From assembly GCA_046330995.1 (NCBI GenBank), contig JAXLRS010000003.1:373634-437633 (forward strand): a DNA stretch of 64,000 bases, given 5' to 3'. The notes under the pieces were generated by a model, which searched no databases, was not told the DNA's origin, and was given only the letters and a program-made list of their open reading frames with translations. The position numbers were made by a program, and so were the translations under genes. This document shows, one piece after another, positions 1-64,000 of the stretch. This stretch comes from Dermatophilaceae bacterium (GTDB lineage Bacteria > Actinomycetota > Actinomycetes > Actinomycetales > Dermatophilaceae). Numbering within the stretch: the stretch's first letter is position 1; every line of letters begins with the position of its first letter.

Positions 1-484
1 CAGAGGCCCGGCCGGTCGGGTGCACATCGAGGACCTCGCTCAAATGCGCGGGTTCTACCCGAGGACGAATACAAGGGCAGCTTCGCGACCGTCGCTGCCC
101 TCGTCCACCGCGGACATGATCTCGAGCGGTCCAGTCGGTGACCCGGGCGCGGGTGGCAGCCTCCGCGATATCGACGTGGGCGGCGCCCTGGTGACGCGCC
201 TTGGCGACGGCGGCCGGGATCAGGGCTGTGCGTGCGGCCGTGTCGCCGACCGGGCCGGGATTGGACAGTGGCGGGGTAATGCCGACGGACTCGAACAACT
301 CCATCGGCCCCGGGAGCCGGGCTTCGAGGGTGAAGCCGTGGTCGGCCGGATCGGGGAACCCGATGGCGAGCCACAGCGAGGCAAGGGTTGGGCCGCACCG
401 GTTGCTAGGCGTCCCCTGGAGCAGAACCTGCGGGTAGTCGACCTGCGGCTCGACGTCGGTGAGGCCGCCGTGCAGGATCGCCAC
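1..484 (-). CDS. hypothetical protein, partial (runs off window start)
   Basis: Minus-strand frame from GTG at 484 shows strong G/C third-position bias down to about 130 (VAILHGGLTDVEPQVDYPQVLLQG...). Below about 130 the bias moves to a neighbouring frame, so a frameshift or early end is possible. No family recognised. Confidence 0.3.
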   Translation of the reverse strand, partial: MAILHGGLTDVEPQVDYPQVLLQGTPSNRCGPTLASLWLAIGFPDPADHGFTLEARLPGPMELFESVGITPPLSNPGPVGDTAARTALIPAAVAKARHQGAAHVDIAEAATRARVTDWTARDHVRGGRGQRRSRSCPCIRPRVEPAHLSEVLDVHPTGRAS

Positions 485-634
485 CGCCTCCTCCGGGGGG
501 AAGAGGTCCCCGCGCGGGATGAGTCGCCTGCCAGGTCAACGCGGCGGCGCGTTCAGCGAAGACCCGGCGCGCCGCGGCCGGCCCCGGCCGACGCCGATTT
601 CCTCCAGAGCCAAAATCGCGAGTTGGCTGAGGAG

Positions 635-1267
635 TCACGGCGCCGTCAGGAGAGCGCGATAGCGGAACGTCAGCGGCGAGCGCTCCGGGAAGCCGGGCAT
701 CGGGCCGATCACGCTGTCCACCACCGTGAACCCGGCGTCCAGCGCCAGCGCAATCGGGTCGCGCGTCAGGTGACAGCCGCCGCACACGCGCCGCTGCAAC
801 GGCTCCCAACGGCGTTGCCGGGAGGCGATGGCGGGGTCGTCACTGCGGCCGTGTTCGAGGAGGTGAAGGCTGCCGCCTGGCCGCAGCACCCGGCGGATTT
901 CGGCGAGCGCCACTCCGGGGTCGGGGATGGTGCACAGCGTGAAGGTGCACAACACCGCGTCGTATGCCGCATCCGCCTCCGCGAGTCGCTGACCGTCGAG
1001 CCCGCGGCGATGGACCGGGACCTCGCTGCGCTCGCGACGCCGGCCCGAGAGCTCCCAGGCGACGTCCGATGGCTCGACTGCGGCCACGGACGTCACATCG
1101 TCGGGATACCAGCGCACGTTCAGGCCGCTGCCGAATCCGACCTCCAGGATGCGGCCGGTCAGACCTCGGCAGGCCAGGGCGCGTTCGTCGCCGACGGCGT
1201 GGCCCTTGAGCGCCGCGTCCGTGACGCGGGGCAGCACGTGTTCACCCCACCAACCCATGGGGGACAT
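635..1267 (-). CDS. class I SAM-dependent methyltransferase
   Basis: ORF 635..1414. Likely start is MSPMGWW at 1267, just after the stop of the upstream MFS gene. SAM motif I ILEVGFGSGLN, then LRPGGSLHLLEH. Confidence 0.8.
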   Translation of the reverse strand: MSPMGWWGEHVLPRVTDAALKGHAVGDERALACRGLTGRILEVGFGSGLNVRWYPDDVTSVAAVEPSDVAWELSGRRRERSEVPVHRRGLDGQRLAEADAAYDAVLCTFTLCTIPDPGVALAEIRRVLRPGGSLHLLEHGRSDDPAIASRQRRWEPLQRRVCGGCHLTRDPIALALDAGFTVVDSVIGPMPGFPERSPLTFRYRALLTAP

Positions 1268-1275
1268 TGTCGTCG

Positions 1276-2478
1276 TCAGCGCGTGCGCATGTCTCGGCGA
1301 TGTTTGACGATCGAGAGCCCGAAGACCGCCAGGCCACCGAGCGCGAGCGCCGCGCCGACCAGGCTCGGGGCGGCATACCCATAGCCGCGGGCGATGACGA
1401 TGCCGCCGAGCCACGCACCGAGAGCGTTGGCGATATTGAGCGAGGCGTGACTACTCGCGGCGCCCAAGGTCTGGGCGGAACGCGCGACGGTGATCAGCCG
1501 CAGCATGACGGCGACCGCGAGGCAGCCGGCGACACACGACGCCAGAAATATCAGGGACAACGCCGCCACGAACCAGTGCGCGGTGAGCGCGAGGGCGACC
1601 AATACCACCGCCATCGCGAGCGACGACAACACGATCGAGCGCAGGATCGACCAATCGGCCAGTCGCCCCCCGACGGTGTTGCCGAGCAGGCCGCCGAGGC
1701 CGAACGCGAACAAGGCGAGCGGGACCAATCGCGGCGGGGCGCCGCTGACCTCGGTGATGAGCGGGGCAACATACGAATACATTGCGAACATCCCGCCGAA
1801 GCCGATGGACCCGGCGATGAAGGTCAGCGCCACCTGGACTGAGCCGAAGGCGCGCAACTCATTGCGGACCGAGGCGCCATCGGGTGCCCCTGTGCGCGGG
1901 ACGGCGAGCGCGATGAGCCCGGTCGCGGCGAGGGCGACGACCGCGACAGTCCAATAGCCGCTGCGCCAGCCGATCGCCTGGCCCATCCACGTCACCAGCG
2001 GCACGCCCACGAGGTTGGCGATGGGGATGCCGAGCATGACTCGGCCGACCGCGCGACCCGACTGGCCGGCCGGGGCAAGATCGATCGCCACGAGGGTGGC
2101 GACGCCGAAATAGGCGCCATGGGGCAGGCCGGCGAGAACGCGGGCGGCGAGGAAGGTCTCATAGGTCGGCGCCAGGGCCGATAGGACATTGCCCACCACG
2201 ATCGCGGCGGCCAGGCCGAGCAGGAGACCCTTGCGCGGGCGGGGCGCACCCCACGCCGCGAGGACCGGGGCCCCGACGACGACGCCGACGGCATACGCGC
2301 TGATCGCGTGACCCGCCTGCGGGATGCTCGCGTGCAGGCCTGCGGCGACCTCCGGCAGGAGCCCCATCGTGACGAACTCGGTGATGCCGATCCCGATGCC
2401 GCCGAGGATCAGGGCGATCGTCGCCACGAGGGCGGGCCGGGCCGGGGCGATTGGGCGGTCATACGGCACGGGCGACAT
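1276..2478 (-). CDS. MFS transporter (DHA1-like efflux permease)
   Basis: 400-aa polytopic hydrophobic ORF with a typical MFS N-terminus (GIGITEFVTMGLLPEVA, AYAVGVVVGAP). Confidence 0.85.
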   Translation of the reverse strand: MSPVPYDRPIAPARPALVATIALILGGIGIGITEFVTMGLLPEVAAGLHASIPQAGHAISAYAVGVVVGAPVLAAWGAPRPRKGLLLGLAAAIVVGNVLSALAPTYETFLAARVLAGLPHGAYFGVATLVAIDLAPAGQSGRAVGRVMLGIPIANLVGVPLVTWMGQAIGWRSGYWTVAVVALAATGLIALAVPRTGAPDGASVRNELRAFGSVQVALTFIAGSIGFGGMFAMYSYVAPLITEVSGAPPRLVPLALFAFGLGGLLGNTVGGRLADWSILRSIVLSSLAMAVVLVALALTAHWFVAALSLIFLASCVAGCLAVAVMLRLITVARSAQTLGAASSHASLNIANALGAWLGGIVIARGYGYAAPSLVGAALALGGLAVFGLSIVKHRRDMRTR

Positions 2479-2655
2479 TGTGCGCGGCTCGCGGGTTCGG
2501 CGCGCGCGCGGTCCGCGGTGGGATGCTGCCGCCTCAGTGGCGGCGTCAGGTGGCGGGAGCGCGAGGCGCGCGACGGCGGGCAGCCCGGATCAGCGCCATC
2601 TGCTCCGGGAAATCGGCGCTGATCTGGGGGCCGATCTCGTCGCCGCCGTGACCGG

Positions 2656-2907
2656 TTATCTCCAGAAGGTGCACATGAACGGGTAGTCGTCCGTGTCGCC
2701 GATCCGGCCGCCCGCGGCGCCGGCTCGCTCGATGAGTTCATCGACTGCTTCGCGGCTGGCCAGGTCGAAGGAAACGGTGACCTTTGACGGGGTGTCGGGC
2801 CCGCCGATGACGTCCTCAGTGCCACCGACGCTGGCATACATCTCGCGGCTGCCGAGCATGACGTATTGCTCGGGCGCGATCGAGAAGCAGGACACCTTGT
2901 AGGCCAT
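2656..2907 (-). pseudogene. VOC/glyoxalase-family fragment
   Basis: Only the central part of a VOC-fold protein is present (SREAVDELIERAGAAGGRIGDTDDYPFM). The N-terminal beta-alpha-beta module and the usual C-terminal end are missing. Start taken at MAYKV. Confidence 0.4.
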
Positions 2908-2962
2908 GGCGGCGCGTGACGGACGGGTGGCATTCTGGCTCCAGAGCAGCCATAGTGGAGCC

Positions 2963-3193
2963 ATGCCGAACATTCAGGTCAAGGGCGTCCCCGCCCAGAC
3001 CCACGCGATCCTGAAGCAACGGGCGACCGCCGCCCACCAGTCCCTCCAGGAGTATCTGCTGGCCCGGCTCATCCGGGAGGCACAACAGCCCACGATCGAC
3101 GAGGTCCTCGAGCGGGCCGGGAGCCGCGCCGGCGGAGAGCTCGCCCTCGCTGACGCAGTGCGCATGTTGCGGTTCGAGCGTGCTCGTCGTTGA
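2963..3193 (+). CDS. vapB: ribbon-helix-helix antitoxin (VapB/FitA-like)
   Basis: MPNIQVKGVPAQTHAILKQRA is a typical RHH N-terminus. Overlaps the downstream PIN gene by 14 nt. Confidence 0.75.
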   Translation: MPNIQVKGVPAQTHAILKQRATAAHQSLQEYLLARLIREAQQPTIDEVLERAGSRAGGELALADAVRMLRFERARR

Positions 3194-3590
3194 TGCGAGC
3201 GTCCTGGCCGTCGCCCTGCTCGATGACGTACAGGACGGGGATCTGCTCCGTGCCCGGCTGCGCGGCGAAGACCTCGCGGCACCCGGCCTGATCGACCTCG
3301 AGGTCCTGTCCGTGTGGCGCGGGCTGGCTCGGGGTAGCCGCCTGGACGCACGGCGGGTGCGCCTGGCCATGGACGACCTGCGCGATCTCCCCCTGCAGCG
3401 GGTCGACCACCGGTCGCTGATGGTGCGTTGCTGGGAACTGCGCGAAAACCTGACGGTCTACGACGCCGCCTACGTCGCGCTCGCCGAGGCGCTGGATGCA
3501 ACCCTGCTGACGGGTGATCGACGCCTTGCCCGGGCGCCGGGTCCCATGTGTGAGATTGAGGTCGTGAGGCCGGCTTCGCGACGAGCCTGA
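3180..3590 (+). CDS. vapC: PIN-domain ribonuclease toxin VapC
   Basis: GTG start. N-terminal LVVDASVL (first acidic residue), later YDAAYVALAE and LLTGD motifs typical of VapC. Confidence 0.85.
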   Translation: MLVVDASVLAVALLDDVQDGDLLRARLRGEDLAAPGLIDLEVLSVWRGLARGSRLDARRVRLAMDDLRDLPLQRVDHRSLMVRCWELRENLTVYDAAYVALAEALDATLLTGDRRLARAPGPMCEIEVVRPASRRA

Positions 3591-3781
3591 TCCACGTGAC
3601 GGAACGCCGCGGGCGCGAGACGGCGGGTCAGGACTCAGATTGCCACCCGAGAGGACGGCGCCGAGTCTCAGAAGCGTCACGATCAACCCGCCGTAGTCTC
3701 ACCAAGTCCGAGAATCCTCGGCCACGTCTCAGACCCACACGCGCCGGATAGCGCCGGACAACACAGACACTCCTGCTGCTG

Positions 3782-5092
3782 TCAGGGGTGCTCGCGCAGG
3801 TAGCGGCCGAAGTGAGGCACGGTGAAGGCGACCTTGCCGCGCTCGGTGGAATAGATCAGGCCCTTCTTCAGCAGCGCATCGCGGGCGGGGGAGAGGGATT
3901 GCGGTTGCTTCCCAAGCCATTTCGCGACATCGGCAGTCGCGACGGCGTCGAGTTCGATGGTCAGGCTCGAGCCGTATGCCGCAGAACCCGACTCGCTCTC
4001 GACCGGCCCGCCGACGACCGCCCCGTCGGTGTCGATGAGCGCGACCGCAGCCATCGCGCGCAGGTAGTCGCGCTCGGCGGGGGTGGCGCGTTCATACCGG
4101 CTGCCGAAGAAGCCGACGGCGAGTTCGGCCTCGGCGCGCGGGACGGCGACGCGGACATCGTCGGCGGTGATCGGAGTCGTCGGCGCGAGATCCCAGACCT
4201 CCCGGCCATAGGCCTGGATGAAATAGGGATAGCCGCCGGTCACGGCATACATCTGCGCCAGCGCTTCCGGGTCGTATGCCGCGTCCTCCTCCGCCGCGGG
4301 CACGGCGAGCGCCGCGGCGGCCGCCTCCTGGTCGAGCCGGTCGATCAGGGCGTATCGAAACAGTCTCTCGGAGTATGACTTCGACGCGGACAACACCGCA
4401 GGGAGGTGGGGGAGGCCAGCACCGACCACCAACACCGGAAGGGCCGCCTGGGAGATCTCGTGGCAGGCGGCGCACAGAGCAGAGACGTCCTCAGCCCCGA
4501 GGTCCTGCATTTCGTCGATGAAGATCGCGACGCCGCGCCCGAGGTCGGCGGCCAGGCCACCGATGTCGGTGAGGAGTTCGACGAGATCGATCTCAATGTC
4601 GCCCGAATCCGCCCGTCCCGGAACGGCATTCGCCTCGATCCCGGGATTCCAGCGGTCGCGCAGCTTGGTGTTGGGGGCCGTCTCGCGCTGGGCGAAGGAC
4701 TTGACGACGCCGAGGACGTGCGCGACCTGGTCCTCTTGCGAGTGGCCGAGTTCGCGCACGGCGACGTGGGCGGCGGCGGCGACGGGCCGGCGCAGGGTCT
4801 GGTCCGGGCGGGCCTCGAATTTCCCGGTGCCCCAGCCGGCGCGGACCGCCTGGCCGCGAAGGGCGTTGAGCAGCACCGTCTTTCCCACGCCACGCAGCCC
4901 GGTGAGGATCAGCGACCGCTCCGGGCGGCCTTTGGCGACCCGTTGCAGGACCACGTCGAAGGTCCGCAGCTGCTCGTCCCGACCGGCCAACTCGGGGGGA
5001 CGCTGGCCGGCTCCGGGCGCATACGGGTTTCGGATCGGATCCACGATACGGAGCGTATGCCGGACTCTACGGATTTCGGCAGAACCCGGCAT
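3782..5092 (-). CDS. AAA+ ATPase with C-terminal winged-helix domain (Orc1/Cdc6-like ATP-binding protein)
   Basis: Real part of ORF 3782..5770. NPYAPGAGQRPPELAGRDEQL, Walker A GLRGVGKT, Walker B IFIDEMQD, C-terminal wHTH-like tail. ATG at 5092 (alternative GTG at 5044). Confidence 0.8.
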   Translation of the reverse strand: MPGSAEIRRVRHTLRIVDPIRNPYAPGAGQRPPELAGRDEQLRTFDVVLQRVAKGRPERSLILTGLRGVGKTVLLNALRGQAVRAGWGTGKFEARPDQTLRRPVAAAAHVAVRELGHSQEDQVAHVLGVVKSFAQRETAPNTKLRDRWNPGIEANAVPGRADSGDIEIDLVELLTDIGGLAADLGRGVAIFIDEMQDLGAEDVSALCAACHEISQAALPVLVVGAGLPHLPAVLSASKSYSERLFRYALIDRLDQEAAAAALAVPAAEEDAAYDPEALAQMYAVTGGYPYFIQAYGREVWDLAPTTPITADDVRVAVPRAEAELAVGFFGSRYERATPAERDYLRAMAAVALIDTDGAVVGGPVESESGSAAYGSSLTIELDAVATADVAKWLGKQPQSLSPARDALLKKGLIYSTERGKVAFTVPHFGRYLREHP

Positions 5093-5138
5093 ACGAGGAA
5101 ATCGTGTCCGCAGCCGTGCCGTGCGCGAGACTTCCGGC

Positions 5139-5831
5139 GTGACCGCGCCGCTGGATGCCGCACCGCCCATTGCCGGCCTTGTCCTCGCGGCGGGCGCGGG
5201 GCGCCGGATGGGCGGCCCAAAGGCCCTGCTCACCCTCACCGACGGCGGGCCGACCCTCGTCGAACTCGCGGTCACCCGGCTCCTCGCCGGCGGCTGCCCG
5301 TCGGTCGTCACCGTCGTCGGGGCCCAGGCCGACACCGTCGGTCCGTATGCCGCATCCACGGGTTCAATCGTCGTCGTCGCCGACGACTGGGCGCAGGGCA
5401 TGGGCGCCTCCCTCCGGCGTGGGTTGCAGGCGCTCGAAGCGACGCGGGCCGAGGCGGCCGTCGTCACGCTGGTGGACCTTCCGGACGTCATCGAGACCGT
5501 CATCGCGCGCGTGCTCGAATCGCTCGCTCGCACAGGTGAATCCGACGATTCCGCGGGTCTCGCGCGAGGCGCGCCATCGGCGGGGACAGGGGGAGGTGGG
5601 TGGGCGACGGCGCTGGGGCGCGCGGCATACGGCGGGAAGCCGGGACACCCGGTGGTCCTCGGCCGCACCCACTGGCCGGCGGTGCTCGCCTCGGCGACGG
5701 GGGACCGCGGGGCGCGGGCCGTGCTCGCGACGGGCGCGACCCTGCTCGTCGAGTGTGGCGACCTCGCCACCGGACGCGACTGGGACCGGCGGACCGATCA
5801 GCCGCCCCGCTCACCCGGCGCGAGGTCGTAG
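5139..5831 (+). CDS. MobA/MocA-like nucleotidyltransferase (molybdenum cofactor cytidylyltransferase-like)
   Basis: GTG at 5139 in the frame of ORF 4518..5831. N-terminal LVLAAGAGRRMGGPKAL signature. Position directly upstream of the cox accessory genes. Confidence 0.7.
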   Translation: MTAPLDAAPPIAGLVLAAGAGRRMGGPKALLTLTDGGPTLVELAVTRLLAGGCPSVVTVVGAQADTVGPYAASTGSIVVVADDWAQGMGASLRRGLQALEATRAEAAVVTLVDLPDVIETVIARVLESLARTGESDDSAGLARGAPSAGTGGGGWATALGRAAYGGKPGHPVVLGRTHWPAVLASATGDRGARAVLATGATLLVECGDLATGRDWDRRTDQPPRSPGARS

Positions 5832-5967
5832 GCCGGCGGTGAGGTCGGCGACGCGCAGCCACGACCTCACCGCCACCCTCCGACCTCGGCCGCGCCGGCA
5901 CGTAGGCATGCTCAGACGGCTCGTCTCTGCGCTACCGCTGACCGGCCACGTGCGCCACGATGGGGCC

Positions 5968-6855
5968 ATGGACCTGCGCACGGCCTACCCCGCGCCGGCC
6001 GATCTGGCCACGGCGCTGGGCGAGACCGGCTATCTCACCGACGAGGCGCTGACGACCGTCACGTGGCTCGCCCTGCGCCTCGGCCGCCCCCTGCTCCTCG
6101 AGGGCGAACCCGGCACCGGCAAGACCGCCCTCGCCGAGTCGCTCGCGCAGAGCACCGGGCTGCCGCTGATCCGCCTCCAGTGCTACGAGGGCATCGACGC
6201 GACGCAGGCGCTCTATGACTGGGACTTCCCCCGCCAGATCCTCCACCTCCGCGCGGTCGAAGCCGTCCACGGCGCGGCGCCCGACCTCGACGCCGTCGAG
6301 CAGTCGCTCTTCGGCGAGCGCTTCCTCCTCGCCCGCCCGATCCTCACCGCCCTGCGCGCCCCGAGCGTCCTGCTCATCGATGAGATCGACCGCGCCGACG
6401 ACGAGTTCGAGGCCTTCCTCCTCGAGGTGCTCTCGACCTGGCAGGTCACCATTCCCGAACTCGGAACGGTCACGGCCGCAACACCTCCGGCGGTGATCCT
6501 CACCTCCAACCGCACCCGCGAACTCCACGACGCCCTCAAGCGTCGCTGCCTGTATCACTGGCTCGATCACCCCGGCATCGAGCGCGAACTCGCCATCGTT
6601 GCGGCCCGCGCTCCCGAGGTCGACGCCGCCCTCGCGAGCCAGGTCGTCCGCGCTGTCCACCGGATCCGCGCCGACCGCGAGTTGCTCAAGCCCCCCGGTG
6701 TCGCCGAGACCCTCGACTGGGCCCGCGCCCTCGACGAACTCGGCACCCGTGATCTCGACACCGAGACGGCCGCGGCGACGCTCGGCGTGGCGATCAAGTA
6801 CCGCGAGGACGCCCAGCGCGTCCTCGACGCTCTCGACCGAGTGCTCACGCCGTGA
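5968..6855 (+). CDS. coxD: MoxR-family AAA ATPase, CoxD-like
   Basis: Real part of ORF 5155..6855 from MDLRTAYP. Walker A GEPGTGKT, Walker B LLIDEIDRA, sensor LTSNR. Confidence 0.85.
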   Translation: MDLRTAYPAPADLATALGETGYLTDEALTTVTWLALRLGRPLLLEGEPGTGKTALAESLAQSTGLPLIRLQCYEGIDATQALYDWDFPRQILHLRAVEAVHGAAPDLDAVEQSLFGERFLLARPILTALRAPSVLLIDEIDRADDEFEAFLLEVLSTWQVTIPELGTVTAATPPAVILTSNRTRELHDALKRRCLYHWLDHPGIERELAIVAARAPEVDAALASQVVRAVHRIRADRELLKPPGVAETLDWARALDELGTRDLDTETAAATLGVAIKYREDAQRVLDALDRVLTP

Positions 6856-7979
6856 CCACGGCGACCGTGGCTGCGACGAGGGAGCCTCGCGGCGGCACCG
6901 AAATCCTCCTCGGCTTCGCCCGGACCCTGCGGGCCGCCGGAGTTCCGGTCACCGCCGACCGTGAACGCACCTATCTCGAAGCCGTTGCCGCACTTGGGAT
7001 CGGGGATCCGGCCGCCGTCTACCACGCCGGCCGCGCCAGCCTGTGCGGGTCACCCGCCGACCTCGAGCGGCACGACCTCGCGTATGCCGCGTACTTCTCC
7101 GGCGAGCGCGGTGGCACCAAGCGCCGCCCCGCCCCGCCGCCGCCCCCGGTCGCCAACGCCGCGCTCGACTCCCAGCGCACTGGCGACCCGTCCGCACGGG
7201 ACGAAGCTCTCCGGGCCGACGCCAGCAGCACCGAGGTGCTGCGGCGGCGTGACATCGCCGCGCTCTCCGCCGACGAGAAACGTCGGCTCGCCGCCCTCTT
7301 CGGGGGACTCCGTCCGCGGGCACCGCGGCGGCGGGCGCACCGCCATACGCCCGCGCGGCGCGGCCCGATCGACGCCCGCCGCACGCTGCGCGACACCCTT
7401 CGTCGCCTCGGCGAACCCGGTGAGATCCGGCATCGCCGCCGCGGCCACCGGGCGCGCCGGGTCATCCTCCTCCTCGACATCTCAGGTTCCATGGGGCCGT
7501 ATGCCGATTCCCTCCTCCGCCTCGCGCATGTCTTCTGCCGCAGCGGGATTCCCGTCGAGGTCTTCACGCTCGGCACCCGGCTCACGCGGATCACCCGGCC
7601 GCTGCGGCACCGCGACGCCGACCGGGCCCTCGTCGCGGTCGGCGACGCCGTCGCCGACTGGTCCGGCGGGACCCGGCTCGCCGAGGGCCTCGCCGCGTTC
7701 CTCTCGCGGTGGGGGAGAAGGGGTCTGGCCCGCGGCGCCGTGGTCGTCATCGCCAGTGACGGGTGGGAGCGGGGCGACCCGGCCGCGCTCGGCGAGCAGA
7801 TGCGGCGCCTTCGGGCGGTGAGTCACGCGGTGGTGTGGGCGAATCCGCACCGGGGGCGGGCGGCATACGCGCCGGTCCAGGGCGGGATCGTCGCGGCGCT
7901 GCCGCACATCGACCACTTCATCGCGGGGCACTCGCTCGCGGCGTTCGAGGAACTGATCGAGGTGATCGCCGATGCGTGA
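6852..7979 (+). CDS. coxE: VWA-domain protein, CoxE-like
   Basis: GTGA overlap with coxD. MIDAS-type LLLDISGSM and the conserved CoxE C-terminus (WANPHRG...HIDHFIAGHSL). Confidence 0.85.
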   Translation: MTTATVAATREPRGGTEILLGFARTLRAAGVPVTADRERTYLEAVAALGIGDPAAVYHAGRASLCGSPADLERHDLAYAAYFSGERGGTKRRPAPPPPPVANAALDSQRTGDPSARDEALRADASSTEVLRRRDIAALSADEKRRLAALFGGLRPRAPRRRAHRHTPARRGPIDARRTLRDTLRRLGEPGEIRHRRRGHRARRVILLLDISGSMGPYADSLLRLAHVFCRSGIPVEVFTLGTRLTRITRPLRHRDADRALVAVGDAVADWSGGTRLAEGLAAFLSRWGRRGLARGAVVVIASDGWERGDPAALGEQMRRLRAVSHAVVWANPHRGRAAYAPVQGGIVAALPHIDHFIAGHSLAAFEELIEVIADA

Positions 7980-9102
7980 GGTGCTGCCGGATCTGCTCGC
8001 GTGGTGGGAGGCGGGGGAGACCGTCGGGATGGGCACGGTCGTCGCGACGTGGCGCTCGGCGCCGCGACCCGCCGGCGCGTCGATGCTCGTCGGCCCCGGC
8101 GGCGAGGCGGTCGGGTCGGTCTCGGGGGGGTGCGTCGAAGGCGCGGTCTATGCCCTCGCCGAGTCTGTGGTTGCCTCGGATATCCCTGTCCTGCAACGGT
8201 ATGGCGTGTCCGACGAGACCGCCGAGTCGGTCGGCCTGACCTGCGGCGGGATCCTCGACGTCTATGTCGAGCCGGTCAACCAGGCGCACTTCCCCGAACT
8301 CGGCGACGTCGCCGCCGATATCGCCGCGGGCCGTCCCGTCGCGGTCGCAACCGTCGTCGCCCACCCCGATCCAGCCTGGCTCGGCCGGCGCCTCGTCGTT
8401 CACGCGGACGCGCACACCGGAACCCTCGGCAGCCCTCGCGCCGACGCCGCGGTGGTCGACGACGCCCGTGGCCAGCTCGCGAGCGGTCACTCCGACACCC
8501 TCAGCTATGGCCCGGACGGCGAACGGCGGGGGGAGGGGCTGCGGGTGTTCGTCGCGGCATACGCCCCCCCGCCGCGGATGATCGTCTTCGGGGCCATCGA
8601 CTTCGCCGCCGCCGTCGCCGAGGTCGGGTCGTTCCTCGGGTATGCCGTGACCGTCTGCGACGCCCGCCCCGTCTTCGCGACCGCCTCGCGTTTCCCCGCG
8701 GCCGGCGAGGTCGTCGTCAAGTGGCCGCATCGCTATCTCGCCGAGGAGGCCGACGCCGGGCGCCTCGACGCGCGGACGGTCGTCTGCGTCCTGACCCACG
8801 ACCCGAAGTTCGACGTCCCGGTCCTGGAGGTCGCGCTCCGCCTGCCCGCGCTCGCGTATGTCGGGGCAATGGGGTCGCGCACCACCCACGAGGACCGGCT
8901 CGCCCGGCTTCGCGAGGCCGGCCTCACCGACACCGAACTCGCCCGCCTCTCCTCGCCGATCGGGCTCGACCTCGGTGCCCGCACGCCGCAGGAGACCGCT
9001 GTCAGCATCGCCGCCGAGATCATCGCCCTCCGGTGGGGTGGCGGCGGTGAGCGACTCGGCGGCCTCGCCGGGCCGATCCATCACGGACTCCCGGCGAATT
9101 GA
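7972..9102 (+). CDS. XdhC/CoxF-family molybdoenzyme maturation protein
   Basis: N-terminal XdhC domain ([12 protein letters not shown]) and Rossmann-like C-terminal domain ([27 protein letters not shown]). Confidence 0.85.
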
Positions 9103-9182
9103 CAGGCGCCCAACCCTGTCCAAGAGGCGCGGAATCGGGAAGGATCGGGCGATCACGTCCCAAGAACGCAAAGGAGTCGAGG

Positions 9183-9647
9183 ATGACTCGGATCACGGTG
9201 ACGGTCGACGGCCGGAAGTACGTCGACGACGTCGAACCCCGGACCCTGCTGGTGAGCTATCTGCGAGAGAACCTGGGCAAGGTCGGGACCGTGATCGGTT
9301 GCGACACCAGCAATTGCGGCGCCTGCACGGTCCACCTCGACGGCCGCAGCGTCAAGTCGTGCAATGTTCTCGCGGTGCAGGTGGATGGGCACGAGGTGAC
9401 GACCATCGAGGGCATCGCCGTCAACGGTGAGTTGCACCCGATGCAGCAGGCCTTCCACGAGAATCACGCGCTCCAGTGCGGCTATTGCACGCCGGGGATG
9501 ATCATGCAGGCCATCGACCTCCTCACCGACAACCCCGATCCCAGCGAGGCCGAGATCCGCGCCGGGTTGGAGGGCAACCTGTGCCGGTGCACCGGCTACC
9601 ACAACATCGTCAAGGCCGTCGCGGCGGCCGCGAAGGCAGGTGAGTGA
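9183..9647 (+). CDS. coxS: (2Fe-2S)-binding small subunit of a CODH/xanthine dehydrogenase-family enzyme
   Basis: [12 protein letters not shown] and CGYCTPGM...CRCTGY cysteine clusters. ATG at 9183 in ORF 9099..9647. Confidence 0.9.
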
Positions 9648-12174
9648 GATGTCGGTCAGCCCCGACGCCCTGGTCGAGATCGCCGAGGAGGTCGACGCCA
9701 CTGAGCAGGACGGCGGAGCGCGGCCCGAGATCGGCAACCGCCGCCTCCGCAAGGAGGACCAGCGACTCATCACCGGCCGCACGAAGTGGACCGACAACAT
9801 CGTCCTCCCAGGGATGCTCCACCTCGCCATGGTCCGCAGCCCCCACGCCCACGCCAAGGTCGTCTCGATCGACACCGCGGCGGCCAAGGAGGCCCCCAAC
9901 GTCGTCGACGTCGTCACCGCCGCCGACTTCCCTGACGGCATGGGCGTCTGCGCCAACGCCTGGCCGATCACGCCCGATCAGGTCACGCCCGACCACCTGC
10001 CCATGGTCGGCGACCGAGTCGCCTGCGCCGGTGAGATCGTCGCGGCCGTCGTCGCCCGCAGCGCCGCCGAGGCGCGCGATGCCGCCGAACTCGTCGATGT
10101 CGAATACGAGGAACTCCCCGCGGTCTTCGACGCCCAGGAGGCGATGACGGACGAGATCCTCGCCCACCCCGAGAAGGGCACCAACAAGTCCGCCTTCTGG
10201 CGGCTCGACTCCGCCGAGGGCGGCACCGGCGGCGACGTCGAGGAGGCGATCGCCAAGGCCCGCGAGGACGGCATCGTCATCGAGCGTGAGTATCGCCAGC
10301 AGCGGCTCGTCCCCGCGTTCATGGAGCCGCGCTCGACCGTCGTCGATCCGACGGGCGAACAGATCACGATGTGGTCGGCGACGCAGATCCCCCACATCCT
10401 GCGCTTCCTCATCGCCGCGACCACCGGTATCCCCGAGTCCAAGGTCCGCGTCATCGCCCCCGACGTGGGCGGCGGCTTCGGCGGCAAACTCCAGACGACG
10501 CCCGAGGAGTTCATCACCCTCGCCGTCGCCCGCCGTCTCGGCAAGCCGGTGAAATACACCGAGACCCGTTCGGAGTCTCTGGTCTCCGCCCACCACGGTC
10601 GCGACCAGTATCAGAAGCTCACCCTCAGCGCCACCAAAGACGGCACCGTCACCGGCCTCAAGGTCGACCTCCTCGCCAACCTCGGCGCCTATGTCGCCAT
10701 CGTCGGCGGCGGGGTCCCCGTCCTCGGCGCGTGGATGTTCAACGCGATCTACAAGTTCCCCGCCTACCAGTTCAACTGCCAGACCGTCCTGACCAACACG
10801 ACCTGGGTCGACGCCTACCGCGGCGCCGGCCGTCCCGAGGCGACCTTCGGCATCGAGCGGATCATGGACGAACTCGCGGCCGAAGTCGGGGTCGACCCCC
10901 TCGTCATACGGGAGAAGAACTGGATCACGCACGAGGAGTTCCCGTTCACCTCGGTCGCGGGAATGACCTACGACTCCGGCAACTACGAGGCGGCGACCGC
11001 CCGTGCCAAGGAACTCTTCGGTTATGACGACCTGCGCGCCGAGCAGGCCCAGCGGCGCGCCGCGAACGACCCGGTCCAACTCGGCATCGGCGTCTCGACA
11101 TTCACCGAGATGTGCGGGCTCGCCCCGTCCCGGGTCCTCGGCTCGCTCAGCTATGGCGCCGGCGGCTGGGAGAGCGCCTCGATTCGGATGCTGCCGACCG
11201 GCAAGGTCGAGGTCGTCACTGGGACGAGCCCCCACGGCCAGGGCCACGAGACCGCGTGGAGCCAGATCGTCGCCGACCGGCTCGGCGTCCCGTTCGAGGA
11301 CGTCGAGGTGCTCCACGGTGACACCCAGGTCGCCTACAAAGGCCTCGACACCTATGGCTCCCGCTCGCTCGTCGTCGGCGGCGAGGCGGTCGTCCGGGCC
11401 GCGGACAAGGTCATCGAGAAGGCGAAAGGCTTCGCCGCGCACCTGCTCGAGGCCAACCCCGACGACCTCGAGTTCAAGGCCGGACGCTATGGCGTCAAGG
11501 GCACCGACCAGGGCATCGGGATCACCGATGTCGCGCTCGCGACCTTCGCCTCCCACAACTACCCCGAGGGGATCGAGCCGGGCATCGACGCCGACGCGAC
11601 CTTCGACCCCGACAACTTCTCCTTCCCCCACGGCACCCACCTGTGCGCGGTGGAGGTCGACACCGAGACGGGCCAGACCCGCATGCGGACGTACGTCTGC
11701 GTCGACGACATCGGCCACATCATCAACCCGCTCATCGTCGAGGGCCAGATCCACGGCGGCCTCGTTCAAGGCATCGCTCAGGCGCTCTGGGAGGAGGCGG
11801 TCTTCGACGACAACGGCACCCTCGTGACGGGTTCGTTCGTCGACTACACCCTGCCGACGGCGGCCGACACGATCTCCTTCGTCACCGAGAACACCACGTC
11901 GCCGTCGACGACCAACACCCTCGGCACCAAGGGCGTCGGCGAGGCGGGCACCATCGCGTCCACGCCCGCGGTCGTCAACGCGATCGTCGATGCCTTGCGC
12001 CCCTTCGGGATTCATGACATCCGTATGCCGTGCACCCCGGAGCGCGTCTGGCGCGCCATCCAGTCGGCCGGGTCGCACGACGGTGACGTAGCGACGCAGG
12101 CCCAGCCCCACTTCCACACCGATGCCCCGACCAATGCCGATCCCGGCACCACGGGTGAAGGGAGCGCCCAGTGA
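9640..12174 (+). CDS. coxL: molybdopterin-binding large subunit, form II CoxL-like
   Basis: 844-aa aldehyde oxidase/xanthine dehydrogenase-family ORF. Active-site loop AYRGAGR (about 10812-10835) is the form II signature rather than form I AYXCSFR. Alternative ATG at 9649. Confidence 0.9.
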
Positions 12175-13025
12175 TCCCCGCCGCCTTCGACTACGTCGCC
12201 CCGACCACGGTCGCCGATGCGCTCGCCGCCCTCGCCGAAGGCGGTGACGAGGCCAAGGTTCTCGCCGGCGGCCAGTCGCTGCTGCCGATCCTCCGGATGC
12301 GGCTCAACGCACCCGAGTCGGTCGTCGACCTCGGTCGCATCGAGGAACTGCGCGGCATACAGGAGGAGGGGGACAGCCTCGTCATCGGCGCGATGACGAC
12401 GTATGCCGACATCCTCGCCTCCGATCTCGTCCGTGACCACGCGGCGCTCCTGCACGCCGCCATCGCCGAGGTCGCCGACCCGCAGATCCGCCACCGCGGC
12501 ACCATCGGGGGCGCGCTCGTGCACGCGGACCCGGCCGGTGACGTGGGCGCTCCCGTCCTCGCCCTCGACGCCGACCTCGTCATCACCGGACCCGACGGGG
12601 AGCGGACGGTCGCCGCCGCGGACTTCTTCGAGGACCTGTTCACGACGTCCGTCGGCGATGGGGAACTCCTCACGGCGATCCGGATCCCCAAGCACACGGG
12701 GTGGGGCGCGGCATACGAGAAGTTCGTCCGCGTCGCGCACCAGTGGTCGATCGTCGCGGTCGGCGCGACCGTCCGAATGGACGGCGAGGTGATCGCCGAG
12801 GCCAAGATCGGGCTGACCAACATGGGGTCGACTCCATTGCGCGCCAACGCCGTCGAGGCCGCGCTCGCGGGTGCCGAGGCGACCGCGGACGCGGTCGGTG
12901 CCGCAGCCGCGGCGGCCGCTGACGGGACCACGCCGCCGAGTGACCTCAACGGCGACGCGGACTACCGCCGGCATCTCGCGACCGTCCTCACCCGGCGCGC
13001 GGTGCTCGCCGCGGCCGGACGGTGA
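12171..13025 (+). CDS. coxM: FAD-binding medium subunit
   Basis: GTGA overlap with coxL. FAD-binding motifs VLAGGQSLLP and GTIGGAL. Confidence 0.9.
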   Translation: MIPAAFDYVAPTTVADALAALAEGGDEAKVLAGGQSLLPILRMRLNAPESVVDLGRIEELRGIQEEGDSLVIGAMTTYADILASDLVRDHAALLHAAIAEVADPQIRHRGTIGGALVHADPAGDVGAPVLALDADLVITGPDGERTVAAADFFEDLFTTSVGDGELLTAIRIPKHTGWGAAYEKFVRVAHQWSIVAVGATVRMDGEVIAEAKIGLTNMGSTPLRANAVEAALAGAEATADAVGAAAAAAADGTTPPSDLNGDADYRRHLATVLTRRAVLAAAGR

Positions 13026-13029
13026 GCCG

Positions 13030-13755
13030 ATGGAACTGACCCACGACTTCACCGTGCCGGCGTCGATCGACTCGGCGTGGGCGACCTTCATGGACCTCGA
13101 ACGCGTCGGTGGCTGCTTCCCCGGCGCCGTGGTCACCTCGGTGACCGACGACGGCTTCACCGGAACGGTCAAGGTCAAACTCGGCCCGATCGCCCTGGTC
13201 TATGCCGGGGCCGGTCGGTTCCTCGAACGCGACGACACGGCATACCGCGCGGTCATCGAGGCGAAGGGCAAGGACAAGCGGGGCAACGGGACCGCGGGGG
13301 CGACGGTGACCATTCACCTGAGCCCGTCGGGCACCGGGACCCGCGTCGACGTGACGACGGATCTGGCGATCACCGGCAAGCCGGCGCAGTTCGGCCGGGG
13401 CGTGATGCAGGATGTCTCCGACAAGCTGCTCCAGCAGTTCGTCGGGTGCATCGAGGGGCAGTTCGCCGCCTCGGCGCCGGCGGATTCCGCTGGGGGCGAA
13501 GGTGATTCGTCCGGGACGCCGGAGCCCGGCGCCGAGGGGTCGGTCGACCCGTCGGCGTCCGAGCCGGTGGTCACTCCGGTCGCCCGCGCCGCGACGTCCG
13601 CGGCACCGGCACGACCGCCCGCGGACGATGGCGGGGCGATCGACCTCGGCGCGACCGTCCTGCCCGTGGTGCTGCGGGCCTATGCGCCGTATGCCGCGGC
13701 CGCCCTCCTCGGACTCGCCGTCGGCGTGCTCCTCGGTCGCCGTCGGAGCGCATGA
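13030..13755 (+). CDS. coxG: SRPBCC/CoxG-family protein with C-terminal transmembrane anchor
   Basis: MELTHDFTVPASIDSAWATFMDLERV is a typical CoxG start. An Ala/Pro/Ser-rich linker is followed by a hydrophobic helix (AAALLGLAVGVLLG) and RRRSA. Confidence 0.8.
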   Translation: MELTHDFTVPASIDSAWATFMDLERVGGCFPGAVVTSVTDDGFTGTVKVKLGPIALVYAGAGRFLERDDTAYRAVIEAKGKDKRGNGTAGATVTIHLSPSGTGTRVDVTTDLAITGKPAQFGRGVMQDVSDKLLQQFVGCIEGQFAASAPADSAGGEGDSSGTPEPGAEGSVDPSASEPVVTPVARAATSAAPARPPADDGGAIDLGATVLPVVLRAYAPYAAAALLGLAVGVLLGRRRSA

Positions 13756-13868
13756 CGCGCAGGCCCGCAGATCCGGAGCTTGCCACGCCGGTCATCGGAT
13801 AGCTTGTTTCCGGCACGACCGAGGTCAGACGGGCTGCGTCATGCCCTGATGAGTGGACGGAGGCCACG

Positions 13869-15278
13869 GTGGAGGAGATCCCCCTCTATCTGCGCATCGT
13901 CATCATCCTCTTGCTCGTCGCCGGCAACGCCTTCTTCGTGGGCTCGGAGATCGCCATCTCCTCGGCGCGCCGCAGCCGGATCCGGCAGCTGGCCGAGAGT
14001 GGTGACGTCCGCGCCCGGACGGTGGTGCTGCTGCACGACGAGCCCGAGCGGTTCTATTCGGTCACGCAGGTCGGGATCACCCTGGTCTCGCTCGGTCTCG
14101 GTGCGGTGGGGATGGAGACGATCGGGCATGTCGCCGACCCGTGGCTCACCGCCCTCGCCGAGCGCGTCGACCACAACGGCGGGCTCGTCGGGCTGGCCCA
14201 CACGCTCGCCTACGTCCTCGGGTTCGTCATCGTCTCCTTCGTTCACATCGTCGGTGGCGAGTTGGCGCCGAAGGTGCTCGCCTTCAACCGGGCGGAGCCG
14301 ATCAGTCTCAAGGTCGCCCGGCTCATCAATTCGCTCTATCTGATCTTTCGGCCGCTCATCTCGGTCATGAAGTGGGCCTCCGACCTGCTGCTCAAACTGT
14401 CTGGCCGGCGCCTCGACTCCGGGGAGTCGAGCACCTTCACGATGTCGGTCGAGGAGATCCGGATGATCCTCGAGGCGAGCGAGCGAGACGGAATGCTCGC
14501 GCCGGAGGAGACCGACATGATCCGCGGGGTGTTCGCCCTCGATGAGCACGTGGTCCGCGAGGCGATGGTTCCGCGCACGCAGATCCGGGCGCTGCCGCAG
14601 GACACGACCCTCGATGAGGCTCTCGGATTCTTTCGCGACATCCCCCACGCGCGCTTCCCGATCTATGAGGAGAACCTCGACCGGATCACGGGCGTCGTCG
14701 CGATCAAGGAGCTGCTCGCGGCGCTGGCCGGGGCGGGCGCGGAGGAGTATGCCGCGGTCAGTGCCCGGCCGGTCTCCGACCTGGCCAAACCACCCTTCAT
14801 CGTTCCGAGCACCAAGCTCCAGTCCGACCTGCTCAAGGACTTCAAGGCCCGCCGGCAGCAGATGGCGCTCGTCATCGACGAATACGGCGGCACCGCGGGG
14901 ATCATCACCTTGGAGGACATCCTCGAGGAGATCGTCGGTGACTACGAGGACGAATACACCCGTCAGGCGCGGCGGGTGAAGAAGCTCGCGGGCAGTCAGT
15001 ACGACATTGACGCCTCCATGCCGATCACCGATCTCGACGAGGTGCTGAGCTTCCCCTTCCCGCAGGGGACCGACTATGTCACCCTCGCCGGTCTCTTCTA
15101 CAAGCTGTTCGGGTCGGTCCCCGAGGTGGGCGACTCCGTCGAACTCGAGGGCGGGCGGCTGACCGTCCTCGAGATGGACAACCACCGGATCACCCTGTTG
15201 CGTTTCGAGGACACCGCCGTCGACGAGCACGGTCAGGTGGTGCTCCGCGAGGGGACCTCGGCCGCCGACTCCGACTGA
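13869..15278 (+). CDS. CNNM(DUF21)-CBS-CorC/HlyC family membrane protein
   Basis: N-terminal DUF21-type helices (LLVAGNAFFVGSEIA), CBS pair, C-terminal CorC_HlyC-like domain. GTG start preceded by GGACGGAGG. Confidence 0.85.
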   Translation: MEEIPLYLRIVIILLLVAGNAFFVGSEIAISSARRSRIRQLAESGDVRARTVVLLHDEPERFYSVTQVGITLVSLGLGAVGMETIGHVADPWLTALAERVDHNGGLVGLAHTLAYVLGFVIVSFVHIVGGELAPKVLAFNRAEPISLKVARLINSLYLIFRPLISVMKWASDLLLKLSGRRLDSGESSTFTMSVEEIRMILEASERDGMLAPEETDMIRGVFALDEHVVREAMVPRTQIRALPQDTTLDEALGFFRDIPHARFPIYEENLDRITGVVAIKELLAALAGAGAEEYAAVSARPVSDLAKPPFIVPSTKLQSDLLKDFKARRQQMALVIDEYGGTAGIITLEDILEEIVGDYEDEYTRQARRVKKLAGSQYDIDASMPITDLDEVLSFPFPQGTDYVTLAGLFYKLFGSVPEVGDSVELEGGRLTVLEMDNHRITLLRFEDTAVDEHGQVVLREGTSAADSD

Positions 15279-15288
15279 GGCGGCGCGG

Positions 15289-16641
15289 TCAGTGGTGGGC
15301 GAGGAGGGTGCGGGCGACCGCCTCGCCGGAGCGAACGGCGCCCTCCATATAGCCGTTCCACACCGGCGAGCACTCGGCCCCGGCGAAGTGGATCCGTCCG
15401 ATCGGGGTCGCGAGCGCGTGTCCGTATGCCGTCCACCCGCCTGTCGTGAAATGCGCGCCATAGCAGCCGCGACTGAACTCCTCTGCAGCCCAGTCGCGTT
15501 CGGCATACTCGACGGGGTCGAGGGCCTGGGGGCCGAAGTAGCGGGCGAACGACCCGAGGACCGCGTCGCGGCGCTCGTCGAGCGGGCGTCGGCACCAGAT
15601 GCGCGCCTCGTCGCCTTCCAGGAAGCCCATGAGCACGCCCGGAGTCCCGCTCGGCGGGGAGTTGTCGAAGGTGACCTTGACCGGTCCGGTGTCGGATGCG
15701 GCCTGGCCGTTGAGCCCGGAGGCGCGCCAGAACGGACTCGCGTAGGCGGCATACACCTTGACGACGGCCCCCGCCGGGAGCCGTTGGGTCAACTGATCGC
15801 GCCAACTCGGCAGCACCGGATCGTAGTCGAGGCGCCCCGCGAGCGTGGGCGGCAGAGTGACGACGACCTCGTCGCCGGCGAACGTCCGCCCGTCGCGCGC
15901 GGTCACGACGACACCACCCGTCTCCTGCCGTATGCCGCGCACCACCGCCCCGATGACCACCCGCTCCCCGAGGGTGCTCGCCATCGCCTCGGCGATCCGG
16001 ATCGAGCCACCGACGATGCGGTCCTGTTGGGCCCCCGCGTCGGTGGAGAGGAGGGATTCGAGGTCGGTGCCGGAGTGGGCATAGAACAGCGCGTGGAGGA
16101 GCGAGAGGTCCCGTGGCTCGGTGGCGAACACCGCCTCGGTGGCCACCGCGAAATACGCGCGGCCGGCGCGGGTGCGCAGATTGCGCTCGATCCAGGTCGC
16201 GAAAGTCTGGGAGTCGAGGCGCTCGGCGTCCCGGCTTGCCCAGGGCCGGTCGAGGTCGATCCGCTTGGCGAGCCGCCCGAAGCGCAGCAGCCCCTGCCCC
16301 AGATCGGCGAGCGCGAAGGGGCTCAGGGGCGGCACCGCGCCCTTGTGCGCCTTCATCCGGCTCTGCCGGCCGAGGAGATCGACGAGGATCTCGCCCGCGT
16401 CGTTCCACGTCCGGAAGGTCTCGAGGCCGAGTTCGTCGACGAGCTCATACATGCGGGTCTGGGTCGGGCCGATCCACTGCCCGCCGAGTTCGATCGGCGT
16501 CCCGTCGGACAGGTGGCCGCCTTCGGTGCGTCCGCCGACGCGCTCGCGCGCCTCGATGACCCGGACGTCGCGTCCGGCGGCAGCCAGCAGTCGCGCGCAG
16601 GCCAGTCCGGCCAGGCCCGCTCCGACAACGAGTGTCGTCAT
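15289..16641 (-). CDS. flavin-containing amine oxidase (putrescine/monoamine oxidase-like)
   Basis: VVGAGLAGLACA dinucleotide-binding motif followed by VIEARERVGGR, typical of the amine oxidase family. 450 aa. Confidence 0.85.
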   Translation of the reverse strand: MTTLVVGAGLAGLACARLLAAAGRDVRVIEARERVGGRTEGGHLSDGTPIELGGQWIGPTQTRMYELVDELGLETFRTWNDAGEILVDLLGRQSRMKAHKGAVPPLSPFALADLGQGLLRFGRLAKRIDLDRPWASRDAERLDSQTFATWIERNLRTRAGRAYFAVATEAVFATEPRDLSLLHALFYAHSGTDLESLLSTDAGAQQDRIVGGSIRIAEAMASTLGERVVIGAVVRGIRQETGGVVVTARDGRTFAGDEVVVTLPPTLAGRLDYDPVLPSWRDQLTQRLPAGAVVKVYAAYASPFWRASGLNGQAASDTGPVKVTFDNSPPSGTPGVLMGFLEGDEARIWCRRPLDERRDAVLGSFARYFGPQALDPVEYAERDWAAEEFSRGCYGAHFTTGGWTAYGHALATPIGRIHFAGAECSPVWNGYMEGAVRSGEAVARTLLAHH

Positions 16642-16711
16642 GCGTCAGTCCTCCCGCGGCCGCCCGCCACAACCGTGGTCCCACACCCGGCGAGCGTGCC
16701 GATGGAGGACA

Positions 16712-17896
16712 TCATGGCCCACGCGACGGCTCTCCGGAACGCTCCGAAGTGCGGGACCTTCGCGCGCGGCCGGTGTGGTCTGGCGGATGGCAGTGGGCCC
16801 TTGCGGGGGAGGTGGTCTCCGGCGGGGCGGGTGCCCGGACGGGCTCACCCGAGTCGGGGGGGAGAGAGACGCCGTATGCCGCGCGCCATACGCGACGAAG
16901 GGCTGTGTCGGAGTAGGCGTTGGCCAGCGACTCGTCGCCGCGCTTCCAGGCACCGAGCGCACGAGCGAGCAGGGTGACGTCGGCGATCGCGAGGTTGAGG
17001 CCCTTGGCGCCCGTCGGTGGGACGACGTGGGCGGCATCCCCGGCGAGGAAGAGCCGGGCGTGCCGCATCGGGGTGGTCACCCGGCAGCGCAGGGGGAGGA
17101 TCGACTTCTCGGTGATCGGCCCCGTCTGGAGGGTCCAGTCGTTCTCGCCCGACCCGAGCCGGCGCGCCGTCGTCTCCCAGATCCGCTCGTCCGACCAGTT
17201 GGTGATGTGGTCCTCGGGCGCGACCTGGAGGTGGAAGCGGCTCACCGTCGCCGACCGCATCGTGTGCATGGCGAAGCCGTCGGGATGCCAGGCGAAGATG
17301 ATCTGGTCGGTGGATGGGGCCACCTCGGCGAAGAACCCGAGCCAGCTGTGGGGGTAGCGCCGGTCGAAGCTGCGTTGGACGGACTCGGGGATCGACCCCC
17401 GGCTCACTCCGGCGAACCCGTCGCACCCGACGATGACGTCCGCGTCGATCCGGATCGACCGGCCGGTCGCATCGACCCCCGTGACATAGGGGGCGCTCGT
17501 CTCGACATCATGGAGTGCGACCTCCTCGACGTTGTAGTACATCTGCTGGCCGGCGGCGAAGCGCGCGTCGGAGAGGTCCCGGGTCAGCTCGGTCTGGCCA
17601 TAGACCCAGACGGGCCGGCCGCCGAGTCCGACGAAGTCGACCGTCCGCTTCTCACCCGGCCACTGGACATAGACGCCGCGGTGTTCGAGCCCGTCGCGGT
17701 GGAGCCGCTCGCTCAACCCCGCCTCATCGAGGACATCGACCGACGCCGCCTCGAGGAGCCCCGCGCGGAAGCGTCCGAGCACGAAGTCGGACGACTTCGC
17801 CTCCACGATGATCGACTCGATTCCCTCCCGCTCGAGCAGATGCGAGAGCAACAGTCCGGCAGGTCCGGCTCCGATGATCGCCACGCGCGTCTTCAT
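16712..17896 (-). CDS. pobA: 4-hydroxybenzoate 3-monooxygenase-like flavoprotein with non-homologous C-terminal tail
   Basis: Collinear with PobA as I remember it (IIGAGPAGL, GCDGF, FLAGDAAHVVPPTGAKGLN, RRVWRA). The last approx 55 aa are Pro/Arg/Ser-rich and do not resemble the conserved PobA end. Confidence 0.75.
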   Translation of the reverse strand: MKTRVAIIGAGPAGLLLSHLLEREGIESIIVEAKSSDFVLGRFRAGLLEAASVDVLDEAGLSERLHRDGLEHRGVYVQWPGEKRTVDFVGLGGRPVWVYGQTELTRDLSDARFAAGQQMYYNVEEVALHDVETSAPYVTGVDATGRSIRIDADVIVGCDGFAGVSRGSIPESVQRSFDRRYPHSWLGFFAEVAPSTDQIIFAWHPDGFAMHTMRSATVSRFHLQVAPEDHITNWSDERIWETTARRLGSGENDWTLQTGPITEKSILPLRCRVTTPMRHARLFLAGDAAHVVPPTGAKGLNLAIADVTLLARALGAWKRGDESLANAYSDTALRRVWRAAYGVSLPPDSGEPVRAPAPPETTSPARAHCHPPDHTGRARRSRTSERSGEPSRGP

Positions 17897-17966
17897 GGCG
17901 TCAGGCTATCCAGTCGGCGGTTGTGGCGATACCCGAGCCGCGGGGTCCGGGTGTCCCGCCAGCGCG

Positions 17967-19648
<1,682 letters not shown>

Positions 19649-19749
19649 GAGGGGGCAGCGTATGCCGTGCTCCCCACTCCCCACGATGCGCGTCTCGGGA
19701 CGTGGGCGCCGCCGAACCCGATCCCTGGCCGGGTCATGACAGGCCGCGC

Positions 19750-20901
19750 TCACCCCGTCCCGGCCGCGCGGACGGCGGCGACGGCGTCGGCATACGCATC
19801 CCCGAGCGCCATCAGCAGGTCGACCAGGAGCGAACGGACCTGGGCGCGCACGACTTCCGCCGACAGGCTCGCGTCTGGGGCCGCGTCGGCCGTCTCCCGC
19901 GCGATCGCCATGAGCCCCGCCCGCAACTCGGGCGGCTCGGCCCCGGTCTCGATCCAGCCCGCCATCGACTCGGTCGCCTCGGCGAGATGCTGCACCGCGT
20001 CGGCGTATGCCGTGGGCACGTCGTCGCGCACCGACAGCGACACGCTCGCCCGCCGGATCAGGACGCGAGCGTTGCGCACGGCTCGGTCCACGGGTTCGAT
20101 GAGCCCGGCCACCTCCCGGACCTCGCCGATTCGCGCCCGCTGGAAGGGGGAGACCCGCAGGACGTCGAGCGCGTCGGTGGTGACCCCCCGCAACGCGACC
20201 ATGTCGGACTCGGTGGCGCGCGCGTCGGCCAGGGTCCGGTCGATCGCCGCGACGTCGCGCTCGTCCAGGGCGACCGCGGTGCGGGACAACAGGTCCGACA
20301 GGGTGTGCAGGATCGCGGTCGCCTTCTCCCGCGGCCGGAACACCAGGGACGTCGGCACGATCGCCGCGAACAGCATCGCCACCGTGCTCCCGATCAACGC
20401 CTCGAACCACCGTCCGAAGGCGTGCGTCGGATCCGCGGACAACAGCGCGACGATCAGCCCCTGAACCCCCGCCTGCGTCACCATCAACGCGCCAGCCCCG
20501 ACGAGCGACGCGGCGCTCATCGCCAGCGCGACGATCGCCGCGACCTGCCAGACGCCGAGCCCGAACGCGTGGACGAACGACTCCCCGATCGCCACGCCGA
20601 CAGCGACGCCGACGGTGATCTCGACGGCCCGCTTGAGGCGCTGCCCGTGCGTCATCCCGAGCGCGATCATCGCCGCCACCGGGGCGAACAGCGGGACGGC
20701 GACGTCGAAGACGTAACGAGCCACGGCATACGCCACGGCCGCCGCGGCGGAGCACTGGAGGATGAAGGTCGCCTTCTGCCGGAACATGGCTGCCCGCCGC
20801 CGCGCCTCCTTGCGCGACAGCTCCGCGGACAGGTCGATGGCGCGGCTGCCGAAGCGCGCTCCGCGACGGAAGGCATCCACCGGGCGCGTGTTGGATGTCA
20901 T
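19750..20901 (-). CDS. FUSC/aromatic-acid-exporter family membrane protein
   Basis: N-terminal hydrophobic half plus a long helical cytoplasmic C-terminal half, as in FUSC-family proteins. Confidence 0.7.
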   Translation of the reverse strand: MTSNTRPVDAFRRGARFGSRAIDLSAELSRKEARRRAAMFRQKATFILQCSAAAAVAYAVARYVFDVAVPLFAPVAAMIALGMTHGQRLKRAVEITVGVAVGVAIGESFVHAFGLGVWQVAAIVALAMSAASLVGAGALMVTQAGVQGLIVALLSADPTHAFGRWFEALIGSTVAMLFAAIVPTSLVFRPREKATAILHTLSDLLSRTAVALDERDVAAIDRTLADARATESDMVALRGVTTDALDVLRVSPFQRARIGEVREVAGLIEPVDRAVRNARVLIRRASVSLSVRDDVPTAYADAVQHLAEATESMAGWIETGAEPPELRAGLMAIARETADAAPDASLSAEVVRAQVRSLLVDLLMALGDAYADAVAAVRAAGTG

Positions 20902-20937
20902 GGTCCCATTGTCCCCTCGCCCGCTAAGTTGACCTTC

Positions 20938-22758
20938 ATGCCGTCACCCGGGGAACCGCCTGCCGAGAAGGCATCCGACTCACCCGCGGTCAAGGCGTCC
21001 AAGCTCGTCCTCCCACCGGATGCGACCGTCGGTGACGCGTTCCGGGCGTGCCTGCGCTCCTGTCTCGATGACCATCTGGCCCCCAATGAGGCGCTCTTTC
21101 TCAAGGGACGGCACATGGACAACCTCCATCAGACGCGCGTGTCGTGGCGTCGGAGCCGGGCGGCGATGTCGTTGTTCGGACCGCTCCTCAAGCACGACGA
21201 GCGTGGCCAGGAGATCAAGATCCGGATGCGCGAGATCGTGCTCCCGCTCGGCCCCGCCCGCGATGCCGATGTCCTCCTCAAGCGCGCGGTCAAGGAGGAG
21301 TGGCCGGCGCGGCATACGAATCCCTTGCGCGGGCGACGCCGCTCGACGTATGCCGTGGCCGTCGCCCTCCTGCGCTCCCCCCAGTGGCGCGAGATGAAGG
21401 CGGACCTGCGGGCGTGGCTCGAGGACCCCAAATGGCTCGATTCCGCGCGCGACCTGCGCGACTCGCCCGCTCGGGTGCTGACGGACGCGGCGCTGGCGAA
21501 GCGGTATCTGCGGGTTGCCCACGCCGGGCCGTTCCTGGCGACGATGGCGCCGCACGGTCTGCACCGGGTGCGGATCGAGGGCAAGAAGCTGCGCTATGGG
21601 TGCGAGTTCTTCGAGAGTCTGTATGCCGATGCGCCCGGTTCGACGCCCGCCGCCTTCGCCTCGGCGCTGGGGGAGATGCAGGACGCCTTCGGTGAGGCGA
21701 ACGACATCGCCGTCGCCGTCCACACGTTGTCGGCGCACGCGATCCCGACCGAGCACGTCGAGGGCCGCGCGGACCGGGTTCACGCGATCGCCGCATGGGA
21801 GGACGTCATGGAGCTGCGGCCCTTCTGGATCCCGGCCGACGTGCCGACGACGGCGCCGGATCAGATCATCACCGCGCGCGCGGTGCCGCTCGGCGGCGTG
21901 CGGGCGATCACGGTGCACCGGACCCTGCCGCATCGCGACCGCTCGACGGTGGGCGCGTGGTGCTTCGTCGACCACTACGGGCCGACGCCGCTCGACGGCG
22001 CGCAGGGGATGGACGTGCCGCCGCACCCGCACATGGGGCTGCAGACGGTGTCGTGGCTCTTCGAGGGCGCGATCGAGCACCGCGACTCGGGCGGCGGATA
22101 TGGCCTCGTCCGGCCGGGGGAGGTCAACCTCATGACCTCCGGCCGCGGCATCTGCCACAGCGAGGTCTCCACCCCCGACACCAGGGTCCTCCACGGAACG
22201 CAGCTGTGGATCGCGTTGCCGCGCAAGGCGCTCGGCGTACCGCGGGGGTTCGAGCACCATACGCCCGAGCGGGTGGTGCTCGACGGGGGCGGGAGCGCGC
22301 GGGTCTTCGTCGGCAGTCTGTCGGGGCTGGCGAAGTCGCCGGTGACGACCTATTCGCCGCTCGTGGGCGCCCAGATCGACCTGCCGCCTGGCGCGCAGGC
22401 GCGGATCACCGTCAAGCACGACTTCGAACATGCACTGCTCGTCGACACCGGCGAACTCCGCCTCGGCGACGTCGTCCTTGGGCCCGGTGACCTGGGTGTC
22501 TATGACAGGGGCCGCAAGTCGCTGCGGATCGACCCGGGGCCGGATGGGGCCCGGCTGCTGCTGCTCGGCGGCGAACCGTTCGGGGAGAAAATCGTCATGT
22601 GGTGGAACCTCATCGGCCGCTCGCACGACGACATCGTCGCTGCCCGCCGGTCATGGGAGGCCGACGAGGCGCGGTTCGGTGCCGTGGAGGGGTATGCCGG
22701 TCCGGTCACCCGCCTGCCCGCCCCCGAGTTGCCGCACGTGCGCCTGCGTCCTCGCTGA
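20938..22758 (+). CDS. CHAD domain - pirin fusion protein
   Basis: ATG at 20938 in ORF 19702..22758. CHAD motifs (LHQTRVSWRRSR, HRVRIEGKKLRY) are followed with no stop codon by a full pirin (HPHMGLQTVSWLFEG...HRDSGG). Confidence 0.75.
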   Translation: MPSPGEPPAEKASDSPAVKASKLVLPPDATVGDAFRACLRSCLDDHLAPNEALFLKGRHMDNLHQTRVSWRRSRAAMSLFGPLLKHDERGQEIKIRMREIVLPLGPARDADVLLKRAVKEEWPARHTNPLRGRRRSTYAVAVALLRSPQWREMKADLRAWLEDPKWLDSARDLRDSPARVLTDAALAKRYLRVAHAGPFLATMAPHGLHRVRIEGKKLRYGCEFFESLYADAPGSTPAAFASALGEMQDAFGEANDIAVAVHTLSAHAIPTEHVEGRADRVHAIAAWEDVMELRPFWIPADVPTTAPDQIITARAVPLGGVRAITVHRTLPHRDRSTVGAWCFVDHYGPTPLDGAQGMDVPPHPHMGLQTVSWLFEGAIEHRDSGGGYGLVRPGEVNLMTSGRGICHSEVSTPDTRVLHGTQLWIALPRKALGVPRGFEHHTPERVVLDGGGSARVFVGSLSGLAKSPVTTYSPLVGAQIDLPPGAQARITVKHDFEHALLVDTGELRLGDVVLGPGDLGVYDRGRKSLRIDPGPDGARLLLLGGEPFGEKIVMWWNLIGRSHDDIVAARRSWEADEARFGAVEGYAGPVTRLPAPELPHVRLRPR

Positions 22759-22783
22759 TCGCGGGTCCCCCGCGGACGAGCGG

Positions 22784-22887
22784 ATGACCTCTCGACCGTG
22801 TTTATTTGATCTCTCGACGGGGTGGGTTGCGTCGAGAGGTCAAATAGCGGCCGTCGAGAGGTCAAATAGCGGGCGTCGAGAGGTCAT
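22784..22887. repeat. composite 22-bp-periodic repeat element: 2 inverted plus 3 direct units of GTCGAGAGGTCAAATAG
   Basis: ATGACCTCTCGAC (22784-22796) and TATTTGATCTCTCGAC (22803-22818) face GTCGAGAGGTCAAATAG (22831-22847 and 22853-22869) and GTCGAGAGGTCAT (22875-22887). Lies between the convergent pirin and glgP stops. Confidence 0.85.
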
Positions 22888-25458
22888 TCAGGGGCGGCGG
22901 GGTCGGACCTGGGGACCCCAGACCCGGTCGATGTAGTCGCGCATGGAGCGATCGCTGGAGAAGTAGCCGCAGCGGGCGACGTTGAGGATCGCCATGCGGG
23001 CCCAGGAGTCCTGATCGGCGTAGGCCGCGTCGACCCGCGCCTGCGCATCCATGTAGGCCCGGTAGTCGGCGAGGACGAGGAAGCGGTCGTTGGTGAGGAG
23101 GTCACCGACGACGGGGTTGCCGGCCGAGCGATCGCCACCGGTGAAGTGCCCACTGCCGAGCAGGTCGATGGCCCGGCGCAGGTCGGGGTCGGACTGGTAG
23201 TAGGTGCTCGGGGCATACCCCCGAGCCTGGAGTGCGGCGACCTCGGGCTCGGGCATGCCGAAGAGGAAGAAGTTCTCGTCGCCGACGAGTTGGCGGATCT
23301 CGACATTGGCGCCGTCGTCGGTGCCGATCGTCAACGCTCCGTTGAGCGCGAGCTTCATATTGCCGGTGCCCGAGGCCTCCTTGCCCGCCAGCGAGATCTG
23401 CTCCGAAAGGTCTGCCGCCGGGATGATCTTCTCGGCGAGCGTGACGTTGTAATTGGGGGCGAAGACGACGACGAGCCGCCCCTCCATCCGCGGGTCGTTG
23501 TTGACGACGGCGGCGACCTGATTGATGAGGTGGATGGTCTCCTTCGCGAGGAAGTAGCCCGGCGCGGCCTTCGCCCCGAAGATGACGAGGCGCGCTGTGA
23601 CGTCCTCGATCCGGATGCGGCCGGAGAGAACCTGCTCATAGATCGTCACGACATGGAGGAGCTTGAGAGTCTGCCGCTTGTATTCGTGCAGCCGCTTGAC
23701 CATGACGTCGACGAGGTGTCCGTCGGGCAGATCGATCCGGGCGAAGATTCGTGAGAGGGTCGCGAGTCGTTCCTTATTGGCCTGTTTGACGGCGCGGAAG
23801 GCGGCGCGGAAGGCGGGGTCCTCGGCATACGGCTCGAGGTCGCGGAAGCGCTCGAGATCGGTGACCCAGCCGTCGCCGATGGTGTCCGTCACGAGGCCGG
23901 AGAGGTTGGGGTCGGCGAGGCAGATGAACCGGCGCGGGCTCACGCCGTTGGTGACATTGGTGAACTTCTCGGGCCACAGGTGCGCGAAATCGGGGAGCAC
24001 CTTGTCGCGCAGGAGCCGGGACTGCAACTCGGCCACGCCGTTGACGCGGGTGGCGGCCACGGTTGCGAGATGAGCCATCCGGACCCCCTTCACGGGGGAT
24101 TCGGTGATGATCGACATCCGGCCGAGACGCAGCTCGTCACCGGGATAGGCCTCCCGGACCTGAGCGAGGAAGCGGGCGTTGATCCCATAGATGATCTCGA
24201 GGTGCCGGGGCAGAAGCCTCTCGAAGAGACTCGTCGGCCACACCTCGAGGGCTTCGGGCAGCAGCGTGTGGCAGGTGTAGGCGAAACAGCGCGACGTGAC
24301 CTCCCACGCCTGGTCCCAGTCCATGGCGTGCTCGTCGAGGAGCAGGCGCATGAGTTCGGGGATCGCGATGACCGGATGGGTGTCATTGAGCTGGAAGGTG
24401 ATCTGCTCCGAAAGCCGGGTCAGGTCGAACCCCTGCGGAAGGGTCCCGTGAAGGTAGTCCTGGATCGAGCAGGCGACGAAGAAGTACTGCTGCTGGAGGC
24501 GCAGCTCCCGGCCCTGCGGGGTCGAGTCCTCGGGATAGAGGACCTTCGTGATGTTCTCGGCGAACGTCTGGGCGCGCACCGCCTCGACATAGTTGCCCGA
24601 GTTGAAGATCTGCAGGTCGAACGCGTGGGTGGCCTCGGCGCTCCACAGGCGCAGGGTGTTGGCGACGCCGTTCCGATAGCCGGGGACCATGTAGTTGTAG
24701 GGGATGCCGAGGACGTTCCACGCGGGCACCCAGCGGCGGCGCTCGCGGCCGGCGTCATCGGCATACGACTCGGTGTGGCCGCCGAAGTCGACCGTGACCG
24801 CTCGGTCCGGGTTGGGGAACTCCCACGGGGCGCCGAGGGCGAGCCAGGTGTCGGGCCCTTCCTGCTGGCGGCCGTCGGCGGTGAAGGTCTGCGCGAAGAT
24901 TCCGTAGTCGTAGCGAATCCCATAGCCGATACAACTGACATCCATCGTCGCGAGGGAGTCGACGAAGCAGGCCGCGAGACGGCCGAGGCCACCATTGCCC
25001 AGGCCCGGCTCGACCTCCTGGGCGCGGATGAGGCCGAGGTCGAGGCCGAGGACGTCCATCGCCTCCTCGACGATGCCGGTCAGGCCGCTGTTGAGGAGAG
25101 CATTGCCGAGTTGCCGCCCGAGCAGATATTCGGCCGACAGGTAGCCGACCATCTTGGCCGGGTTCGCACGGCGCCGGGCGGCGGTCTGCAGCCAGTCGGC
25201 CATGAGATAGCTGCGGACGGTCCGGGCGAGCGCGAGGTATTGGTGATTGAGCGTCGAGCGACCCAGCGGAGCGCCCTCGCCGAAGTTGAGTTCCTCGAGG
25301 AACTCCCGGACGAAGGCGTCGACGGTGCGTTCGGGAGCGACCGCCGGCGCCAGGGCGAGTGGGTGGGTCGGCTCCCGCGCGGGGCCGATCCGGCGGAAGT
25401 CCAGCGTCGGGGCGTCGTGGTCTTCCGGGGCCCAGGGCCCCACCGGCTGGTCACTCAT
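22888..25458 (-). CDS. glgP: glycogen/alpha-glucan phosphorylase
   Basis: 856 aa from MSDQPVG. GLGNGGLGRLAACF and the pyridoxal-phosphate region EASGTGNMKLALNGA. Confidence 0.92.
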   Translation of the reverse strand: MSDQPVGPWAPEDHDAPTLDFRRIGPAREPTHPLALAPAVAPERTVDAFVREFLEELNFGEGAPLGRSTLNHQYLALARTVRSYLMADWLQTAARRRANPAKMVGYLSAEYLLGRQLGNALLNSGLTGIVEEAMDVLGLDLGLIRAQEVEPGLGNGGLGRLAACFVDSLATMDVSCIGYGIRYDYGIFAQTFTADGRQQEGPDTWLALGAPWEFPNPDRAVTVDFGGHTESYADDAGRERRRWVPAWNVLGIPYNYMVPGYRNGVANTLRLWSAEATHAFDLQIFNSGNYVEAVRAQTFAENITKVLYPEDSTPQGRELRLQQQYFFVACSIQDYLHGTLPQGFDLTRLSEQITFQLNDTHPVIAIPELMRLLLDEHAMDWDQAWEVTSRCFAYTCHTLLPEALEVWPTSLFERLLPRHLEIIYGINARFLAQVREAYPGDELRLGRMSIITESPVKGVRMAHLATVAATRVNGVAELQSRLLRDKVLPDFAHLWPEKFTNVTNGVSPRRFICLADPNLSGLVTDTIGDGWVTDLERFRDLEPYAEDPAFRAAFRAVKQANKERLATLSRIFARIDLPDGHLVDVMVKRLHEYKRQTLKLLHVVTIYEQVLSGRIRIEDVTARLVIFGAKAAPGYFLAKETIHLINQVAAVVNNDPRMEGRLVVVFAPNYNVTLAEKIIPAADLSEQISLAGKEASGTGNMKLALNGALTIGTDDGANVEIRQLVGDENFFLFGMPEPEVAALQARGYAPSTYYQSDPDLRRAIDLLGSGHFTGGDRSAGNPVVGDLLTNDRFLVLADYRAYMDAQARVDAAYADQDSWARMAILNVARCGYFSSDRSMRDYIDRVWGPQVRPRRP

Positions 25459-25576
25459 GGCCGCCCTCACCGTCGTCGGTCGATGCCCGACGCTAGCGCA
25501 CAGGTGACCGGCGCGCCCAGCCCCTCGTGGATGGCCGGCTGGTGAACACGGCCCCAAGCGTGATCCGGCCGGGCCG

Positions 25577-26353
25577 TCAGTTCACGGAGATGTGGACGTG
25601 GTCCATGTGGTTCTGCGTCGGGCTGCCGCGGTCCTCCATCAGCCGCCAGACACCTGTCGACGGCATCCAGATCCGCTGCTGCCAGATGACGTATTTGATC
25701 CCGAACCGGCCCGCATTGGCGAGGGCGTATGCCGCGACGGCGTCTCCCTGCGCGGAACTGGTGATCATGACATCGACGGCGTGACCCGTCCCGTGGTCAC
25801 CCCAGTCACCCGGGCGCAGACCGCCGATGTTGGTGATGCCGAACGTCGAGCGGACGGCCGAATAGACGGCCGCGGCGCTCGGGACGAGACCGAGTGCGGC
25901 ACCCGCCGCGGCGTATGCCGTGGTCGACCCCCCGATCGGTGCTCCACCCGCCGCTGCGGTCGCCCCGGGCGAGGCCCCGTTCGCGACGGCGATCGCGGCC
26001 TCGACCGGGTCGGGCCTGGCGACCGCCTTGACCCCGAGCGCGCCGAAGGCCGACGGGCGTCGGGGTGCGTCGAGTTCCGGGGCGAGCAGGCCGGTGGTGG
26101 GGAGGGTGGCGTCGTCACCGGAGCGGGTGGAGAGGGAGCGCGAGGCCGCCGTTTCGGCGCGGGCGGCGAACCCGGCCCAGGCGCTGGCCTCGGTGATGGA
26201 GGGCGAGACGGCGCCGGACGCGATCGCCGCGTCGGCCGGGTCGGCGCGGGTGGTGGCGGACGCGGCATACGCCAGGCAGCCGGTGGCGAGCGCGGCAATA
26301 GTGAGAAGCTGGGCTCCGCGCGCGGCGAGCGGGGTGCGCGTGAGGGCGTGCAC
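25577..26353 (-). CDS. secreted LAS/VanY-like (M15-type) zinc peptidase-like protein
   Basis: Signal peptide, Ala-rich linker, C-terminal HGTGHAVD (HxxGxAxD) and DHVHISV (HxH) metal-ligand motifs. Confidence 0.6.
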   Translation of the reverse strand: MHALTRTPLAARGAQLLTIAALATGCLAYAASATTRADPADAAIASGAVSPSITEASAWAGFAARAETAASRSLSTRSGDDATLPTTGLLAPELDAPRRPSAFGALGVKAVARPDPVEAAIAVANGASPGATAAAGGAPIGGSTTAYAAAGAALGLVPSAAAVYSAVRSTFGITNIGGLRPGDWGDHGTGHAVDVMITSSAQGDAVAAYALANAGRFGIKYVIWQQRIWMPSTGVWRLMEDRGSPTQNHMDHVHISVN

Positions 26354-26440
26354 GATCGACGGGACCTTCCGTGGGGGACGCTACCAAGGTAACGATTCGG
26401 ATACGGGCTTGTCACATCGTCCTCCGCCGGGACCCACCGT

Positions 26441-27031
26441 GTGGTGACTACGGTGGGCCCCGTGGCTCGATTCACTCGCGCGCAGCTCGAGTCCTTCCGG
26501 GGCGCCGAGGTGCCCGATCTCGTGGGTCCTGACCTGCGACTTCTCTTCGTCGGGATCAATCCCGGTCTGTGGACGGCGGCGACCCGGACCCACTTCGCCC
26601 ACCCGGGGAACCGGTTCTATCCCGCGCTGCTTCGCGCCGGGATCATCGATCGGCGGATCGATCCAGCGGCGGGGATGACCGACGCGGACCGGGCCTATCT
26701 CGTCGGGCGAGGCATCGGGATCACCAATGTCGTGGGGCGGGCGACGGCGCGGGCCGACGAGCTCACTCGTGCGGAACTCATCGCCGGGGGCGAGGCGTTG
26801 ACGGGGTTCGTCGCGATGCACCGGCCGCGGGTGGTCGCGGTGGCGGGGGTGACGGCCTATCGCGAGGCGTTCGGGCGGCGCCGCGCGGTGCTCGGCCGCC
26901 AGCCCGAGGAATTCGCCGGCGCGCCGTTGTGGGTGGTGCCCAACCCGAGCGGCCTCAACGCGCACGACACGATCGACACCCTCGCCATGGCGTATGCCGA
27001 GCCCGCCCGCGCCGCCGGGCTGCTCCCCTGA
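26441..27031 (+). CDS. mug: G/U mismatch-specific DNA glycosylase (UDG family 2)
   Basis: GINPG and NPSGLN motifs with typical spacing. Confidence 0.85.
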   Translation: MVTTVGPVARFTRAQLESFRGAEVPDLVGPDLRLLFVGINPGLWTAATRTHFAHPGNRFYPALLRAGIIDRRIDPAAGMTDADRAYLVGRGIGITNVVGRATARADELTRAELIAGGEALTGFVAMHRPRVVAVAGVTAYREAFGRRRAVLGRQPEEFAGAPLWVVPNPSGLNAHDTIDTLAMAYAEPARAAGLLP

Positions 27032-27097
27032 TGGGGGGCGCTCCTCGGCAGACCCCGAGCGGGCTTATTGCGACGGGGCTGCATTAAGCTCGGCCGG

Positions 27098-27790
27098 GTG
27101 CACGTCCCCGACGGCTTCCTCGACGCCCCGACCTCCTTGGCCACGGCAGTGGGCGCCGCCGCGGGCGTCGGGCTGTGCCTGCGCGGAGCCCGGCGCGAAC
27201 TCGACGACCGGACGGCGCCGCTGGCGGGGCTGGTCGCGGTGTTCGTGTTCGCCGCGCAGATGCTCAATTTCCCGGTCGGCGCCGGGACCTCGGGTCACCT
27301 CGTCGGGGGTGCGCTGGCGGCCGTCCTCGTCGGGCCGTGCACGGCCACGCTCTGCCTCGCCGTCGTCCTCCTCGTCCAGGCCATCGCCTTCGCCGACGGC
27401 GGGCTGACCGCGCTCGGGACCAATGTCACCCTCATGGGGCTGATCGGGGTCTGGACCGCGTATGCCGCCTTCCGTCTCGCCCGCGCCGCCCTCCCGACGC
27501 GGCTGGCGAGTGTGCCCGCGGCGGCGGCGTTCGGGGCGCTGGTGTCGGTGCCCGCGGCGGCGCTCGGGTTCGTCGGGCTGTATGCCGCCGGCGGCGCCGC
27601 GCCCATCCCCCTCGGGCCGCTGCTCGCGACCATGCTCGGCTGGCACCTGATGATCGGGCTGGGCGAGGCGCTCATCACCTATCTCGCCGTCGGCTCGATC
27701 GTCGCGACCCGGCCCGACCTCGTCCACGGCGCCCGGCGCGTCGTGGCCACCGACCGCCCACTCGAGATCCGCCCCGGGGTGGTGGCGTGA
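27098..27790 (+). CDS. cbiM: ECF transporter substrate-specific component CbiM
   Basis: GTG start gives (M)HVPDGFLD, the conserved metal-binding N-terminus. Polytopic. Confidence 0.85.
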   Translation: MHVPDGFLDAPTSLATAVGAAAGVGLCLRGARRELDDRTAPLAGLVAVFVFAAQMLNFPVGAGTSGHLVGGALAAVLVGPCTATLCLAVVLLVQAIAFADGGLTALGTNVTLMGLIGVWTAYAAFRLARAALPTRLASVPAAAAFGALVSVPAAALGFVGLYAAGGAAPIPLGPLLATMLGWHLMIGLGEALITYLAVGSIVATRPDLVHGARRVVATDRPLEIRPGVVA

Positions 27791-28119
27791 GGAGGCGAGC
27801 GGTCGGCATACGGACCCTGGTGGGGGTGGGGCTGGTGGTGTGCCTGCTGCTGGCGGGAGTCGTCAGTGTCTTCGCATCATCGAGTCCTGACGGTCTGCAG
27901 CACGTCGCCGACACGCTCGGATTCGCTTCCAGCGCAACGCCACACGCCAGTGACGGGTCGCCTTTGGCGGGCTATGGGGTCCGGGGTGTCCATGATTCCC
28001 GGCTCTCTGGCGGGCTCGCCGGCGTCATCGGGGTCGTGCTGGTCGGCGTCCTCGCGTTCGGGCTGACCTGGGCGCTGCGCAGGCGCGCGCCCGGCGGGCA
28101 TGACCGCGAGGATCGCTGA
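27787..28119 (+). CDS. PDGLE-domain protein (CbiN-like accessory component)
   Basis: GTGA overlap with cbiM. Two TM helices flank an SSSPDGLQH motif. Confidence 0.7.
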   Translation: MRRRAVGIRTLVGVGLVVCLLLAGVVSVFASSSPDGLQHVADTLGFASSATPHASDGSPLAGYGVRGVHDSRLSGGLAGVIGVVLVGVLAFGLTWALRRRAPGGHDREDR

Positions 28120-28872
28120 GTGGGCGCCGGCCACCTGCCCCACCGCGGGGACTCGCACGTCCACCGGCTCCCCGCGCACACCAAACTCGTTGCGCTGCTG
28201 TTCTTCGTCGGCACGGTCGTGGTGACGCCACGCGAGGCGGTCCCGGCCTTCGGGGCGTATGCCGTTCTCCTCCTCCTCGTCGCTGCCCGCACCCGGGTGC
28301 CGCCTGGCCAACTCGGGCGGCGGATGATCGTCGAGGTGCCGTTCGTCGTGTTCGCGCTTCTGATGCCGGTGGTCGCGACCGGCCCGCGGGTCGATGTCGG
28401 ACCGATGTCACTGTCCCGCGGCGGATTGTGGGGTGCCTGGGCACTGCTGGCGAAGGGGACGCTGGGCGTGCTCGCGTCCGTATTGTTCGCCGCGACGACC
28501 GAGCCGCGGGACGCGGTGCGGGCGTTGGAGAAGTTCCGGCTGCCGCAGCCGATCGTCCAGATCGCGTCGTTCATGGTCCGGTATCTCGACGTGGTCGCCG
28601 CAGAGATGCGCCGGATGCGGATCGCGCGCGAGTCGCGGGGATTCCGGGCGCGGTCGGTGCGGCAGTGGCGGGTGTTGGCGGGCTCGCTCGGGGCGTTGTT
28701 CATCCGGTCCTACGAGCGCGGCGAGCGGGTCCACCTCGCGATGCTGTCGCGGGGGTATGCCGGGCGGCTCCCCTTCGCGCGCGAGCTCACCGCGAGCCGG
28801 CGTCAGTGGGCGGAGGCGTTGGTCCTGCCCGGGGCGGGGATCGCCATACTCGCGGCGGTGGTGCTGTCATGA
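28120..28872 (+). CDS. cbiQ: ECF transporter T component CbiQ
   Basis: Polytopic, with the conserved ARESRGF coupling motif. Confidence 0.8.
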   Translation: MGAGHLPHRGDSHVHRLPAHTKLVALLFFVGTVVVTPREAVPAFGAYAVLLLLVAARTRVPPGQLGRRMIVEVPFVVFALLMPVVATGPRVDVGPMSLSRGGLWGAWALLAKGTLGVLASVLFAATTEPRDAVRALEKFRLPQPIVQIASFMVRYLDVVAAEMRRMRIARESRGFRARSVRQWRVLAGSLGALFIRSYERGERVHLAMLSRGYAGRLPFARELTASRRQWAEALVLPGAGIAILAAVVLS

Positions 28873-29615
28873 CGACGCCGGTCCTCCAATTGCGCGGGGT
28901 CGCCTATGCCTATCCCGATGGACACCAGGCGCTCTTCGGCGTCGACCTCCATGTCCATCCGGGGGAGCGGGTCGCGCTGCTCGGACCCAATGGCGCGGGC
29001 AAGACGACGCTCGTCCTTCACCTCAACGGCATCCTCCGCGCGGGAGCGGGCACCGTCGCGGTGTCGGGCCTGCCGGTGCGCGACGACACCCTGCTGGAGA
29101 TCCGGCGGCGGGTCGGCGTGATCTTCCAGGACCCCGACGATCAGTTGTTCATGCCAACGGTGCGCGACGACGTCGCGTTCGGGCCGGCGAACCTCGGGTT
29201 GTCCCGGGAGGCGATCGTGGCGCGGGTCGACGCCGCGCTCGGTGCCGTCGGGATGCTCGACCACATCGACCGGCAGCCGCATCACCTGTCCTTCGGGCAA
29301 CGCCGGCGCGTGGCCATCGCGACGGTCCTGGCGATGGAGCCGGAGATCCTCGTCCTCGACGAGCCCTCGTCCAACCTCGACCCCGCCTCGCGCCGGGAAC
29401 TCGCCGAGATTCTCGGCTCCCTCGACGTGACTGTCCTCATGGTCACGCACGACCTGCCGTATGCGCTCCAGCTCTGCGAGCGGGCCGTCATCCTCTCCGA
29501 CGGCGTCGTCGCCGCGGACGGTCCCACCGCGCAGGTGCTCACGGACGCCGACCTCCTCGCGGCGCATCGGCTGGAGTTGCCCTTCGGCTTCGACCCCCGG
29601 GCCACGCGTCATTGA
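28869..29615 (+). CDS. cbiO: ECF transporter ATPase CbiO
   Basis: ATGA overlap with cbiQ. Walker A GPNGAGKT, signature LSFGQRRR, Walker B ILVLDEP. Confidence 0.88.
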   Translation: MTTPVLQLRGVAYAYPDGHQALFGVDLHVHPGERVALLGPNGAGKTTLVLHLNGILRAGAGTVAVSGLPVRDDTLLEIRRRVGVIFQDPDDQLFMPTVRDDVAFGPANLGLSREAIVARVDAALGAVGMLDHIDRQPHHLSFGQRRRVAIATVLAMEPEILVLDEPSSNLDPASRRELAEILGSLDVTVLMVTHDLPYALQLCERAVILSDGVVAADGPTAQVLTDADLLAAHRLELPFGFDPRATRH

Positions 29616-29804
29616 CCCGGGTGGAGCCGGTGATGCGGTGTCGAGTGTGGGCGTCATGCGCGACTGGGCGTTCACCTACCCACTCTCGTCGCAGGCCCCA
29701 CACTGAGGCCCGAGACCTCGGGTGGGTGGCGACGAGACCTCCGGCGGAGGGGTGTGGACCCGGGGAGGAGGTGCACGGCATACGGACCGGTGGAGGCTCG
29801 AGTC

Positions 29805-29978
29805 ATGACCGCACTCGCCCTGATCCTCGTCCTCGCCGGCATGGCGTTCTTCGCCCTCCTCGCCCTCGTCCCGCTCCTGCTCGAGCACGACGCGGAGCGC
29901 ACGGAGGCCGCGGAAGTCACCCCCACCCCGCCCCATCTGCCGCCAGCGCCGCTCCCGACGCGTGCCCGCCTTGCCTGA
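29805..29978 (+). CDS. small hypothetical membrane protein
   Basis: MTALALILVLAGMAFFALLALVPLLL single TM helix. GGTGGAGG lies upstream. Weak evidence only. Confidence 0.3.
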   Translation: MTALALILVLAGMAFFALLALVPLLLEHDAERTEAAEVTPTPPHLPPAPLPTRARLA

Positions 29979-30371
29979 TCAGGCGTGGAAGGTCGTCGCG
30001 TGCTTCGGCTGATAGATGAGGATGGCGTCGGACCCCGGGACCTCGACCTCCATGCCGACCCCGAAGCCCATGTCGGACGGCCCGGTGTTGATCGTCGCGC
30101 CCCGCTCGCGGATCGTCGTCGCCGCCGCTTCGATGTCATCGACCATGAGGCTGATCTGGTGGTGGCGCGGCGCGGTGAACTGGACGCCCTTGTGCTCCTC
30201 CGCCGTCGGGTGAATCCCGATCTCGCTCGGGCCGGTGGCGAAGATGAGCCAGCCGTCGACGTCCTGGCTCTCGTCGTCGCTGGTGAAGGGAAGGCCGAGG
30301 ACGTCGCGGAAGAATGCCCGCGTCGCGGGGGCGTCGTCGCTGTAGATGAGCCCGTGAACGGCAGTGATCAT
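29979..30371 (-). CDS. VOC/glyoxalase-family protein
   Basis: 130 aa with two beta-alpha-beta-beta-beta modules (FFRDVLGLPF ... HHQISLMVDDIEAA). Confidence 0.8.
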   Translation of the reverse strand: MITAVHGLIYSDDAPATRAFFRDVLGLPFTSDDESQDVDGWLIFATGPSEIGIHPTAEEHKGVQFTAPRHHQISLMVDDIEAAATTIRERGATINTGPSDMGFGVGMEVEVPGSDAILIYQPKHATTFHA

Positions 30372-30403
30372 CCCCCGACCCTATCCACCCCCGCCCCCAC
30401 CCC

Positions 30404-30460
30404 GTCGAGAGATCAAATAGACCTCGTCGAGAGATCAAATAAACCTCGTCGAGAGGTCAT
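30404..30460. repeat. second copy of the 22-bp-periodic repeat element (3 direct units)
   Basis: GTCGAGAGATCAAATAG (30404-30420), GTCGAGAGATCAAATAA (30426-30442), GTCGAGAGGTCAT (30448-30460). Lies 33-90 nt upstream of the VOC gene start. Confidence 0.85.
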
Positions 30461-30515
30461 CCTCCTGGCGAGATCACATCGACCCCAACCCACTCGACCG
30501 CTCATCGGGTCCGCC

Positions 30516-31595
30516 TCAGACAGGCACCAGGGTGCACCGGCTCTCCTCCAGCCGGACGTATGCCGCTTCGCCCACCACCCGCTGCCTCGCCCGGGCCGTG
30601 GCCGGTCGCCCGTCGGGGAGGATGATCGTGACGGCGACATAGCCGCGGTGGTCGACCTGGTCGTGCACCGGCACGCGCACACCTCCCGGTTCGCTCCGTC
30701 CGTCCGTCGCGGCTCCCACGGTCCCGCTCACCCCCTCCTCCACCACCAACCCGCCCGGAGGGACAGCGAGCGCCATACCCGCCGGCACCCAGGTGCCCCA
30801 CCCCAGCGCCGCGGCGGCACCGGCGTCCAGGAACGGCCCATAGCCCAGGAACGCCGCCACCGACCGGCTGACCGGGTGCCGCCACAACCGCGCCGGCGTG
30901 TCGAGCTGACTGATCCGCCCGGCCTCCATGACCGCCACCCGGTCCGCCACCGCGAAGGCCTCGTCCTGATCGTGCGTCACGTGCACCGCGGTCGTCCCGG
31001 TCGCCCGGAGCGTGCCCCGCAGCACCCCGACCAGGTGCTCCCGCAGTGCCCGGTCGAGCGCCGACAGTGGTTCGTCAAGCAGCAGCAGCCGCGGCGCGGG
31101 CGCGAGCGACCGCGCGAGCGCGACCCGCTGCGCCTGCCCCCCGGACAGCGACGCGATCGGCCGGCGCCCGAACCCCGCCAAGCCGACCCGATCCAACAAC
31201 TCGGCCACCCGAGCTGCGCGTTCGGCGCGAGGGAGGTGGGCCACGCCATACGCGACATTGCTGCCGACATCCCGGTGTGGGAACAACTGCCCCTCCTGGA
31301 ACATCACCCCGAATCCGCGCCGATGCACCGGCACAGTGGTCAGATCCACGCCATCCCAACGGATTCGGCCCGACGCGAGGGGCTCGAGCCCGGCGATCCC
31401 ACGCAACAGCGACGACTTCCCCGAGCCCGACGCGCCGAGCAGTCCGACGATCTCCCCGGGCGCGACGGCGAGGTTCACGTCGTCGACTGCGGTGGTCGTA
31501 TGCCGCCCGCTTCCGTACCGCACGACCACGCCCTCCGCGCGCAGCCCCGTCTCCCCGGTCACCGAGGCGGTCTCCCGCACCACCGACCGGGTCAC
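30516..31595 (-). CDS. thiQ: ABC transporter ATP-binding protein (thiamine/iron(III)-type importer)
   Basis: GTGA overlap with the permease stop. Walker A GASGSGKS, LSGGQAQR, LLLDEP. The operon is headed by a TPP riboswitch. Confidence 0.8.
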   Translation of the reverse strand: MTRSVVRETASVTGETGLRAEGVVVRYGSGRHTTTAVDDVNLAVAPGEIVGLLGASGSGKSSLLRGIAGLEPLASGRIRWDGVDLTTVPVHRRGFGVMFQEGQLFPHRDVGSNVAYGVAHLPRAERAARVAELLDRVGLAGFGRRPIASLSGGQAQRVALARSLAPAPRLLLLDEPLSALDRALREHLVGVLRGTLRATGTTAVHVTHDQDEAFAVADRVAVMEAGRISQLDTPARLWRHPVSRSVAAFLGYGPFLDAGAAAALGWGTWVPAGMALAVPPGGLVVEEGVSGTVGAATDGRSEPGGVRVPVHDQVDHRGYVAVTIILPDGRPATARARQRVVGEAAYVRLEESRCTLVPV

Positions 31596-33274
31596 CACGG
31601 CAGCGCATCCCGCGGCCGGACCACCTCGGCGAGCAGCATGACCGTCGCGGTCAGCGCGGCGAGGACGACCGACGCCGCGAGGGCCGCGCCGAAGCTCGCC
31701 TCGCCCGGCCGCCCGATGAGCCGGAAGATCACCACCGGCAGCGTCGGCCGGTCGAGCCGCGCGAGGAACGAGGTCGCCCCGAATTCCCCGAGCGACGTGG
31801 CCATCGCGAACCCGGCGGCGATGCCGAGACCCCTCGCGAGGAAGGGCAGGTCGACGCTCGCGAGCACCCGCGCAGGCGAGGCCCCGAGCGTCGCCGCAGC
31901 CTCCCGCATCCGCGGATCGATCGCCCGGACCACCGGCAGCATCGAGCGGACCACCAGCGGCAGCGCGACGACCGCCTGCGCGATGGGGACGAGCACCATC
32001 GACGAGCGGAGGTCGAGCGGCGGCCGGTTGAGCGTGATGAGGAAGCCGAACCCGACCGTCACGGCCGACACCCCCAGCGGCAGCATGAACACGGCGTCCA
32101 GGGCCCGCAACCCCCGGCGCGCCACTGGCGTCCGTGGACGCCGGCTGACCACGAGGGTGACCAACACCCCGAGGACGAGCGCGATCAGCGTCGCTTCGAG
32201 CGCCACCACCACCGAGTTCCGTATGCCGCTCCACACCGGCACCGGTAGCGCCCGTCCGAGCGTGGTCGTCAGCGCGCGGTAGTGCGCGAGACTCCACTCC
32301 CCGCCGTCGCGCAGCGACCGGACGACCAGGCTGACCAGCGGCGCCCCGAGCAGGCCGAGGACGACGGTGGCGGTGACGAGACCGGGGAGGGCGTCCCGGC
32401 GCCATACCCACGGTTGCTCGGCGGACGCATCACCGCGCAACCGCAATGCCCGCTCCTGGCTCGCGGTCGTCGCATTCGTCACGAGCAGGCAGAGGGTGAC
32501 AACGACGAGTTGCGTGATGGACAGCGCGGCGGCGGCGCCGAGGTCGAGCAGTTGTGTGGTCTGATACCAGATCTCCGTCTCGATGGTCCCGTAGCGCACC
32601 CCACCGAGGACCATGACGATCCCGAACGCGCTCGCGCAGAAGAGGAACACCAGCGATGCCGCGGACGCGAGCGCGGGCGCGAGGGCTGGCAGGGTGACGG
32701 TGCGGAAGGCGCGCAGGGGTGAGGCGCCCAGCGCGCGGGCGGCCTGCGGCATACGCGGATCGAGGCGGGACCACATGCCGCCGACCGTCCGGACGACGAT
32801 GGAGTAGTTGAAGAAGACGAGCGCGAGGACGATCGCCGTGCGGCTCTGTCCGAGCCCGAGGAACCCGAGCGGCCCCGTCGGACCGAGAAGGGCGAGGAAG
32901 GCGGCGCCGACGACGACGGTCGGCAGGACGAACGGGACCCCGACGAGGGCGCGGATGAGCGCGCGGCCGGGGAATCGGCAGACATAGAGGACGTAGGCAC
33001 CCGGCACGCCGAGCAGCACGGACGCGACCGTCCCGAGCGCGGCGAGCGTCAATGTCGTCGAGACGATCCGCCACGTCCGGGCCTGCTGGAAGACCTCGGC
33101 GAATGGTCCCGCGTCGAACCGCCCGTCGGCGACGAACCCCCGCCCCACCAGCGTCACCACGGGCCATGCGAAGAACACCGCGAGGAACGCCAGCGGCACC
33201 GCACCCGCCACGACCCAACCCACGGGCCACACACCTCGGGCGCTCGGCCACCGACCTCCCACGCGGTCGGTCAC
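31592..33274 (-). CDS. thiP: ABC transporter permease, duplicated-domain type (ThiP-like)
   Basis: Two tandem permease domains (about 560 aa). GTG at 33274 overlaps the stop of the binding-protein gene. Confidence 0.85.
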   Translation of the reverse strand: MTDRVGGRWPSARGVWPVGWVVAGAVPLAFLAVFFAWPVVTLVGRGFVADGRFDAGPFAEVFQQARTWRIVSTTLTLAALGTVASVLLGVPGAYVLYVCRFPGRALIRALVGVPFVLPTVVVGAAFLALLGPTGPLGFLGLGQSRTAIVLALVFFNYSIVVRTVGGMWSRLDPRMPQAARALGASPLRAFRTVTLPALAPALASAASLVFLFCASAFGIVMVLGGVRYGTIETEIWYQTTQLLDLGAAAALSITQLVVVTLCLLVTNATTASQERALRLRGDASAEQPWVWRRDALPGLVTATVVLGLLGAPLVSLVVRSLRDGGEWSLAHYRALTTTLGRALPVPVWSGIRNSVVVALEATLIALVLGVLVTLVVSRRPRTPVARRGLRALDAVFMLPLGVSAVTVGFGFLITLNRPPLDLRSSMVLVPIAQAVVALPLVVRSMLPVVRAIDPRMREAAATLGASPARVLASVDLPFLARGLGIAAGFAMATSLGEFGATSFLARLDRPTLPVVIFRLIGRPGEASFGAALAASVVLAALTATVMLLAEVVRPRDALPW

Positions 33275-34401
33275 CCGATGACCTTGGCGGTCCAGTCCTT
33301 GATCCATTGGTCCCGCTTGGCCGAGATCTCGGCGGCGGGGACGGCGATCGGCGCCTTGGACAGGGGCGCGAACGTCACCCAGTCCGCGGGGAGCGTCGCG
33401 GTGTCGAGGACGGGATACATATACATCGACCCCGGGATGTCCTTCTGCACCGGCTTGCTCAGCAGGAAGTCGATGAACTTCCGGGCACCGGTCTCATTGG
33501 TCGCGCCCTTGATCACCCCGGCGTACTCCACCTGCCGGAAGCAGGTGTCGAGCAGGGCCACGGTGGCCGACTCGGTCCCGCCCTTGGGCACCTCGAACGC
33601 CGGCGACGTCGAATAGGACACGACCAGCGGCTTCGGACCCTTCCCGGATGACCCGGAGAACTCGGTCGAATAGGCCTCGGTCCAGCCCTTGACGGCCTCG
33701 ACGCCGTTGTCCTTCAACGCTCCCCAGTAGTCGAGGTAGCCGGGATCACCCTTGGCCCCCACCGTCGCCGCGAGGAAGGCCAGCCCGGGCGAACTCGACG
33801 CCGGGTTCTCGACGACGAGCAGATCCTGGTAGTCCGCCTTGGTCAGGTCGTCGAGCGTCTTGGGTATGGCGATCCCCTTCTTGGCGAACCATCCCTTGTC
33901 CGCGTTGACGCAGACATCGCCGTAGTCGATCGGGGTGAGGGTGTCGCTGTCGTCCGCCTTCAGCGCGGCGGCGGACGCCGGGAGGTCGGGCGCGGCATAC
34001 GGCGAGAGGATTCCCGCGGACTCCGCCCGCCCGGCGAAGGTGTTGTCGATCCCGAAGACGACGTCGCCGAGGGGGCTGTCCTTGGCCAGGATGAGTTGGT
34101 TGAGCACGGTCCCGGCGTCGCCGGGGGCGACGATGCTCACCTTCATCCCGCTCGACGTCTCGAACGCCTTGATCAGGTCCTCGTTGACCGCGAACGAGTC
34201 GTGCGCGACGACGGTCACGGTTGTCCCGGTGCTCAACGGGGCCGACGTCGCGCTTCCCGACGGTGTCCCCGACGCGCTCCCGGATGCGCTTCCGGAGGAG
34301 GTCGACGACGAAGTCGGCGACGTCGCGTCGGACCCGCATCCCGCAAGGGCGACGGCGCCGAGTCCGGCGAGCAGGACGGCGGCGTGTCGGATGGTGTGCA
34401 T
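33271..34401 (-). CDS. thiB: thiamine ABC transporter substrate-binding lipoprotein
   Basis: Lipobox LAGC and a Ser/Thr/Gly-rich linker. Periplasmic binding-protein fold similar to TbpA as I recall it. Confidence 0.8.
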   Translation of the reverse strand: MHTIRHAAVLLAGLGAVALAGCGSDATSPTSSSTSSGSASGSASGTPSGSATSAPLSTGTTVTVVAHDSFAVNEDLIKAFETSSGMKVSIVAPGDAGTVLNQLILAKDSPLGDVVFGIDNTFAGRAESAGILSPYAAPDLPASAAALKADDSDTLTPIDYGDVCVNADKGWFAKKGIAIPKTLDDLTKADYQDLLVVENPASSSPGLAFLAATVGAKGDPGYLDYWGALKDNGVEAVKGWTEAYSTEFSGSSGKGPKPLVVSYSTSPAFEVPKGGTESATVALLDTCFRQVEYAGVIKGATNETGARKFIDFLLSKPVQKDIPGSMYMYPVLDTATLPADWVTFAPLSKAPIAVPAAEISAKRDQWIKDWTAKVIG

Positions 34402-34451
34402 GAATTGTCCTCCAGTCTCAGTGGAGGGCCCGGCGTCGTGCCGGGGAGATG

Positions 34452-34545
34452 TCTCGACTCCCTACGCCGGTGCGAACCGGATCAGGTCCGAGGGTCTGCG
34501 CTCGCGCGCACTCTCAGCGCGCAACGGCGCTCCCCTGTCAGTCGG
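34452..34545 (-). ncRNA. TPP (THI-box) riboswitch
   Basis: The minus strand reads GGGGAGC...CTGAGA...ACCC...GACCTGATCCGGTTCGCACCGGCGTAGGGA. It is followed by a hairpin (CCTCCACTGAGACTGGAGG) able to sequester the SD of thiB. Confidence 0.85.
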
Positions 34546-34603
34546 GCCAGCCTACACCGCCACCCGCTCCGTGCCCGGCCCGTGCTTGGATCGCCGAGTG
34601 CGT

Positions 34604-35302
34604 ATGAACGAGTTCGGCCAACCGATCGGTGACCCCCTTCCCGCGTGGTCCCCGCGCCCCGCCATCGCCGCGGTTGTCCTGACCGGGGCGCACGTCCGCC
34701 TCGAGCCGCTCACACCCGGGCACGTGGACGTCCTCCATGCCCCGATGGTCACCGAGAGCGATCCGCGCATCTGGACCTATCTCACCGCGGGCGCGGGCAT
34801 GTCGCGCCCGGCCTTCGCCGACTATGTCGACTCCCTTCGCGCCATCCCCGCCGGTCTGCCGTTCGCCATCCGCGCGCCGGACGGTCGCGGTCTTGGGATC
34901 GCGTGCTATCTGCGGATCGATCCGCCGAACGGTTCGGCCGAGGTCGGCGGCCTCGTCTATTCGGCCGCCCTCCAGCGCACGGTCGCCGCCACCGAGGCGA
35001 TGGTCCTCATGGCGCGCCATGTCTTCGATGACCTCGGCTATCGCCGCTACGAGTGGAAGTGCGACTCCCTCAACGAGCCCTCTAGGCGCGCCGCCGCCCG
35101 CCTCGGCTTCCGCTACGAGGGCCGGTTCCGCAATGCGCTCGTCTACAAGGGACGCAACCGCGACACCGACTGGTTCGCGATGACCGACGCCGACTGGCCC
35201 GCGATCCGGGAGGCGTATGCCGCGTGGCTCGCCCCCACCAATTTCTCCCCGGATGGCCGGCAACGCCGGCCGCTCGCCGTGCCGGGCGCGTCCGCGCCCT
35301 GA
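34604..35302 (+). CDS. GNAT family N-acetyltransferase (RimJ/RimL-like)
   Basis: ATG at 34604 in ORF 33935..35302. RRYEWKCDSLNEPSRRAAARLGFRYEG is a typical Acetyltransf_3 core. Confidence 0.8.
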   Translation: MNEFGQPIGDPLPAWSPRPAIAAVVLTGAHVRLEPLTPGHVDVLHAPMVTESDPRIWTYLTAGAGMSRPAFADYVDSLRAIPAGLPFAIRAPDGRGLGIACYLRIDPPNGSAEVGGLVYSAALQRTVAATEAMVLMARHVFDDLGYRRYEWKCDSLNEPSRRAAARLGFRYEGRFRNALVYKGRNRDTDWFAMTDADWPAIREAYAAWLAPTNFSPDGRQRRPLAVPGASAP

Positions 35303-35352
35303 GTCCGTGCCATCCCAGAGTCGCTGCCCTGGGTGACGGCATACTGAACGCC

Positions 35353-35805
35353 GTGCCCGGAGTCATCGCCGTCCTCAACGGCCCCAACCTCAACCTCCTC
35401 GGAGAGCGCGAACCGCACATCTATGGCGCCGAGACGCTGGCCGATGTCGAGGAACGCGCTCGCCGTGCCGCCGCGGCCGCCGGCTTCGAGGTGGACTGCC
35501 GGCAGAGCAATCACGAGGGCGCTCTCATCGACGCTGTCCATGAACTGCGGCAGAGCGCGGGATTCGTGGTCAATCTCGGTGCCTTCACCCATACGTCGAT
35601 CGCGCTGCGCGATGCCCTCGCCGCGGTTTCCGGTCCCGTCGTCGAGGTCCACATTTCCAATGTTTACTCACGGGAAACATTTCGCCATTTGTCGTATGTC
35701 GCGCCCCTCGCCCTCGCGGTCATCTCGGGCTGCGGGACCCGAGGCTACGAGTTCGCCGTCACGGCGATCGCCGACCGGCTGGCGCGGGCGGAGTCCACAC
35801 CCTGA
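35353..35805 (+). CDS. aroQ: type II 3-dehydroquinate dehydratase
   Basis: VLNGPNLNLLGEREPHIYG, SNHEG and HISN motifs. GTG at 35353. Confidence 0.9.
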   Translation: MPGVIAVLNGPNLNLLGEREPHIYGAETLADVEERARRAAAAAGFEVDCRQSNHEGALIDAVHELRQSAGFVVNLGAFTHTSIALRDALAAVSGPVVEVHISNVYSRETFRHLSYVAPLALAVISGCGTRGYEFAVTAIADRLARAESTP

Positions 35806-36165
35806 ACCTCGCGCCACGCGCGGGGCCCCACCCCGCGTCGTGGGGGGTGACGGAGCCACGATGAGACTCGTTGGACGACGGCCGATTCCATTGGTTCAAT
35901 CCTCAACTAAGGATTACCTTACTCGCCAGTACGAATTGGGGTGGCGCCGTGACCCGCTTCAGCGCGCGCGCCCGCTGGAATCGTGCTAGCGTCTCCGGCG
36001 GTTGCACGAAAGCGTTTCTCAGCAAGTCCATCCGGGACGGTCGCTCGCCATGCGGGGTTCCGAGTGTGGGGGGTTTCAAGGCCCATGCGTGGGAGGGCAC
36101 TGGCAGCTCGGGATTACGTGAATCGCGTATTTCCGTCGCTTCATGAAAGAAAGAGATTCACCCAA

Positions 36166-36369
36166 ATGGCACAGGGCACTGTGAAGTGGTTCAACGCGGA
36201 GAAGGGCTTCGGTTTCATCGCCCAGGACGGCGGGGGCCCCGACGTCTTCGTCCACTACTCGGCGATCGACACCACTGGTTACCGGACCCTCGACGAGGCC
36301 CAGCGGGTCGAGTTCGAGGTCACCCAGGGTCCCAAGGGCCCGCAGGCAGACCGCGTTCGCCCGGTCTGA
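36166..36369 (+). CDS. cspA: cold-shock protein
   Basis: [18 protein letters not shown] with RNP1/RNP2 motifs, 67 aa. The upstream leader is long and lower in G+C. Confidence 0.95.
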
Positions 36370-36417
36370 CCCAGGCTCCTGACCGGGCGCTGGGCCCGGA
36401 TCAGGTTCCGTCCCTCA

Positions 36418-36451
36418 ACGACGGCCCCGTCCTTCCCGACGGGGCCGTCGT
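36418..36451 (+). terminator. stem-loop downstream of cspA
   Basis: Perfect 14-bp stem ACGACGGCCCCGTC / GACGGGGCCGTCGT with a 6-nt loop. No T-tract. Confidence 0.6.
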
Positions 36452-36620
36452 CGTCTCCTCCGGTGCACGTCGATCCGGCAGCAGAGTCCTGAGGGCGTCA
36501 CTTGACCGGTGCCGCATTTGATCTGGCCCGGTCTCGAGTGCGAGGGTGTGCGATGGTGACGCCACGGCCGGCCTGCGATCGGTGATGTGGGCGCGCCAGG
36601 ACTGACGTGGAAGGAGTCAG

Positions 36621-38141
36621 GTGGCGCTGGGTCCATCGGACGAGGGCACATCCTCTCGGGCGTCCGCGGTCGCCACGCGTTCCGCTTTGCGTGCCGCCAA
36701 GCGCCGCCATCGCCGACGCATCGGCCTCGGGGTGCTGGCCGCGCTGCTCGTGGGCCTGACGGTCCTGACCGGCGCGGCCTACCTGAAACTCAACAGCAAT
36801 ATCACCCGAATCGACGTCAGCCGCGTGCTCGGCAAGAGGCCCTCGACGTCGTCGGTGAGTGCCGGCTCGCCGAGCCCCCTCAACATCCTGGTCATGGGTT
36901 CTGACACGCGGCAGGGAATCGGGACCACCGAATACGGCCGGGACACGGTCGAGGGCGGAGCGCACTCCGACACCAACCTGATCGTCCACCTGTCAGCCGA
37001 TCGCTCGCGTGCCCTGGTCGTCTCGATCCCGCGCGACTCCATGACCAAGGCGCCCAAGAACTGCGCCGACCCCGCGTCGACAGTCGCCAACGGCGAGGTC
37101 CGGCAGTGGAACTACAACTTCAACGCCGGCGGGCCAGGCTGCGTCATGAAGACGGTCGAGGGTCTGACCGGGATCTATCTCGACCACTTCATCGTCGTCG
37201 ACTTCCGCGGCTTCCAGGACATGGTCGATGCTCTCGGGGGCGTCGAGGTGTGCACGGCCAAGGACATCGACGACGCCGACTCCCAATTCACGTTGAGTGC
37301 CGGCCGGCACCGCCTCGACGGCAAGCAGGCGCTCGGCTATGTCCGGGTGCGCAAGACCCTGGGCGACGGGAGTGATCTGAACCGGATCAAGCGACAGCAG
37401 GCCTTCCTCTCCTCGATCGCGCAGGAGGCGACCAGCAGTCGCCTGCTCCTGCGTCCCGATCGACTCTTCTCCTTCCTCAACGCCGCGACCAGTTCACTCA
37501 CCTCCGATCCCGGGTTGAGCCTGACGACGATGACGTCGATCGCGCGCAGTGTGAGCAACCTCGGCGTCAAGAACATCGAGTTCGTCACCGTGCCGGTGGA
37601 GGTGTATCCCGCCGACCCCAACCGGGTCCAGTGGAAGGCGTCCGCCGACGATCTGTGGGCGGCCATTCGTGCCGACCGGCCGCTGCCGGGGACCGGTGAC
37701 GTGGCGAACTCGACACCGACCTCAACAGCGACCGTGGACAAGCCACTGACCATCAGGCCCGATCGGATCACCGTGACGATCAGCAACGACTCGGGCGTGA
37801 CGGGGCTGGCGCTGCAGGCGGGGGATGCCCTGCGCGTCCAGGGTTTCGTCGTCGACGGTTATCGCAATGGTCAGGCGGGTGCGATCAAGGGCACGCTCGT
37901 GCTCTATGGCACGGGCCAGAGCGAGGCGGCCCGCACCGTCGCCGCGGCCTTCCCCGGCTCCGTCATCAAGGCGGACCCTGCGGTCGGCCGGGTGATCGTC
38001 GTCCACCTGGGCATCGGGGCGGCCAATCCCGTCGAGGTGCCGAATCGCCTCGGCAACGCCGCGTTGCCGTCGATGACGGTGACGGCGACCAACTCCGACG
38101 ACCTGCAGACCCGCAACGCGGGTCAGGACATCTGCAACTGA
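36621..38141 (+). CDS. LCP (LytR-CpsA-Psr) family protein with LytR_C domain
   Basis: N-terminal TM anchor, NILVMGSDTR, HSDTNLIVHL, IPRDS and LGYVRVRK motifs. Confidence 0.85.
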   Translation: MALGPSDEGTSSRASAVATRSALRAAKRRHRRRIGLGVLAALLVGLTVLTGAAYLKLNSNITRIDVSRVLGKRPSTSSVSAGSPSPLNILVMGSDTRQGIGTTEYGRDTVEGGAHSDTNLIVHLSADRSRALVVSIPRDSMTKAPKNCADPASTVANGEVRQWNYNFNAGGPGCVMKTVEGLTGIYLDHFIVVDFRGFQDMVDALGGVEVCTAKDIDDADSQFTLSAGRHRLDGKQALGYVRVRKTLGDGSDLNRIKRQQAFLSSIAQEATSSRLLLRPDRLFSFLNAATSSLTSDPGLSLTTMTSIARSVSNLGVKNIEFVTVPVEVYPADPNRVQWKASADDLWAAIRADRPLPGTGDVANSTPTSTATVDKPLTIRPDRITVTISNDSGVTGLALQAGDALRVQGFVVDGYRNGQAGAIKGTLVLYGTGQSEAARTVAAAFPGSVIKADPAVGRVIVVHLGIGAANPVEVPNRLGNAALPSMTVTATNSDDLQTRNAGQDICN

Positions 38142-38161
38142 GGCCTGGTCGGTTCGCTGCC

Positions 38162-38768
38162 TCAGGTCGAGGCGCGATCGCCGAGGAGGTAGGCCGCCTC
38201 GACGATGTGGTCCAGCGCCTGTCGCGCCTCATCCTCGGTGAGGACGCCTCGGGCATAGGAGTAGGTCGCGCCCAGCCAGCCGAGGGTGAGCACCTGGAGC
38301 AGGCCGGTCTGCCAGGAGTCGGCGTCGCGGGCGAATGGCGGAGCCAGGCCGGGAGCCGAGCGCAGCCTCTCGTCGGTGGCGGCACGGTCCCGGCTCTCCG
38401 AATCGTGCACGTCGTCGGGCTCGGCCGAGAAGGCCGCGAGCGCGAGGCCGGGCAGGCGCGTGAACTCATCGAAGCTCGCAATGCAGAGCGCGCCGGGAGA
38501 TGTCGACATTGCGGTCGCCCGGGGCGATCTGGTCGAGGACAGCGTCGTGAGCCCGGGTCTGGAGGTGAATCGCGAGGGCGAGGAGGAGGGCGTTCTTGCT
38601 CGGGACGATCGAATAGAGCGTGTTCAGCGACATCCGGCATTCGTTGGCGACCTTGCGCATGACCGGACCGGTGAAGTCACCTCGCTCGATGACGGCGAGC
38701 AGGCCCGGTAGGACCCGCTCGCCCAGGCGAGGGTCCGCCCCCTGGACATTTGTCCTGGACATCGTCAT
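38162..38768 (-). pseudogene. TetR-family regulator split by a frameshift
   Basis: ORF 38466..38768 holds the HTH (MRKVANECRMSLNTLYSIVPSKNAL). ORF 38162..38509, in another frame, holds a TetR-like C-terminal domain. The frames switch around 38500-38530. Confidence 0.6.
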
Positions 38769-38830
38769 AGCGACACATTACCGGCAGGTCACCTGGTGCG
38801 GGTCGCTGGCGCTCGACACGGCCACGAACG

Positions 38831-38857
38831 GGAGGGGAGCTCGGCTCGCCCTCCCGT
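38831..38857. terminator. GC hairpin downstream of tRNA-Ser
   Basis: GGGAGGG...CCCTCCC inverted repeat about 10 nt beyond the tRNA 3-prime end. Confidence 0.4.
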
Positions 38858-38868
38858 CGGGTCGTGCA

Positions 38869-38961
38869 TGGCGGAGGCGGAGGGATTTGAACCCTCGATG
38901 GGCGATTGACCCAAACCGCATTAGCAGTGCGGCGCCATAGACCGGACTAGGCGACACCTCC
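38869..38961 (-). tRNA. tRNA-Ser (anticodon GCT)
   Basis: Manual fold: acceptor GGAGGTG/CGCCTCC, anticodon loop CTGCTAA, long variable arm, T-arm GAGGGTTCAAATCCCTC, encoded CCA. Confidence 0.9.
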
Positions 38962-39019
38962 CAGGCGCGGCAACGATATCCGGCCGGGCGCCTTCGGAGC
39001 AAAGCGGATCGTCCGGACC

Positions 39020-39433
39020 CTAGACAAGGAGCTGGCCGACGGTCGTGGAGCCGCGGAACATCCAGCCCCGCATGAGGAGATAGCGCACGACGGCACCGAG
39101 GACGGTCGCGATCGCGAGCGCCCCTGTCTCCGCCAGCGTCCCGGGGTGGGGAACCAGGGCGTGGACGAGCGCCAGGGAACCGGCCGTGACCACCCAGCTC
39201 ACGCCGAGGAGGACGAAACCCTGCGCCTGGTGGCGCACCTGGCTGCCCGACCGGACGCCGAACGTCCAGCGCCGGTTCGCCGTGGTGTTCGCGAGGGTGG
39301 CGAGCACGAGGGCGAGGATGTTGGCGGCCTGGGCGGACGGCATACCGGCGGAGCGGAACCCGGCGAACAGCGCGAGGTGAAGGAGTGTGGACGCGCCGCC
39401 GACGACGGCGAACCGGAGTAGTTGGCGGGACAT
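39020..39433 (-). CDS. GtrA-family membrane protein
   Basis: 137 aa, four TM helices, RFAVVGGASTLLH start and NRRWTF motif. Confidence 0.85.
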   Translation of the reverse strand: MSRQLLRFAVVGGASTLLHLALFAGFRSAGMPSAQAANILALVLATLANTTANRRWTFGVRSGSQVRHQAQGFVLLGVSWVVTAGSLALVHALVPHPGTLAETGALAIATVLGAVVRYLLMRGWMFRGSTTVGQLLV

Positions 39434-39437
39434 GGGG

Positions 39438-41549
39438 TCAGTTGGTCGGGGTCGTACCGGACAGCGGCGCGGTCAGGTCATAGAACGTCTGACCGCCGAT
39501 CTGCACCGAGGTGTAGTTCGCCGCGACCCAGCTGTTGATCTGGCTGCTCGCATCGGAACCGCCGTTCTGCTGGCCGAAGCCGCCGCCGGCGAGGAAGTAG
39601 TGGATCTCACCGGCCTGGACGTCGGCCTGGAACTGCGCGAGCGTCGGGCTCGGATCGGAGCCGTTGAACCCCCCGATGGCCATCACCGGCAGCTGGGTGC
39701 CGAGCTGGAGCCCGGCCGCGTTCTGCGAGCCGACGGCCGCCGCGACCCAGGTGTATTTCTGCGCGTCCGCGGACAGTGCCGCGACGACCTCTGTCGACGG
39801 CAGACTCGAGTTGAGGAGGCCGCCCATGCCGCCGCGGGTGCCGGTGGTCCCGCCGGGCATGGTGGGCAGACCGTTCGCGGCGCCGCCGCCCGGCAGCGTG
39901 GAGCCGGCGCCGCCGCGCGTGGAGCCGGCGCCGCCGCGCGTGGTGCCGCCGGGGAAGCCACCCGGCCCACCGCGCATCCCGCCGAAACCCCCGCCCGAGG
40001 CCGGTCCCGCCGTGACGATCGATCCGGTGTGGGCGGTCGTCACCGTCGTGATGCTGTAGGCCGCGGGGCCGGCGAGCGCGGCGACGATCCCCGCCGCCGC
40101 GACGACCGGGATGGCCCGGGTGGCGAGTCGGGCCACGACGAGGAAGAGCAGCGCTGCCGCAATGCCGGGGACGAGGACACTGACTCGCAGCCAGTTTCCG
40201 TATGCCGTGCTCCGGCTCAGGAGCACGAAGGACCAGCCCGCGGCGGCGGCGGTCGCGGCGGCGAGGATGGCCCCGCCCACGACCGAGTCGCGCCGTTCCC
40301 ACGCCTCGGCCGCACCCATGCCGACGATCGCGGCGACGGCGGGCGCGAGGGCGACGGTGTAGTACTCGTGGAAGATGCCTGCCATCATCGAGAAGACAGT
40401 CATCGTCACCAGGAGCCAACCGCCCCAGACGACGTAGGCCGCGCGGCGCAGGTCCGTCCGCGGCGCCCGGCCGCGCATCGCGATCCCCGCGAGCAGCAGG
40501 ATCAGGGCTGCCGGGATGAGCCAGGAGATCTGACCGCCGACGCTCGAGGAGAACATCCGCCACACGGACTCGGTGCCGGAGTTCGGACCGCGCTGGCCAC
40601 CGCCGACCGACCCGGTCTCGGAGCCGTTGAGCCGGCCGAGTCCGTTGTAGCCGAAGGTGAGTTCGAGGAAGGAGTTGGTCTGGCTCCCGCCGATGTACGG
40701 CCGCATGTCGGCCGGGACGAGTTCGACGACGGCGACCCACCAGCCCGCCGACAGGAGCAGGGCCAGGGTGCCGGCGAGGGCGCCGGCGATCCGGCGCCGA
40801 AGTGGGGCATTGGCGAAGAGGAGGAAGGCGAGGCCGAGGGCCGGAACGACGAGGAGGACCTGGAGGGCTTTGGTGAGGAAGCCGAAGCCGAGGGCGACTC
40901 CGGCGGCGACGAACCACCTGGTGCTGCCGTGTTCGATCGCACGTAGCGTGGCATAGGCCGCGAGCGCCATGAGCAGGGTGAGGAGGGCGTCGGGGTTGTT
41001 GAACCGGAACATCAGCACAGCGACCGGAGTGAGCGCGAGAACGACCCCGGCGAGCAGGCCGGCGGCGGCGTTCCAGTAGCGGCGGACCGCCGCATAGACG
41101 ACGCCGACCGACGCGACGCCCATGAGGACCTCGGGGAAGAGCATGGCGAACGAGTTCAGCCCGAACAACCGGACCGACAGGGCCATCACCCAGAGTGAGG
41201 CCGGCGGTTTGTCGACCGTGATCGCGTTGCTCGCGTCGAAGCTTCCATAGAAGAACGCCTTCCAGCTCGCGCTGCCGGCCTGGGCTGCCGCGGAATAGAA
41301 CGAATTGGCGTAGCCGTTGGCAGTCAGCCCGACGAGATAGAAGGCGGCGGTGGCGAACAGGAGGGTGATGATCGCCGGGCGGGCCCACGTGGGGTCGGAT
41401 GCGTGGCCGCGCCACAGCCGCGCGATCCGACCGCCGTGTGGCGCGCCTGCGGCCGGGACGTCGGGCTGCGCGGGCGCGACCGGATCGGGCGAGGGCGCGG
41501 GCTTCTCGATGCCCGGCGCCGAGGAGGGGGTGAAGGTGGCGACGTCCAT
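39438..41549 (-). CDS. GT39/ArnT-like glycosyltransferase (PMT_2 family)
   Basis: ATG at 41549 in ORF 39438..41789. VDKPPASLW loop, many TM helices, Gly-rich repeat and a C-terminal globular domain. Confidence 0.85.
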   Translation of the reverse strand: MDVATFTPSSAPGIEKPAPSPDPVAPAQPDVPAAGAPHGGRIARLWRGHASDPTWARPAIITLLFATAAFYLVGLTANGYANSFYSAAAQAGSASWKAFFYGSFDASNAITVDKPPASLWVMALSVRLFGLNSFAMLFPEVLMGVASVGVVYAAVRRYWNAAAGLLAGVVLALTPVAVLMFRFNNPDALLTLLMALAAYATLRAIEHGSTRWFVAAGVALGFGFLTKALQVLLVVPALGLAFLLFANAPLRRRIAGALAGTLALLLSAGWWVAVVELVPADMRPYIGGSQTNSFLELTFGYNGLGRLNGSETGSVGGGQRGPNSGTESVWRMFSSSVGGQISWLIPAALILLLAGIAMRGRAPRTDLRRAAYVVWGGWLLVTMTVFSMMAGIFHEYYTVALAPAVAAIVGMGAAEAWERRDSVVGGAILAAATAAAAGWSFVLLSRSTAYGNWLRVSVLVPGIAAALLFLVVARLATRAIPVVAAAGIVAALAGPAAYSITTVTTAHTGSIVTAGPASGGGFGGMRGGPGGFPGGTTRGGAGSTRGGAGSTLPGGGAANGLPTMPGGTTGTRGGMGGLLNSSLPSTEVVAALSADAQKYTWVAAAVGSQNAAGLQLGTQLPVMAIGGFNGSDPSPTLAQFQADVQAGEIHYFLAGGGFGQQNGGSDASSQINSWVAANYTSVQIGGQTFYDLTAPLSGTTPTN

Positions 41550-41622
41550 GTCCCTCACGGTCCTCCCCGGCCCTGTGCGCCGGCTGTGCCGTTCCTTGGC
41601 GGCGCGGGTGAGTTCGGGTGGT

Positions 41623-43086
41623 TCAGGCGGGGAGTTCGACGAGGAAGGTCGTCTCGCCCGGGTGCGATCGGAGTCCGACCCGGCCGCCGTGCGCGGTGGC
41701 GACGGCGGAGACGATCGACAGGCCGAGGCCGGTGCTGCCCGAGGTCCGGGTGCGCGCTTCATCCCCGCGGACGAACCGCTCGAAGACATTGCGCTGCAAT
41801 GCTTCTGGTATGCCGGGTCCGTCGTCCGTGACGGCCAGTGTCACCCGGTCTCCCTGCTGGTGCAGCGAGGTGACGACTCGCGTGCCGGCGGGGGTGTGGG
41901 TGCGGGCGTTGGCGAGGAGGTTGGCGATGACCTGGTGCAGGCGGGCCTGATCGCCGGGCACTTCGACGGGTTCGTCGGGGAGGCTGAGTTCCCATTTGTG
42001 CTCGGGTGACGCGGCACGGGCGTCGCTGACGGCATCCATGGCGAGGAGGGTGAGGTCGACGGGGTCGTGATCGAGCGGGCGACCGGCGTCGAGACGGGCG
42101 AGCAGGAGGAGATCCTCGACGAGTCCCTGCATGCGGAGGGCTTCGGACTCGACGCGGCCGAGTGCGTGGGTCACCGCCGCGGGCACCGGCTCGCGCTCGC
42201 GACGGGACAACTCGGCATACCCCCGGATGCTGGCGAGCGGTGTGCGGAGTTCGTGCGAGGCGTCGGCGACGAACTGGCGGACGCGCATCTCGGATTCCTG
42301 CCGGGCCTGCAGCGCGTGATCGACATTGTCGAGCAGGTTGTTGAGGGCGAGGCCGACCTGGCCGACCTCGGTCCTGGGGTCGGCGTCGGGAACACGTTCG
42401 GCGAGAGCGACCTCGCCGCTGTCGAGGTGCAGATCGGAGACCCGGCTCGCGGTCGCGGCGACCCGCTGAAGGGGGGCGAGATTGCGCCGGATGAGATAGG
42501 TGCCACCCGCGCCGACGATGACGAGTCCGAGGAGGGTTCCGGCAGCGACGAGGCCGATGAGCTGGTTGGTGATCGCGCCGATGGCCCCGGTGGGGACACC
42601 GGTGATGAAGGTCGTGCCGGACTGGCTGACGGCGATGACGCGATAGGTCCCGACGTCGTGGCCGAGGTCGACGTCGACGGGAGTCGATCCGATGCCGGCG
42701 CCGAGGAGTCGCTGGATCTGCCCGTCCGACAGGCTCGTCGTATCGCCCTCGGCGTTCACGACGGAGTTGAGCGGCCCGAATCGGTCGTTGACCACGGCAC
42801 CGTTCCGCAGACCGACGCGCAGGACCGCGGTCCCGCTGCCCGGTGGGGGAGCGTTGATGTGATGGTCGCCATCGCCGTCGGTGCCGAACGTGCGGCTGAC
42901 CGTCTGACGCAGCGACGCGTCGACCTGCTGGGACAGGTAGCGCTGCGTCGCAAGGACGACCAGGGCTCCGGTGCCGAGGCTGACGGCGATGAACAGGGCG
43001 ATGGTCGAGGCGAGCAGCTTGGCGCGCAAGGTCCACGACCGTGGACCACGGACGGAGAGGGGGCCGCGGTGGGCGGTGGTCGGCAT
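41623..43086 (-). CDS. sensor histidine kinase (PhoR-like)
   Basis: Two TM helices, HAMP domain, H-box HELRTPLASIRGY, ATPase motifs (NARTHTP, DDGPGI, GSTGLGLSIV). Confidence 0.88.
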   Translation of the reverse strand: MPTTAHRGPLSVRGPRSWTLRAKLLASTIALFIAVSLGTGALVVLATQRYLSQQVDASLRQTVSRTFGTDGDGDHHINAPPPGSGTAVLRVGLRNGAVVNDRFGPLNSVVNAEGDTTSLSDGQIQRLLGAGIGSTPVDVDLGHDVGTYRVIAVSQSGTTFITGVPTGAIGAITNQLIGLVAAGTLLGLVIVGAGGTYLIRRNLAPLQRVAATASRVSDLHLDSGEVALAERVPDADPRTEVGQVGLALNNLLDNVDHALQARQESEMRVRQFVADASHELRTPLASIRGYAELSRREREPVPAAVTHALGRVESEALRMQGLVEDLLLLARLDAGRPLDHDPVDLTLLAMDAVSDARAASPEHKWELSLPDEPVEVPGDQARLHQVIANLLANARTHTPAGTRVVTSLHQQGDRVTLAVTDDGPGIPEALQRNVFERFVRGDEARTRTSGSTGLGLSIVSAVATAHGGRVGLRSHPGETTFLVELPA

Positions 43087-43091
43087 ACGGA

Positions 43092-43826
43092 TCAGTCGGC
43101 GGGCTTGAGGACGTAGCCGACGCCTCGCATGGTGTGGATCATCGGGGAGCGGCCGGCGTCGATCTTCTTGCGGAGGTAGGAGATATAGAGCTCGACGACA
43201 TTGGCCTGGCCACCGAAGTCGTAGTTCCAGACGCGGTCGAGGATCTGGGCCTTGGAGAGAACTCGCCTGGGATTGCGCATGAGGTAGCGCAGGAGCTCGA
43301 ACTCGGTTGCGGTCAGGTTGATCTCGTGACCCGCGCGGGTCACCTCGTGGCTGTCCTCGTCCATCGTCAGGTCACCGACGACGAGGACGCTCGAGGACTC
43401 GTCGGCGACGACGGCGGTGCGACGCATGAGGGCGCGCAGCCGCGCGACGACCTCCTCGAGACTGAACGGCTTGGTGACGTAGTCGTCGCCGCCCGCAGTC
43501 AGGCCGGCCACGCGGTCCTCGACGGCGTCCTTGGCGGTGAGGAAGAGGACGGGCACGCCGGAGTTGTCCGCGCGCATGCGGCGCAGCACCTCGAGTCCGT
43601 CGAAGTCGGGGAGCATCATGTCGAGGACGACCGCGTCAGGTTGGAACTCGCGGGCGGCGCGGACCGCCTCGGTCCCGGAGGCCGCGGCCCGGACCTCCCA
43701 CCCTTCGTAGCGCAGGGCCATGGCGAGCAGCTCCGTGAGGTTGGGCTCGTCGTCGACGACCAGGACGCGAACGGCGGTGCCGTCGAGGCGCTGCAACTTC
43801 GGAGCGGTGGCGGGGGTCGTGTTCAT
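43092..43826 (-). CDS. OmpR-family response regulator (PhoP-like)
   Basis: VLVVDDE, DAVVLDMMLPDFDG, GGDDYVTKPF and a winged-helix C-terminus. Strongly resembles mycobacterial PhoP as I recall it. Confidence 0.9.
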   Translation of the reverse strand: MNTTPATAPKLQRLDGTAVRVLVVDDEPNLTELLAMALRYEGWEVRAAASGTEAVRAAREFQPDAVVLDMMLPDFDGLEVLRRMRADNSGVPVLFLTAKDAVEDRVAGLTAGGDDYVTKPFSLEEVVARLRALMRRTAVVADESSSVLVVGDLTMDEDSHEVTRAGHEINLTATEFELLRYLMRNPRRVLSKAQILDRVWNYDFGGQANVVELYISYLRKKIDAGRSPMIHTMRGVGYVLKPAD

Positions 43827-43915
43827 GAAGACCAGTCAACCGGTCCTCACTAAGAAAAGGAGAGCCCCCCGCTGTGGGGTTTCTGTGAGCTGCCTGTGCC
43901 GCCCGAGCCTCGGAC

Positions 43916-44846
43916 TCAGAAGATGCGCCAGGACTGCGGGTAGATGTACGTGGTCGCCGTCCCTGCCTTGACCAGCTTCACGCCCGAGCCGTCGGTGTTC
44001 ATGATGCAGAGATCAAGGTAGTAGTCACCGTTCGCCGAACACCGCGCGACGAACTTGGCGCCGTCGGGCGACCAGATCAGGGAGTCGGGATCATCGGCAA
44101 TGTGGGCGTACTGCCTGGTCACGATGTTCCTCGTGTATGACGTGGCACCGTAGAGATAGTCCTCGTCGTAGCCCGCGACCCAGGTGCCCGTGGGATCGAA
44201 CTCGGGCTGACGGGACGGCGTATCGTCACCTACTTCGGCTCCGGTGAGATCGATGACCTTCCCATCGTCCCCGCCGTGGTCCATCGCGCACACATACGAG
44301 ATCGCGAGCTTGTCGCCCTTGGGGGACCAGTCGGGGTCGTAGGAGTACTCCGCGTAACACTCGGTGGTGGGGGGTTCGCCTTGATGGTCTTGAAGGTTGC
44401 GCCGGGAGTCGCGAGCATCACCGCGATCCCGCCCTCCTGTGGATTCGCGATGGCCATGCGCGCGAAGGCGATCCGTCGGCTGCGCGGACCCCAACTCGGG
44501 TCGGATTCGTCGATGTCGGGCGTATTGGTCAGCCGTTGGACGCCGGTGCCATCGGGGCGCATGAGGTAGAGATCCCCGTTTCGGTCGCCGAAACGCCGGT
44601 CGAAGACGATGCGAGTCCCGTCGGGTGAGACATCGGCGGTTCTAACGTTGCCCATTCTCGTCAATCGCGTCAGCCGGGTGCCGTCCGGGCGGATGGTGTA
44701 GAGGTCGTTGTTGATGTTGATCAGGATCCGGCCGGTCAGGGCCCGCTCGGCGGTGCCCGGATCGCGGGCTGGGCCGCGGTGGCGGCTGATGCCGTGCCGA
44801 AGGTCACGGTGGCGAGGGCGGCGGCGAGAACGGGAAAACGGCGCAT
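43916..44846 (-). pseudogene. PD40/TolB-like beta-propeller protein, frameshifted paralogue
   Basis: The signal peptide MRRFPVLAAALATV (ATG at 44846) and propeller repeats are spread over three frames. One-nt slips lie at about 44745 (GGGCCC) and about 44370 (C6 run). Paralogous to 45689..46645. Confidence 0.6.
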
Positions 44847-45060
44847 GATGCCTCCCGGGTCATGACGGCGCCCGCTGGGCGCTGTTTGCTATGTCAAAAC
44901 GCTACACCCGGCGCAGGAAGGAGGCAGAGCGAGGACGTGGGGGACATCATGGCCGGACAGGCGGCTCGGGCGAACCGGACAGGGCAGGCACAGCTTCGTC
45001 ACACGTTCGTGAGGTTTCCTTGGAGACAGCTCGATCCGCCCACCAGAGAGAGATGTCGCG

Positions 45061-45576
45061 ATGTCCGACCCGGCCGAAGGATCTCCAGACCAGCTCGACA
45101 CCGAACCCGCTGCCCCGGCGTCCGCCGGGCACGGTGCGACCGCCCGCCACCCGAGGTGGTCCGGCAGGAGGACGGCGGTCGCCGGGGCCGTCGCCGTCGG
45201 GGTTGCGTGTGCGACCGCGGTCGGTGCCTCGGCCGCGGTGCCGCTCGGCAGCAATGTCCTGACGGGCGGGGACGGGCGCGGGCAGTTCGGTCCCGGTGGT
45301 GGTGGTGGTTTCGGTCCCGGCGGTATGCCGGGTGGTCGCCAACGTGGGAATGGTCAGGGTATGCCGAATGGCGGCATCCCGGGCCAGGGGATGCCCGGGC
45401 CGGGGACGAATGGGCCGGGGACGAATGGTCAGGGGGTTCCTGGGCAGGGAATGCCGGGCCAGGGATTGTCGGGCCAGGGATTGTCGGGCCAGGGATTGCC
45501 GGGCCAGGGAGTGCCGGGGCAGAGTGGAACGACGCTCGACCCGAGCGCCGCCACGGGCGGGACGGGGACGCACTGA
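45061..45576 (+). CDS. membrane-anchored Gly/Pro/Gln-repeat protein
   Basis: One TM helix (AVAGAVAVGVACATAVGA), then G-rich and GQG(M/L/V)(P/S) repeats encoded by about 15-bp tandem units. Confidence 0.5.
   Translation: MSDPAEGSPDQLDTEPAAPASAGHGATARHPRWSGRRTAVAGAVAVGVACATAVGASAAVPLGSNVLTGGDGRGQFGPGGGGGFGPGGMPGGRQRGNGQGMPNGGIPGQGMPGPGTNGPGTNGQGVPGQGMPGQGLSGQGLSGQGLPGQGVPGQSGTTLDPSAATGGTGTH
45430..45522 (+). repeat. about 15-bp tandem repeats (GGCCAGGGATTGTCG-like) inside the repeat protein
   Basis: Consecutive near-identical 15-mers are visible in lines 45421-45520. Confidence 0.7.
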
Positions 45577-45607
45577 TGTTCCGCACCCGAGTGCACCGCG
45601 AGCCTCA

Positions 45608-45628
45608 ACCCCCCTGCGGCCGGGGGGT
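45608..45628. terminator. hairpin between convergent genes
   Basis: ACCCCCC-7 nt-GGGGGGT, between the stops at 45576 (+) and 45689 (-). Confidence 0.5.
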
Positions 45629-45688
45629 GCGTCCGCTGGCGAGTCAGCGGCATACGGACTCCGGGCAGGTTCGCCGCCGCGACGGCGC

Positions 45689-46645
45689 TCAGCGAGGCGA
45701 CCACGACCGCGGGATGACGTGGGAGGTCTCGGAGCCGGCCTTGAGCGCACGGACTCCCGTGCCGTCGCTCCTCATCACGCAGAGGTCGGGCCAGTAGTCG
45801 CCGGTGCAGTCGTATCTCATCGCGATCGACCGGCCGTCGGGTGACCACGTCATCTCGCTCGCGTCTTGATCGTCCGCGCCGACGGGCACGGCGATGGCGG
45901 CACCCGTGGCGACACTGACCTTGTAGCCGTAGCTCGGACCCCAGTAGTCCGGGGCGTAGTCGGTGACCCAGGTGCCCGTGGGGTCGAACTCGTTCTGGTC
46001 ACCGGGAAGGGACCGGACGTGCGCTCCCGACGTGGTGATGAGTTCTCCGCCGACAACCGTGTGGTCACCGTTGTAGACGTGCGAGATAGCGATCTTGTCG
46101 CCCTTCGGGGACCAGTCGGCACGCTCGTAATACTCGGAGTAGTAGTCCGTGGTCGCGGGGTTGCGCCTGATCGTCGTGAAGCTCGCCCCCGGGACAGCGC
46201 GCATGACGGCGATCCCGCCGTTCTGCGGGTTGGTGATGGACCTTCGGTCGAAGGCGAGACGGGTGCCGTCGGGAGACCAGCTCGGGTACTTCTCGTCATA
46301 GGTGCTGGTGTTGGTGAGGCGCTGGATGCCGGTGCCGTCGGCTTTCATGACATAGAGGTCGTTCTGGCCGGCGGTCTTGCGGTGGAAGGCGATCCGAGTC
46401 CCGTCCGGGGAGTATGCGGCGTCGCCGATGAACCCGTTGGCGGACAGTTGCGTGAGGCCGGTCCCGTCCGGCCTGATCGTGTGAAGCACGCCGTTGACCG
46501 TGACGAGCAAGCGCGGGTTGACGACGCGGGGTGCTGGAGCCGGTGCCGACCCACGCGCTGCCGCGGGACTGGCCGTCAGTCCGGTCGCCAGGCCCACAAC
46601 CGCGACGGCGACGAGGGCGGGCATGGTCAAGCGTGTGGATCCCAT
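45689..46645 (-). CDS. secreted PD40/TolB-like beta-propeller protein
   Basis: ATG at 46645 in ORF 45689..47062. Signal peptide followed by repeated SPDGTRIAF / SWSPDG motifs. Confidence 0.8.
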   Translation of the reverse strand: MGSTRLTMPALVAVAVVGLATGLTASPAAARGSAPAPAPRVVNPRLLVTVNGVLHTIRPDGTGLTQLSANGFIGDAAYSPDGTRIAFHRKTAGQNDLYVMKADGTGIQRLTNTSTYDEKYPSWSPDGTRLAFDRRSITNPQNGGIAVMRAVPGASFTTIRRNPATTDYYSEYYERADWSPKGDKIAISHVYNGDHTVVGGELITTSGAHVRSLPGDQNEFDPTGTWVTDYAPDYWGPSYGYKVSVATGAAIAVPVGADDQDASEMTWSPDGRSIAMRYDCTGDYWPDLCVMRSDGTGVRALKAGSETSHVIPRSWSPR

Positions 46646-46787
46646 CGCGACTCTCCCGTGATCGATGGCGCCGATGACTCGGCACTCTAGGGGCTGACGC
46701 GAGCGGCGTCGTGGGTCCGGCGGAATGACGCCGCCGATGACCAGAAAGTGACCGAAGCCGAGGTGGCCGAGGTGGCGGGCGGTCGGT

Positions 46788-47420
46788 TCAGGGGGCGACG
46801 TGATCCTGGAGCCAGGCGCGCAGGGGGGTGAGGGTGCGCCATACGGCCGCGACCTCATCTCGGGTCCGGGGCGTCGAGAGCCACGGTGGCACGCCGAAAT
46901 CGCGCATGAGGAAGAGTTCTTTGCGGCGCAGCAGGGCGATGCGCGGGTGATCCTTGGCGAAGCCTCGCGGTGCGGTCGCGACCTGCTCGCCGTGCGGCGC
47001 GAAACCGGCGCCCTCGAGGCCGGCCATGATCGCGACAAGAGACAGACCGGACTCGGGGGCATCGACAGCGGCCCGGAACCGGCGGGTCAGGTCGCTCGAC
47101 GCGGCCCGGAATCCGCCACCGGCGACGAGACCGTCCGCGCTGATCCCGAGATAGAGACCGAGGGTGGTGTCCCGGCCGACGATCGCGCCCTGATGATCCT
47201 TGTAGGGCGATTTGTCGGCGCTGAAGCGGACATCCCGGTTGGGGCGGAACACCTTCGCCTCGCCGAATTCGTCGGCGAGGTCATCGAGGAGTGCCTCGAG
47301 GGGGCCGCGGACGGCCGCGGCATACGTCTGCTTGTGCGCCTGCCAATAGTCGCGGGAATTGTCCTGCTCGAGTCCCGCATAGAAGGTGATCGCCTCGGGC
47401 GGGAAACCGGTGAACGCCAT
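46788..47420 (-). CDS. DUF2461-family protein
   Basis: MAFTGFPPEAITFYAGLEQDNSRDYW is a typical DUF2461 (TIGR02453-like) N-terminus. Confidence 0.75.
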   Translation of the reverse strand: MAFTGFPPEAITFYAGLEQDNSRDYWQAHKQTYAAAVRGPLEALLDDLADEFGEAKVFRPNRDVRFSADKSPYKDHQGAIVGRDTTLGLYLGISADGLVAGGGFRAASSDLTRRFRAAVDAPESGLSLVAIMAGLEGAGFAPHGEQVATAPRGFAKDHPRIALLRRKELFLMRDFGVPPWLSTPRTRDEVAAVWRTLTPLRAWLQDHVAP

Positions 47421-47553
47421 GCGGGCAATTCTGCCGGGGTTCACGTCGACCTGCCGTGATCGGTGAGTGATACTGCGGCTATAGCCGCATTTTCACTCAC
47501 CGATCGCGCGGCGGAGGAGTGCAGACCCGGCGACCGGTGTCCGGCATACGGGA

Positions 47554-49359
47554 TCAGGCGTCGAGGCGCTCCTTGAGGCCATCGAGCTCAGCGGCGAGAG
47601 GGGCGGGGAGTTTGTCGCCGAACTTGGCGAACCACTCCTCGATCAGCGGGAGTTCCTTCCGCCAGTCCTCGACGTTGACGGCGATCGCCTTGGCGACGTC
47701 CTCGTCGGACATGTCGAGGCCGGTGGTGTCGAGGGCGCCCGGCGCGGGGACCAGGCCGACCGGGGTCTCGACGGCCTCGGCGTCGCCGTCGAGGCGCTCG
47801 ACGACCCACTTGAGGACGCGGCTGTTGTCGCCGAAGCCCGGCCACAGCCACTTGCCGTCCTCGTCCTTGCGGAACCAGTTGACCTGGAAGATCCGCGGGA
47901 GCTTGGAGGCGTCGGCCTGCTTGCCGATTTCGAGCCAGTGGTTCATGTAGTCGCCCGCGTGGTAGCCGATGAACGGGAGCATGGCCATCGGGTCGCGGCG
48001 CACGACACCGACCGCGCCCGTCGCCGCCGCGGTCGTCTCGGAGGAGAGCGTCGCCCCGACGAAGGTGCCGTGGGTCCAGTCGCGCGATTCATAGACCAGC
48101 GGGACGGTCGTGGCGCGGCGGCCACCGAAGAGGATCGCGTCGATCGGGACACCGTCGGGGTTGTCGTATTCGTCGGCGATCATCGGGCACTGCTTGGCCG
48201 GAGTGGTGAACCGGCTGTTGGGGTGCGAGCTGAGGACGCCACTCTCGGGGGTCCAGTCGTTGCCCTTCCAGTCGATCAGGTGGGCCGGCTTCTCCTTGGA
48301 GATGCCCTCCCACCAGACGTCGCCGTCGTCGGTGCGGGCGACGTTGGTGAAGATCGAGTTGCCCTTGTCGATGGTGCGCATCGCCATCGGGTTGGTGCTC
48401 ATGCCGGTGCCGGGGGCGACGCCGAACAGACCGAACTCGGGGTTCACGGCATACAGACGACCGTCGGGACCGAAGCGCATCCACGCGATGTCGTCACCGA
48501 TCATCTCGGCCTTCCAGCCGTCGATCGTCGGCTCGAGCATGGCGAGGTTGGTCTTGCCGCACTGGCTCGGGAAGGCGCCGGCGACGTAGTGGACGCTGCC
48601 CTTGGGCGAGGTGAGCTTGAGGATGAGCATGTGCTCGGCCATCCAGCCGTCGTCGCGGGCCATCGCCGAGGCGATCCGCAGGGCGTAGCACTTCTTGCCG
48701 AGGAGGGCGTTGCCGCCGTATCCCGAACCGTAGGACCAGATCTCGCGCGTCTCGGGGAAGTGCGCGATGTATTTGGTGTCGCTGCACGGCCACGGGACGT
48801 CGGCCTCGCCCTCGTCGAGGGGCGCGCCGACGGAGTGGAGACCCTTGACGAAGTCGGCGTTCAGCTCCTCCATCTTCTCGAGGACGGGCGTGCCGATCCG
48901 GGCCATGATCTTCATATTGACCACGACGTATGCCGAGTCGGTGATCTCGACGCCGAACATCGGGACGGTCGCGTCGAGGTGGCCCATGACGAAGGGGATG
49001 ACATACATCGTGCGGCCCTTCATGCAGCCGCGATAGAGGTCGGTCATCGTCGCCTTGAGTTCGACCGGGTCGATCCAGTTGTTGGTCGGGCCGGCGTCCT
49101 CCTCCTTGACCGAGGCGATATAGGTCCGGTCCTCGACGCGCGCGACGTCACTCGGGTCGGAGGCGCACCAGTAGGAGTTGGGTTTCTTCTCGTCGTCGAG
49201 CTTGACGAAGGTGCCCGAGGTGACCAGGTCCTGGTTGAGCTGCTCGATCTCCTCGTCGGTCCCGGTGATCCAGACGACGCGGTCGGGCGTGCAGAGTGCC
49301 GCCACCTCGTCGACCCACGCCTGAAGGGCGGTGTTGCTCGTGGCGGTCTCGGTTGTCAT
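47554..49359 (-). CDS. pckG: phosphoenolpyruvate carboxykinase (GTP)
   Basis: 601 aa from [18 protein letters not shown], the kinase-1a [11 protein letters not shown] motif and WMRF. Confidence 0.95.
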
Positions 49360-49529
49360 GCTCGGTGTCCTCCATACTGTGTGGCGAGGCCCCTTGCCCC
49401 ACAATGATTCCCGCGCGGCCGCCGGTCAGTGGAGACACCGGAACAGCCGCATGGCGGCTTCTGTCGTCCACGGTAGCCCAGGCCCGTTCGCGACCCGCCG
49501 GTGGAAGCGCTTCCCATGTGTGGATCTCC

Positions 49530-49604
49530 TCACAGGCCTGGCGACGGAGTGGACAGGCCTGGCGACGGAGTGGACGACTTCGACGTCCATCCGAGACGTG
49601 TCAT
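49530..49604 (-). pseudogene. 5-prime remnant of a WXG100-domain gene
   Basis: The RBS and first codons are homologous to the gene starting at 57388 (MTRLG- vs MARLGMDVEVVESV) with a 1-nt deletion. An internal 21-bp tandem duplication is followed by a stop. Confidence 0.6.
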
Positions 49605-49655
49605 CGACCTCGGGCTCCTTTCAGCCCGTCGCCGACGAGCCTGAAGGACCACGGG
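49561..49655. repeat. left copy of an approx 95-bp direct repeat (WXG100 gene start region)
   Basis: Aligns by eye at roughly 85% identity with 57344-57440. Confidence 0.8.
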
Positions 49656-50123
49656 ATTCACCGCAGGCGAGGGTGCGGCTCGTTGGCATGACAAAGCCTT
49701 TGGGCGACGTGGCCACGCCAAGGACGCTTTCAGTACCGCCACGACGGTCCGGACGTCAAGAACGTCGGCGAGTCTGCTGCGTCACATTCACGCGTCGGAG
49801 CTCTGGCGTGGTGCCACACTCAAAGGTGGGCTTCGGTAGGGATCAGCAGGTCGCTCGCGGCCCACAGAATGGACGGCGTCATGGCCTCACGCGCGGATCG
49901 CCCGACCTTCCTCCTCCGTATCCGACGGGTGCACCGCCGGATCAATCCGGCCCGAGCCTGGGCGCAGCCGTGGCCTTGAGCCCGCGGCGCTGAGCCAGCT
50001 GCAGCTCCGACGTGTCGCGAGCCGCATTCCCTTTGGTACCGACGCGTTACCGGCCGTCAATTGACGCTGGCGTGGTCGGGACGGCAGCAATCTCACCCAC
50101 GAGCCAGGAGAACTGCCCCTTCT

Positions 50124-50176
50124 CTCCGTGGCCACACGTCCATTTCCCTTCGCTCCGTGGCCACACGTCCATTTCC
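50124..50176 (+). promoter_or_regulatory. two 24-bp direct repeats upstream of the membrane-protein array (candidate operator)
   Basis: CTCCGTGGCCACACGTCCATTTCC at 50124-50147 and 50153-50176, ending 21 nt before the ATG at 50198. Confidence 0.5.
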
Positions 50177-50197
50177 GATGATCTCGAGGAGTACCCC

Positions 50198-50911
50198 ATG
50201 ACCGACACGATCACCGCGGCAGAACCAGCCGTGGTGGATACGGAGCTGAAACGCACGGCCCGGACCACTGGGGCCCTGTATCTTGCGTTCTTCGTCGCAG
50301 GGATCCTCGGGACCTTCGTCATTCGCGGACAGTTGTTCGTGGATGGGGATCCCGCAGCCACCCTGTCCAACCTCACCAGGCTCGAGGGGCTCGCGCGACT
50401 AGGTATCGCTCTCGAGCTCGCCATCGTCGTGGCCCAGGCCCTGACGGCACTCTGGTTCTATCGCCTGTTCCGTGGCGTCGACCGTGTCGCTGCGGCCGCG
50501 CTGGTGCTGTTCGGGATGGCCGGCGCGACGGCCATCCTCGGCAGCGCGGCGCTGCTCGCCACCGCACACGAGGTGGCCGCCGACACCTCGCTGGCCACCG
50601 GCGTCGGCGCGGCCGGGACGGTACAGCTGCTCTACGTCGCCAGCGGTCACGTGTGGGGGGTTGCCGCGGTCTTCTTCGGGCTCTGGCTCATCCCCATGGG
50701 GTGGCTGGTCCTGCGCTCGCGATGGCAGCCGAAGGCGCTCGGGTGGATCCTCATCCTGGCCGGGTTCGGGTACGTTCTCAGCGCGTTCGCGGCATACCTG
50801 CTGCCGGACACCGGCCTCAGCCAACTCCTCACGCTGCCGTCCATCGTCGGCGAGGTGTGGATCATGGGCTACCTGCTCACCGTCGGCATCGCACACCGTC
50901 ATGGGCGCTGA
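50198..50911 (+). CDS. DUF4386-family membrane protein (paralogue 1)
   Basis: ATG at 50198 after GAGGAG. Polytopic, with the typical GALYLAFFVAGI and LGWILILAGFGYV segments. Confidence 0.75.
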   Translation: MTDTITAAEPAVVDTELKRTARTTGALYLAFFVAGILGTFVIRGQLFVDGDPAATLSNLTRLEGLARLGIALELAIVVAQALTALWFYRLFRGVDRVAAAALVLFGMAGATAILGSAALLATAHEVAADTSLATGVGAAGTVQLLYVASGHVWGVAAVFFGLWLIPMGWLVLRSRWQPKALGWILILAGFGYVLSAFAAYLLPDTGLSQLLTLPSIVGEVWIMGYLLTVGIAHRHGR

Positions 50912-51650
50912 AGCAACGACCCGTCCAGGCGTCACCGCACCGCGCGCCGATCCGTTCTGGGCGAGGCTGGAGCGCACAGGCGGGATCGCGGGTCTGGTGT
51001 TCGTCGTGATGGTGCTGGTCGCGCTCGTTCTGATGGTCGTTGCCCCGGTGCCACCGGCCGAGGGCGGACCGCTGCTGGCCTACGTCGCCGCGCACAAAGG
51101 CGTCTACCTCACGGAGCTGATCTGTTTCGTCGGCTTGAGCGTGCCAGCGATGGTCGTCTTCGTCGCCGTCGCCAGGGCGCTCATGGGATCCGACAGAAGC
51201 ATCGCCCTCATCGGCGGGATCCTCGGGGTCGCGGCGGAGACCGTTGCGCTGGCCGTGGGCAGCAGTCCCCAGTCGTTGCACGGCGGCCTGGTCATCCTGA
51301 GCAACTCCTACGCCGCCGCAGAGAGCGACGCCGAGCGCGCCAGCCTGGTCAGCGCCGCGGATGCGCTCATCGCGGCAACCAACGGAGCGCCCTGGGCGGG
51401 AGTGCTGACCGCCGCCGCCATCCTGGTCCTGTCCGCGTTGATGCGGCAGGGGGACTTCGGTCGGACACTCGCCGTTGTCGGGATGATCACGGGCGCGCTG
51501 GGCATCGTCAGCGAGGCATTCAGAACGGTGATCGGCCCGGCCTACCTGCTCTATGGCCTGTTGTTGCCGCTGTGGTTCGCCCTGGTAGGACGCCGGCTGT
51601 TCACGTGGGGCCGCAAGGGCACTTCGTCCTTCCCGGACGCGACCGGGTAG
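50901..51650 (+). CDS. DUF4386-like polytopic membrane protein (paralogue 2)
   Basis: The ATG overlaps the upstream stop. Six predicted helices with the same architecture as its neighbours. Confidence 0.65.
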   Translation: MGAEATTRPGVTAPRADPFWARLERTGGIAGLVFVVMVLVALVLMVVAPVPPAEGGPLLAYVAAHKGVYLTELICFVGLSVPAMVVFVAVARALMGSDRSIALIGGILGVAAETVALAVGSSPQSLHGGLVILSNSYAAAESDAERASLVSAADALIAATNGAPWAGVLTAAAILVLSALMRQGDFGRTLAVVGMITGALGIVSEAFRTVIGPAYLLYGLLLPLWFALVGRRLFTWGRKGTSSFPDATG

Positions 51651-51670
51651 GCAGATGCAGGGAGTCCATC

Positions 51671-52468
51671 ATGAAACCGACGCGCAGGATCTCCATCATC
51701 GCGGGGACGCTGTTCATCCTCGCTACCTCCGGCACCCTGATCGCCGAGGGCATTGCCCCCGAGCTGACCGGAACCGATTACCTCGCCGGTGTGGCCGCAG
51801 GGTCGGGCACGATGGCCACCGCGCTCCTCCTGCAACTGTTCGCAGCGGGGTGCAGTGTCGGCATCGCCATCGTGTTGTATGCCGTGTTGCGTCGCACCCA
51901 CCCGACCCTTGCCCTGGGTGCGGTCGTCTTTCGCGCGATCGAAGCGGTCTTCTATCTCGTCGGAGTCGTGAGCCTGATGACGGTGCTCAGCATCGCCACT
52001 GCCCACGCCCCGGCGGCCGGGGGACCGTCCCCCTGGCAGACCGTAAGCGACACGCTGCGGTCTGCTCACGATCGGGCCGGCGTCGTCGCGGTGAGCGCTT
52101 TCGTCGTCGGCGGGCTTCTCTATTACATCGCCCTCTACCGGACCCGTCTCATCCCGCGCTGGCTGTCCGGGTGGGGCATTGCAGCGCTTCCCTTGATGGG
52201 CATGGCCTGCGGCCTGGCGGTGTATGCCGACGCGCCGGTGACGAACTACGTTCCGCTTGCCGCACCGATCGGCATCCAGGAGATCGTCTTCGGCATCTGG
52301 CTGCTCGCCAAGGGCTTCGACGCGGTCGAACCCAGCCAGCACGGATCGGTCGCGACCTCGGCCGACCAATGTATCGCCAGCCGTCCAGTGCAGGCCGCCA
52401 CGCCGGGAAGGGGCCAAGCCCGATCGGGCACGGCTGCCAGCGACGCACCGATCCCAATCCGTGAGTGA
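51671..52468 (+). CDS. DUF4386-family membrane protein (paralogue 3)
   Basis: LIPRWLSGWGI and IQEIVFGIWLLAKGF motifs. Pro/Ala-rich tail. Confidence 0.75.
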   Translation: MKPTRRISIIAGTLFILATSGTLIAEGIAPELTGTDYLAGVAAGSGTMATALLLQLFAAGCSVGIAIVLYAVLRRTHPTLALGAVVFRAIEAVFYLVGVVSLMTVLSIATAHAPAAGGPSPWQTVSDTLRSAHDRAGVVAVSAFVVGGLLYYIALYRTRLIPRWLSGWGIAALPLMGMACGLAVYADAPVTNYVPLAAPIGIQEIVFGIWLLAKGFDAVEPSQHGSVATSADQCIASRPVQAATPGRGQARSGTAASDAPIPIRE

Positions 52469-52478
52469 GGAAACCGCC

Positions 52479-53318
52479 ATGTCGACCCACATCCCATCCC
52501 AATTCGCCCCGCCTTCGTATCGAGGAAACGCCATCGCCGCAGGAGTGCTGCTCATCGTCTGCACGGTCATCAGCATCCTGAGCGCCGCACCCCTGGGCTC
52601 AACCCTGGACAACGGGGACTACCTCGCCCAGTTGCCGTCGCGGGAGAGCAGTGTGCTACTCAGCGCCGTCCTGGAGTTCGTGTGGGCAGCCACGGGGGTC
52701 GGGATCGCTGTCGCGTTGTACCCGGCCCTGCGCAGTCACAACCGTGGGCTGGGCCTGGGCGCTGTCGCCGGAAGGCTGGTCGAGGGCGTGTTCGTGATGG
52801 TCGGCTCCCTCGGCCTGCTGGCGGCGTTGACCGTGGGCCAGCATGCGCAGACAGCAGGCACGCCAGGGCCGGCGGCCCAGGCCGCCGGAGACTCCATGAT
52901 GGCCCTGCGCCACTGGGCGCTCGGGTTCCTCGGACTGCTCACGTTTCTCACCGGGGCACTCATGTACTACCTCGTGCTGTTCAACGCGCGACTGTTGCCG
53001 CGCTGGCTGGCGGGATGGGGCATCGCGGCGGTGGCACTCTCCTATGTCGCTACCCTCCACGCCGGCTACACCCAGGCCTTCGGGTTCTCCACGGTCAACA
53101 CCGTGCTCAACGTCCCGATCCTGCTTCAGGAGATGGTCATGGCGGTGTGGTTGATCGTCAGAGGGTTCACCCCCCCTCGCGCATGCGAACCCGAGCTTCT
53201 CGCCGCCATCGCCACCGATCCAGCCGGTGACCGCACGACAGCGCCGGTCGGCGCGACCGGCACCACATCCACCCCGGTCGCTGCCGCGTCCGGCCAAACC
53301 CCTGTCCCTCGTCACTGA
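52479..53318 (+). CDS. DUF4386-family membrane protein (paralogue 4)
   Basis: LLPRWLAGWGI and LQEMVMAVWLIVRGF. Clearly paralogous to 51671..52468. Confidence 0.75.
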   Translation: MSTHIPSQFAPPSYRGNAIAAGVLLIVCTVISILSAAPLGSTLDNGDYLAQLPSRESSVLLSAVLEFVWAATGVGIAVALYPALRSHNRGLGLGAVAGRLVEGVFVMVGSLGLLAALTVGQHAQTAGTPGPAAQAAGDSMMALRHWALGFLGLLTFLTGALMYYLVLFNARLLPRWLAGWGIAAVALSYVATLHAGYTQAFGFSTVNTVLNVPILLQEMVMAVWLIVRGFTPPRACEPELLAAIATDPAGDRTTAPVGATGTTSTPVAAASGQTPVPRH

Positions 53319-53330
53319 ACGGAGCGCATC

Positions 53331-54068
53331 ATGTCAACCACCCTCCCATCGGCGGTCATGGAGTCCACCGGGACCGATCCCCCGGCACCGCCGTCCACGG
53401 CATACCCGCTGCAACTCGACGCGACCTTGGATGAGCCGCTGTCCAGGTGGCTGTGGCTCGTCAAGTGGCTGCTGCTGATCCCGCACTACCTGGTGTTGGT
53501 CGTGCTCTACGCCGGCTACCTGGTGGTCACGGTGATCGCGTTCGTGTCGATCCTGGTGACCGGACGATATCCGCGCTGGGCGTTCGACTACACCAGCGGC
53601 GTGCTGCGCTGGTCGTGGCGGGTGCAGTACTACGGCTACAGCGCTCTGGCCACTGACCGTTATCCGCCGTTCACCCTCGCCGACGTGCCGGACTACCCGG
53701 CCCGGCTGACCATCGCCTATCCCGAACACCCCTCGCGTGGAAAGGCTCTGGTCCAGTGGTGGCTGCTGCCGATACCGCACTTCCTCGTCCTTGCCATCCT
53801 CATCGGATCACAGTCCTCCACCGGTGACGGCGGCTGGGAACAGGGGACCAGCGTGCCGGGGCTGATCGGCCTGTTGGCGTTCTTCGCCGGTATCGCCCTG
53901 CTGTTCACAGCGTCCTACCCCCGCGGCCTGTGGCGTTTCGTCGTCGGCCTCAACAGATGGGTATTCCGGGTCATCGCCTACGCCAGCCTGCTGACGGACC
54001 GTTATCCGCCATTCCGTCTCGATCAGGGTGGCCGCGAGCGTGACAACGACATCGAACCCCGTAGGTGA
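53331..54068 (+). CDS. DUF4389-family membrane protein
   Basis: Duplicated LxIPHYLVL ... TDRYPPF modules. Confidence 0.75.
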   Translation: MSTTLPSAVMESTGTDPPAPPSTAYPLQLDATLDEPLSRWLWLVKWLLLIPHYLVLVVLYAGYLVVTVIAFVSILVTGRYPRWAFDYTSGVLRWSWRVQYYGYSALATDRYPPFTLADVPDYPARLTIAYPEHPSRGKALVQWWLLPIPHFLVLAILIGSQSSTGDGGWEQGTSVPGLIGLLAFFAGIALLFTASYPRGLWRFVVGLNRWVFRVIAYASLLTDRYPPFRLDQGGRERDNDIEPRR

Positions 54069-54414
54069 TCCGAGCCCACAGGCTCGGCACCACGAACCGA
54101 CGACGCAAGCCCCGGCCCACTGGCGGCGGACCTTCGTCTGGCTGACCCTGGCGGGGGCGGCGGGCTTCTGGCTGGCGAACCTGGCGATCTCGTCGACGTC
54201 CATTGCGGCGGACTACCGGTCCGCCGCGTTCGCCGCGGCGACCGACCGCCCGCGGCGCTACCTGCTCATCGGCACCATGCTCAACGCCGTCCGCAGCACC
54301 GCTCTCGGCGTCGCCGTCGGGTATGGCGCCGAGCGCCAGCTCCGCGGTAAGGGCCAGGGGTCCTCCGGTGCTCACTCGGCCCCCCACAACACCGAAAGGC
54401 CGGATACGTCATGA
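54028..54414 (+). CDS. small hypothetical membrane protein
   Basis: High G/C third-position bias and one clear TM helix (TFVWLTLAGAAGFWLANLAI). Start uncertain (54028 or GTG near 54040). Confidence 0.45.
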   Translation: MAASVTTTSNPVGDPSPQARHHEPTTQAPAHWRRTFVWLTLAGAAGFWLANLAISSTSIAADYRSAAFAAATDRPRRYLLIGTMLNAVRSTALGVAVGYGAERQLRGKGQGSSGAHSAPHNTERPDTS

Positions 54415-54692
54415 CTCGCCGTCGCCTGCTCCCCGAAGGCTTCTTCGGGCCTGTCGACTATGCCGCTCGCACCCCTTACCGTCGTCCGCCGGGCTTCTAT
54501 CGACGGCTTCAGTCGATCGCGCCGTTCTTCAGGAGGCTCGGCATCACCCCCGCTTACGTGGTCGAGCTCGAAGTGCCGGGCCGTCGCACCGGTCAGCCAC
54601 GCAGGACCCTGGCCTTGGTTCCCCACGGCTTGTCACTGATCACCGCGTCCCGGCCCCACAGCGGTCACGTCGTGGCCGCGAGGGTCGGCTGA
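54411..54692 (+). CDS. short ORF resembling the N-terminal half of a DUF385/deazaflavin-dependent nitroreductase-family protein
   Basis: ATGA overlap with the upstream ORF. VELEVPGRRTGQPRRT resembles the conserved GRxSGxxRxTP segment. Only 93 aa, so probably truncated. Confidence 0.35.
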   Translation: MTRRRLLPEGFFGPVDYAARTPYRRPPGFYRRLQSIAPFFRRLGITPAYVVELEVPGRRTGQPRRTLALVPHGLSLITASRPHSGHVVAARVG

Positions 54693-54723
54693 CGTGTTCC
54701 GTCAACGAAGCGAGGAGATCGCA

Positions 54724-55455
54724 ATGACGAACATCCACACAGCCACACCGCAGGCCACGACTCCGGAGAGGACCAACTCGTGGCGAATGGGCGGCCTCGC
54801 CGCCTTGGCTGGAGCGGCGACGAATCTCACCGGCCTGGCCGTGTTCACAGCCCTCCTGCTGCCGAACGGACTAGGCGACACCGAGGCCGCCCCCGGCACA
54901 GTGGTGGGGCTCCTTGCCGACAATCACACCGCCATGCGCGCGTGGTACATCATCATCTACCTGGTCTTCGGCGCCTGCCTCGTCGTCCTGTCGCTGTCGC
55001 TCTCGGACCACCTCGAGTCTCGATCCGCCCTGGCGCACGCCGCGACCACCCTGGGCCTGATCTATGCGGTGCTGGTCATCGTCATCGGTACCCTGCAGAT
55101 CACCGACCTGGACACGGTGGTCAGGCTCCATGGCCAGGACCCGGCACAAGCCGCCACCGCATACACCACGCTCAACTCCGTCGAAACCGGCCTGGGCGCC
55201 GGAGGCGGAGAGACGATCACCCTCGCGCTGTGGCTGCTGATGCTCAGCTGGGCAGCGCTGGGGGCCCGGGAACTCCCACGGTTGCTCAACTACCTGGGCC
55301 TGCTGCTCGGTGCAGCGGGCATCTTCTCGGTGCTCCTGAACTCCCTGCTGCTGATGTCGGTCAGCGGTCTCGGCCTCATCATCTGGCTGTTGTGGCTCGG
55401 CATCGCCATGCTTCGCGAGGGCCGGCGGGCGACCGACCCTCCGCACCGACCGTGA
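54724..55455 (+). CDS. DUF4386-like polytopic membrane protein (paralogue 5)
   Basis: ATG at 54724 after GAGGAG. Six hydrophobic segments, ELPRLLNYLGLLLGAAGI. Confidence 0.65.
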   Translation: MTNIHTATPQATTPERTNSWRMGGLAALAGAATNLTGLAVFTALLLPNGLGDTEAAPGTVVGLLADNHTAMRAWYIIIYLVFGACLVVLSLSLSDHLESRSALAHAATTLGLIYAVLVIVIGTLQITDLDTVVRLHGQDPAQAATAYTTLNSVETGLGAGGGETITLALWLLMLSWAALGARELPRLLNYLGLLLGAAGIFSVLLNSLLLMSVSGLGLIIWLLWLGIAMLREGRRATDPPHRP

Positions 55456-55533
55456 CGACCGACCGATCCACCAACCGGCAGCGGCGGAGTAACGACATTC
55501 GCAAGATCACCCCATCGGATCGATTCCGATGCC

Positions 55534-56034
55534 ATGGAAACGGAGTTGATGGACATGTCCACCATGCAAGCGACACGCACAGCGCCGACCCTCGGGAAGC
55601 GCCGGGACGACCCGGTCAACGTCAAGGTCATCCTGAGCGGACTGTGGACGGCGATGCTGTTCGTCTTCGCCTACGTCGACATCTTCGCCTACCTGCGCGC
55701 CGACGTCCTGCACGCGGCGATGGCCGGGAAGGTGGCGACCACAGGGTTCACGGTCAACCAGACCTTCCTGGCGCTCACCTTGATATACATCCTCGTGGCG
55801 GCGTTGATGGTGCCCCTGTCCTTGGTGCTCGGAGCCAGGGTCAACCGGGTTGTCCAATTCGTTGTGAGCGTCGCCTACACCATCACCATCATCGCCGCCG
55901 CGGCCGGCGAGTCGTGGGCGTACTACATCGTCGGCAGCGTCGTCGAAGTCCTGTTGCTGGTGGCGATCTTCCGGATCGCCTGGAAATGGCCATCGGCCCC
56001 CGTCCGACACGACGACGCGAACCAGCAGGCATAA
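55534..56034 (+). CDS. DUF6326-family membrane protein
   Basis: VKVILSGLWTAMLFVFAYVDIF and C-terminal YYIVGSVVEVLLLVAIFRIAWKW match my memory of the family. Confidence 0.65.
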   Translation: METELMDMSTMQATRTAPTLGKRRDDPVNVKVILSGLWTAMLFVFAYVDIFAYLRADVLHAAMAGKVATTGFTVNQTFLALTLIYILVAALMVPLSLVLGARVNRVVQFVVSVAYTITIIAAAAGESWAYYIVGSVVEVLLLVAIFRIAWKWPSAPVRHDDANQQA

Positions 56035-57388
56035 GCCTCACGCCGCAGAGGGTGGGCCGAACCGTGGCCGCGTCGGTCTGTGGGCTGGTCCACCTTCCGG
56101 ACGAGCCGTTGGATCTGGTGACCGAGATCAACGAGCGGGTCTTCGCGCCGCTGATCAAAGACCTGATCATCCGAGGCAACCAGGCTGCCTCATGGCACGT
56201 GCCGGACCCGGGCGCGACCGCACGGTATTGCGTCGTCATCGACATCGAAGCCATCAACCGGCTCCGAAGCGAGCCGGCCCGGGACCCGGAGCGCTCGGCC
56301 GTGGAGGCCATGCTCCGGCTGCTGGGCGCACCCAACGACAGCGAAAGCGAGCCGACGCTGATCTTGCTTCCGCAGTTGCGTCTTGCCGCCCACCTGACGC
56401 TGGCCGTCGCCGCTCTGTGGTGATCCACGTGTGGCGCCCTGACCGGCCGTAGCGCCTCTGGGCGAGGCTTGTAGCAGGCGACTGCATCCGCGACTGCGCT
56501 CATGATCGAGGAGCCCGTCGAGACGGAACTGGTCGGGACCGCGTGCGCGCGGGTGTAGACGTCGGCGAGGAAGGCGCCCGCCTCTCGGTCGTATGCCGAG
56601 ACCACGCCCGGCACCATCTCGGGAGTGAGCTTCTCGACAACGGCGCCGCGCATCTCCGCGCCAGCCCAGCCGGCGGCCCCCTTGGCCGCTCCCTCGGCGA
56701 CGAGGCCCGCGGCATGGCCCACCGACAGCGTGCTGAGATCGGTTGTCGAACCTCCTGGGACTCCCGCCTTGATCGTGCCATAGACGGCCTCGACCTGTGC
56801 CTTCGACATGTCATCGAAGTTGTCCGCCGCGATCGTCGCGAAATCGTGGACCTTGGACCGGTTCCCGCTGGCCAGGCTGAGCAGGTAGCAGTATTTCTGA
56901 AAGGCGGCCACTTCGGCGGCGCTCGGATTGGGATTGTTCCGGAGTTCCTTGCCCCACGCCTCGGCCCTGGCATAGGCCTGCGGGTAGTGGTCCTTGATGC
57001 CCGACTGCCCGATCACCTTCAACCGCGTGGCGATGTCGTTGACCTGCTGCTCGGTCGCCGGCTCATCGCGGCGCCATGGGTCATGTCGCCGAGGCGCCGG
57101 TGCGCCGCCGACGGCGCCGGTCGACTCACTCGCGCGGCGTTGCTCGGCCGCCTGCCGCTGGGCCTGGCGTGCATAGTCGTCGATCGCCTGGGCCAACTGG
57201 TCGAGGTGCCGGTGCTGGCGCTGCCAGTCACCGACCAGGGCCGACGCGTCGCGGCCGATCCACACTTCTTGGGCCCGGCGCAGGGATCGGTCCAGAGCGG
57301 ATGTGATCGACCTGAGGGCGTGCGCGGCTGACGTCAACTCCTTGGCGACGGACTCGACGACTTCGACGTCCATCCCGAGACGTGCCAT
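55889..57388 (-). CDS. WXG100-domain fusion protein with no stop codon of its own (3-prime truncated or chimeric)
   Basis: The N-terminal approx 95 aa form a helical hairpin with W-x-G (EVWIGRD). The sequence looks like a real protein to about 56450. Below that the ORF is the antisense shadow of the + strand genes. Confidence 0.55.
   Translation of the reverse strand: MARLGMDVEVVESVAKELTSAAHALRSITSALDRSLRRAQEVWIGRDASALVGDWQRQHRHLDQLAQAIDDYARQAQRQAAEQRRASESTGAVGGAPAPRRHDPWRRDEPATEQQVNDIATRLKVIGQSGIKDHYPQAYARAEAWGKELRNNPNPSAAEVAAFQKYCYLLSLASGNRSKVHDFATIAADNFDDMSKAQVEAVYGTIKAGVPGGSTTDLSTLSVGHAAGLVAEGAAKGAAGWAGAEMRGAVVEKLTPEMVPGVVSAYDREAGAFLADVYTRAHAVPTSSVSTGSSIMSAVADAVACYKPRPEALRPVRAPHVDHHRAATASVRWAARRNCGSKISVGSLSLSLGAPSSRSMASTAERSGSRAGSLRSRLMASMSMTTQYRAVAPGSGTCHEAAWLPRMIRSLISGAKTRSLISVTRSNGSSGRWTSPQTDAATVRPTLCGVRLMPAGSRRRVGRGPMAISRRSGRSPPATGLRRRCRRCSTPTTRRPRRR
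56052..56423 (+). CDS. hypothetical soluble protein
   Basis: Balanced composition (DEPLDLVTEINERVFAPLIKDLIIRG...). The overlapping minus-strand reading is Ser/Arg-rich shadow. GTG at 56052 or 56064. Confidence 0.5.
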   Translation: MGRTVAASVCGLVHLPDEPLDLVTEINERVFAPLIKDLIIRGNQAASWHVPDPGATARYCVVIDIEAINRLRSEPARDPERSAVEAMLRLLGAPNDSESEPTLILLPQLRLAAHLTLAVAALW

Positions 57389-57440
57389 CGACCTCGTGCC
57401 CCTTTCAGTCCCGTGCCCCGACGAGCCTGAAGGACGACGG
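57344..57440. repeat. right copy of the approx 95-bp direct repeat (WXG100 gene start region)
   Basis: See 49561..49655. Confidence 0.8.
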
Positions 57441-57564
57441 AGATCACGTCACGTCCAACGTTCGGGGGGCACGGGGGGCGCCAAGCCACCCACGGCAGGG
57501 CCGAGGCCATGCGAGGGTGCGGTGGAGGAGGACGACCGCGGTGCCCCGAGCGGCTGACGGTCGA

Positions 57565-58026
57565 TCAACCCGCGGACGTCCCCGACGTCGCCGTCGTCGA
57601 GCGCGCCGAGCCGTTGGCCCTCGCGCTCACGGTGGCAGTCCCGCCGGCGTCGAGGTTGACGATCTCGACCTCACACCGGGCGCTCCCCTCGCCGTGCTCG
57701 GTCACATGTGCCCGAGCCTCGAGCACGCCGTTGCGGGCCGCTCGCAGGTAGGTGACGGAGACCGTCTCCGTGAGCACACTCGGCCCGAGCACCGATCCGG
57801 CCGCGAACGTCAGCGCGTTGTCGGCGAGGTAGGCATGGACCCCGCCGTGGACGAGCCCGAACTGCTGGCGGTGGTCGTCGCCGATCGCGAGCCGGAGGAC
57901 CGCGTGACCGTCGCCGAAGGCCGTGATCTCGGTCCCGAGGAGGCGCGAGAACGGCTGGGCCGCCAGGATGGTTCGAGCCAGGTCGAGCCGAGCGTCCGGG
58001 TCATCCGGGACGAGGTGGGGGGCCAT
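57565..58026 (-). CDS. PaaI-family hotdog-fold thioesterase
   Basis: QPFSRLLG...GLVHGGVHAYLADNA, a typical PaaI core. Confidence 0.8.
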   Translation of the reverse strand: MAPHLVPDDPDARLDLARTILAAQPFSRLLGTEITAFGDGHAVLRLAIGDDHRQQFGLVHGGVHAYLADNALTFAAGSVLGPSVLTETVSVTYLRAARNGVLEARAHVTEHGEGSARCEVEIVNLDAGGTATVSARANGSARSTTATSGTSAG

Positions 58027-58052
58027 GACCCCATTATCGGGCGCTGCGGCGG

Positions 58053-58874
58053 CTAGTGCGGGACCTCACCGAGCCGGACGTATGCCGCACGCAACACCTC
58101 GACGAGCCCGTGACCGCCGACCATCAGCTTTGTGGGTGGCACCTGGTCGAGCAGGGCGTCGCTCGGCGCGGCGATCGGCATACGGGATGGCAGTGGTGCC
58201 TGGAGCGCGAAGAAGGAGTCGAGGCACTCGATGAGCGGCACGACGTGCTCGGCGTCGGCGGGTCGGTCGACCGGGTACGTGCCAGTGCGCAGCGCGGCCA
58301 GCGTCTCGAGCAGGTCCGCGCGGGTGCGCCCGCGCCACGCGAGGATGCCGAACGGGTCCTCGTCGAAAGACTCGGCCAGCAGATAGAAGGCGGCCGCGAT
58401 GTGTTTGCAGGGCACCGACCAGTCCGGGCAGGTGCAATCCAGCGACAGCGCGCCCGCGCTGGCGGGGAACAGCGAGAGCCCGACCGAGGCGAAGGCGTCC
58501 TCGATGTCTTCGGGCATCTCGCCGGCGAGGAGCCGCGCGATGTACCACGCGTCGCGCGCGAGCTCCTCGGTGACGCGCGCCCACGCGGATTTGTCGAAGG
58601 GTGTGACGGCGATTCGCACGCGATAGGGCCGGGCGCGGGTGCCCTGGACCCATGCGCTCACCGCCCCCGGTTCGATGGTGAGGTCGATGACCTGCCCCTT
58701 GCGGGCGTATGTGCGACCCCGCTGGAGGCGCGCGCCGACACCGAGCGACTCGAGCACGGCGATGAACCGCTCGGACCACCAGGTCTGGGCGATCGCCCCG
58801 CGTCGGCTCCGGGCGCGTATGCCGTCCGCGACCGGCCGCGGCTTGGCCGGGGGTGGGTACCAGCGGCTACTCAT
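58053..58874 (-). CDS. SWIM zinc-finger protein
   Basis: CTCPDWSVPCKHIAA SWIM motif. Overlaps the stop of the upstream SNF2 gene by 8 nt. Confidence 0.85.
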   Translation of the reverse strand: MSSRWYPPPAKPRPVADGIRARSRRGAIAQTWWSERFIAVLESLGVGARLQRGRTYARKGQVIDLTIEPGAVSAWVQGTRARPYRVRIAVTPFDKSAWARVTEELARDAWYIARLLAGEMPEDIEDAFASVGLSLFPASAGALSLDCTCPDWSVPCKHIAAAFYLLAESFDEDPFGILAWRGRTRADLLETLAALRTGTYPVDRPADAEHVVPLIECLDSFFALQAPLPSRMPIAAPSDALLDQVPPTKLMVGGHGLVEVLRAAYVRLGEVPH

Positions 58875-61800
58875 CGGTGGCGTCCTCGGCGAGGGCGAAC
58901 AGGTCGCGCAGCGCGCCCGTCGACAGTTCGGTCAGCCAGCCCTCGCCATCGGTCACGACACTGTTCGCGAGGGCCTTCTTGTCCTCGATCATCGCGTCGA
59001 TCTTCTCCTCGAGGGTCCCCACGCAGACGAACTTCCGCACCTGGACGCGGCGCTTCTGACCGATCCGGAACGCGCGGTCGGTGGCCTGGTTCTCGACGGC
59101 CGGGTTCCACCAGCGGTCGAGGTGGATGACGTGGTTGGCGGCGGTGAGGTTCAGCCCGGTGCCGCCCGCCTTGAGCGAGAGGAGGAACAGCGGTGGGCCG
59201 TCGTCGGACTGGAACCGCGTGACCAGCTCGTCACGGCGCTGCTTCGAGGTCCCGCCGTGCAGATAGAGGATCTCGGTGTCGAATCGGGCAGACAGATGCG
59301 GCAGAAGCAACTCGGCGAAGTCGGTGTACTGCGTGAACAGCAGGGCCTTGTCGCCCTCGGCGAGGATCTCCTCGACGATCTCCTCCAGGCGGGTCACCTT
59401 GCCCGACCGCCGGCCGATGGGCGAGTGGTCGTGGAGCAGCTGAGCGGGGTGATTGCACACCTGCTTGAGTTTGGTCATCGCCGCCAGGACGTTTCCGCGC
59501 CGCTCGATGCCGGTGCTGGTCTCGATTCGCCGCATCATCTCATCGACGACCGACTGATAGAGGGCCGCCTGCTCGATGGTCAGGCGGTAATGCTGCGTGA
59601 TCTCGATCTTCTCCGGCAGGTCGTCGATGATCGTCGGGTCCGTCTTGACCCGGCGAAGGAGATAGGGGCGGGTGATCGTCCGCAGCCGGCCGGCGGGCTC
59701 GGTCTCTCCGTGGCGTTCGATCGGCACGGCATACCGCGCGCGGAACTTCTCGGCAGACCCGAGGATCCCCGGGTTGAGCACATCCATGATCGCCCAGAGT
59801 TCGGACAGCCGGTTCTCCATCGGGGTTCCGGTCAGGGCCACGCGATGGCGGGCAGGCAGCCGCCGCACGGCCCGCGCGGCGCGCGACTGGCTGTTCTTGA
59901 CCGCCTGCGCCTCGTCGAGAACGAGCCGTTCCCAGTCGTATGCCGCGAGCTCGTCGATGTCGCGTGTGGCGGTGTGGTAGGTGGTCACGACGAGATCGGC
60001 GGTGGCCAGGTGGTCCGCGAGGTCCGTCCCATGGCAGCGTTCCCGGCCGTGATGCGGATAGAGGCGCAGGTGCGGGGCGAAGCGGGCGGCCTCGCGCTGC
60101 CAGTTGCCGACCAGGGACATCGGGCACAGCAACAGGGTGGGGCGGGCGACGGGGCGTTCGCTGCGTTGGTGGCTTTCCAGGGCCAGCAGTTGGATCGTCT
60201 TGCCGAGCCCCATGTCGTCCGCCAGGCAGGCACCCAGGCCGAGGTCGGCGAGGAACGCCAGCCAGGACAGTCCCCGGGTCTGGTAAGGCCGCAGGTCCGC
60301 ATGGAAACCGTCGGGAGTGGCGAGGGGTTGCAGGGTCCGTTCGGCGGAGCCCGTGAGCAGGTCGCCCAGGGGACCGTCGGCGTGGATCGCCATGACCGGC
60401 AGCGGCGTGTCGAGGTCGTCGGGATGGCGGGTGGCCAGCGCGATGACCTCGCCGACCGTCGAGGGGCGAGCGGCCTGACGGGCGAGGAAGTCCAGCCCTC
60501 GCTGCAGCTGGTCGGGGTCGACGACGACCCATTGGCCGCGCAGCCGGACGAGGGGCGCCTTGGTGGCGGCGAGCGCGGCCAGTTCCTCGTCGGTCAGCGC
60601 CTCGTCGCCGACGGCGAGCTGCCACGCGAAGTCCACCAGGGAGTCCCGGCCGAACCGGCCTCCGGTCACCGTCGAGTCGGTCGGGGTGGATGCGGAACCG
60701 CGCAGGCCGAGGCGCTGCCGATGCGACCACCAGGCCGGCAGGAGGACCCCGAACCCGGCCTGGTCGAGGAGGGCGGCTCGGCAGGTGAGGAAGTCGTGGG
60801 TGCCGTGGAGGTCGAGGGCGAGGGCGTCAGGGTGGGAGGTGTGCAGAGCATCGATGAGCGCGGGATAGATCGTGCTCGCCCGGCCGAGTTCCGCCAGGAG
60901 CAATTCGTCGGGGCGGCTCAGCCAGCGGGCGAGCCCGTCGCCGCCGCTCCACACCTGCTCCGCGGCCACGAGCAGGGTGGGGTCCTGCGCCGACTGAAGC
61001 CAGAACTCCAGCCGCCAACGGGGCGCGGGCGAATCAGAGGAATCGCCGAGGTCCCCAAGGGCGGAGTCGGAGTCGGGTTCCGCGAGGCGGAAGGTCAGTC
61101 GCGCCGGGCCGGCCGGCCCGGCGCCGAACTGGGCCCACGGCGCCAGCGCCTCGGCGAGGGCGGCCACCTCGTTGGGTGTGGCCTCGAACTCGGCCACCGG
61201 TGAGGTGAGGGCGAGGAGCCAGGCGTCGGTGGGCGGCATACGTCTCGGTCGTCGGCCGCGACGCGGCGGCGGCAGGCGAGTGCTCTCTAGACGCCGGCGG
61301 ACGACGGCGTCGGTGAAAGTGGCGGTCGCGTCGCCGACCAGGGCGGTGGGGCTCTGACCGGCCGGGTCGCCGGACGCGGGGGCCTCGGCGCGGCATACGG
61401 GGGGCAGCGCAGCGGAGAGTGCGGCGGCGACGACGACGTCGGGACCTTGGAGGACCGGGCGCCAGCGTGCCTGCGGCGGCGTGTGCTCATCGCCCGGTTG
61501 GACGTCCGGGAGCACCCGGCCGCGCTCGGCCAGATCACGGGCGAACGCGGCGATGTCGGCGAGGTGGTGCATGGAGACGCCGTAGCGGGCCTCGATGATC
61601 GGCAGGTCGAGGACGTCGAGCGCCGACCTCGGATCGACGCGGACCACCGGCACGGTCCAGGGCAGCAGGATCGGCGGCTTCCCGCTCTCCCGGCGAGGCC
61701 GAAGTCGCGGAACCTCGGGTGAGTCGAGGGGCGAGCGGCTCGTGGACGGCAGCAGGAGCGTGGCCGTGCCGGGTGCCCCGGTCAGGCCGGGCACCGCGTC

Positions 61801-61944
61801 GGAGAGGTCGGCGGGAGCTGCCGCGAATGGGTGGGGTCGGGCGCTGCGGACCGCCTGGCTGGGGCTGGTGACGGGCGACTGCGAGTCTTCGGCCCACAGG
61901 CACAGCCCCCGGGTTGCCGACCAGAAACCGTGGACCACCAGCAT
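58867..61944 (-). CDS. SNF2-family helicase (HelZ-like)
   Basis: ATG at 61944 (MLVVHGFWS) in ORF 58867..62706. DDMGLGKT, DEAQAVKN and the helicase C motifs (GGTGLNLTAANHVIHLDRWWNP). Confidence 0.9.
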   Translation of the reverse strand: MLVVHGFWSATRGLCLWAEDSQSPVTSPSQAVRSARPHPFAAAPADLSDAVPGLTGAPGTATLLLPSTSRSPLDSPEVPRLRPRRESGKPPILLPWTVPVVRVDPRSALDVLDLPIIEARYGVSMHHLADIAAFARDLAERGRVLPDVQPGDEHTPPQARWRPVLQGPDVVVAAALSAALPPVCRAEAPASGDPAGQSPTALVGDATATFTDAVVRRRLESTRLPPPRRGRRPRRMPPTDAWLLALTSPVAEFEATPNEVAALAEALAPWAQFGAGPAGPARLTFRLAEPDSDSALGDLGDSSDSPAPRWRLEFWLQSAQDPTLLVAAEQVWSGGDGLARWLSRPDELLLAELGRASTIYPALIDALHTSHPDALALDLHGTHDFLTCRAALLDQAGFGVLLPAWWSHRQRLGLRGSASTPTDSTVTGGRFGRDSLVDFAWQLAVGDEALTDEELAALAATKAPLVRLRGQWVVVDPDQLQRGLDFLARQAARPSTVGEVIALATRHPDDLDTPLPVMAIHADGPLGDLLTGSAERTLQPLATPDGFHADLRPYQTRGLSWLAFLADLGLGACLADDMGLGKTIQLLALESHQRSERPVARPTLLLCPMSLVGNWQREAARFAPHLRLYPHHGRERCHGTDLADHLATADLVVTTYHTATRDIDELAAYDWERLVLDEAQAVKNSQSRAARAVRRLPARHRVALTGTPMENRLSELWAIMDVLNPGILGSAEKFRARYAVPIERHGETEPAGRLRTITRPYLLRRVKTDPTIIDDLPEKIEITQHYRLTIEQAALYQSVVDEMMRRIETSTGIERRGNVLAAMTKLKQVCNHPAQLLHDHSPIGRRSGKVTRLEEIVEEILAEGDKALLFTQYTDFAELLLPHLSARFDTEILYLHGGTSKQRRDELVTRFQSDDGPPLFLLSLKAGGTGLNLTAANHVIHLDRWWNPAVENQATDRAFRIGQKRRVQVRKFVCVGTLEEKIDAMIEDKKALANSVVTDGEGWLTELSTGALRDLFALAEDATDE

Positions 61945-62347
61945 GCAGTCTCCCGGGACCTGGTTCGTTCGGCGTGATCGGATCGACCCTACCGGTCGCA
62001 ACCGACGCTCAGCGGGACCCATCCGGTCCAGGGATCGATGGCTGATCTGTGGATCCGCTGCTCCCGGCGGTCCGTGGCCTGCTCGATGAAGCAATGTCAC
62101 TCCTGGTGCCCGCCTGGGTGGCACCGGATGTGACGTTGCCGGCACCAGAAGGCACCTGCGTAGCGTCAGGGGGGATGCTGGAGGTGGGGCCGGGTGATGT
62201 GCCGCGGACCAGCGACCTGAGCGAGGGATCACAGGGTGGGGCGCGAAGAGTTCTCGAGCCCATTCTTGGGCCAGCCAGGCACCGCCAACGCGGCTGGAAG
62301 GGGATATACGGACCACGTTTGCGCAGGTCACAGACCATTTTGGTTCT

Positions 62348-62476
62348 GCGCGCCCGAAGGTGGGCCCCAGCGGTGGCGCTGACGAAGGAAGCGCGCCCGA
62401 AGGTGGGCCCCAGCGGTGGCGCTGACGAAGGAAGCGCGCCCGAAGGGGGGCCCCAGCGGTGGCGCTGACGAAGGAA
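62348..62476. repeat. three tandem 43-bp repeats
   Basis: Units at 62348-62390, 62391-62433 and 62434-62476. Each begins with GCGCGCCCGAAGG, which is also the start of the adjacent tRNA fragment. Confidence 0.9.
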
Positions 62477-62477
62477 G

Positions 62478-62512
62478 CGCGCCCGAAGGGATTCGAACCC
62501 CTAACCTTCTGA
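62478..62512 (-). other. tRNA-Arg-like 3-prime fragment (att-like site)
   Basis: The minus strand reads TCAGAAGGTTAGGGGTTCGAATCCCTTCGGGCGCG (anticodon-stem 3-prime strand, variable loop, T-arm, acceptor 3-prime strand). No matching 5-prime acceptor or D-arm lies upstream. Confidence 0.65.
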
Positions 62513-62712
62513 TCCGTAGTTTTCCGAATCGCCCGGTCGGGGCGTCTGGAGCCGACCCGGCGCGCCTGCAGCCGACACCACGCGAGGACCCAAAGTACCA
62601 CTCTCGCAAGGCAACCGTTGGCTGCCGTGGCGTGACGGCTCTGGTCGTCTTGAGTCACCTGAACGTCGAGCCCGCGGGTTTGTGGGCCGTTTCTGGGCCG
62701 GCCCACACCTGG

Positions 62713-63177
62713 TCACCAGGGGTGCAGATGAGGCAGAAGGTGCCCCATCGCGGTGACGATGGCCCGTGCTTTCGGCAGGTCCTCGGCGATGTCATCACCG
62801 CTCAACTGCGGGCTGTCCAGCCGCGGGTAGTCGGCATCGTTGCGGGTCCGCCGCAGCCGTCCGAACGGACGCACCACAGCCCCACTTCGACCCAGCTGAG
62901 CGGCGACAGCCTCCTACACGGCGACATGCCCACCTTTGCTGGTCGCACGCAACCCCTGCACGGCCAAGACCGCGGCCATCGACTTGCGCGCCGCGGCATA
63001 CAGCAGGTCATAGCCACCCGCAGGGTCAGCCTCAGCCACGAGCTGGGCCGAGCGAAGATGCCGCTCGGCCTCCGCCAGCAGGCGCGCCGCATTCTCCGTC
63101 GACGCGGTGACGTTCTCGAGGTCGCCCGCGGCCAGCATCGCCTCGACCTCTTCCCGGCCCGTGCTCCACCCGGTCAC
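62713..63177 (-). pseudogene. HEPN-domain toxin-like gene interrupted by an in-frame TAG
   Basis: GTG at 63177. In-frame amber codon at 62914-62916. The same frame continues to TGA at 62713 and contains RRTRNDADY. Confidence 0.65.
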
Positions 63178-63764
63178 GGGCTTTCACCCCCGATGAGGGC
63201 AACCATCGGACGGGAGGTCACCGTCGCCTTGAAAGGGTCAGCGTCTGCCGCATCCCATACCTGGGGGCGCACGCGCCGTATCGACACCTCCCGACCCAGC
63301 CGCCCAGTTGCAGCCTGGGCCACCTCATCAAGCGCGTCCAGGTCGGCCGTGCCGACGACCAGCACATCAATGTCCCCCGGGACCGGGCCGGGTTGCTGGG
63401 CGTAGCGGGCCCCCCACGACCCGTAGATCCACGCCTGCCGCACCCCCGGCACCTCGGCCAGCAGCTCGCGCAACACCGGCACCGGCCCGAACGTCACCGC
63501 CATCAACGCCGCCAAGGGCCCAAAGACCGGGCTCTCGGTCTCGGCACGCACCAACCGCTGATTCCCCCGCTTGGTATGCCGCACCAGCCCGGCCTCCGCC
63601 AACCGGTCCACCTCACGCATCACCGTCGGACCCGACACCCCCACCGCCCGACCGATCTCCACCAGCGAGAACTCCTCCAGCGGATGCAGCATGATCCACG
63701 CGACGATGTCCCCCTGCGCGCGCGAGCGCAGCAGCGGTAGCAACGCCGGCGACCCTTCTTTCAT
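63174..63764 (-). CDS. wHTH plus nucleotidyltransferase (MNT) domain protein, antitoxin-like
   Basis: N-terminal ArsR-like wHTH, then GSWG...GDIDVLV nucleotidyltransferase motifs. GTGA overlap with the HEPN gene. Confidence 0.8.
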   Translation of the reverse strand: MKEGSPALLPLLRSRAQGDIVAWIMLHPLEEFSLVEIGRAVGVSGPTVMREVDRLAEAGLVRHTKRGNQRLVRAETESPVFGPLAALMAVTFGPVPVLRELLAEVPGVRQAWIYGSWGARYAQQPGPVPGDIDVLVVGTADLDALDEVAQAATGRLGREVSIRRVRPQVWDAADADPFKATVTSRPMVALIGGESP

Positions 63765-64000
63765 GAAACCAACCTTAGCATCACTTTAATGAAGGCTTGC
63801 GGCCGTGACCGGCGCAGCATCCTGAAGGCCAACGGCCGACTCGCCAGACCTCTCGCCCCCAATCGCTGGCACGGCCACCCCGCAGTGAGCGGAAAGGGAG
63901 ACGTGGATGTCCACGCGGCGACGCGCACCTAGTCGACCTGAGCGACGGCGCATCATCGGGTCCGCCGTAGGTCGAGCCAGGCCTCATCCCGGCGGATCCG

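Follow-up and report, generated by a model that had tools for sequence, protein, structure and literature searches.

A hyper-abundant octamer, a putative self-DNA tag, with a patchy distribution in Dermatophilaceae

The window, i.e., the entire 64-kb stretch of Dermatophilaceae DNA analysed here, has a G+C content of 69.8%. Its most frequent octamer is CGGCATAC/GTATGCCG with 82 exact matches on both strands, 37 on the plus strand (CGGCATAC) and 45 on the minus strand (appearing as GTATGCCG on the plus strand). A sequence-only reading had estimated about 80 copies, 45 versus 35, and all twelve coordinates it offered as examples are exact. Of 84 occurrences of the 7-mer core, 82 reach the octamer, which bears out the claim that nearly all do; 55 of the 82 copies (67%) extend to the 9-mer CGGCATACG. 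The copies listed below are exact octamer matches, and "9-mer" denotes extension to CGGCATACG.

962..969, minus, 9-mer; CDS 635-1237(-), xCG-GCA-TAC Ala-Tyr
1371..1378, plus; CDS 1276-2469(-), G-TAT-GCC-G Tyr-Ala
2289..2296, plus, 9-mer; CDS 1276-2469(-), Tyr-Ala
3974..3981, minus, 9-mer; CDS 3782-5044(-), Ala-Tyr
4243..4250, plus; CDS 3782-5044(-), Tyr-Ala
4274..4281, minus, 9-mer; CDS 3782-5044(-), Ala-Tyr
5055..5062, minus, 9-mer; outside confident gene calls, forms an inverted pair with the copy at 5087
5087..5094, plus, 9-mer; outside confident gene calls, CAT is a minus-strand ATG
5345..5352, minus, 9-mer; CDS 5139-5831(+), Tyr-Ala
5623..5630, plus, 9-mer; CDS 5139-5831(+), Ala-Tyr
7082..7089, minus, 9-mer; CDS 6852-7979(+), Tyr-Ala
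7499..7506, minus, 9-mer; CDS 6852-7979(+), Tyr-Ala
7861..7868, plus, 9-mer; CDS 6852-7979(+), Ala-Tyr
8555..8562, plus, 9-mer; CDS 7981-9102(+), Ala-Tyr
8640..8647, minus; CDS 7981-9102(+), Tyr-Ala
12023..12030, minus, 9-mer; CDS 9640-12174(+), xGT-ATG-CCG Met-Pro
12353..12360, plus; CDS 12171-13025(+), xxC-GGC-ATA-C Gly-Ile
12401..12408, minus, 9-mer; CDS 12171-13025(+), Tyr-Ala
12709..12716, plus, 9-mer; CDS 12171-13025(+), Ala-Tyr
13238..13245, plus; CDS 13030-13755(+), Ala-Tyr
13689..13696, minus, 9-mer; CDS 13030-13755(+), Tyr-Ala
14747..14754, minus; CDS 13869-15278(+), Tyr-Ala
15424..15431, minus, 9-mer; CDS 15289-16641(-), Ala-Tyr
15501..15508, plus; CDS 15289-16641(-), Tyr-Ala
15747..15754, plus; CDS 15289-16641(-), Tyr-Ala
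15930..15937, minus, 9-mer; CDS 15289-16641(-), Gly-Ile
16874..16881, minus, 9-mer; CDS 16712-17896(-), Ala-Tyr
18340..18347, minus; CDS 18302-19648(-), Gly-Ile
18386..18393, minus, 9-mer; CDS 18302-19648(-), Ala-Tyr
19660..19667, minus, 9-mer; outside gene calls, start of amtB-like CDS 12 nt downstream
19788..19795, plus, 9-mer; CDS 19750-20880(-), Tyr-Ala
20005..20012, minus, 9-mer; CDS 19750-20880(-), Ala-Tyr
20724..20731, plus, 9-mer; CDS 19750-20880(-), Tyr-Ala
21310..21317, plus, 9-mer; CDS 20929-22758(+), CGG-CAT-AC Arg-His-Thr
21348..21355, minus, 9-mer; CDS 20929-22758(+), Tyr-Ala
21621..21628, minus; CDS 20929-22758(+), Tyr-Ala
22692..22699, minus; CDS 20929-22758(+), Tyr-Ala
23823..23830, plus, 9-mer; CDS 22888-25458(-), glycogen phosphorylase, Tyr-Ala
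24759..24766, plus, 9-mer; CDS 22888-25458(-), glycogen phosphorylase, Tyr-Ala
25727..25734, minus, 9-mer; CDS 25577-26353(-), Ala-Tyr
25913..25920, minus, 9-mer; CDS 25577-26353(-), Ala-Tyr
26263..26270, plus, 9-mer; CDS 25577-26353(-), Tyr-Ala
26992..26999, minus, 9-mer; CDS 26453-27031(+), Tyr-Ala
27460..27467, minus, 9-mer; CDS 27098-27790(+), Tyr-Ala
27580..27587, minus; CDS 27098-27790(+), Tyr-Ala
27804..27811, plus, 9-mer; between cbiM-like CDS and next CDS
28257..28264, minus, 9-mer; CDS 28120-28872(+), Tyr-Ala
28755..28762, minus; CDS 28120-28872(+), Tyr-Ala
29776..29783, plus, 9-mer; intergenic, 22 nt upstream of CDS 29805-29978
30558..30565, minus, 9-mer; CDS 30516-31598(-), Ala-Tyr
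31498..31505, minus, 9-mer; CDS 30516-31598(-), Arg-His-Thr
32221..32228, minus, 9-mer; CDS 31592-33232(-), Gly-Ile
32747..32754, plus, 9-mer; CDS 31592-33232(-), Met-Pro
33993..34000, plus, 9-mer; CDS 33271-34236(-), Tyr-Ala
35215..35222, minus, 9-mer; CDS 34604-35302(+), Tyr-Ala
35337..35344, plus; intergenic, 9 nt upstream of aroQ-like CDS 35353-35805
39338..39345, plus; CDS 39020-39433(-), Met-Pro
40200..40207, minus, 9-mer; CDS 39438-41549(-), Ala-Tyr
41808..41815, minus; CDS 41623-43086(-), Gly-Ile
42213..42220, plus; CDS 41623-43086(-), Tyr-Ala
43081..43088, plus, 9-mer; overlaps start of histidine-kinase CDS, gives minus-strand ATG-CCG
45323..45330, minus; uncalled Gly-rich ORF (44862-45797, plus), GGT-ATG-CCG
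45359..45366, minus; uncalled Gly-rich ORF (44862-45797, plus)
45648..45655, plus, 9-mer; outside confident gene calls
47318..47325, plus, 9-mer; CDS 46788-47420(-), Tyr-Ala
47542..47549, plus, 9-mer; 5 nt past PEPCK stop codon
48447..48454, plus; PEPCK, conserved Leu-Tyr-Ala-Val site
48928..48935, minus, 9-mer; PEPCK, Ser-Ala-Tyr site, otherwise only in genome L001
50790..50797, plus; CDS 50198-50911(+), Ala-Tyr
51877..51884, minus; CDS 51671-52468(+), Tyr-Ala
52222..52229, minus; CDS 51671-52468(+), Tyr-Ala
53398..53405, plus; CDS 53331-54068(+), Ala-Tyr
56591..56598, minus, 9-mer; outside confident gene calls
58080..58087, minus, 9-mer; CDS 58053-58874(-), Ala-Tyr
58176..58183, plus, 9-mer; CDS 58053-58874(-), Met-Pro
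58817..58824, minus, 9-mer; CDS 58053-58874(-), Gly-Ile
59727..59734, plus; CDS 58867-61944(-), SNF2 helicase, Tyr-Ala
59938..59945, minus, 9-mer; CDS 58867-61944(-), SNF2 helicase, Ala-Tyr
61234..61241, plus, 9-mer; CDS 58867-61944(-), SNF2 helicase, Met-Pro
61391..61398, plus, 9-mer; CDS 58867-61944(-), SNF2 helicase, GTA-TGC-CG Val-Cys-Arg
62994..63001, plus; CDS 62914-63177(-), Tyr-Ala
63574..63581, minus; CDS 63174-63764(-), Arg-His-Thr

The large excess over composition that had been claimed is real. Markov models of orders 0, 1, 2 and 3 predict 2.3, 1.3, 2.1 and 4.7 octamers on both strands, i.e., 1-5 against the 82 observed. Orders 4-6 predict 19-75; these models are circular, being built from 5- to 7-mers that are almost confined to the word, and they show only that the 7-mer already holds the full signal. 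The excess is upheld by codon shuffling and by an empirical baseline of 1.16 Mb of comparable high-G+C actinomycete DNA without the word. Shuffling synonymous codons within each gene yields 7.7 +/- 2.7 copies versus 70 observed in coding sequence (z ~23), and the density is 1.01/kb in word-bearing loci versus 0.016/kb in word-lacking DNA, a 62-fold difference. A dispersed repeat, the alternative considered earlier, would share its flanks; the flanks of the copies display no homology and a codon-period signal alone. The octamer is an isolated word, not a repeat element.

Every one of the six strand-by-frame classes contains the octamer, as does DNA outside genes. To this extent the word is not the by-product of one reading frame, although a single codon phase accounts for 55 of the 70 coding copies. 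Copies outside genes do exist, yet several of those initially taken as intergenic lie at gene boundaries or in the uncalled Gly-rich ORF. In the copy at 5087, to which a start codon had been ascribed, the CAT reads on the minus strand as an ATG (5092) in frame with CDS 3782-5044.

Permissive sites, i.e., those at which the protein sequence allows the octamer, are occupied in 70 of 115 cases (61%), and x-Tyr-Ala-[ADEGV] sites in 81%, figures which depend on our own codon-model gene calls. Filling these sites forces the rare codons TAT and GCA. The Ala codon following Tyr is GCC in 59 of 69 cases versus 49% among all Ala codons. Neighbouring synonymous positions are also fixed, so the force works on the whole word. 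Among orthologous sites, the Leu-Tyr-Ala-Val site of PEPCK reads CTG-TAT-GCC-GTN in all six word-bearing genomes, and TAC-GCC or TAC-GCG in the three word-lacking genomes which retain Tyr-Ala at this place. With a balanced orientation over six loci and with copies in every strand-by-frame class as well as outside genes, the octamer acts at the level of DNA, not via translation. The earlier proposal of a word selected across the genome is supported: a strong force acts on it, and it does so directionally and on the DNA.

The position profile is CG-N-C-A-TAC with position 3 least strict, and a ninth base is weakly preferred as G. Recognition is graded: position-3 variants exceed the empirical baseline 14-, 6- and 3.5-fold, and the TAT share of Tyr codons climbs with every further matching base, being 0.52, 0.70, 0.73 and 0.85 when G, GC, GCC and GCCG follow. 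The near-match CGGCGTAC is five-fold depleted against this baseline (P ~1e-8). CGGCATAC is a double-strand-DNA-level attractor word. A sequence-specific factor reads all eight positions, the third least strictly, and a strong directional force turns near-matches into the octamer where coding permits. The octamer may possibly be the site of a binding protein or a methylase.

A classical polar recombination hotspot of the Chi type, or a KOPS-type word, should have an orientation. A recombination hotspot had been among the functions originally considered; one of the Chi type is disfavoured because the orientation over six word-bearing loci is 82:87 with skew in none, and orientation has no link to local GC skew at these loci. 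Polarity of the Chi or KOPS type is excluded. Spacing of the copies in the window fits an exponential (KS p=0.96). The word-free stretches at 8.65-12.0, 35.35-39.3, 43.1-45.3, 53.4-56.6 and 61.4-63.5 kb were correctly located, but they are insignificant: random scatter produces a largest gap of at least 4,001 bases in 35% of simulations. Their interpretation as foreign or rearranged DNA is not supported, as these regions hold just 0-4 permissive sites each and the 64-kb window contains no integrase, transposase or phage genes.

Comparison with related genomes, as the sequence-only reading had suggested, finds the octamer clearly in Terrabacter and three uncultured or unclassified Dermatophilaceae lineages, more weakly in Phycicoccus, whereas Ornithinibacter and Intrasporangium lack it. 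The octamer is confined to certain lineages, has a patchy distribution in Dermatophilaceae, and comes and goes from genus to genus. In a Nocardioides-type clade there is a sister word, CGGCGTAC, one letter from CGGCATAC. Its enrichment extends to each of the six strand-by-frame classes, its preference order at position 3 is that of CGGCATAC, and CCGCGTAC is likewise avoided. Since position-3 tolerance is shared and CGGCGTAC is enriched in six classes, CGGCATAC and CGGCGTAC resemble dialects of one another. The earlier reading had noticed neither that permissive sites are nearly saturated, nor the patchiness among genera, nor the sister word of a second actinomycete family, one letter apart.

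Among the functions proposed at the outset an uptake-like signal fits best. By analogy, we tentatively propose that the octamer is a putative protein-recognised self-DNA tag, although we hold this to be somewhat short of an even chance. Such a tag would serve DNA exchange between cells, either by uptake in natural transformation or by preferential export and transfer. Octamer-carrying fragments would be exchanged preferentially and recombined into the homologous locus of the recipient; therefore, octamer-gaining alleles would spread and octamer-losing alleles would be replaced. The word would be amplified by molecular drive acting on the whole word, as proposed for USS of Pasteurellaceae and DUS of Neisseriaceae. 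The specificity of the recogniser may differ by lineage, position 5 being A for some Dermatophilaceae and G for the Nocardioides-type clade; some genera may have lost it, whereupon the octamer would have decayed to preferred codons.

Several points count against a self-DNA tag. To our knowledge, sequence-specific uptake is known solely from Gram-negative families. Density in the window is about 1.3/kb inside as well as outside genes, i.e., there is no intergenic enrichment, and inverted-pair terminators of the Neisseria kind are absent. Further, a Tyr-specific shift from TAC to TAT in four of six word-bearing genomes (the window, L001, L002 and L007) extends to contexts unlike the octamer (TAT fraction of 0.43 in C-TAT-C), outside the predictions of the model. 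We found no earlier description of the octamer in the literature, in line with the first impression that it was no described motif; it is apparently undescribed in this phylum.

Also at odds with a self-DNA tag, the octamer is more patchily distributed than DUS, which follow Neisseriaceae phylogeny (PMC3630211). In favour of the tag, its behaviour is like that of the uptake sequences known from Neisseria and Haemophilus, and its density of about 1/kb resembles theirs. Tripeptides encoded by uptake sequences are roughly doubled (PMC2817400); in the proteome, the dipeptides encoded by the octamer are likewise, if only mildly, overrepresented (1.23x and 1.30x versus 1.0x and 0.84x elsewhere). Finally, DUS exist as dialects, and the pair CGGCATAC/CGGCGTAC is comparable to these (PMC3630211).

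The octamer CGGCATAC (reverse complement GTATGCCG; hereafter the word) ranks first among all octamers of the window, above words of G and C only, at a G+C content of 69.8% over 64,000 bases. The plus strand carries 45 copies of GTATGCCG and 37 of CGGCATAC. Almost all 7-mer cores (82 of 84) extend to the octamer, and 55 of the 82 octamers extend to the 9-mer CGGCATACG. Twelve example copies which the sequence-only reading had located are all exact in position, and the excess it had proposed persists under Markov models: orders 0-3 predict 2.3, 1.3, 2.1 and 4.7 copies on both strands, i.e., 1.3-4.7 versus 82 observed. Orders 4-6 predict 19, 56 and 75 copies. The near-agreement at maximal order (75 versus 82) might speak for an artefact, yet it is no refutation because the 5- to 7-mers that feed such models are almost entirely copies of the word itself. 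The high-order expectation is circular, as 82 of the 84 7-mer cores are the word; it tells only that the signal is already full in the 7-mer. The sample comprises 64 kb of this genome and, from relatives, about 125 kb (about 20 kb each); in it the density is 1.28/kb for the window and ranges over 0.41-1.47/kb in five relatives. Measured against 1.16 Mb of DNA that lacks the word (66-74% G+C), the density in word-bearing loci is 62 times higher.

The word had been described as isolated and not as part of an extended repeat, and the flanks of the 82 copies are indeed unrelated. Aligned in one orientation they contain at most 0.46 bits of information at any position, with a period of three; no homology beyond the core of the kind seen in REP or MITE elements was detected across them, only codon periodicity. 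A dispersed repeat was rejected on these grounds. A Nocardia locus (L043, 11825-14321) has the octamer AACGAGAC within a repeated unit of about 30 bp with the conserved flanks ctccgtcgctccagAACGAGACgggccccga. These units occur in inverted pairs, which together with the conserved flanks marks a true dispersed repeat, unlike the word of the window. The spacing of the word is exponential (KS p=0.96, coefficient of variation 0.96). Six close pairs, 31-48 bases from start to start, compare with about 5 expected by our own Poisson estimate; inverted pairs forming terminators of the Neisseria type are thus not indicated in the window, where close pairs are at chance level. The sole intergenic inverted pair, 5055/5087, sits between divergent genes. 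Avoidance of a restriction site would appear as under-representation; the word is over-represented, and only its transition neighbour and GTAC are depleted.

Genes were called with our own codon model trained on the window (63 genes, 86% of the window, approximate starts). In coding sequences we find 70 copies and outside 12, at the same density of about 1.3/kb. Among coding copies 34 read G-TAT-GCC-G (Tyr-Ala) and 21 read xCG-GCA-TAC (Ala-Tyr). These two readings are a single codon phase viewed from opposite strands and comprise 79% of the coding copies; the remaining 15 are distributed over Gly-Ile (with ATA), Met-Pro, Arg-His-Thr and Val-Cys-Arg classes, all four of which are filled. Codon choice is dictated by the word. 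TAT-GCC encodes 43 of the 69 Tyr-Ala dipeptides in the window, and GCA-TAC 23 of the 73 Ala-Tyr dipeptides, though GCA constitutes 5% of the Ala codons; after Tyr, the Ala codon is GCC 59 times out of 69. No other single result is as strong as site occupancy. At permissive positions, i.e., where the protein allows the word, it is present in 70 of 115 cases (61%) in the window.

Occupancy of permissive positions in the window, by peptide class
x-Tyr-Ala-[ADEGV]: 81% occupied
[APST]-Ala-Tyr: 55% occupied
Arg-His-Thr: 3/4 occupied
[CGRS]-Met-Pro: 5/7 occupied

The concentration of 79% of the coding copies in one phase is what an artefact has in its favor, be it codon or dipeptide usage, context-dependent mutation or a dispersed repeat family. 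A synonymous shuffle within genes, which preserves the protein and the inflated TAT and GCA usage of each gene, predicts 7.7 +/- 2.7 copies versus 70 observed in coding sequences (z ~23), whereas the same null gives about 1.0x in 899 kb of other actinomycete coding sequences. Both orientations and all frames are enriched, which upholds the earlier claim that the word is no by-product of one reading frame, and the flanks lack homology. A codon or dipeptide artefact is ruled out by the shuffle and the all-frame enrichment, and an artefact of any of these kinds can be considered refuted, its residual probability being negligible.

The sequence-only reading had further pointed to multi-kb stretches devoid of the word and had associated several of them with foreign or rearranged DNA. 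The stretches exist where it placed them; as a maximum, however, a gap of at least 4,001 bases arises in 35% of random placements in the window. The genes there provide few permissive sites (0-4 each), occupancy is significantly low in no gene or region, and Pfam annotation of about 50 window genes disclosed no integrase, transposase or phage gene. A foreign origin of the gaps was rejected on these grounds. The density in the second half of the window (0.91/kb versus 1.58/kb in the first) is lower because permissive sites are fewer (37 versus 78), not because occupancy is reduced (54% versus 64%). The annotated genes are ordinary chromosomal functions: a CO/xanthine-dehydrogenase cluster with MoxR, VWA and XdhC, AmtB/P-II, glycogen phosphorylase, CbiMNQO, a thiamine-type ABC importer, LytR-Cps-Psr, PMT_2, a two-component system, PEPCK, DUF4386 paralogues and SNF2+SWIM. 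No ComP-type minor pilin or equivalent receptor was seen in the window. Additional features are as follows.

Further features of the window
22830-22886 and 30399-30459, intergenic: two AT-rich tandem arrays with a 22-bp unit, core GTCGAGAG[G/A]TCAAATA; their 12-mer GTCGAGAGGTCA occurs 5 times in the window, and the unit may represent an operator or belong to a small repeat family
34442-34546 (-): TPP riboswitch (Rfam RF00059, 61.5 bits) upstream of the operon for a solute-binding protein and ABC importer (33271-34236 and downstream)
38869-38961 (-): tRNA-Ser (anticodon GCT), the only tRNA gene of the window
44862-45797 (+): Gly-rich low-complexity ORF missed by the codon model, with 15-bp tandem repeats at 45397-45522; at least 2 word copies (45323, 45359) are read as Gly-Met-Pro and a third (45648) lies within the ORF span
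50198-56034: four DUF4386 paralogues in a run with DUF4389 and DUF6326 genes; the arrangement is kept in L081, a metagenome contig
62348-62489: near-perfect 43-bp tandem repeat, 3.3 copies, 98% identity

The orientation of the word is balanced in each locus. The ratio of CGGCATAC to GTATGCCG is 37:45 in the window and 7:6, 17:15, 7:6, 10:10 and 4:5 in relatives, together 82:87 over six loci; a further locus, L323, has 11:10. Orientation is unrelated to local GC skew (41:41). The one locus with a replichore position, about 0.53 Mb into the complete 3.9-Mb chromosome of L007, has 10:10. On coding strands GTATGCCG is slightly commoner (74:51, p=0.05) because the two main peptide classes differ in occupancy. 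Over the six loci we observed neither a bias co-directional with replication nor a strong skew towards dif. Thus, the strong polarity which defines Chi and the FtsK guide words is excluded (KOPS, PMC3384302).

These data bear on a non-polar Chi-like signal for AdnAB or RecBCD, which would attenuate degradation and load RecA, both orientations being needed since two-ended breaks dominate. The format fits, a non-palindromic, over-represented octamer located throughout ordinary core genes, and to our knowledge no Chi sequence has been established for Actinomycetota. The lack of skew (82:87 and, in L323, 11:10) argues against it, and for the window a 70:30 skew is excluded (45:37). Further, the excess of Chi is modest, and density and near-saturation of the word are far above it. 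The benefit of a single site would appear insufficient to keep 61% of permissive positions occupied against codon bias, and close genera, presumably with the same repair enzymes, are entirely without the word. We regard a Chi-like signal as improbable.

Among relatives the distribution is patchy. The PEPCK of the window is 86-87% identical to that of uncultured Dermatophilaceae/Actinomycetota MAGs and 77-81% to those of Terrabacter, Intrasporangium and Ornithinibacter. Relatives closer than 87% PEPCK identity were sought for an examination of conservation and turnover; none was found beyond L081, a 13.6-kb contig from the same strain and the only exact match in the assembly collection. The word is the top octamer in the related loci L001, L002 (1.47/kb) and L007 (CP192092.1, a complete 3.9-Mb chromosome, 0.92/kb), ranks second in L004 (Terrabacter, 0.60/kb), and is first or second, depending on the null chosen, in L028 (Phycicoccus, 0.41/kb; merely 7-9 copies). 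It is also abundant in L323 (0.96/kb). Ornithinibacter has 0 copies in 11.9 kb and Intrasporangium 1 in 21.8 kb; the word is essentially missing from L324, L325 and about 70 loci of other actinomycetes. Permissive-site occupancy segregates likewise: 0.69, 0.63, 0.61, 0.41, 0.39 and 0.29 in word-bearing genomes, 0-0.05 in all others.

In a neighbour-joining tree of PEPCK the word-bearing genomes appear in three places, each next to a word-lacking lineage; being drawn from a single gene, this apparent scatter is no more than indicative. A conserved Leu-Tyr-Ala-Val site in PEPCK itself reads CTG-TAT-GCC-GTN in 6 of 6 word-bearing genomes and TAC-GCC or TAC-GCG in the word-lacking L003, L005 and L006, where Tyr-Ala is kept. 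Permissive sites occupied in the window are, in the few syntenic genes on which this comparison rests, occupied in 11 of 14 cases in word-bearing relatives and in 0 of 4 in word-lacking ones. The word-lacking sister genera L003 and L005 revealed no other dialect word; the candidates were ordinary codon words. A protein search yielded no plasmids of word-bearing genera, and a low-sensitivity scan for closely spaced pairs yielded no high-G+C viral contig at host-like density. In IMG/VR (L207-L322) direct pairs of CGGCATACG 5-35 bases apart outnumber convergent ones by 116 to 7, about 16 times. As a signal of the word these were rejected: they trace to short tandem repeats, or to segments common to several unrelated phages with a G+C content near 50%.

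What does recognition look like? The transition neighbour CGGCGTAC is depleted five-fold in word-bearing loci (P ~1e-8, against an empirical baseline), and against the same baseline variants at position 3 are enriched in a graded manner: CGCCATAC 14x, CGTCATAC 6x, CGACATAC 3.5x. The TAT share of Tyr codons climbs stepwise from 0.52 before G to 0.70 before GC, 0.73 before GCC and 0.85 before GCCG. Such gradation would be produced by position-weighted recognition by a protein and not by a one-base, context-dependent mutation. A mutational hotspot would leave flanking synonymous positions at their usual frequencies and thereby yield about 20% occupancy by our estimate.

The graded profile would also suit the binding site of an abundant chromosome-organizing or nucleoid-associated protein whose copies are kept by ordinary selection, as would the strand symmetry and the even scatter with exponential spacing. 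Yet such selection must beat codon bias at thousands of sites, sister genera manage without the word, and among nucleoid proteins we know of none whose site is 8 bp long, non-palindromic and as frequent as about 1/kb. This makes a nucleoid protein quite improbable, even more so than a Chi-like signal.

The Tyr codons display a further peculiarity. The TAT fraction is 0.46 in the window, 0.40 in L007, 0.32 in L002 and 0.24 in L001; in L007, CAT, AAT and GAT are all at or below 0.09. This Tyr-specific TAC to TAT shift reaches contexts unlike the word (C-TAT-C 0.43) and spares only TAT before A. It is separable from the word, since L004 and L028 have the word without the shift. The palindrome GTAC occurs at 0.55-0.73/kb in the window, L001, L002 and L007, a 3-4 fold depletion relative to the 1.65-3.4/kb of four word-lacking comparison loci, among which L003 and L005, of sister genera, have 2.3/kb; the depletion may be a consequence of the shift, or restriction avoidance. 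The shift cannot generate the word: the TAT fraction applied to the GTAYGCCG pool predicts only about 0.1/kb. It could stem from low-affinity recognition, from relaxed selection on word-forced TATs, or from a separate process.

A methyltransferase- or repair-driven origin, as suspected for HIP1, requires no DNA exchange. The word would be read by a methyltransferase of non-palindromic specificity (orphan, Type IIG or Type III-like) or by a sequence-specific mismatch or short-patch repair activity, and near-cognate heteroduplexes or lesions would be resolved towards it, leading to accumulation inside the cell. Patchy presence at the genus level, typical of mobile modification genes, fits this better than it fits a tag for DNA exchange. 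The main feeder would be the CpG transition GTACGCCG to GTATGCCG, and precisely that neighbour is depleted five-fold; GTAC depletion and a TAT shift strongest before G coincide in the window, L001, L002 and L007. HIP1 provides a precedent, a hyper-abundant octamer tied to methylases (PMC4390886, PMC5861425). On the other hand, a deamination hotspot alone cannot fix the flanks (about 20% Tyr-Ala occupancy by our estimate versus 81% observed). Symmetric methylation of GTAC or CGTACG predicts CGGCGTAT to be as frequent as CGGCATAC; it is at expectation (6 versus 5.8). Known Vsr-type repair restores C and does not create T, no DNA-specific methyltransferase was seen in the window, and L004 and L028 bear the word without the TAT shift or strong GTAC depletion. 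A pure m5C-deamination hotspot at GTACGCCG was rejected as sole cause: flanking synonymous positions are also fixed, CGGCATAC at 1.0/kb is about 5 times as frequent as the CGGCGTAC pool of 0.2/kb in word-lacking actinomycete DNA, and the symmetric product CGGCGTAT is not enriched. The broader methylase or repair reading ranks second and appears rather unlikely.

An unbiased octamer scan of every high-G+C locus, each against its own synonymous-shuffle null (background top z = 4-6), discloses two outlier families: CGGCATAC in Dermatophilaceae loci (z = 7-21) and CGGCGTAC, with G for A at position 5, in a Nocardioides-type clade. There it is present in 31 copies versus 5 expected in L010 (z ~12), with z-scores of 8, 6.9 and 5.4 in L022, L013 and L029; densities reach 1.42/kb (L010, L022, L013, L029, L011, also L328). 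The two families share a hierarchy at position 3.

CG-N-C-R-TAC words against the pooled shuffle null (last line: counts against the shuffle null); Nocardioides-type clade with G at position 5, word-bearing Dermatophilaceae with A
CGGC-R-TAC: Nocardioides-type 4.4x; Dermatophilaceae 9.6x
CGCC-R-TAC: Nocardioides-type 3.5x; Dermatophilaceae 4.5x
CGTC-R-TAC: Nocardioides-type 2.1x; Dermatophilaceae 2.4x
CGAC-R-TAC: Nocardioides-type 2.3x; Dermatophilaceae 0.7x
CCGCGTAC: Nocardioides-type 1 vs 15.7 expected; Dermatophilaceae 1 vs 15.5 expected

In Dermatophilaceae three of the four versions with G at position 5 are down to 0.2-0.4x, the fourth, CGACGTAC, being at 0.9x (shuffle null). In 899 kb of other actinomycete coding sequences all eight CG-N-C-R-TAC words are at 0.4x-1.3x and the two main words at 1.0x and 1.2x, hence the null is calibrated. 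CGGCGTAC is enriched in 6 of 6 strand-by-frame classes of the Nocardioides-type clade and is therefore a DNA-level word, too. Classes which need the rare codons CGT or GTA are filled at 7 of 22 sites versus 0.6 expected and at 10 of 36 versus 0.5 expected; its two main classes are at expectation elsewhere among actinomycetes. A mere codon effect was overturned by the shuffle scans and the six-class enrichment. A palindromic site is excluded for CGGCGTAC, as the 12-mer palindrome CGGCGTACGCCG is completed in only 5 of its 95 copies; orientations are 52:43. That two octamers one transition apart, with the same order G > C > T at position 3, are independent is unlikely. We infer that CGGCATAC and CGGCGTAC are dialects of one recognition system and that the systems are homologous. 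A search of open-access papers and bioRxiv gave no hit for either word outside primers and adapters; two oligonucleotide surveys were blank.

Clearly, the force acts on double-stranded DNA and is specific for the whole word. It nears saturation against codon preference, varies in strength by lineage and is lost in some. Such strength per site would be hard to attain by ordinary selection on thousands of individually dispensable sites. A known route is a drive in which the spread of alleles is skewed by recognition itself; such a drive has been proposed for uptake sequences. For this reason a self-DNA exchange tag is ranked first, tentatively, at somewhat less than an even chance. The tag would act at uptake by the recipient or at transfer by the donor, e.g., via a TraB-like system. 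The Tyr TAC to TAT shift does not fit the tag model. For these genera we found no report of natural competence or word-biased uptake in open-access papers or bioRxiv. The wider proposition, that Actinomycetota own a sequence-specific self-DNA exchange or recognition system whose tag CGGC-R-TAC is near saturation in several families and switches dialect, is possible but a step more doubtful. If true, uptake- or transfer-type signals would for the first time be known beyond Gram-negative bacteria, or else the tag would be a new genome-wide self mark.

If the word is an exchange or self tag, gene flow biased by sequence would also shape high-G+C Gram-positive genomes; Pasteurellaceae and Neisseriaceae are so far the only groups in which it is documented. 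Because dialects differ by lineage, they would be a built-in marker of species barriers. Placing the word on constructs might then make Dermatophilaceae easier to engineer, a family to which the Tetrasphaera-type organisms that accumulate polyphosphate in wastewater plants belong (PMC9123174); HIP1 and DUS in constructs already aid manipulation of their hosts (bioRxiv 10.1101/2024.09.10.611283; PMC3630211). Under any mechanism the word explains a puzzling codon usage, TAT being up to 46% of Tyr codons at 70% G+C, and provides a sharp compositional marker for binning of contigs and dating of acquired DNA. The contrast of word-bearing and word-lacking sisters makes the responsible gene findable by phyletic profiling.

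How does the word compare with known systems? Chi, like the word, is an over-represented, asymmetric 5-8-mer scattered in core genes; it is co-oriented with replication, whereas the word has no skew in any locus. KOPS, SRS and TRS, the TraB recognition sequences of actinomycete conjugative plasmids, share with the word a format of eight asymmetric bases. SRS and TRS, at 8 bases, are read by a gamma domain; TRS cluster in plasmid clt loci and, unlike the word, are not known to be hyper-abundant on chromosomes. In KOPS the 8-base format is read by the winged-helix gamma domain of FtsK-family translocases (PMC3384302). KOPS and SRS have a strong skew with a switch at dif, the word has none in the loci sampled, and KOPS, SRS and TRS are all without sequence similarity to it. 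TraB-type conjugation is common in actinomycetes, and a donor-side transfer bias is possible in principle.

HIP1 of cyanobacteria (GCGATCGC) is an octamer over-represented 15- to 300-fold, with a function unresolved for decades (PMC5861425, PMC4390886). Like the word, it is hyper-abundant, located inside genes, maintained beyond codon usage and missing in some lineages. HIP1 is a palindrome containing known methyltransferase sites and is reported to be quasi-periodic, whereas the word is asymmetric, CGGCATAC differing from its own reverse complement, has no known methylase link and is exponentially spaced in the window.

The USS of Pasteurellaceae has a 9-mer core, the DUS of Neisseriaceae is a 10-12-mer (PMC2817400, PMC3630211, PMC3458573). 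The host of the word is a Gram-positive actinomycete not known to be competent or specific in uptake, and unlike USS and DUS the word has neither terminator-forming inverted pairs nor intergenic enrichment. Its main frames force the non-preferred TAT and GCA, whereas USS frames correlate with preferred codons (PMC2817400); it is patchy between sister genera, whereas DUS tracks family phylogeny. The similarities are nevertheless extensive. USS, DUS and the word are short, non-palindromic and equally frequent in both orientations at about 1/kb. They reside mostly in genes, in preferred frames, with a mild imprint on peptide frequencies and position-specific tolerance, have dialect-like variants a base or a few apart in related taxa, and are missing from relatives without the system. 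Over-representation at about 1/kb, no polarity and lineage variants, which are among the hallmarks of USS and DUS, are all found with the word in the sampled loci.

What the first reader, a model, noticed from the sequence alone, without database searches (positions are those of the whole stretch)
49533..57445. About 95-bp direct repeats of a WXG100 gene start bracket a 7.7-kb segment
The segment 49561-49655 aligns at about 85% identity with 57344-57440. Both include the RBS (AAAGGAG vs AAAGGGG on the minus strand), the start codon and the first approx 14 codons of a WXG100-type gene, plus about 50 nt upstream. The right copy heads a long gene. The left copy is a dead stub next to the pckG upstream region. 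Everything between them (a non-coding low-G+C stretch, the ten-gene membrane-protein array, and the body of the WXG100 gene) has only four copies of the otherwise ubiquitous octamer. This is the signature expected after Campbell-type integration, duplication or cassette exchange through the shared effector 5-prime end.
Basis: partly seen in the sequence, partly recalled or inferred. Interest (0 to 1): 0.7.

Follow-up and report, generated by a model that had tools for sequence, protein, structure and literature searches.

The report
Foreign cassette truncates a WXG100 gene
The two ~100-bp repeats are real, but they are not integration sites: a 7-kb piece of DNA from a related bacterium, which carried a scrap of its own copy of the same secretion-substrate gene, replaced the tail of the resident gene, so this is an ordinary strain-level insertion.

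Summary
The repeat exists: window 49560-49661 matches 57343-57447 at 88.7% identity, far above chance. It covers 59 nt of leader, the RBS and about 15 codons of a WXG100-family gene.

The repeats do not bound the variable DNA. A near-identical strain (L001/L002, 99.7-100% identical flanks) and a related species (L003) have an intact 392-397-aa WXG100 gene directly upstream of pckG. In the window, 6,959 bp (49539-56497) replace 331 bp: the last 95 codons, the stop codon and 43 nt.

The resident gene is cut at codon 297 and reads on through 202 antisense codons. The left repeat is the far end of the insert, 11% divergent and frameshifted. It meets pckG upstream DNA at a junction that carries a 21-bp tandem duplication.

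The insert is a mosaic with no mobility genes. It holds DUF4386, DUF4389 and DUF6326 membrane-protein genes, a fused reductase remnant and an inverted TetR C-terminal remnant. Its nearest relative is a Nostocoides MAG at about 86%, in another genomic context.

The topology contradicts Campbell-type integration or cassette exchange through the shared 5' end. The most likely origin is foreign DNA from an unsampled relative, joined illegitimately. The finding is ordinary, and the donor is unresolved.

The parts
47554..49359 (-). pckG (GTP-dependent PEP carboxykinase, 601 aa). Native left flank of the rearrangement.
   Evidence: Translation. PEPCK_N/PEPCK_GTP Pfam families on the identical gene in L012. 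NCBI name MFN8098931.1, Dermatophilaceae bacterium MAG.
49360..49538 (.). Native pckG upstream region, retained. It is 100% identical to the intact allele up to 49538, which is the left junction J1.
   Evidence: L001 6212-7131 and L002 1588-2183 match window 49538 downwards at 100%. L003 1657 onwards matches at 94%.
49539..56497 (.). The 6,959-bp strain-variable insert. It replaces 331 bp of the intact allele: 95 codons plus the stop of the WXG100 gene, and 43 nt of intergenic DNA.
   Evidence: Colinear comparison with L001, L002 and L003. The insertion allele is spanned by more than 20 independent contigs at 99.93-100% identity.
49532..49575 (.). Exact 21-bp tandem duplication (2.1 copies) spanning junction J1. 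Each unit contains both stub-derived and pckG-upstream-derived bases, so it arose at or after junction formation.
   Evidence: Tandem Repeats Finder. Junction read-out. No contig that spans this stretch differs from the window here.
49560..49661 (-). Left repeat: an imported stub of a divergent WXG100-family gene. It has 59 nt of leader, the RBS AAAGGAG, an ATG at 49604 (frameshifted by a 1-nt deletion), a second ATG at 49590 and about 10-15 codons.
   Evidence: It is 88.7% identical to the resident 5' end. It shares two variant bases with L003 (ATGAC, GCCAGG) that the resident copy lacks.
49662..49748 (.). 87 nt of unknown origin between the stub and the array's upstream region (internal junction J2).
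   Evidence: No significant similarity to the resident locus, L003 or L022.
49749..50197 (+). Non-coding region upstream of the first array gene. It is homologous (68-70%) to the region upstream of the same gene in the Nostocoides MAG L022. It contains a 29-bp tandem duplication at 50117-50176, which is single-copy in L022.
   Evidence: No Rfam family, promoter or terminator consensus was found.
50198..50911 (+). G1, a DUF4386 membrane protein (237 aa).
   Evidence: Pfam PF14329, E = 3e-49. 85-86% aa identity to L022/P0007.
50901..51650 (+). G2, a 249-aa membrane protein with no Pfam hit. It is mostly deleted from the array in L022, which has a 64%-identical paralogue elsewhere in the locus.
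51671..52468 (+). G3, DUF4386 (265 aa).
   Evidence: Pfam E = 6e-36.
52479..53318 (+). G4, DUF4386 (279 aa).
   Evidence: Pfam E = 8e-37.
53331..54068 (+). G5, DUF4389 (245 aa).
   Evidence: Pfam E = 6e-19.
54028..54414 (+). G6, a small ORF of unknown function (124-128 aa).
   Evidence: GC3 frame signal. No Pfam hit. The N-terminal 43 aa are 58% identical to an L022 ORF.
54411..54692 (+). G7, a deletion-fusion remnant. Residues 1-67 are the N-terminus of an F420H2-dependent quinone reductase. Residues 71-92 are the C-terminus of a 101-aa membrane protein.
   Evidence: blastp against L022 genes gives 92.5% and 91%. PF04075 hits the full-length L109 gene. Breakpoint at 54610/54611.
54724..55455 (+). 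G8, a divergent DUF4386 protein (243 aa).
   Evidence: Pfam E = 3e-7.
55534..56034 (+). G9, DUF6326 (159-166 aa depending on the start chosen). Homology to L022 ends 54 nt after its stop, at 56088 (internal junction J3).
56064..56423 (+). G10, the C-terminal half of a TetR-family regulator with no HTH domain (homology spans 56100-56357). It is inverted and sits at the opposite end of the array compared with the full-length divergent TetR of L022/L109.
   Evidence: tblastn/blastp: residues 98-183 of the L022 TetR, 59% aa and 71% nt identity. TetR_N hits the L109 protein. No HTH part anywhere in the window.
56424..56497 (.). 74 nt of unknown origin, ending at the right junction J4 (56497/56498).
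56498..57388 (-). Resident WXG100-family gene, codons 1-297. It is 99.7-99.9% identical to the intact allele.
   Evidence: Minus-strand GC3 coding signal only from about 57388 to about 56420. N-terminal helical hairpin with the WXG turn in a low-confidence model.
55889..56497 (-). Non-native tail of the truncated gene: 202 Arg/Ser-rich codons read antisense through G10 and G9 before the first stop.
57343..57447 (-). Right repeat: the resident 5' end (15 codons) and 59 nt of leader of the WXG100 gene.
   Evidence: None of the mismatches between L001/L002 and the window falls in this stretch.
57565..58026 (-). PaaI/4HBT thioesterase. Native right flank.
   Evidence: Pfam PF03061. NCBI name MFN8098942.1.

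Best explanation
The repeat is a by-product of a replacement insertion, not a recombination site.

Ancestral state: thioesterase -> WXG100-family gene (392 aa) -> pckG.

In the lineage of this window, a 6,959-bp fragment of foreign DNA from a related Dermatophilaceae genome replaced the last 95 codons, the stop and 43 nt downstream. No donor has been sampled. In that donor, a copy of the same gene family (about 11% divergent at its 5' end) lay divergently next to a TetR-associated DUF4386/DUF4389/DUF6326 membrane-protein operon.

Both ends were joined without using the repeat:
- The right junction fuses resident codon 297 to DNA downstream of a TetR remnant.
- The left junction fuses about codon 15 of the imported gene copy to pckG upstream DNA. 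At most 2 nt of microhomology can be inferred there, and a 21-bp duplication was made at the joint.

Shown: the two alleles, the exact breakpoints, the ancestral state, the mosaic and decayed content of the insert, and the absence of mobility genes.

Inferred: the donor arrangement. Also inferred is that homology of the donor's orthologous locus guided the DNA to this site, while resolution was illegitimate. This may have taken two steps: a full second gene copy first, then a deletion that left the stub.

Consequences: the type VII-type substrate gene is inactivated or C-terminally scrambled. The strain gains a membrane-protein operon whose regulator has lost its DNA-binding domain.
For: - Alleles and breakpoints. 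L001 1-5880 matches window 62377-56498 (99.86%) and L001 6212-7131 matches 49538-48619 (100%). L001 5881-6211 (331 bp) is replaced by window 49539-56497.
- L002 shows the same.
- L003, a related species, has the WXG100 gene (397 aa) directly followed by pckG. It is collinear with L001 at 86% over 2.2 kb, so the intact state is ancestral.
- Protein alignment. The window product is identical to the 392-399-aa homologues up to about residue 297 and unrelated afterwards. The GC3 frame analysis shows plus-strand coding under the tail.
- The stub is 88.7% identical to the resident 5' end, whereas the two alleles differ by 0.14% or less in the flanks. The stub shares two variant bases with L003.
- The insert has no integrase or transposase.
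- Its nearest relative is the array in Nostocoides sp. MAG L022 (matching L109) at 85-92% nt identity, in a different context beside a full TetR.
- Decay inside the insert: the TetR remnant is inverted and relocated, and G7 is a deletion fusion.
- Octamer density in the insert (0.57/kb) resembles L022 (0.63/kb), not the host (1.3-1.4/kb). Three of its 4 copies are at positions orthologous to L022.
- The insertion allele has its own SNPs and occurs in dozens of samples, so it is established and not an artefact.
Against: - No donor was found. None of the 80 loci with G1 relatives has a homologue of this WXG100 family nearby.
- There are no 90-99% relatives of G1 or of the TetR remnant among 5.8 billion proteins.
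- Two scans of the JGI metagenome contigs found nothing.
- That the insert carries a piece of a homologue of the very gene it disrupts is explained only by the untested assumption that the donor DNA came from the orthologous locus.
- The number of steps cannot be resolved.
- The 87-nt and 74-nt end pieces have no known source.
Confidence: 0.7

Rival explanations
1. Campbell-type integration or cassette exchange. A circular or linear element carrying the effector 5' end recombined homologously with the resident 5' end, duplicating it on both sides of the inserted DNA.
For: Two direct repeats of the gene's 5' end lie 7.78 kb apart with foreign DNA between them. The segment is polymorphic among strains.
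Against: - The boundaries of the variable DNA lie at 49538/49539 and 56497/56498, not in the repeats.
- The right copy is 100% resident and the left copy is entirely imported, so there are no hybrids.
- A single crossover in the 5' end would leave an intact gene next to pckG. Instead the 3' 288 nt are missing from the whole window.
- The stub is on the 3' side of the resident copy, with its truncated end abutting pckG.
- A Campbell version can be rescued only if the crossover and the circle junction both fall at codon 297 and a second deletion followed.
Confidence: 0.05
2. Intragenomic origin. The array and a paralogous WXG100 gene are native elsewhere in the same genome, and a copy (or the segment itself) moved into the WXG100-pckG locus by illegitimate recombination.
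For: - The G+C content and GC3 pattern of the insert are host-like.
- The octamer is present in the insert, although at about half the host density.
- Related genomes (GCA_052034185.1) carry both an array (L109) and a WXG100-family gene (L102), though on different contigs.
Against: - No paralogue of the WXG100 protein with the stub's N-terminus exists in the protein collection, which includes assemblies of the same samples. Only 5 family members were found.
- Contigs run uninterrupted through the array in more than 20 assemblies, so a second identical copy is unlikely.
- All 23 contigs read for each exact-match look-up of G1 and G10 show this one context.
Confidence: 0.12
3. Local tandem duplication of the resident 5' end, followed by divergence. 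Alternatively, the insertion allele is ancestral and the intact allele was derived from it by deletion.
For: The repeats are direct and lie in the same locus.
Against: - The copies differ by 11%, against 0.14% or less between the alleles' flanks.
- The intact allele contains 331 bp that are absent from the window, so it cannot arise by deletion.
- The outgroup L003 has the intact arrangement.
Confidence: 0.03
4. Assembly artefact: a chimeric contig joining unrelated DNA.
For: One short Logan contig (L113) does switch to unrelated DNA inside G10. This shows that chimeras occur in these data.
Against: Both junctions are spanned identically by contigs from many independent samples and by three sources: Logan, ENA and an NCBI MAG contig of 498 kb.
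Confidence: 0.01

Closest known systems
Acquisition of foreign DNA by illegitimate or homology-facilitated illegitimate recombination (HFIR; definition as in PMC3240628)
   Same: Foreign DNA without mobility genes replaces a short resident stretch. The joints show little or no homology, and one carries a small junction duplication. The foreign DNA carries a segment homologous to the target locus.
   Different: In classical HFIR the homologous anchor recombines with its resident counterpart and is not left as a second copy. Here the homologous piece survives as a separate, truncated, 11%-divergent stub, and both visible joints are illegitimate. One-sided homologous recombination is therefore not demonstrated.
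Sequential displacement of secretion-system effector genes (Vibrio cholerae T6SS effector/immunity arrays, PMC5361080; retrieved by search, title and abstract only)
   Same: A secreted-substrate locus is remodelled by incoming DNA from relatives. Gene fragments are left behind as fossils of the event.
   Different: No new effector or immunity pair arrives here. The cargo is a membrane-protein operon on the opposite strand. The fossil is a 5' fragment of the incoming gene, not a retained immunity gene or 3' module. The resident gene is destroyed rather than replaced.
Campbell-type single-crossover integration
   Same: Two direct copies of a gene's 5' end flank foreign DNA.
   Different: - The breakpoints do not lie in the repeats.
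- Neither copy is a hybrid.
- No intact gene copy remains.
- 331 bp are deleted.
WXG100 superfamily proteins with C-terminal extensions (NCBI name for the P0005 cluster: 'WXG100 family type VII secretion target')
   Same: - An N-terminal helix-turn-helix hairpin of about 85 residues with W-x-G at the turn.
- Distant homologues (46-48% identity) lie between EccC-like FtsK/SpoIIIE ATPase genes and 90-aa WXG100 genes.
   Different: The window's gene is an orphan between a thioesterase gene and pckG, with no T7SS gene in the 64 kb. Its Pfam score is below the gathering threshold. In this genome it is truncated.

Membership tests
Campbell-type (single homologous crossover) integration | The inserted DNA is bounded exactly by the two repeat copies. 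| tested here: not met
   The variable DNA is 49539-56497. The right boundary is about 850 nt from the right repeat, and the left repeat lies inside the insert.
Campbell-type (single homologous crossover) integration | Each repeat copy is a hybrid of resident and incoming sequence, and one complete gene copy is regenerated. | tested here: not met
   The right copy matches the intact allele with no mismatch. The left copy differs throughout. The 3' 288 nt of the gene are absent from the window.
Site-specific integrative element (genomic island or prophage with att sites) | An integrase or recombinase gene in the element, and identical att core repeats at both ends, often at a tRNA gene. | tested here: not met
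   - No recombinase among the ORFs of the insert.
- No tRNA in 44000-64000.
- The repeats are 88.7% identical with indels and are not at the ends of the variable DNA.
Transposon or IS insertion | A transposase, terminal inverted repeats and a target-site duplication flanking the insert. | tested here: not met
   - No transposase in the insert. The IS with DDE_Tnp_1 is in L022 only.
- No terminal inverted repeats were reported at the ends.
- The 21-bp duplication is tandem at one junction, not split across the insert.
- 331 bp of target DNA were deleted.
Polymorphic effector/toxin locus with cassette exchange (conserved 5' part, variable 3' toxin, immunity gene) | Homologues share the N-terminal part but carry unrelated C-terminal modules, each followed by a cognate small gene. 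Orphan 3' modules occur downstream. | tested here: not met
   - The five close homologues are collinear and conserved to the C-terminus.
- In the intact alleles the gene is followed directly by pckG.
- The fossil here is a 5' fragment.
- Caveat: the WXG100 hairpin alone is shared with over 1,000 proteins that have other C-termini.
WXG100 superfamily / type VII secretion substrate | A helical hairpin of about 100 residues with a central W-x-G motif that matches PF06013. | tested here: inconclusive
   - W43-I-G45 is present.
- PF06013 scores 24.1-24.6 bits, below the 27.3-bit gathering score, for the window protein and P0002. It scores 34.4 bits for the homologue P0005.
- The model has helices 8-42 and 46-89 but a mean pLDDT of 54.
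- A 90-aa WXG100 protein of L102 aligns at 34% identity, E = 3e-10.
WXG100 superfamily / type VII secretion substrate | Genomic association with T7SS machinery (an EccC/EssC-type FtsK/SpoIIIE ATPase), and secretion. | tested here: inconclusive
   The association is met for the distant homologues P0004 and P0005. It is not met in this window, where no T7SS gene occurs in 64 kb. Secretion cannot be tested with these tools.
Homology-facilitated illegitimate recombination | One end is integrated by homologous recombination in an anchor, and the other end by illegitimate joining at microhomology. | tested here: inconclusive
   Both visible joints lack a homologous tract. The left flank is 100% resident right up to the joint. 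A homologous crossover later erased by the stub-forming deletion cannot be excluded. The donor sequence needed to score microhomology is unavailable.

The most novel reading that the evidence does not exclude
The conserved leader plus first about 15 codons of WXG100-family substrate genes might act as a recurrent homology handle. Such a handle would target incoming DNA from relatives to T7SS-substrate loci, much as effector displacement works at type VI loci. The stub would then be the used anchor of such an exchange. A milder variant is that the imported leader and RBS now supply upstream signals for pckG, which lost its co-directional upstream gene.
Probability: 0.07. Interest if true: 0.5.

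Novelty: new member of a known kind. Interest (0 to 1): 0.2.

Why it matters
The value is modest.
- It documents, at base-pair resolution, a natural knock-out of a putative type VII secretion substrate. The knock-out came with the gain of a membrane-protein operon of unknown function (DUF4386/DUF4389/DUF6326).
- Both alleles are present in public metagenomes of a Dermatophilaceae population. The junctions 49538/49539 and 56497/56498 can therefore serve as strain markers.
- It corrects annotation. The 499-aa ORF is a chimera of 297 real codons plus an antisense tail. The 119-aa and 93-aa ORFs are remnants.
- It shows that a pair of direct repeats around foreign DNA need not be integration scars.

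It does not open a long-standing question.

Tried and rejected
- **Rfam.** A scan of 49300-57700 at E <= 1 gave only two chance-level hits.
- **Promoters and terminators.** Consensus scans of both repeat regions found nothing.
- **Leader RNA folding.** Each leader can sequester its RBS, but z-scores are -0.9 and -1.6 for the two window copies and the folds differ. There is no evidence for a conserved structured leader.
- **Plasmids.** Only single-gene matches at 67-83% were found, and no cassette.
- **Donor search.**
  - A stub-specific 26-mer gave 0 hits in the JGI metagenome contigs.
  - The WXG100 family profile gave 0 relatives in the same collection.
  - G1 relatives in 185,579 species genomes: best 85% (Nostocoides MAG), with no WXG100 homologue within 10 kb in any of 80 loci.
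  - Protein searches with G1 and with the TetR remnant found no intermediate relatives.
- **Octamer depletion** as proof of foreign origin is only marginal (P about 0.04-0.06).
- **End pieces.** The 87-nt and 74-nt pieces have no detectable homologue.
- **Structure.** The model of the intact protein has mean pLDDT 54 (4-sequence alignment). That is too poor for a fold search, so none was run.
- **SNP clustering near the junctions**, as a sign of an extended donor tract, was not seen.
- **L113.** Its alternative junction is judged a probable chimeric unitig, because it is a single 1.85-kb contig.

Full report
**Observation.** The repeat is real. Window 49560-49661 and 57343-57447 align with 94 matches in 106 columns (88.7%) and five gap columns. 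The blastn E-value within the 64-kb window is 1.4e-30, there is no third copy, and the local score is 65 against at most 13 in 200 shuffles. Read on the minus strand, both copies hold 59 nt of leader, an RBS (AAAGGAG in the stub, AAAGGGG in the right copy), the ATG and about 15 codons.

The right copy heads an ORF, 57388->55889, of 499 aa. Its N-terminus hits Pfam WXG100 at 24.1 bits, below the 27.3-bit gathering score, and W43-I-G45 is present. The left copy is dead. A 1-nt deletion puts its first ATG out of frame, and the sequence runs into pckG upstream DNA after about ten family-like codons.

**The long gene is itself broken.** A codon-position G+C profile shows minus-strand coding only from 57388 to about 56420. 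Further left, the signal belongs to plus-strand genes. The protein search found only five family members:
- the identical 499-aa product;
- a 99%-identical 392-aa protein (P0002);
- an 81%-identical 397-aa protein (P0003);
- two 46-48%-identical proteins of 396-399 aa.

The alignment shows that the window product matches them up to about residue 297 and is unrelated, Arg/Ser-rich sequence afterwards.

**Two alleles and the exact breakpoints.** Contigs that encode P0002 (L001, L002) are 99.7-100% identical to the window on both sides. There, the gene is followed after 222 nt by pckG.
- L001 1-5880 equals window 62377-56498.
- L001 6212-7131 equals window 49538-48619.
- L001 5881-6211 (331 bp: 95 codons, the stop and 43 nt) has no counterpart anywhere in the window.
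- In its place the window has 49539-56497, which is 6,959 bp.

A related species (L003, GCA_039812345.1) also has the WXG100 gene directly followed by pckG. It is collinear with L001 at 86% over 2.2 kb, so the uninterrupted arrangement is ancestral.

The insertion allele is not an artefact. More than 20 contigs from many samples and three sources span both junctions at 99.93-100% identity, and they carry their own SNPs inside the insert. The organism is a Dermatophilaceae MAG according to the NCBI names of the identical PckG and thioesterase proteins.

**What the repeats are.** The right copy is plain resident sequence; no mismatch with the intact allele falls in it. The left copy lies entirely inside the insert, at its far end. 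It is 11% divergent, while the two alleles differ by 0.14% or less in their flanks. It shares two variant bases with L003 that the resident copy lacks. It is therefore an imported fragment of a different lineage's gene, not a duplicate of the resident one.

Its truncated end meets pckG upstream DNA at 49538/49539. An exact 21-bp tandem duplication there (49532-49575) contains bases from both partners, so it arose at or after joining. Recombination between the two repeat copies would produce a null allele, not the intact allele.

**Content of the insert.** The insert is mosaic and partly decayed, and it has no integrase or transposase gene.
- It carries DUF4386 genes (G1, G3, G4, G8), an unassigned membrane-protein gene (G2), DUF4389 (G5), a small unknown ORF (G6) and DUF6326 (G9).
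- G7 fuses the first 67 residues of an F420H2-dependent quinone reductase to the last 22 residues of another protein.
- G10 is the C-terminal half of a TetR regulator and has no HTH domain.

The nearest relative of the array is in a Nostocoides MAG (L022, matching L109 of GCA_052034185.1) at 85-92% nucleotide identity. There it sits in a different genomic context, and the full TetR gene lies divergently upstream of the array. In the window the remnant is inverted and at the other end. L022 has its own lesions: a deletion in G2 and an IS insertion.

Pieces of 87 nt (49662-49748) and 74 nt (56424-56497) have no detectable source.

Octamer CGGCATAC/GTATGCCG densities are:
- window: 1.3 per kb;
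- insert: 0.57 per kb;
- L022: 0.63 per kb.

Three of the insert's four copies are at positions orthologous to L022. On its own, the depletion is only marginally significant (P about 0.04-0.06).

**Mechanism.** The topology excludes simple Campbell integration or exchange through the shared 5' end, for three reasons:
- the breakpoints are outside the repeats;
- neither copy is a hybrid;
- no complete gene is regenerated.

I conclude that foreign DNA from an unsampled relative replaced 331 bp through joints that show no homologous tract. The fragment held the array next to that relative's own WXG100-family gene.

The insert carries a piece of a homologue of the very gene it disrupts. This is best explained if the donor DNA came from the orthologous locus, so that flanking homology brought it there while resolution was illegitimate. 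The event may have taken two steps: a full second copy first, then a deletion that left the stub and the 21-bp duplication. This part is inference. No donor was found.

An intragenomic source is the main rival, at about 0.12. The absence of any paralogue in the protein collection speaks against it, as does the uninterrupted assembly of the array.

**The gene family.** The distant homologues P0004 and P0005 lie in type VII secretion loci, between EccC-like FtsK/SpoIIIE-FHA ATPase genes and 90-aa WXG100 genes. NCBI names the P0005 cluster 'WXG100 family type VII secretion target'.

A full HMMER search finds roughly two dozen full-length cluster representatives. It also finds more than 1,000 proteins that share only the N-terminal hairpin. 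The window contains no T7SS machinery gene. The structure model is all-helical with the expected N-terminal hairpin, but its confidence is low (mean pLDDT 54).

**Verdict.** This is an ordinary strain-level replacement insertion that inactivates a putative secretion substrate. One curiosity remains unresolved, namely the imported 5' fragment of the same gene family.

Noticed in passing
whole window; for example 50790, 51877, 52222, 53398, 56591: The octamer CGGCATAC/GTATGCCG (often extended to CGGCATACG) occurs 82 times in 64 kb on both strands (37/45). That is about 34-fold over the base-composition expectation. It is also enriched, less strongly, in Nostocoides/Tetrasphaera-like loci (0.45-0.75 per kb). 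It is nearly or wholly absent (0-0.1 per kb) in the six more distant actinobacterial loci counted.
   Followed up: partly
window 62348-62489; L003 1-77: A 43-bp tandem repeat (3.3 copies, 98% matches) lies upstream of the SNF2 helicase gene, next to a tRNA T-arm-like GGTTCGAATCCC, although ARAGORN finds no tRNA. The same repeat (98.7% identical) lies in L003 about 40 nt from a truncated thioesterase remnant. That species therefore appears to lack the SNF2 gene, the SWIM gene and half of the thioesterase gene at this locus. Contig L001 also ends in this repeat.
   Followed up: partly
window 50117-50176: A 29-bp tandem duplication (CCCTTC[T/G]CTCCGTGGCCACACGTCCATTT x2) ends about 20 nt upstream of the ATG of the first array gene. 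It is single-copy in L022.
   Followed up: no
L113 1722-1851 (Logan ERR13590155): A 1.85-kb contig is identical to window 54495-56215. Inside the TetR remnant it then switches to the end of an ABC-transporter ATPase gene and the start of a permease gene. It is probably a chimeric unitig, but an alternative junction cannot be excluded.
   Followed up: partly
L022 14688-16553: An IS with a DDE_Tnp_1 transposase (621 aa) interrupts the homologous array in the Nostocoides MAG, at the place where the window has the G7 deletion fusion. This part of the array is rearrangement-prone in both lineages.
   Followed up: partly
window 45397-45522: Two adjacent arrays of 15-bp tandem repeats (GGGCCGGGGACGAAT; CAGGGATTGCCGGGC x5). 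They lie roughly 170-290 nt downstream of the stop (45689) of the PD40/DPPIV-like gene.
   Followed up: no
window 56577 and other SNP sites: The T variant at 56577 that marks the intact allele (L001, L002) also occurs in two insertion-allele contigs (L014, L015). This suggests recombination or shared ancestral polymorphism between the two alleles.
   Followed up: no

Follow-up and report, generated by a model that had tools for sequence, protein, structure and literature searches.

Organization of the array and its membrane-protein genes

The window, a 64,000-nucleotide stretch of DNA from a Dermatophilaceae bacterium, carries an array of ten forward-strand open reading frames (g1 to g10) at positions 50198-56423, and an ORF check of the window reproduced the boundaries given in an earlier note. 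Neighboring frames overlap by 4-41 nt or are separated by gaps of 10-93 nt, and GC3 frame analysis supports their reading frames. Seven of the frames are intact membrane-protein genes, while g6, g7, and g10 are remnants; the description of a ten-gene array therefore does not hold. Profile-HMM analysis (Pfam and hhalign) upheld the proposed families, namely five DUF4386-type polytopic proteins, one DUF4389 protein, and one DUF6326 protein, for which the Pfam gathering cut-offs are 27.6, 25, and 24 bits, respectively. Four DUF4386 members (g1, g3, g4, and g8) are recognized by Pfam and g2 by profile-profile comparison, which also places all five window paralogues in one superfamily.

g1 (50198..50911) encodes an intact DUF4386 protein of 237 aa with six TM helices, which represents the D1 subfamily (168 bits). 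It is 85% identical to its counterpart in L015, a Nostocoides MAG locus, with a dN/dS of 0.30. The gene overlaps g2 (50901..51650) by 11 nt. g2 encodes an intact, divergent member of the superfamily (subfamily D2, 249 aa, six TM helices) that has no Pfam match and was identified by hhalign as a remote DUF4386 relative (probability 97%, E 1e-10). PF14329 is matched by 23 of 38 g2 relatives, and g2 is 65% identical to its orthologues at loci L007 and L010.

g3 (51671..52468; 265 aa, subfamily D3, 125 bits) and g4 (52479..53318; 279 aa, subfamily D4, 128 bits) are intact DUF4386 genes with dN/dS values against L015 of 0.30 and 0.33, respectively. The AF2 model of g3 (pLDDT 89) contains six long helices. 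The two were previously taken for obvious recent paralogues, yet their identity is 35% and they fall into two subfamilies that are conserved separately in Chloroflexota, which points to an ancient split. The LxPRWLxGWG motif is a hallmark of the family. The polar residues R88, E91, Q203, and E204 are conserved in D3 and D4 and missing from D1, D2, and D8, and TM3 and TM6 of D3 and D4 hold conserved charged residues.

g5 (53331..54068) encodes an intact DUF4389 protein of 245 aa in which a 2-TM module is duplicated and RYPPF motifs occur (68 bits, two repeats). It is 94% identical to the L015 protein, with a dN/dS of 0.17 and an AF2 pLDDT of 83. g8 (54724..55455; 243 aa, 31 bits) is an intact DUF4386 gene whose subfamily, D8, is closest to D2 (hhalign 99.3%), and its dN/dS against L015 is 0.47. 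g9 (55534..56034) encodes an intact DUF6326 protein of 161-166 aa with four TM helices (32 bits), 83% identical to that of L015 with a dN/dS of 0.27. For the six genes measured against L015 (g1, g3, g4, g5, g8, and g9), dN/dS thus ranges from 0.17 to 0.47, and the seven intact membrane-protein genes of the window are under purifying selection.

The core families have no NCBIfam name, literature, or solved structure, in line with the view of the earlier note that they lack an assigned function. Foldseek against PDB gave no significant fold match (best E 0.2 and 1.1), a profile search of PDB sequences gave no match, and none of the module components had a characterized homologue in these fold and sequence searches.

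Remnant genes of the array

g6 (54028..54414) belongs to a conserved 4-TM family that lacks a Pfam model and is matched at about 15-19 loci. In the family alignment, approximately 62 internal residues (TM2-TM3) are deleted in frame. What had been described as a single-TM ORF retains two of four TM helices and is probably a remnant.

Searches by tblastn and blastn against L015 resolved g7 (54411..54692) as a deletion chimera that fuses the N-terminus of an F420H2-dependent (FDOR-A / DUF385) reductase with the end of a different ORF. L015 encodes an intact F420H2_quin_red protein of 182 aa, to which residues 1-67 of g7 are 92.5% identical, and the source of the tail lies approximately 3 kb away in L015. 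g7 is also 85% identical to L010_10804 over 66 aa. The truncation that had been proposed for this DUF385-like frame is genuine, and with a score of 14.8 bits against TIGR00026 (cut-off 46), g7 is predicted to be non-functional as a reductase.

g10 (56052..56423) has no match in Pfam or NCBIfam and had been characterized as a small soluble ORF. Comparison with L015 replaces this characterization, as g10 is 59% identical over 86 aa to the TetR_N protein at 6880-7437 of L015. It is the remnant of a TetR-family regulator, comprising the C-terminal ~86 aa without the HTH.

Insertion site and the WXG100-like gene

The whole array is cargo of a strain-specific inserted segment of approximately 6.95 kb (49539..56490, right end approximate), defined by comparison with the empty site L098. 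The reverse complement of L098 matches the window at 48619-49538 (its positions 1-920, 100%) and at 56487-62377 (its positions 1241-7131, 99.8%), and 320 bp of the empty-site strain are replaced by the segment. This near-identical strain (L098, L099) carries an intact 392-aa WXG100-like gene beside PEPCK. The segment entered the strain of the window recently by illegitimate recombination.

Reading the sequence of both junctions revealed a 21-nt tandem duplication at the left one (ACAGGCCTGGCGACGGAGTGG twice, forward strand, 49533..49574), where 7 nt (ACAGGCC) are common to the empty-site flank. A second, orphan start of the WXG100-like gene, together with its 5' leader, lies on the reverse strand at 49560..49654 and was found by repeat search and blastn. 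It is 90% identical to 57343-57440, so that the reported repeats of this gene start are real. Upstream of g1, a 29-nt tandem duplication (50117..50174, forward strand) includes the palindrome GTGGCCAC. The direct repeat that had been read as an operator is thus present, but its unit occurs once only in L015 and L016; the doubling is confined to this strain, and a conserved operator is not supported.

The WXG100-like gene (56487..57388, reverse strand) is truncated after approximately residue 300 of 392, as seen from the empty site, from a GC1/GC2 switch near 56450, and from the intact homologue P0392 (392 aa, 99% identical). Genuine coding in the reverse-strand frame extends no further than from 57388 to about 56487, and the remainder is antisense read-through of g10 and g9 to 55889. 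The array is indeed convergent with this gene and abuts it. Since the empty site holds the intact gene beside PEPCK, the loss of its last ~92 codons to the insertion is collateral damage. In the related species L100, the WXG100-like gene (392-397 aa across L098, L099, and L100) is also adjacent to PEPCK without the array. The gene is a bystander, and its contact with the array is an accident of the landing site.

Recurrence of the module in Actinomycetota and Chloroflexota

The same cassette occurs in the Nostocoides MAG (L015/L018) at 85-92% nt identity and at another locus, between WS_DGAT and gyrA genes, where it carries an intact F420H2_quin_red gene, an IS element, and a TetR gene. In L007 and L010, which adjoin transposases and an integrase, the order is D2 - SRPBCC+F420H2_quin_red - D3 - g6 - DUF4389 - F420H2_quin_red. 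The two known actinobacterial cassette copies have eroded in different parts (g2 and g6 in L015; g6, g7, and the regulator in the window), which fits dispensability. More distant DUF4389 genes are mostly solitary. A divergent TetR gene adjoins solitary D3 genes in four loci.

Cross-phylum counts were made over 79 species loci. At least two DUF4386-superfamily genes are present at 32 of these and at least three at 16; a g6-family gene is present at 15, DUF6326 at 11, an MDR gene at 27, and a MalT-type LuxR gene at 34. The MDR gene stands at the operon end on the same strand in the 27 loci (33 of 35 MDR ORFs are same-strand). The Chloroflexota consensus is LuxR - sm - [DUF6326] - [D8] - D4 - D3 - TM158 - D1 - g6 - MDR, with an order that varies by locus. 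The subfamilies correspond to those of the window, as g3 is the nearer window paralogue for all 79 D3-type proteins and g4 for 17 of 25 D4-type proteins, and g1 is the nearest for 16 of 17 D1-type proteins. Because the Chloroflexota loci are moderately related to one another (median D3 identity 74%), some of their shared gene order reflects common descent and not independent maintenance. Among NCBIfam models, the MDR proteins score best against the PIG3 NAD(P)H quinone oxidoreductase family, without reaching its cut-off, and MDR and FDOR matches alike fall below equivalog cut-offs.

The array represents a module copy that was inserted recently and has partly eroded; the module recurs in Actinomycetota and Chloroflexota, usually beside a quinone-type reductase. 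The core consists of four to five anciently diverged 6-TM DUF4386-superfamily proteins (D1, D2, D3, D4, and D8), the 4-TM g6 family, and DUF6326, together with DUF4389 in Actinomycetota. More complete copies also encode a soluble hydride-transfer reductase of the quinone/enone-reducing type, which in Actinomycetota is an F420H2-dependent FDOR-A enzyme, sometimes with an SRPBCC protein, and in Chloroflexota an MDR that uses NAD(P)H and resembles quinone oxidoreductases. These copies likewise encode a ligand-sensing regulator, which is a TetR protein in Actinomycetota and a MalT-type LuxR protein in Chloroflexota.

Proposed function and rival explanations

Because same-strand arrays of DUF4386, g6-family, and DUF6326 genes recur in many Chloroflexota species, a multi-component membrane module is a fair reading. 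The favored reading, about as likely as not, is that this module works with the reductase in handling a small molecule that is hydrophobic and redox-active. The distinct paralogues would assemble in the cytoplasmic membrane, probably joining the small TM proteins in a hetero-oligomer, and would bind, move, or convert a quinone-like, xenobiotic, or lipid-derived compound. The reductase would then reduce this compound, and the regulator would sense it. The substrate class is deduced entirely from the neighboring reductases, SRPBCC proteins, and regulators, which are broad families. The window copy has neither reductase nor regulator; without a repressor, it may be constitutively expressed or on its way to loss. 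Of the earlier interpretation, the uncharacterized families, their non-accidental co-occurrence, and the multi-component module stand, while the WXG100 link, the recent paralogues, the ten genes, and the conserved operator are not supported.

The FDOR-A family (PF04075, formerly DUF385) includes the mycobacterial Ddn/Fqr F420H2-dependent quinone reductases, and the Ddn class reduces membrane quinones with F420H2 (PMC3567243). Intact actinobacterial cassette copies have one or two genes for such enzymes, and g7 preserves the N-terminal part of one. In contrast, the gene in the window is truncated and encodes no functional enzyme, the described Ddn/Fqr system lacks counterparts of the dominant membrane proteins, and the Chloroflexota modules use an NAD(P)H-type MDR instead of the F420 enzyme.

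It is rather unlikely that the genes have no joint function, in which case they would be membrane-protein genes that act singly with partial redundancy, kept together only by their shared location on mobile, decaying DNA. The reciprocal gene loss between the two cassette copies, the moderately relaxed dN/dS of up to 0.47, the mostly solitary DUF4389 genes, and the absence of the D3/D4 polar residues from D1, D2, and D8 are in its favor. Moreover, roughly half of the D3 loci have a lone DUF4386 gene, which means that a complex of the paralogues is not obligatory. Yet both phyla keep the same subfamily set, with the g6 family and DUF6326, on a single strand even though the order changes, spacing is tight and some genes overlap, and non-orthologous equivalents have taken the place of the reductase and the regulator around one membrane core.

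An unlikely explanation is a TetR- or MalT-controlled cassette for small-molecule export or efflux-type resistance, with the reductase as only a loosely linked neighbor. The TetR genes beside solitary D3 genes and in L015, the ABC ATPase genes in five loci, and the charged residues in TM3 and TM6 of D3/D4 are consistent with it. The horizontally mobile cassette, with TetR beside hydrophobic membrane proteins and IS elements or an integrase nearby, also resembles TetR-regulated resistance islands. In contrast to such islands, the array proteins have no similarity to MFS, SMR, ABC, RND, MATE, or any other known transporter family, the window TetR is a C-terminal fragment only, and the module conserves the reductase at the operon end along with four to five different paralogues, an unusual requirement for export.

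Another reading, considered improbable, is that DUF4386 proteins are membrane-embedded lipid hydrolases distantly akin to YhhN/TMEM86, and that the module remodels or detoxifies lysolipids or ether lipids while the reductase processes the resulting aldehyde or enal. MDR and FDOR enzymes reduce aldehydes or enones. Weak matches to YhhN (PF07947), which is likewise a family of small polytopic membrane proteins, occur in 14 of 64 D3-type proteins (best E 5.6e-5) in a constant register, with DUF4386 residues ~123-208 (TM4-TM6) aligned to profile positions 36-115. YhhN-family proteins, one of them in M. tuberculosis, are lysoplasmalogenases (PMC9052158, PMC3137066). All of these matches are below the gathering cut-off (best 25.1 versus 25.6 bits) and cover less than half of the profile, Pfam finds none in the five window paralogues, the PDB fold and sequence searches add no support, and DUF4386 proteins have six TM helices versus eight in YhhN.

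Small polytopic paralogue arrays are typical of toxin-immunity loci, including WXG100/LXG type VII islands, and CPBP/Rce1-like genes occur at five Chloroflexota loci; even so, the proposal that the array beside the WXG100-like gene is an immunity or protection island, whose paralogues guard against a secreted effector, is largely refuted and very improbable, as the array is convergent with the gene rather than downstream and destroyed its 3' end, the intact gene occurs without the array in L098, L099, and L100, the window protein scores 24.1 bits against a WXG100 Pfam cut-off of 27.3, the remaining window ORFs contain no type VII secretion families, a WXG100 gene was the entry route for none of the 79 other loci, and the cassette lies at unrelated loci in L015, L007, and L010.

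Composition of the inserted segment

In tetranucleotide composition the inserted segment is atypical, at a distance of 0.0253 from the remainder of the window versus 0.0107 ± 0.0016 for other segments, and its GC content is 0.673 versus 0.701. The array had also been called octamer-poor, which holds modestly: GTATGCCG is seen 4 times versus 9.5 expected (Poisson P 0.04), and the 30 commonest octamers occur at 7.6 per kb versus 13.7 ± 2.35 per kb in control segments.

Composition of the array

The array at 50198-56423 is composed of ten ORFs (g1-g10), all on the + strand of high-GC actinobacterial DNA (window GC ~0.70). Neighboring ORFs overlap at g1/g2 (11 nt), g5/g6 (29-41 nt), and g6/g7 (4 nt), and the other junctions are gaps of 10-93 nt. 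Shine-Dalgarno-like sequences are located ahead of g1, g3, g4, g5, and g8, and third-position GC matches the proposed reading frames all along the array.

The family assignments of the earlier note were checked with profile HMMs. Pfam confirmed g1, g3, g4, and g8 as DUF4386 proteins (PF14329; 168.1, 124.7, 127.6, and 31.1 bits, respectively, gathering cut-off 27.6), g5 as a DUF4389 protein (PF14333; 68.3 bits in two stretches, cut-off 25), and g9 as a DUF6326 protein (PF19851; 32.4 bits, cut-off 24). The TDRYPPF motifs of g5 are invariant in both halves of its duplicated module. Five DUF4386-type proteins had been proposed; four stand directly, and the fifth, g2, has no match in Pfam, including PF14329 at its gathering cut-off of 27.6 bits. 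Its kinship is remote. The g2 family aligns with the family profile of D3 (D1, D2, D3, D4, and D8 are the subfamilies of g1, g2, g3, g4, and g8) at an hhalign probability of 97% (E 1e-10), the D8 and D2 profiles align at 99.3%, and PF14329 is matched by 23 of 38 g2 relatives. Profile-profile comparisons place the five window paralogues in one superfamily, whose architecture is ~230-280 aa with six TM segments, and hydropathy analysis found six TM-like segments in each of g1-g4 and g8. Because the relationship is a remote one seen by profiles and not as a direct Pfam match, g2 is counted only as a superfamily member, which by these comparisons lies outside the Pfam family as currently defined. 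The g2 family is small, with 406 representative clusters in 1.84 billion representative proteins.

The two proteins g3 and g4 had been described as recent paralogues on account of a common motif. They are only 35% identical, separate D3 and D4 orthologues occur in other loci, and the LxPRWLxGWG motif is a nearly invariant hallmark of the family; the description was therefore dropped. The closest relative of the array is found in a Nostocoides (formerly Tetrasphaera) sp. MAG (GCA_037045025.1, loci L015/L018), which was also the reference for calling remnants. The six genes with orthologues at L015 (g1, g3, g4, g5, g8, and g9) have dN/dS values of 0.17-0.47 against it. The seven array genes other than g6, g7, and g10 are intact, and the membrane genes of the array are both intact and constrained.

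Two private tandem duplications are present, one of 21 nt (49533-49574) at the left boundary of the insertion that carries the array and one of 29 nt (50117-50174) just upstream of g1. The 29-nt unit contains the palindrome GTGGCCAC and occurs as a single copy in L015 and in a further comparison locus, L016. The direct repeat proposed as a distinctive operator upstream of g1 is real in the window; since the nearest relative carries a single copy, it was not accepted as a conserved operator. Scanning for consensus promoters and terminators was uninformative, given the high GC content.

Recurrence in Actinomycetota and Chloroflexota

Copies of the cassette were found elsewhere in Actinomycetota. 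At L015 the same genes, with 85-92% nucleotide identity, lie between WS_DGAT and gyrA genes, with a TetR gene upstream, an intact F420H2 reductase, and an IS. A second cluster nearby reads TetR - D2 - SRPBCC - g6 - D1 - Flavodoxin_5. Two metagenomic loci (L007 and L010) have the order lipoprotein - D2 - SRPBCC+F420H2_quin_red - D3 - g6 - DUF4389 - F420H2_quin_red - TM240, and their arrays are flanked by transposases or an integrase. The plasmid collection contained single family members only and no cassette.

Some smaller observations concern these neighborhoods. At L015 the region with both DUF4386 clusters is bordered by a complete WS_DGAT gene and, at the opposite end, by an 85-aa WS_DGAT_cat fragment (flanks L015:1-476 and L015:18311-18568), an arrangement that recalls the position of the window segment between a WXG100-like gene and an orphan piece of it. 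On a Rhodococcus antarcticus plasmid (NZ_CP110616.1, L101:5970-6934), a DUF6326 gene adjoins a convergent gene of the deazaflavin-dependent nitroreductase family, one more anecdotal case of DUF6326 paired with a reductase of the F420 type. In Thermomonospora cellulosilytica (L013:4928-10764), a solitary DUF4389 gene lies amid four Usp genes and flavodoxin_5 genes; these neighbors suggest that outside the cassette DUF4389 has a stress-regulon context.

A scan with the D3 profile, at one genome per species, returned 80 loci, of which 79 were used since L018 is the same region as L015. For every window family, a profile or sequence was run against the six-frame ORFs of the 79 loci, the remaining neighbors were clustered without prior labels, and features within about 7 kb were counted. 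At least two DUF4386-superfamily genes were found at 32 of the 79 loci and at least three at 16. A gene of the g6 family, a 4-TM family without a Pfam model, was present at 15 loci and DUF6326 at 11. An MDR oxidoreductase (ADH_N / ADH_zinc_N_2) was found at 27 loci, a MalT-type LuxR regulator (TPR_MalT + GerE) at 34, and 'sm', a conserved ~100-aa protein without a Pfam model, at 30. Almost all MDR ORFs (33 of 35) are on the array strand, and in NCBIfam the MDR best matches the PIG3 NAD(P)H quinone oxidoreductase family, below its cut-off. The Chloroflexota consensus is LuxR - sm - [DUF6326] - [D8] - D4 - D3 - TM158 - D1 - g6(x1-3) - MDR, with variation by locus, in MAGs of Chloroflexia, Anaerolineae, Caldilineaceae, and Promineifilum. 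The loci of this phylum are moderately interrelated (D3 identity 44-92%, median 74%), a caveat on the recurrence.

For every one of the 79 D3-type proteins g3 is the nearer relative, g4 is the nearer one for 17 of 25 D4-type proteins, and g1 is the nearest for 16 of 17 D1-type proteins, indicating that the subfamily orthology with the window genes holds. The locus counts and this orthology together indicate that the same membrane core has been kept in the two phyla, with reductase and regulator swapped for non-orthologous equivalents: an F420H2-dependent FDOR-A enzyme with TetR in Actinomycetota versus an NAD(P)H-dependent MDR with MalT-LuxR in Chloroflexota. The earlier note had called for a neighborhood check of DUF4386, DUF4389, and DUF6326. 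The DUF4386 subfamilies do occur elsewhere with the g6 family and DUF6326. The same did not hold for DUF4389, which is usually solitary and belongs to the module only in Actinomycetota. A general DUF4389-DUF4386 linkage was ruled out, as DUF4389 occurs at only 2 of the 79 D3 loci and three more distant DUF4389 loci have no DUF4386 gene nearby.

One rival to a common role is that the array genes have no joint function. It would agree with the D3 gene being solitary in about half of all D3 loci; the recurrent neighborhoods speak against it. Comparison of these loci shows the set of families recurring as an operon-like unit in two phyla, together with a reductase and a ligand-sensing regulator.

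The 'sm' gene of the Chloroflexota loci (L021-L096, e.g., L040:6650-6946 and L025:404-3166) directly follows the ~900-aa MalT-type LuxR gene and precedes the DUF4386 array. Its protein, for which Pfam and NCBIfam have no model, is marked by the motifs 'YQIRxKGHL' and 'DQAALHGLLKKVRDLG', and the pairing of this gene with the LuxR gene is found in about 30 species.

Remnant genes of the window copy

Over residues 1-67, g7 shares 92.5% identity with the N-terminus of an intact 182-aa F420H2_quin_red protein (PF04075, formerly DUF385) at L015, and its tail corresponds to the end of a 101-aa L015 ORF ~3 kb further on. The window has therefore undergone a deletion that removed the remainder of the reductase gene, together with a 128-aa ORF and the position at which L015 has its IS (DDE_Tnp_1). 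g7 has no Pfam match and reaches 14.8 bits with TIGR00026 (cut-off 46.35), so a full-length split-barrel domain is not present. g10 is 59% identical over 86 aa to the C-terminal part of the TetR encoded upstream of the L015 array; it aligns with this TetR_N protein over those C-terminal ~86 aa only and has no match to the HTH domain (PF00440). Compared with the conserved 4-TM family, g6 lacks ~62 internal residues spanning TM2 and TM3. These alignments show g7 and g10 as remnants and g6 as a probable one, leaving the window copy without reductase, regulator, and full-length g6. The L015 copy is itself damaged, having lost most of g2 and having a broken g6.

Structure and relation to known families

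The AF2 model of g3 is a confident bundle of six long helices (pLDDT 89), and that of g5 is also confident (pLDDT 83). Foldseek found no significant match for either model in the PDB, and the D3 and DUF4389 alignment profiles matched no PDB sequences. The D3 and D4 proteins conserve the polar residues R88 and E91 in TM3 and Q203 and E204 in TM6, together with the PRWLSGWG loop; these are not conserved in D1, D2, and D8. No relatedness of TM158 or the g6 family to DUF4389, DUF6326, or DUF4386 was seen in profile-profile comparison.

A second rival is that the proteins are YhhN-like lipid hydrolases, since YhhN proteins are lysoplasmalogenases (PMC3137066, PMC9052158). Sub-threshold YhhN (PF07947) matches were found in 14 of 64 D3-type proteins, always in the same register, with TM4-TM6 on profile positions 36-115 of 182. 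The best score was 25.1 bits against a gathering cut-off of 25.6 and covered a partial domain only, and the five window paralogues had no YhhN match in Pfam. The similarity is a weak lead. An exporter cassette is a further rival; tests for membership in known transporters failed, as did those for T7SS immunity, defense systems, and YhhN. NCBIfam gave no name for any membrane protein of the array, and PADLOC-DB anti-phage defense models had 0 matches among all 10 proteins. The literature searched made no mention of DUF4386, DUF6326, or the Pfam accessions, and its single mention of DUF4389 was a gene-table entry.

Insertion of the cassette beside a WXG100-like gene

The minus-strand ORF 57388-55889 starts with a WXG100-like domain (PF06013, 24.1 bits, E 4.4e-5, cut-off 27.3). 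Its orthologues P0393-P0395 bear precomputed PF06013 matches, 'weak' at L100, a locus of a related species. Homologues are 392-399 aa long. Over its first ~300 residues the homologue P0392 shares 99% identity with the window protein, after which the two diverge. Below ~56450 the coding strand is + by the GC1/GC2 pattern. The contig of P0392, from a near-identical strain (L098, also L099), is an empty site. It is 100% identical to window 48619-49538 and 99.8% identical to 56487-62377; between these flanks it has 320 nt, made up of the gene's intact 3' end plus the spacer that separates it from PEPCK, versus 6,952 nt in the window (49539-~56490). At L100, PEPCK directly adjoins the WXG100-like gene. 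The left junction shows a 7-nt microhomology and the 21-nt tandem duplication. Close to this junction, within the insert, the start and leader of the WXG100 gene are repeated as a 95-nt orphan that shares 90% identity with the resident copy; this is the bracketing repeat described earlier.

The island has a tetranucleotide distance of 0.0253, ~9 SD above that of equally sized other segments (0.0107 +/- 0.0016), and a GC of 0.673 versus 0.701. The array had also been called octamer-poor, which holds modestly: the commonest window octamers occur at 7.6 per kb in the inserted segment versus 13.7 +/- 2.35 per kb in control segments, and the octamer GTATGCCG occurs 4 times versus 9.5 expected (Poisson P 0.04). 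The array is thus a recently inserted, compositionally foreign cassette, with the precise-flanked presence/absence polymorphism and atypical composition of a genomic island. The window island has no integrase, transposase, or target-site duplication of its own; IS elements or an integrase were seen only at L015, L007, and L010.

The least tenable rival is the immunity island linked to a WXG100 effector that the earlier note proposed: it is not supported, because the top matches of 32 other window ORFs include no T7SS Pfam families and the cassette lies at unrelated loci elsewhere, and the array is convergent with the gene, whose 3' end it replaces, instead of co-directional and immediately downstream; L098, L099, and L100 are empty sites. 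The WXG100 contact is an accident of insertion.

In the 392-399-aa family (window 56487-57388 (-), L098:4990-6168, L100:366-1559), a weak WXG100-like domain at the N-terminus is combined with a C-terminal region that is conserved. Its members are syntenic with PEPCK and a 4HBT thioesterase, with no type VII secretion genes and no obvious downstream immunity gene nearby. Public assemblies (L001-L006) annotate a 262-aa ORF at 56543-57331 (+), antisense to the WXG100-like gene; this call is probably wrong because GC3 analysis puts coding on the minus strand.

Proposed function and meaning

DUF4386, DUF4389, and DUF6326 are large, widespread families without an assigned function, solved structure, or literature. 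The individual families are already catalogued as DUFs, and no characterized or described counterpart to the module was found in anything searched. The module here means the paralogue set plus the g6 family, DUF6326, and a reductase and regulator that are interchangeable, as a mobile unit conserved across phyla. It is rated as outside the known kinds of system among those considered, and its function is one that we infer. With moderate-to-low confidence, the paralogues and small TM proteins would form an assembly in the cytoplasmic membrane for binding, moving, or converting a hydrophobic redox-active compound, and the soluble reductase would reduce this compound. The substrate class is suggested, at the same confidence, by the FDOR-A family, which includes the Ddn/Fqr F420H2-dependent quinone reductases (PMC3567243), and by the resemblance of MDR to NAD(P)H quinone oxidoreductases; the SRPBCC partners and the TetR/MalT-type regulators would likewise fit small hydrophobic ligands. 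The window copy, without its repressor, may be constitutively expressed or decaying, again at moderate-to-low confidence. The broadest version of this proposal is a tentative one, which we consider somewhat unlikely: D1, D3, D4, and D8, with or without D2, would form with the g6 family and DUF6326 an unrecognized multi-subunit membrane complex conserved across phyla and working with a soluble quinone/enone reductase, interchangeably F420H2- or NAD(P)H-dependent, as a new membrane redox, detoxification, or lipid-processing machine spreading on mobile DNA.

Distinct DUF4386 subfamilies travel with two other small membrane-protein families, and the set is conserved between Actinomycetota and Chloroflexota, moves between genomes, and is coupled, time and again, to a reductase of the quinone type and a ligand-sensing regulator. 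These features together turn an anonymous gene list into a defined, testable module. Natural controls exist in the isogenic strain without the island and in cassette copies that have or lack the reductase. If the hydrophobic redox-active role is true, the module would add a new membrane component to the quinone, F420, and xenobiotic biology of wastewater and soil bacteria.

Over-represented octamer

The octamer GTATGCCG and its complement occur 82 times in the 64 kb (e.g., 962, 1371, 2289 ... 63574) versus about 1 expected from dinucleotide-preserving shuffles. The copies are dispersed in both orientations (45 and 37) with no extended conserved context. In related contigs the density is 1.4 per kb at L098, 1.2 at L011, 1.1 at L100, and 0.6 at L015. 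It looks like a lineage-wide over-represented word, perhaps related to uptake, Chi, or methylation.
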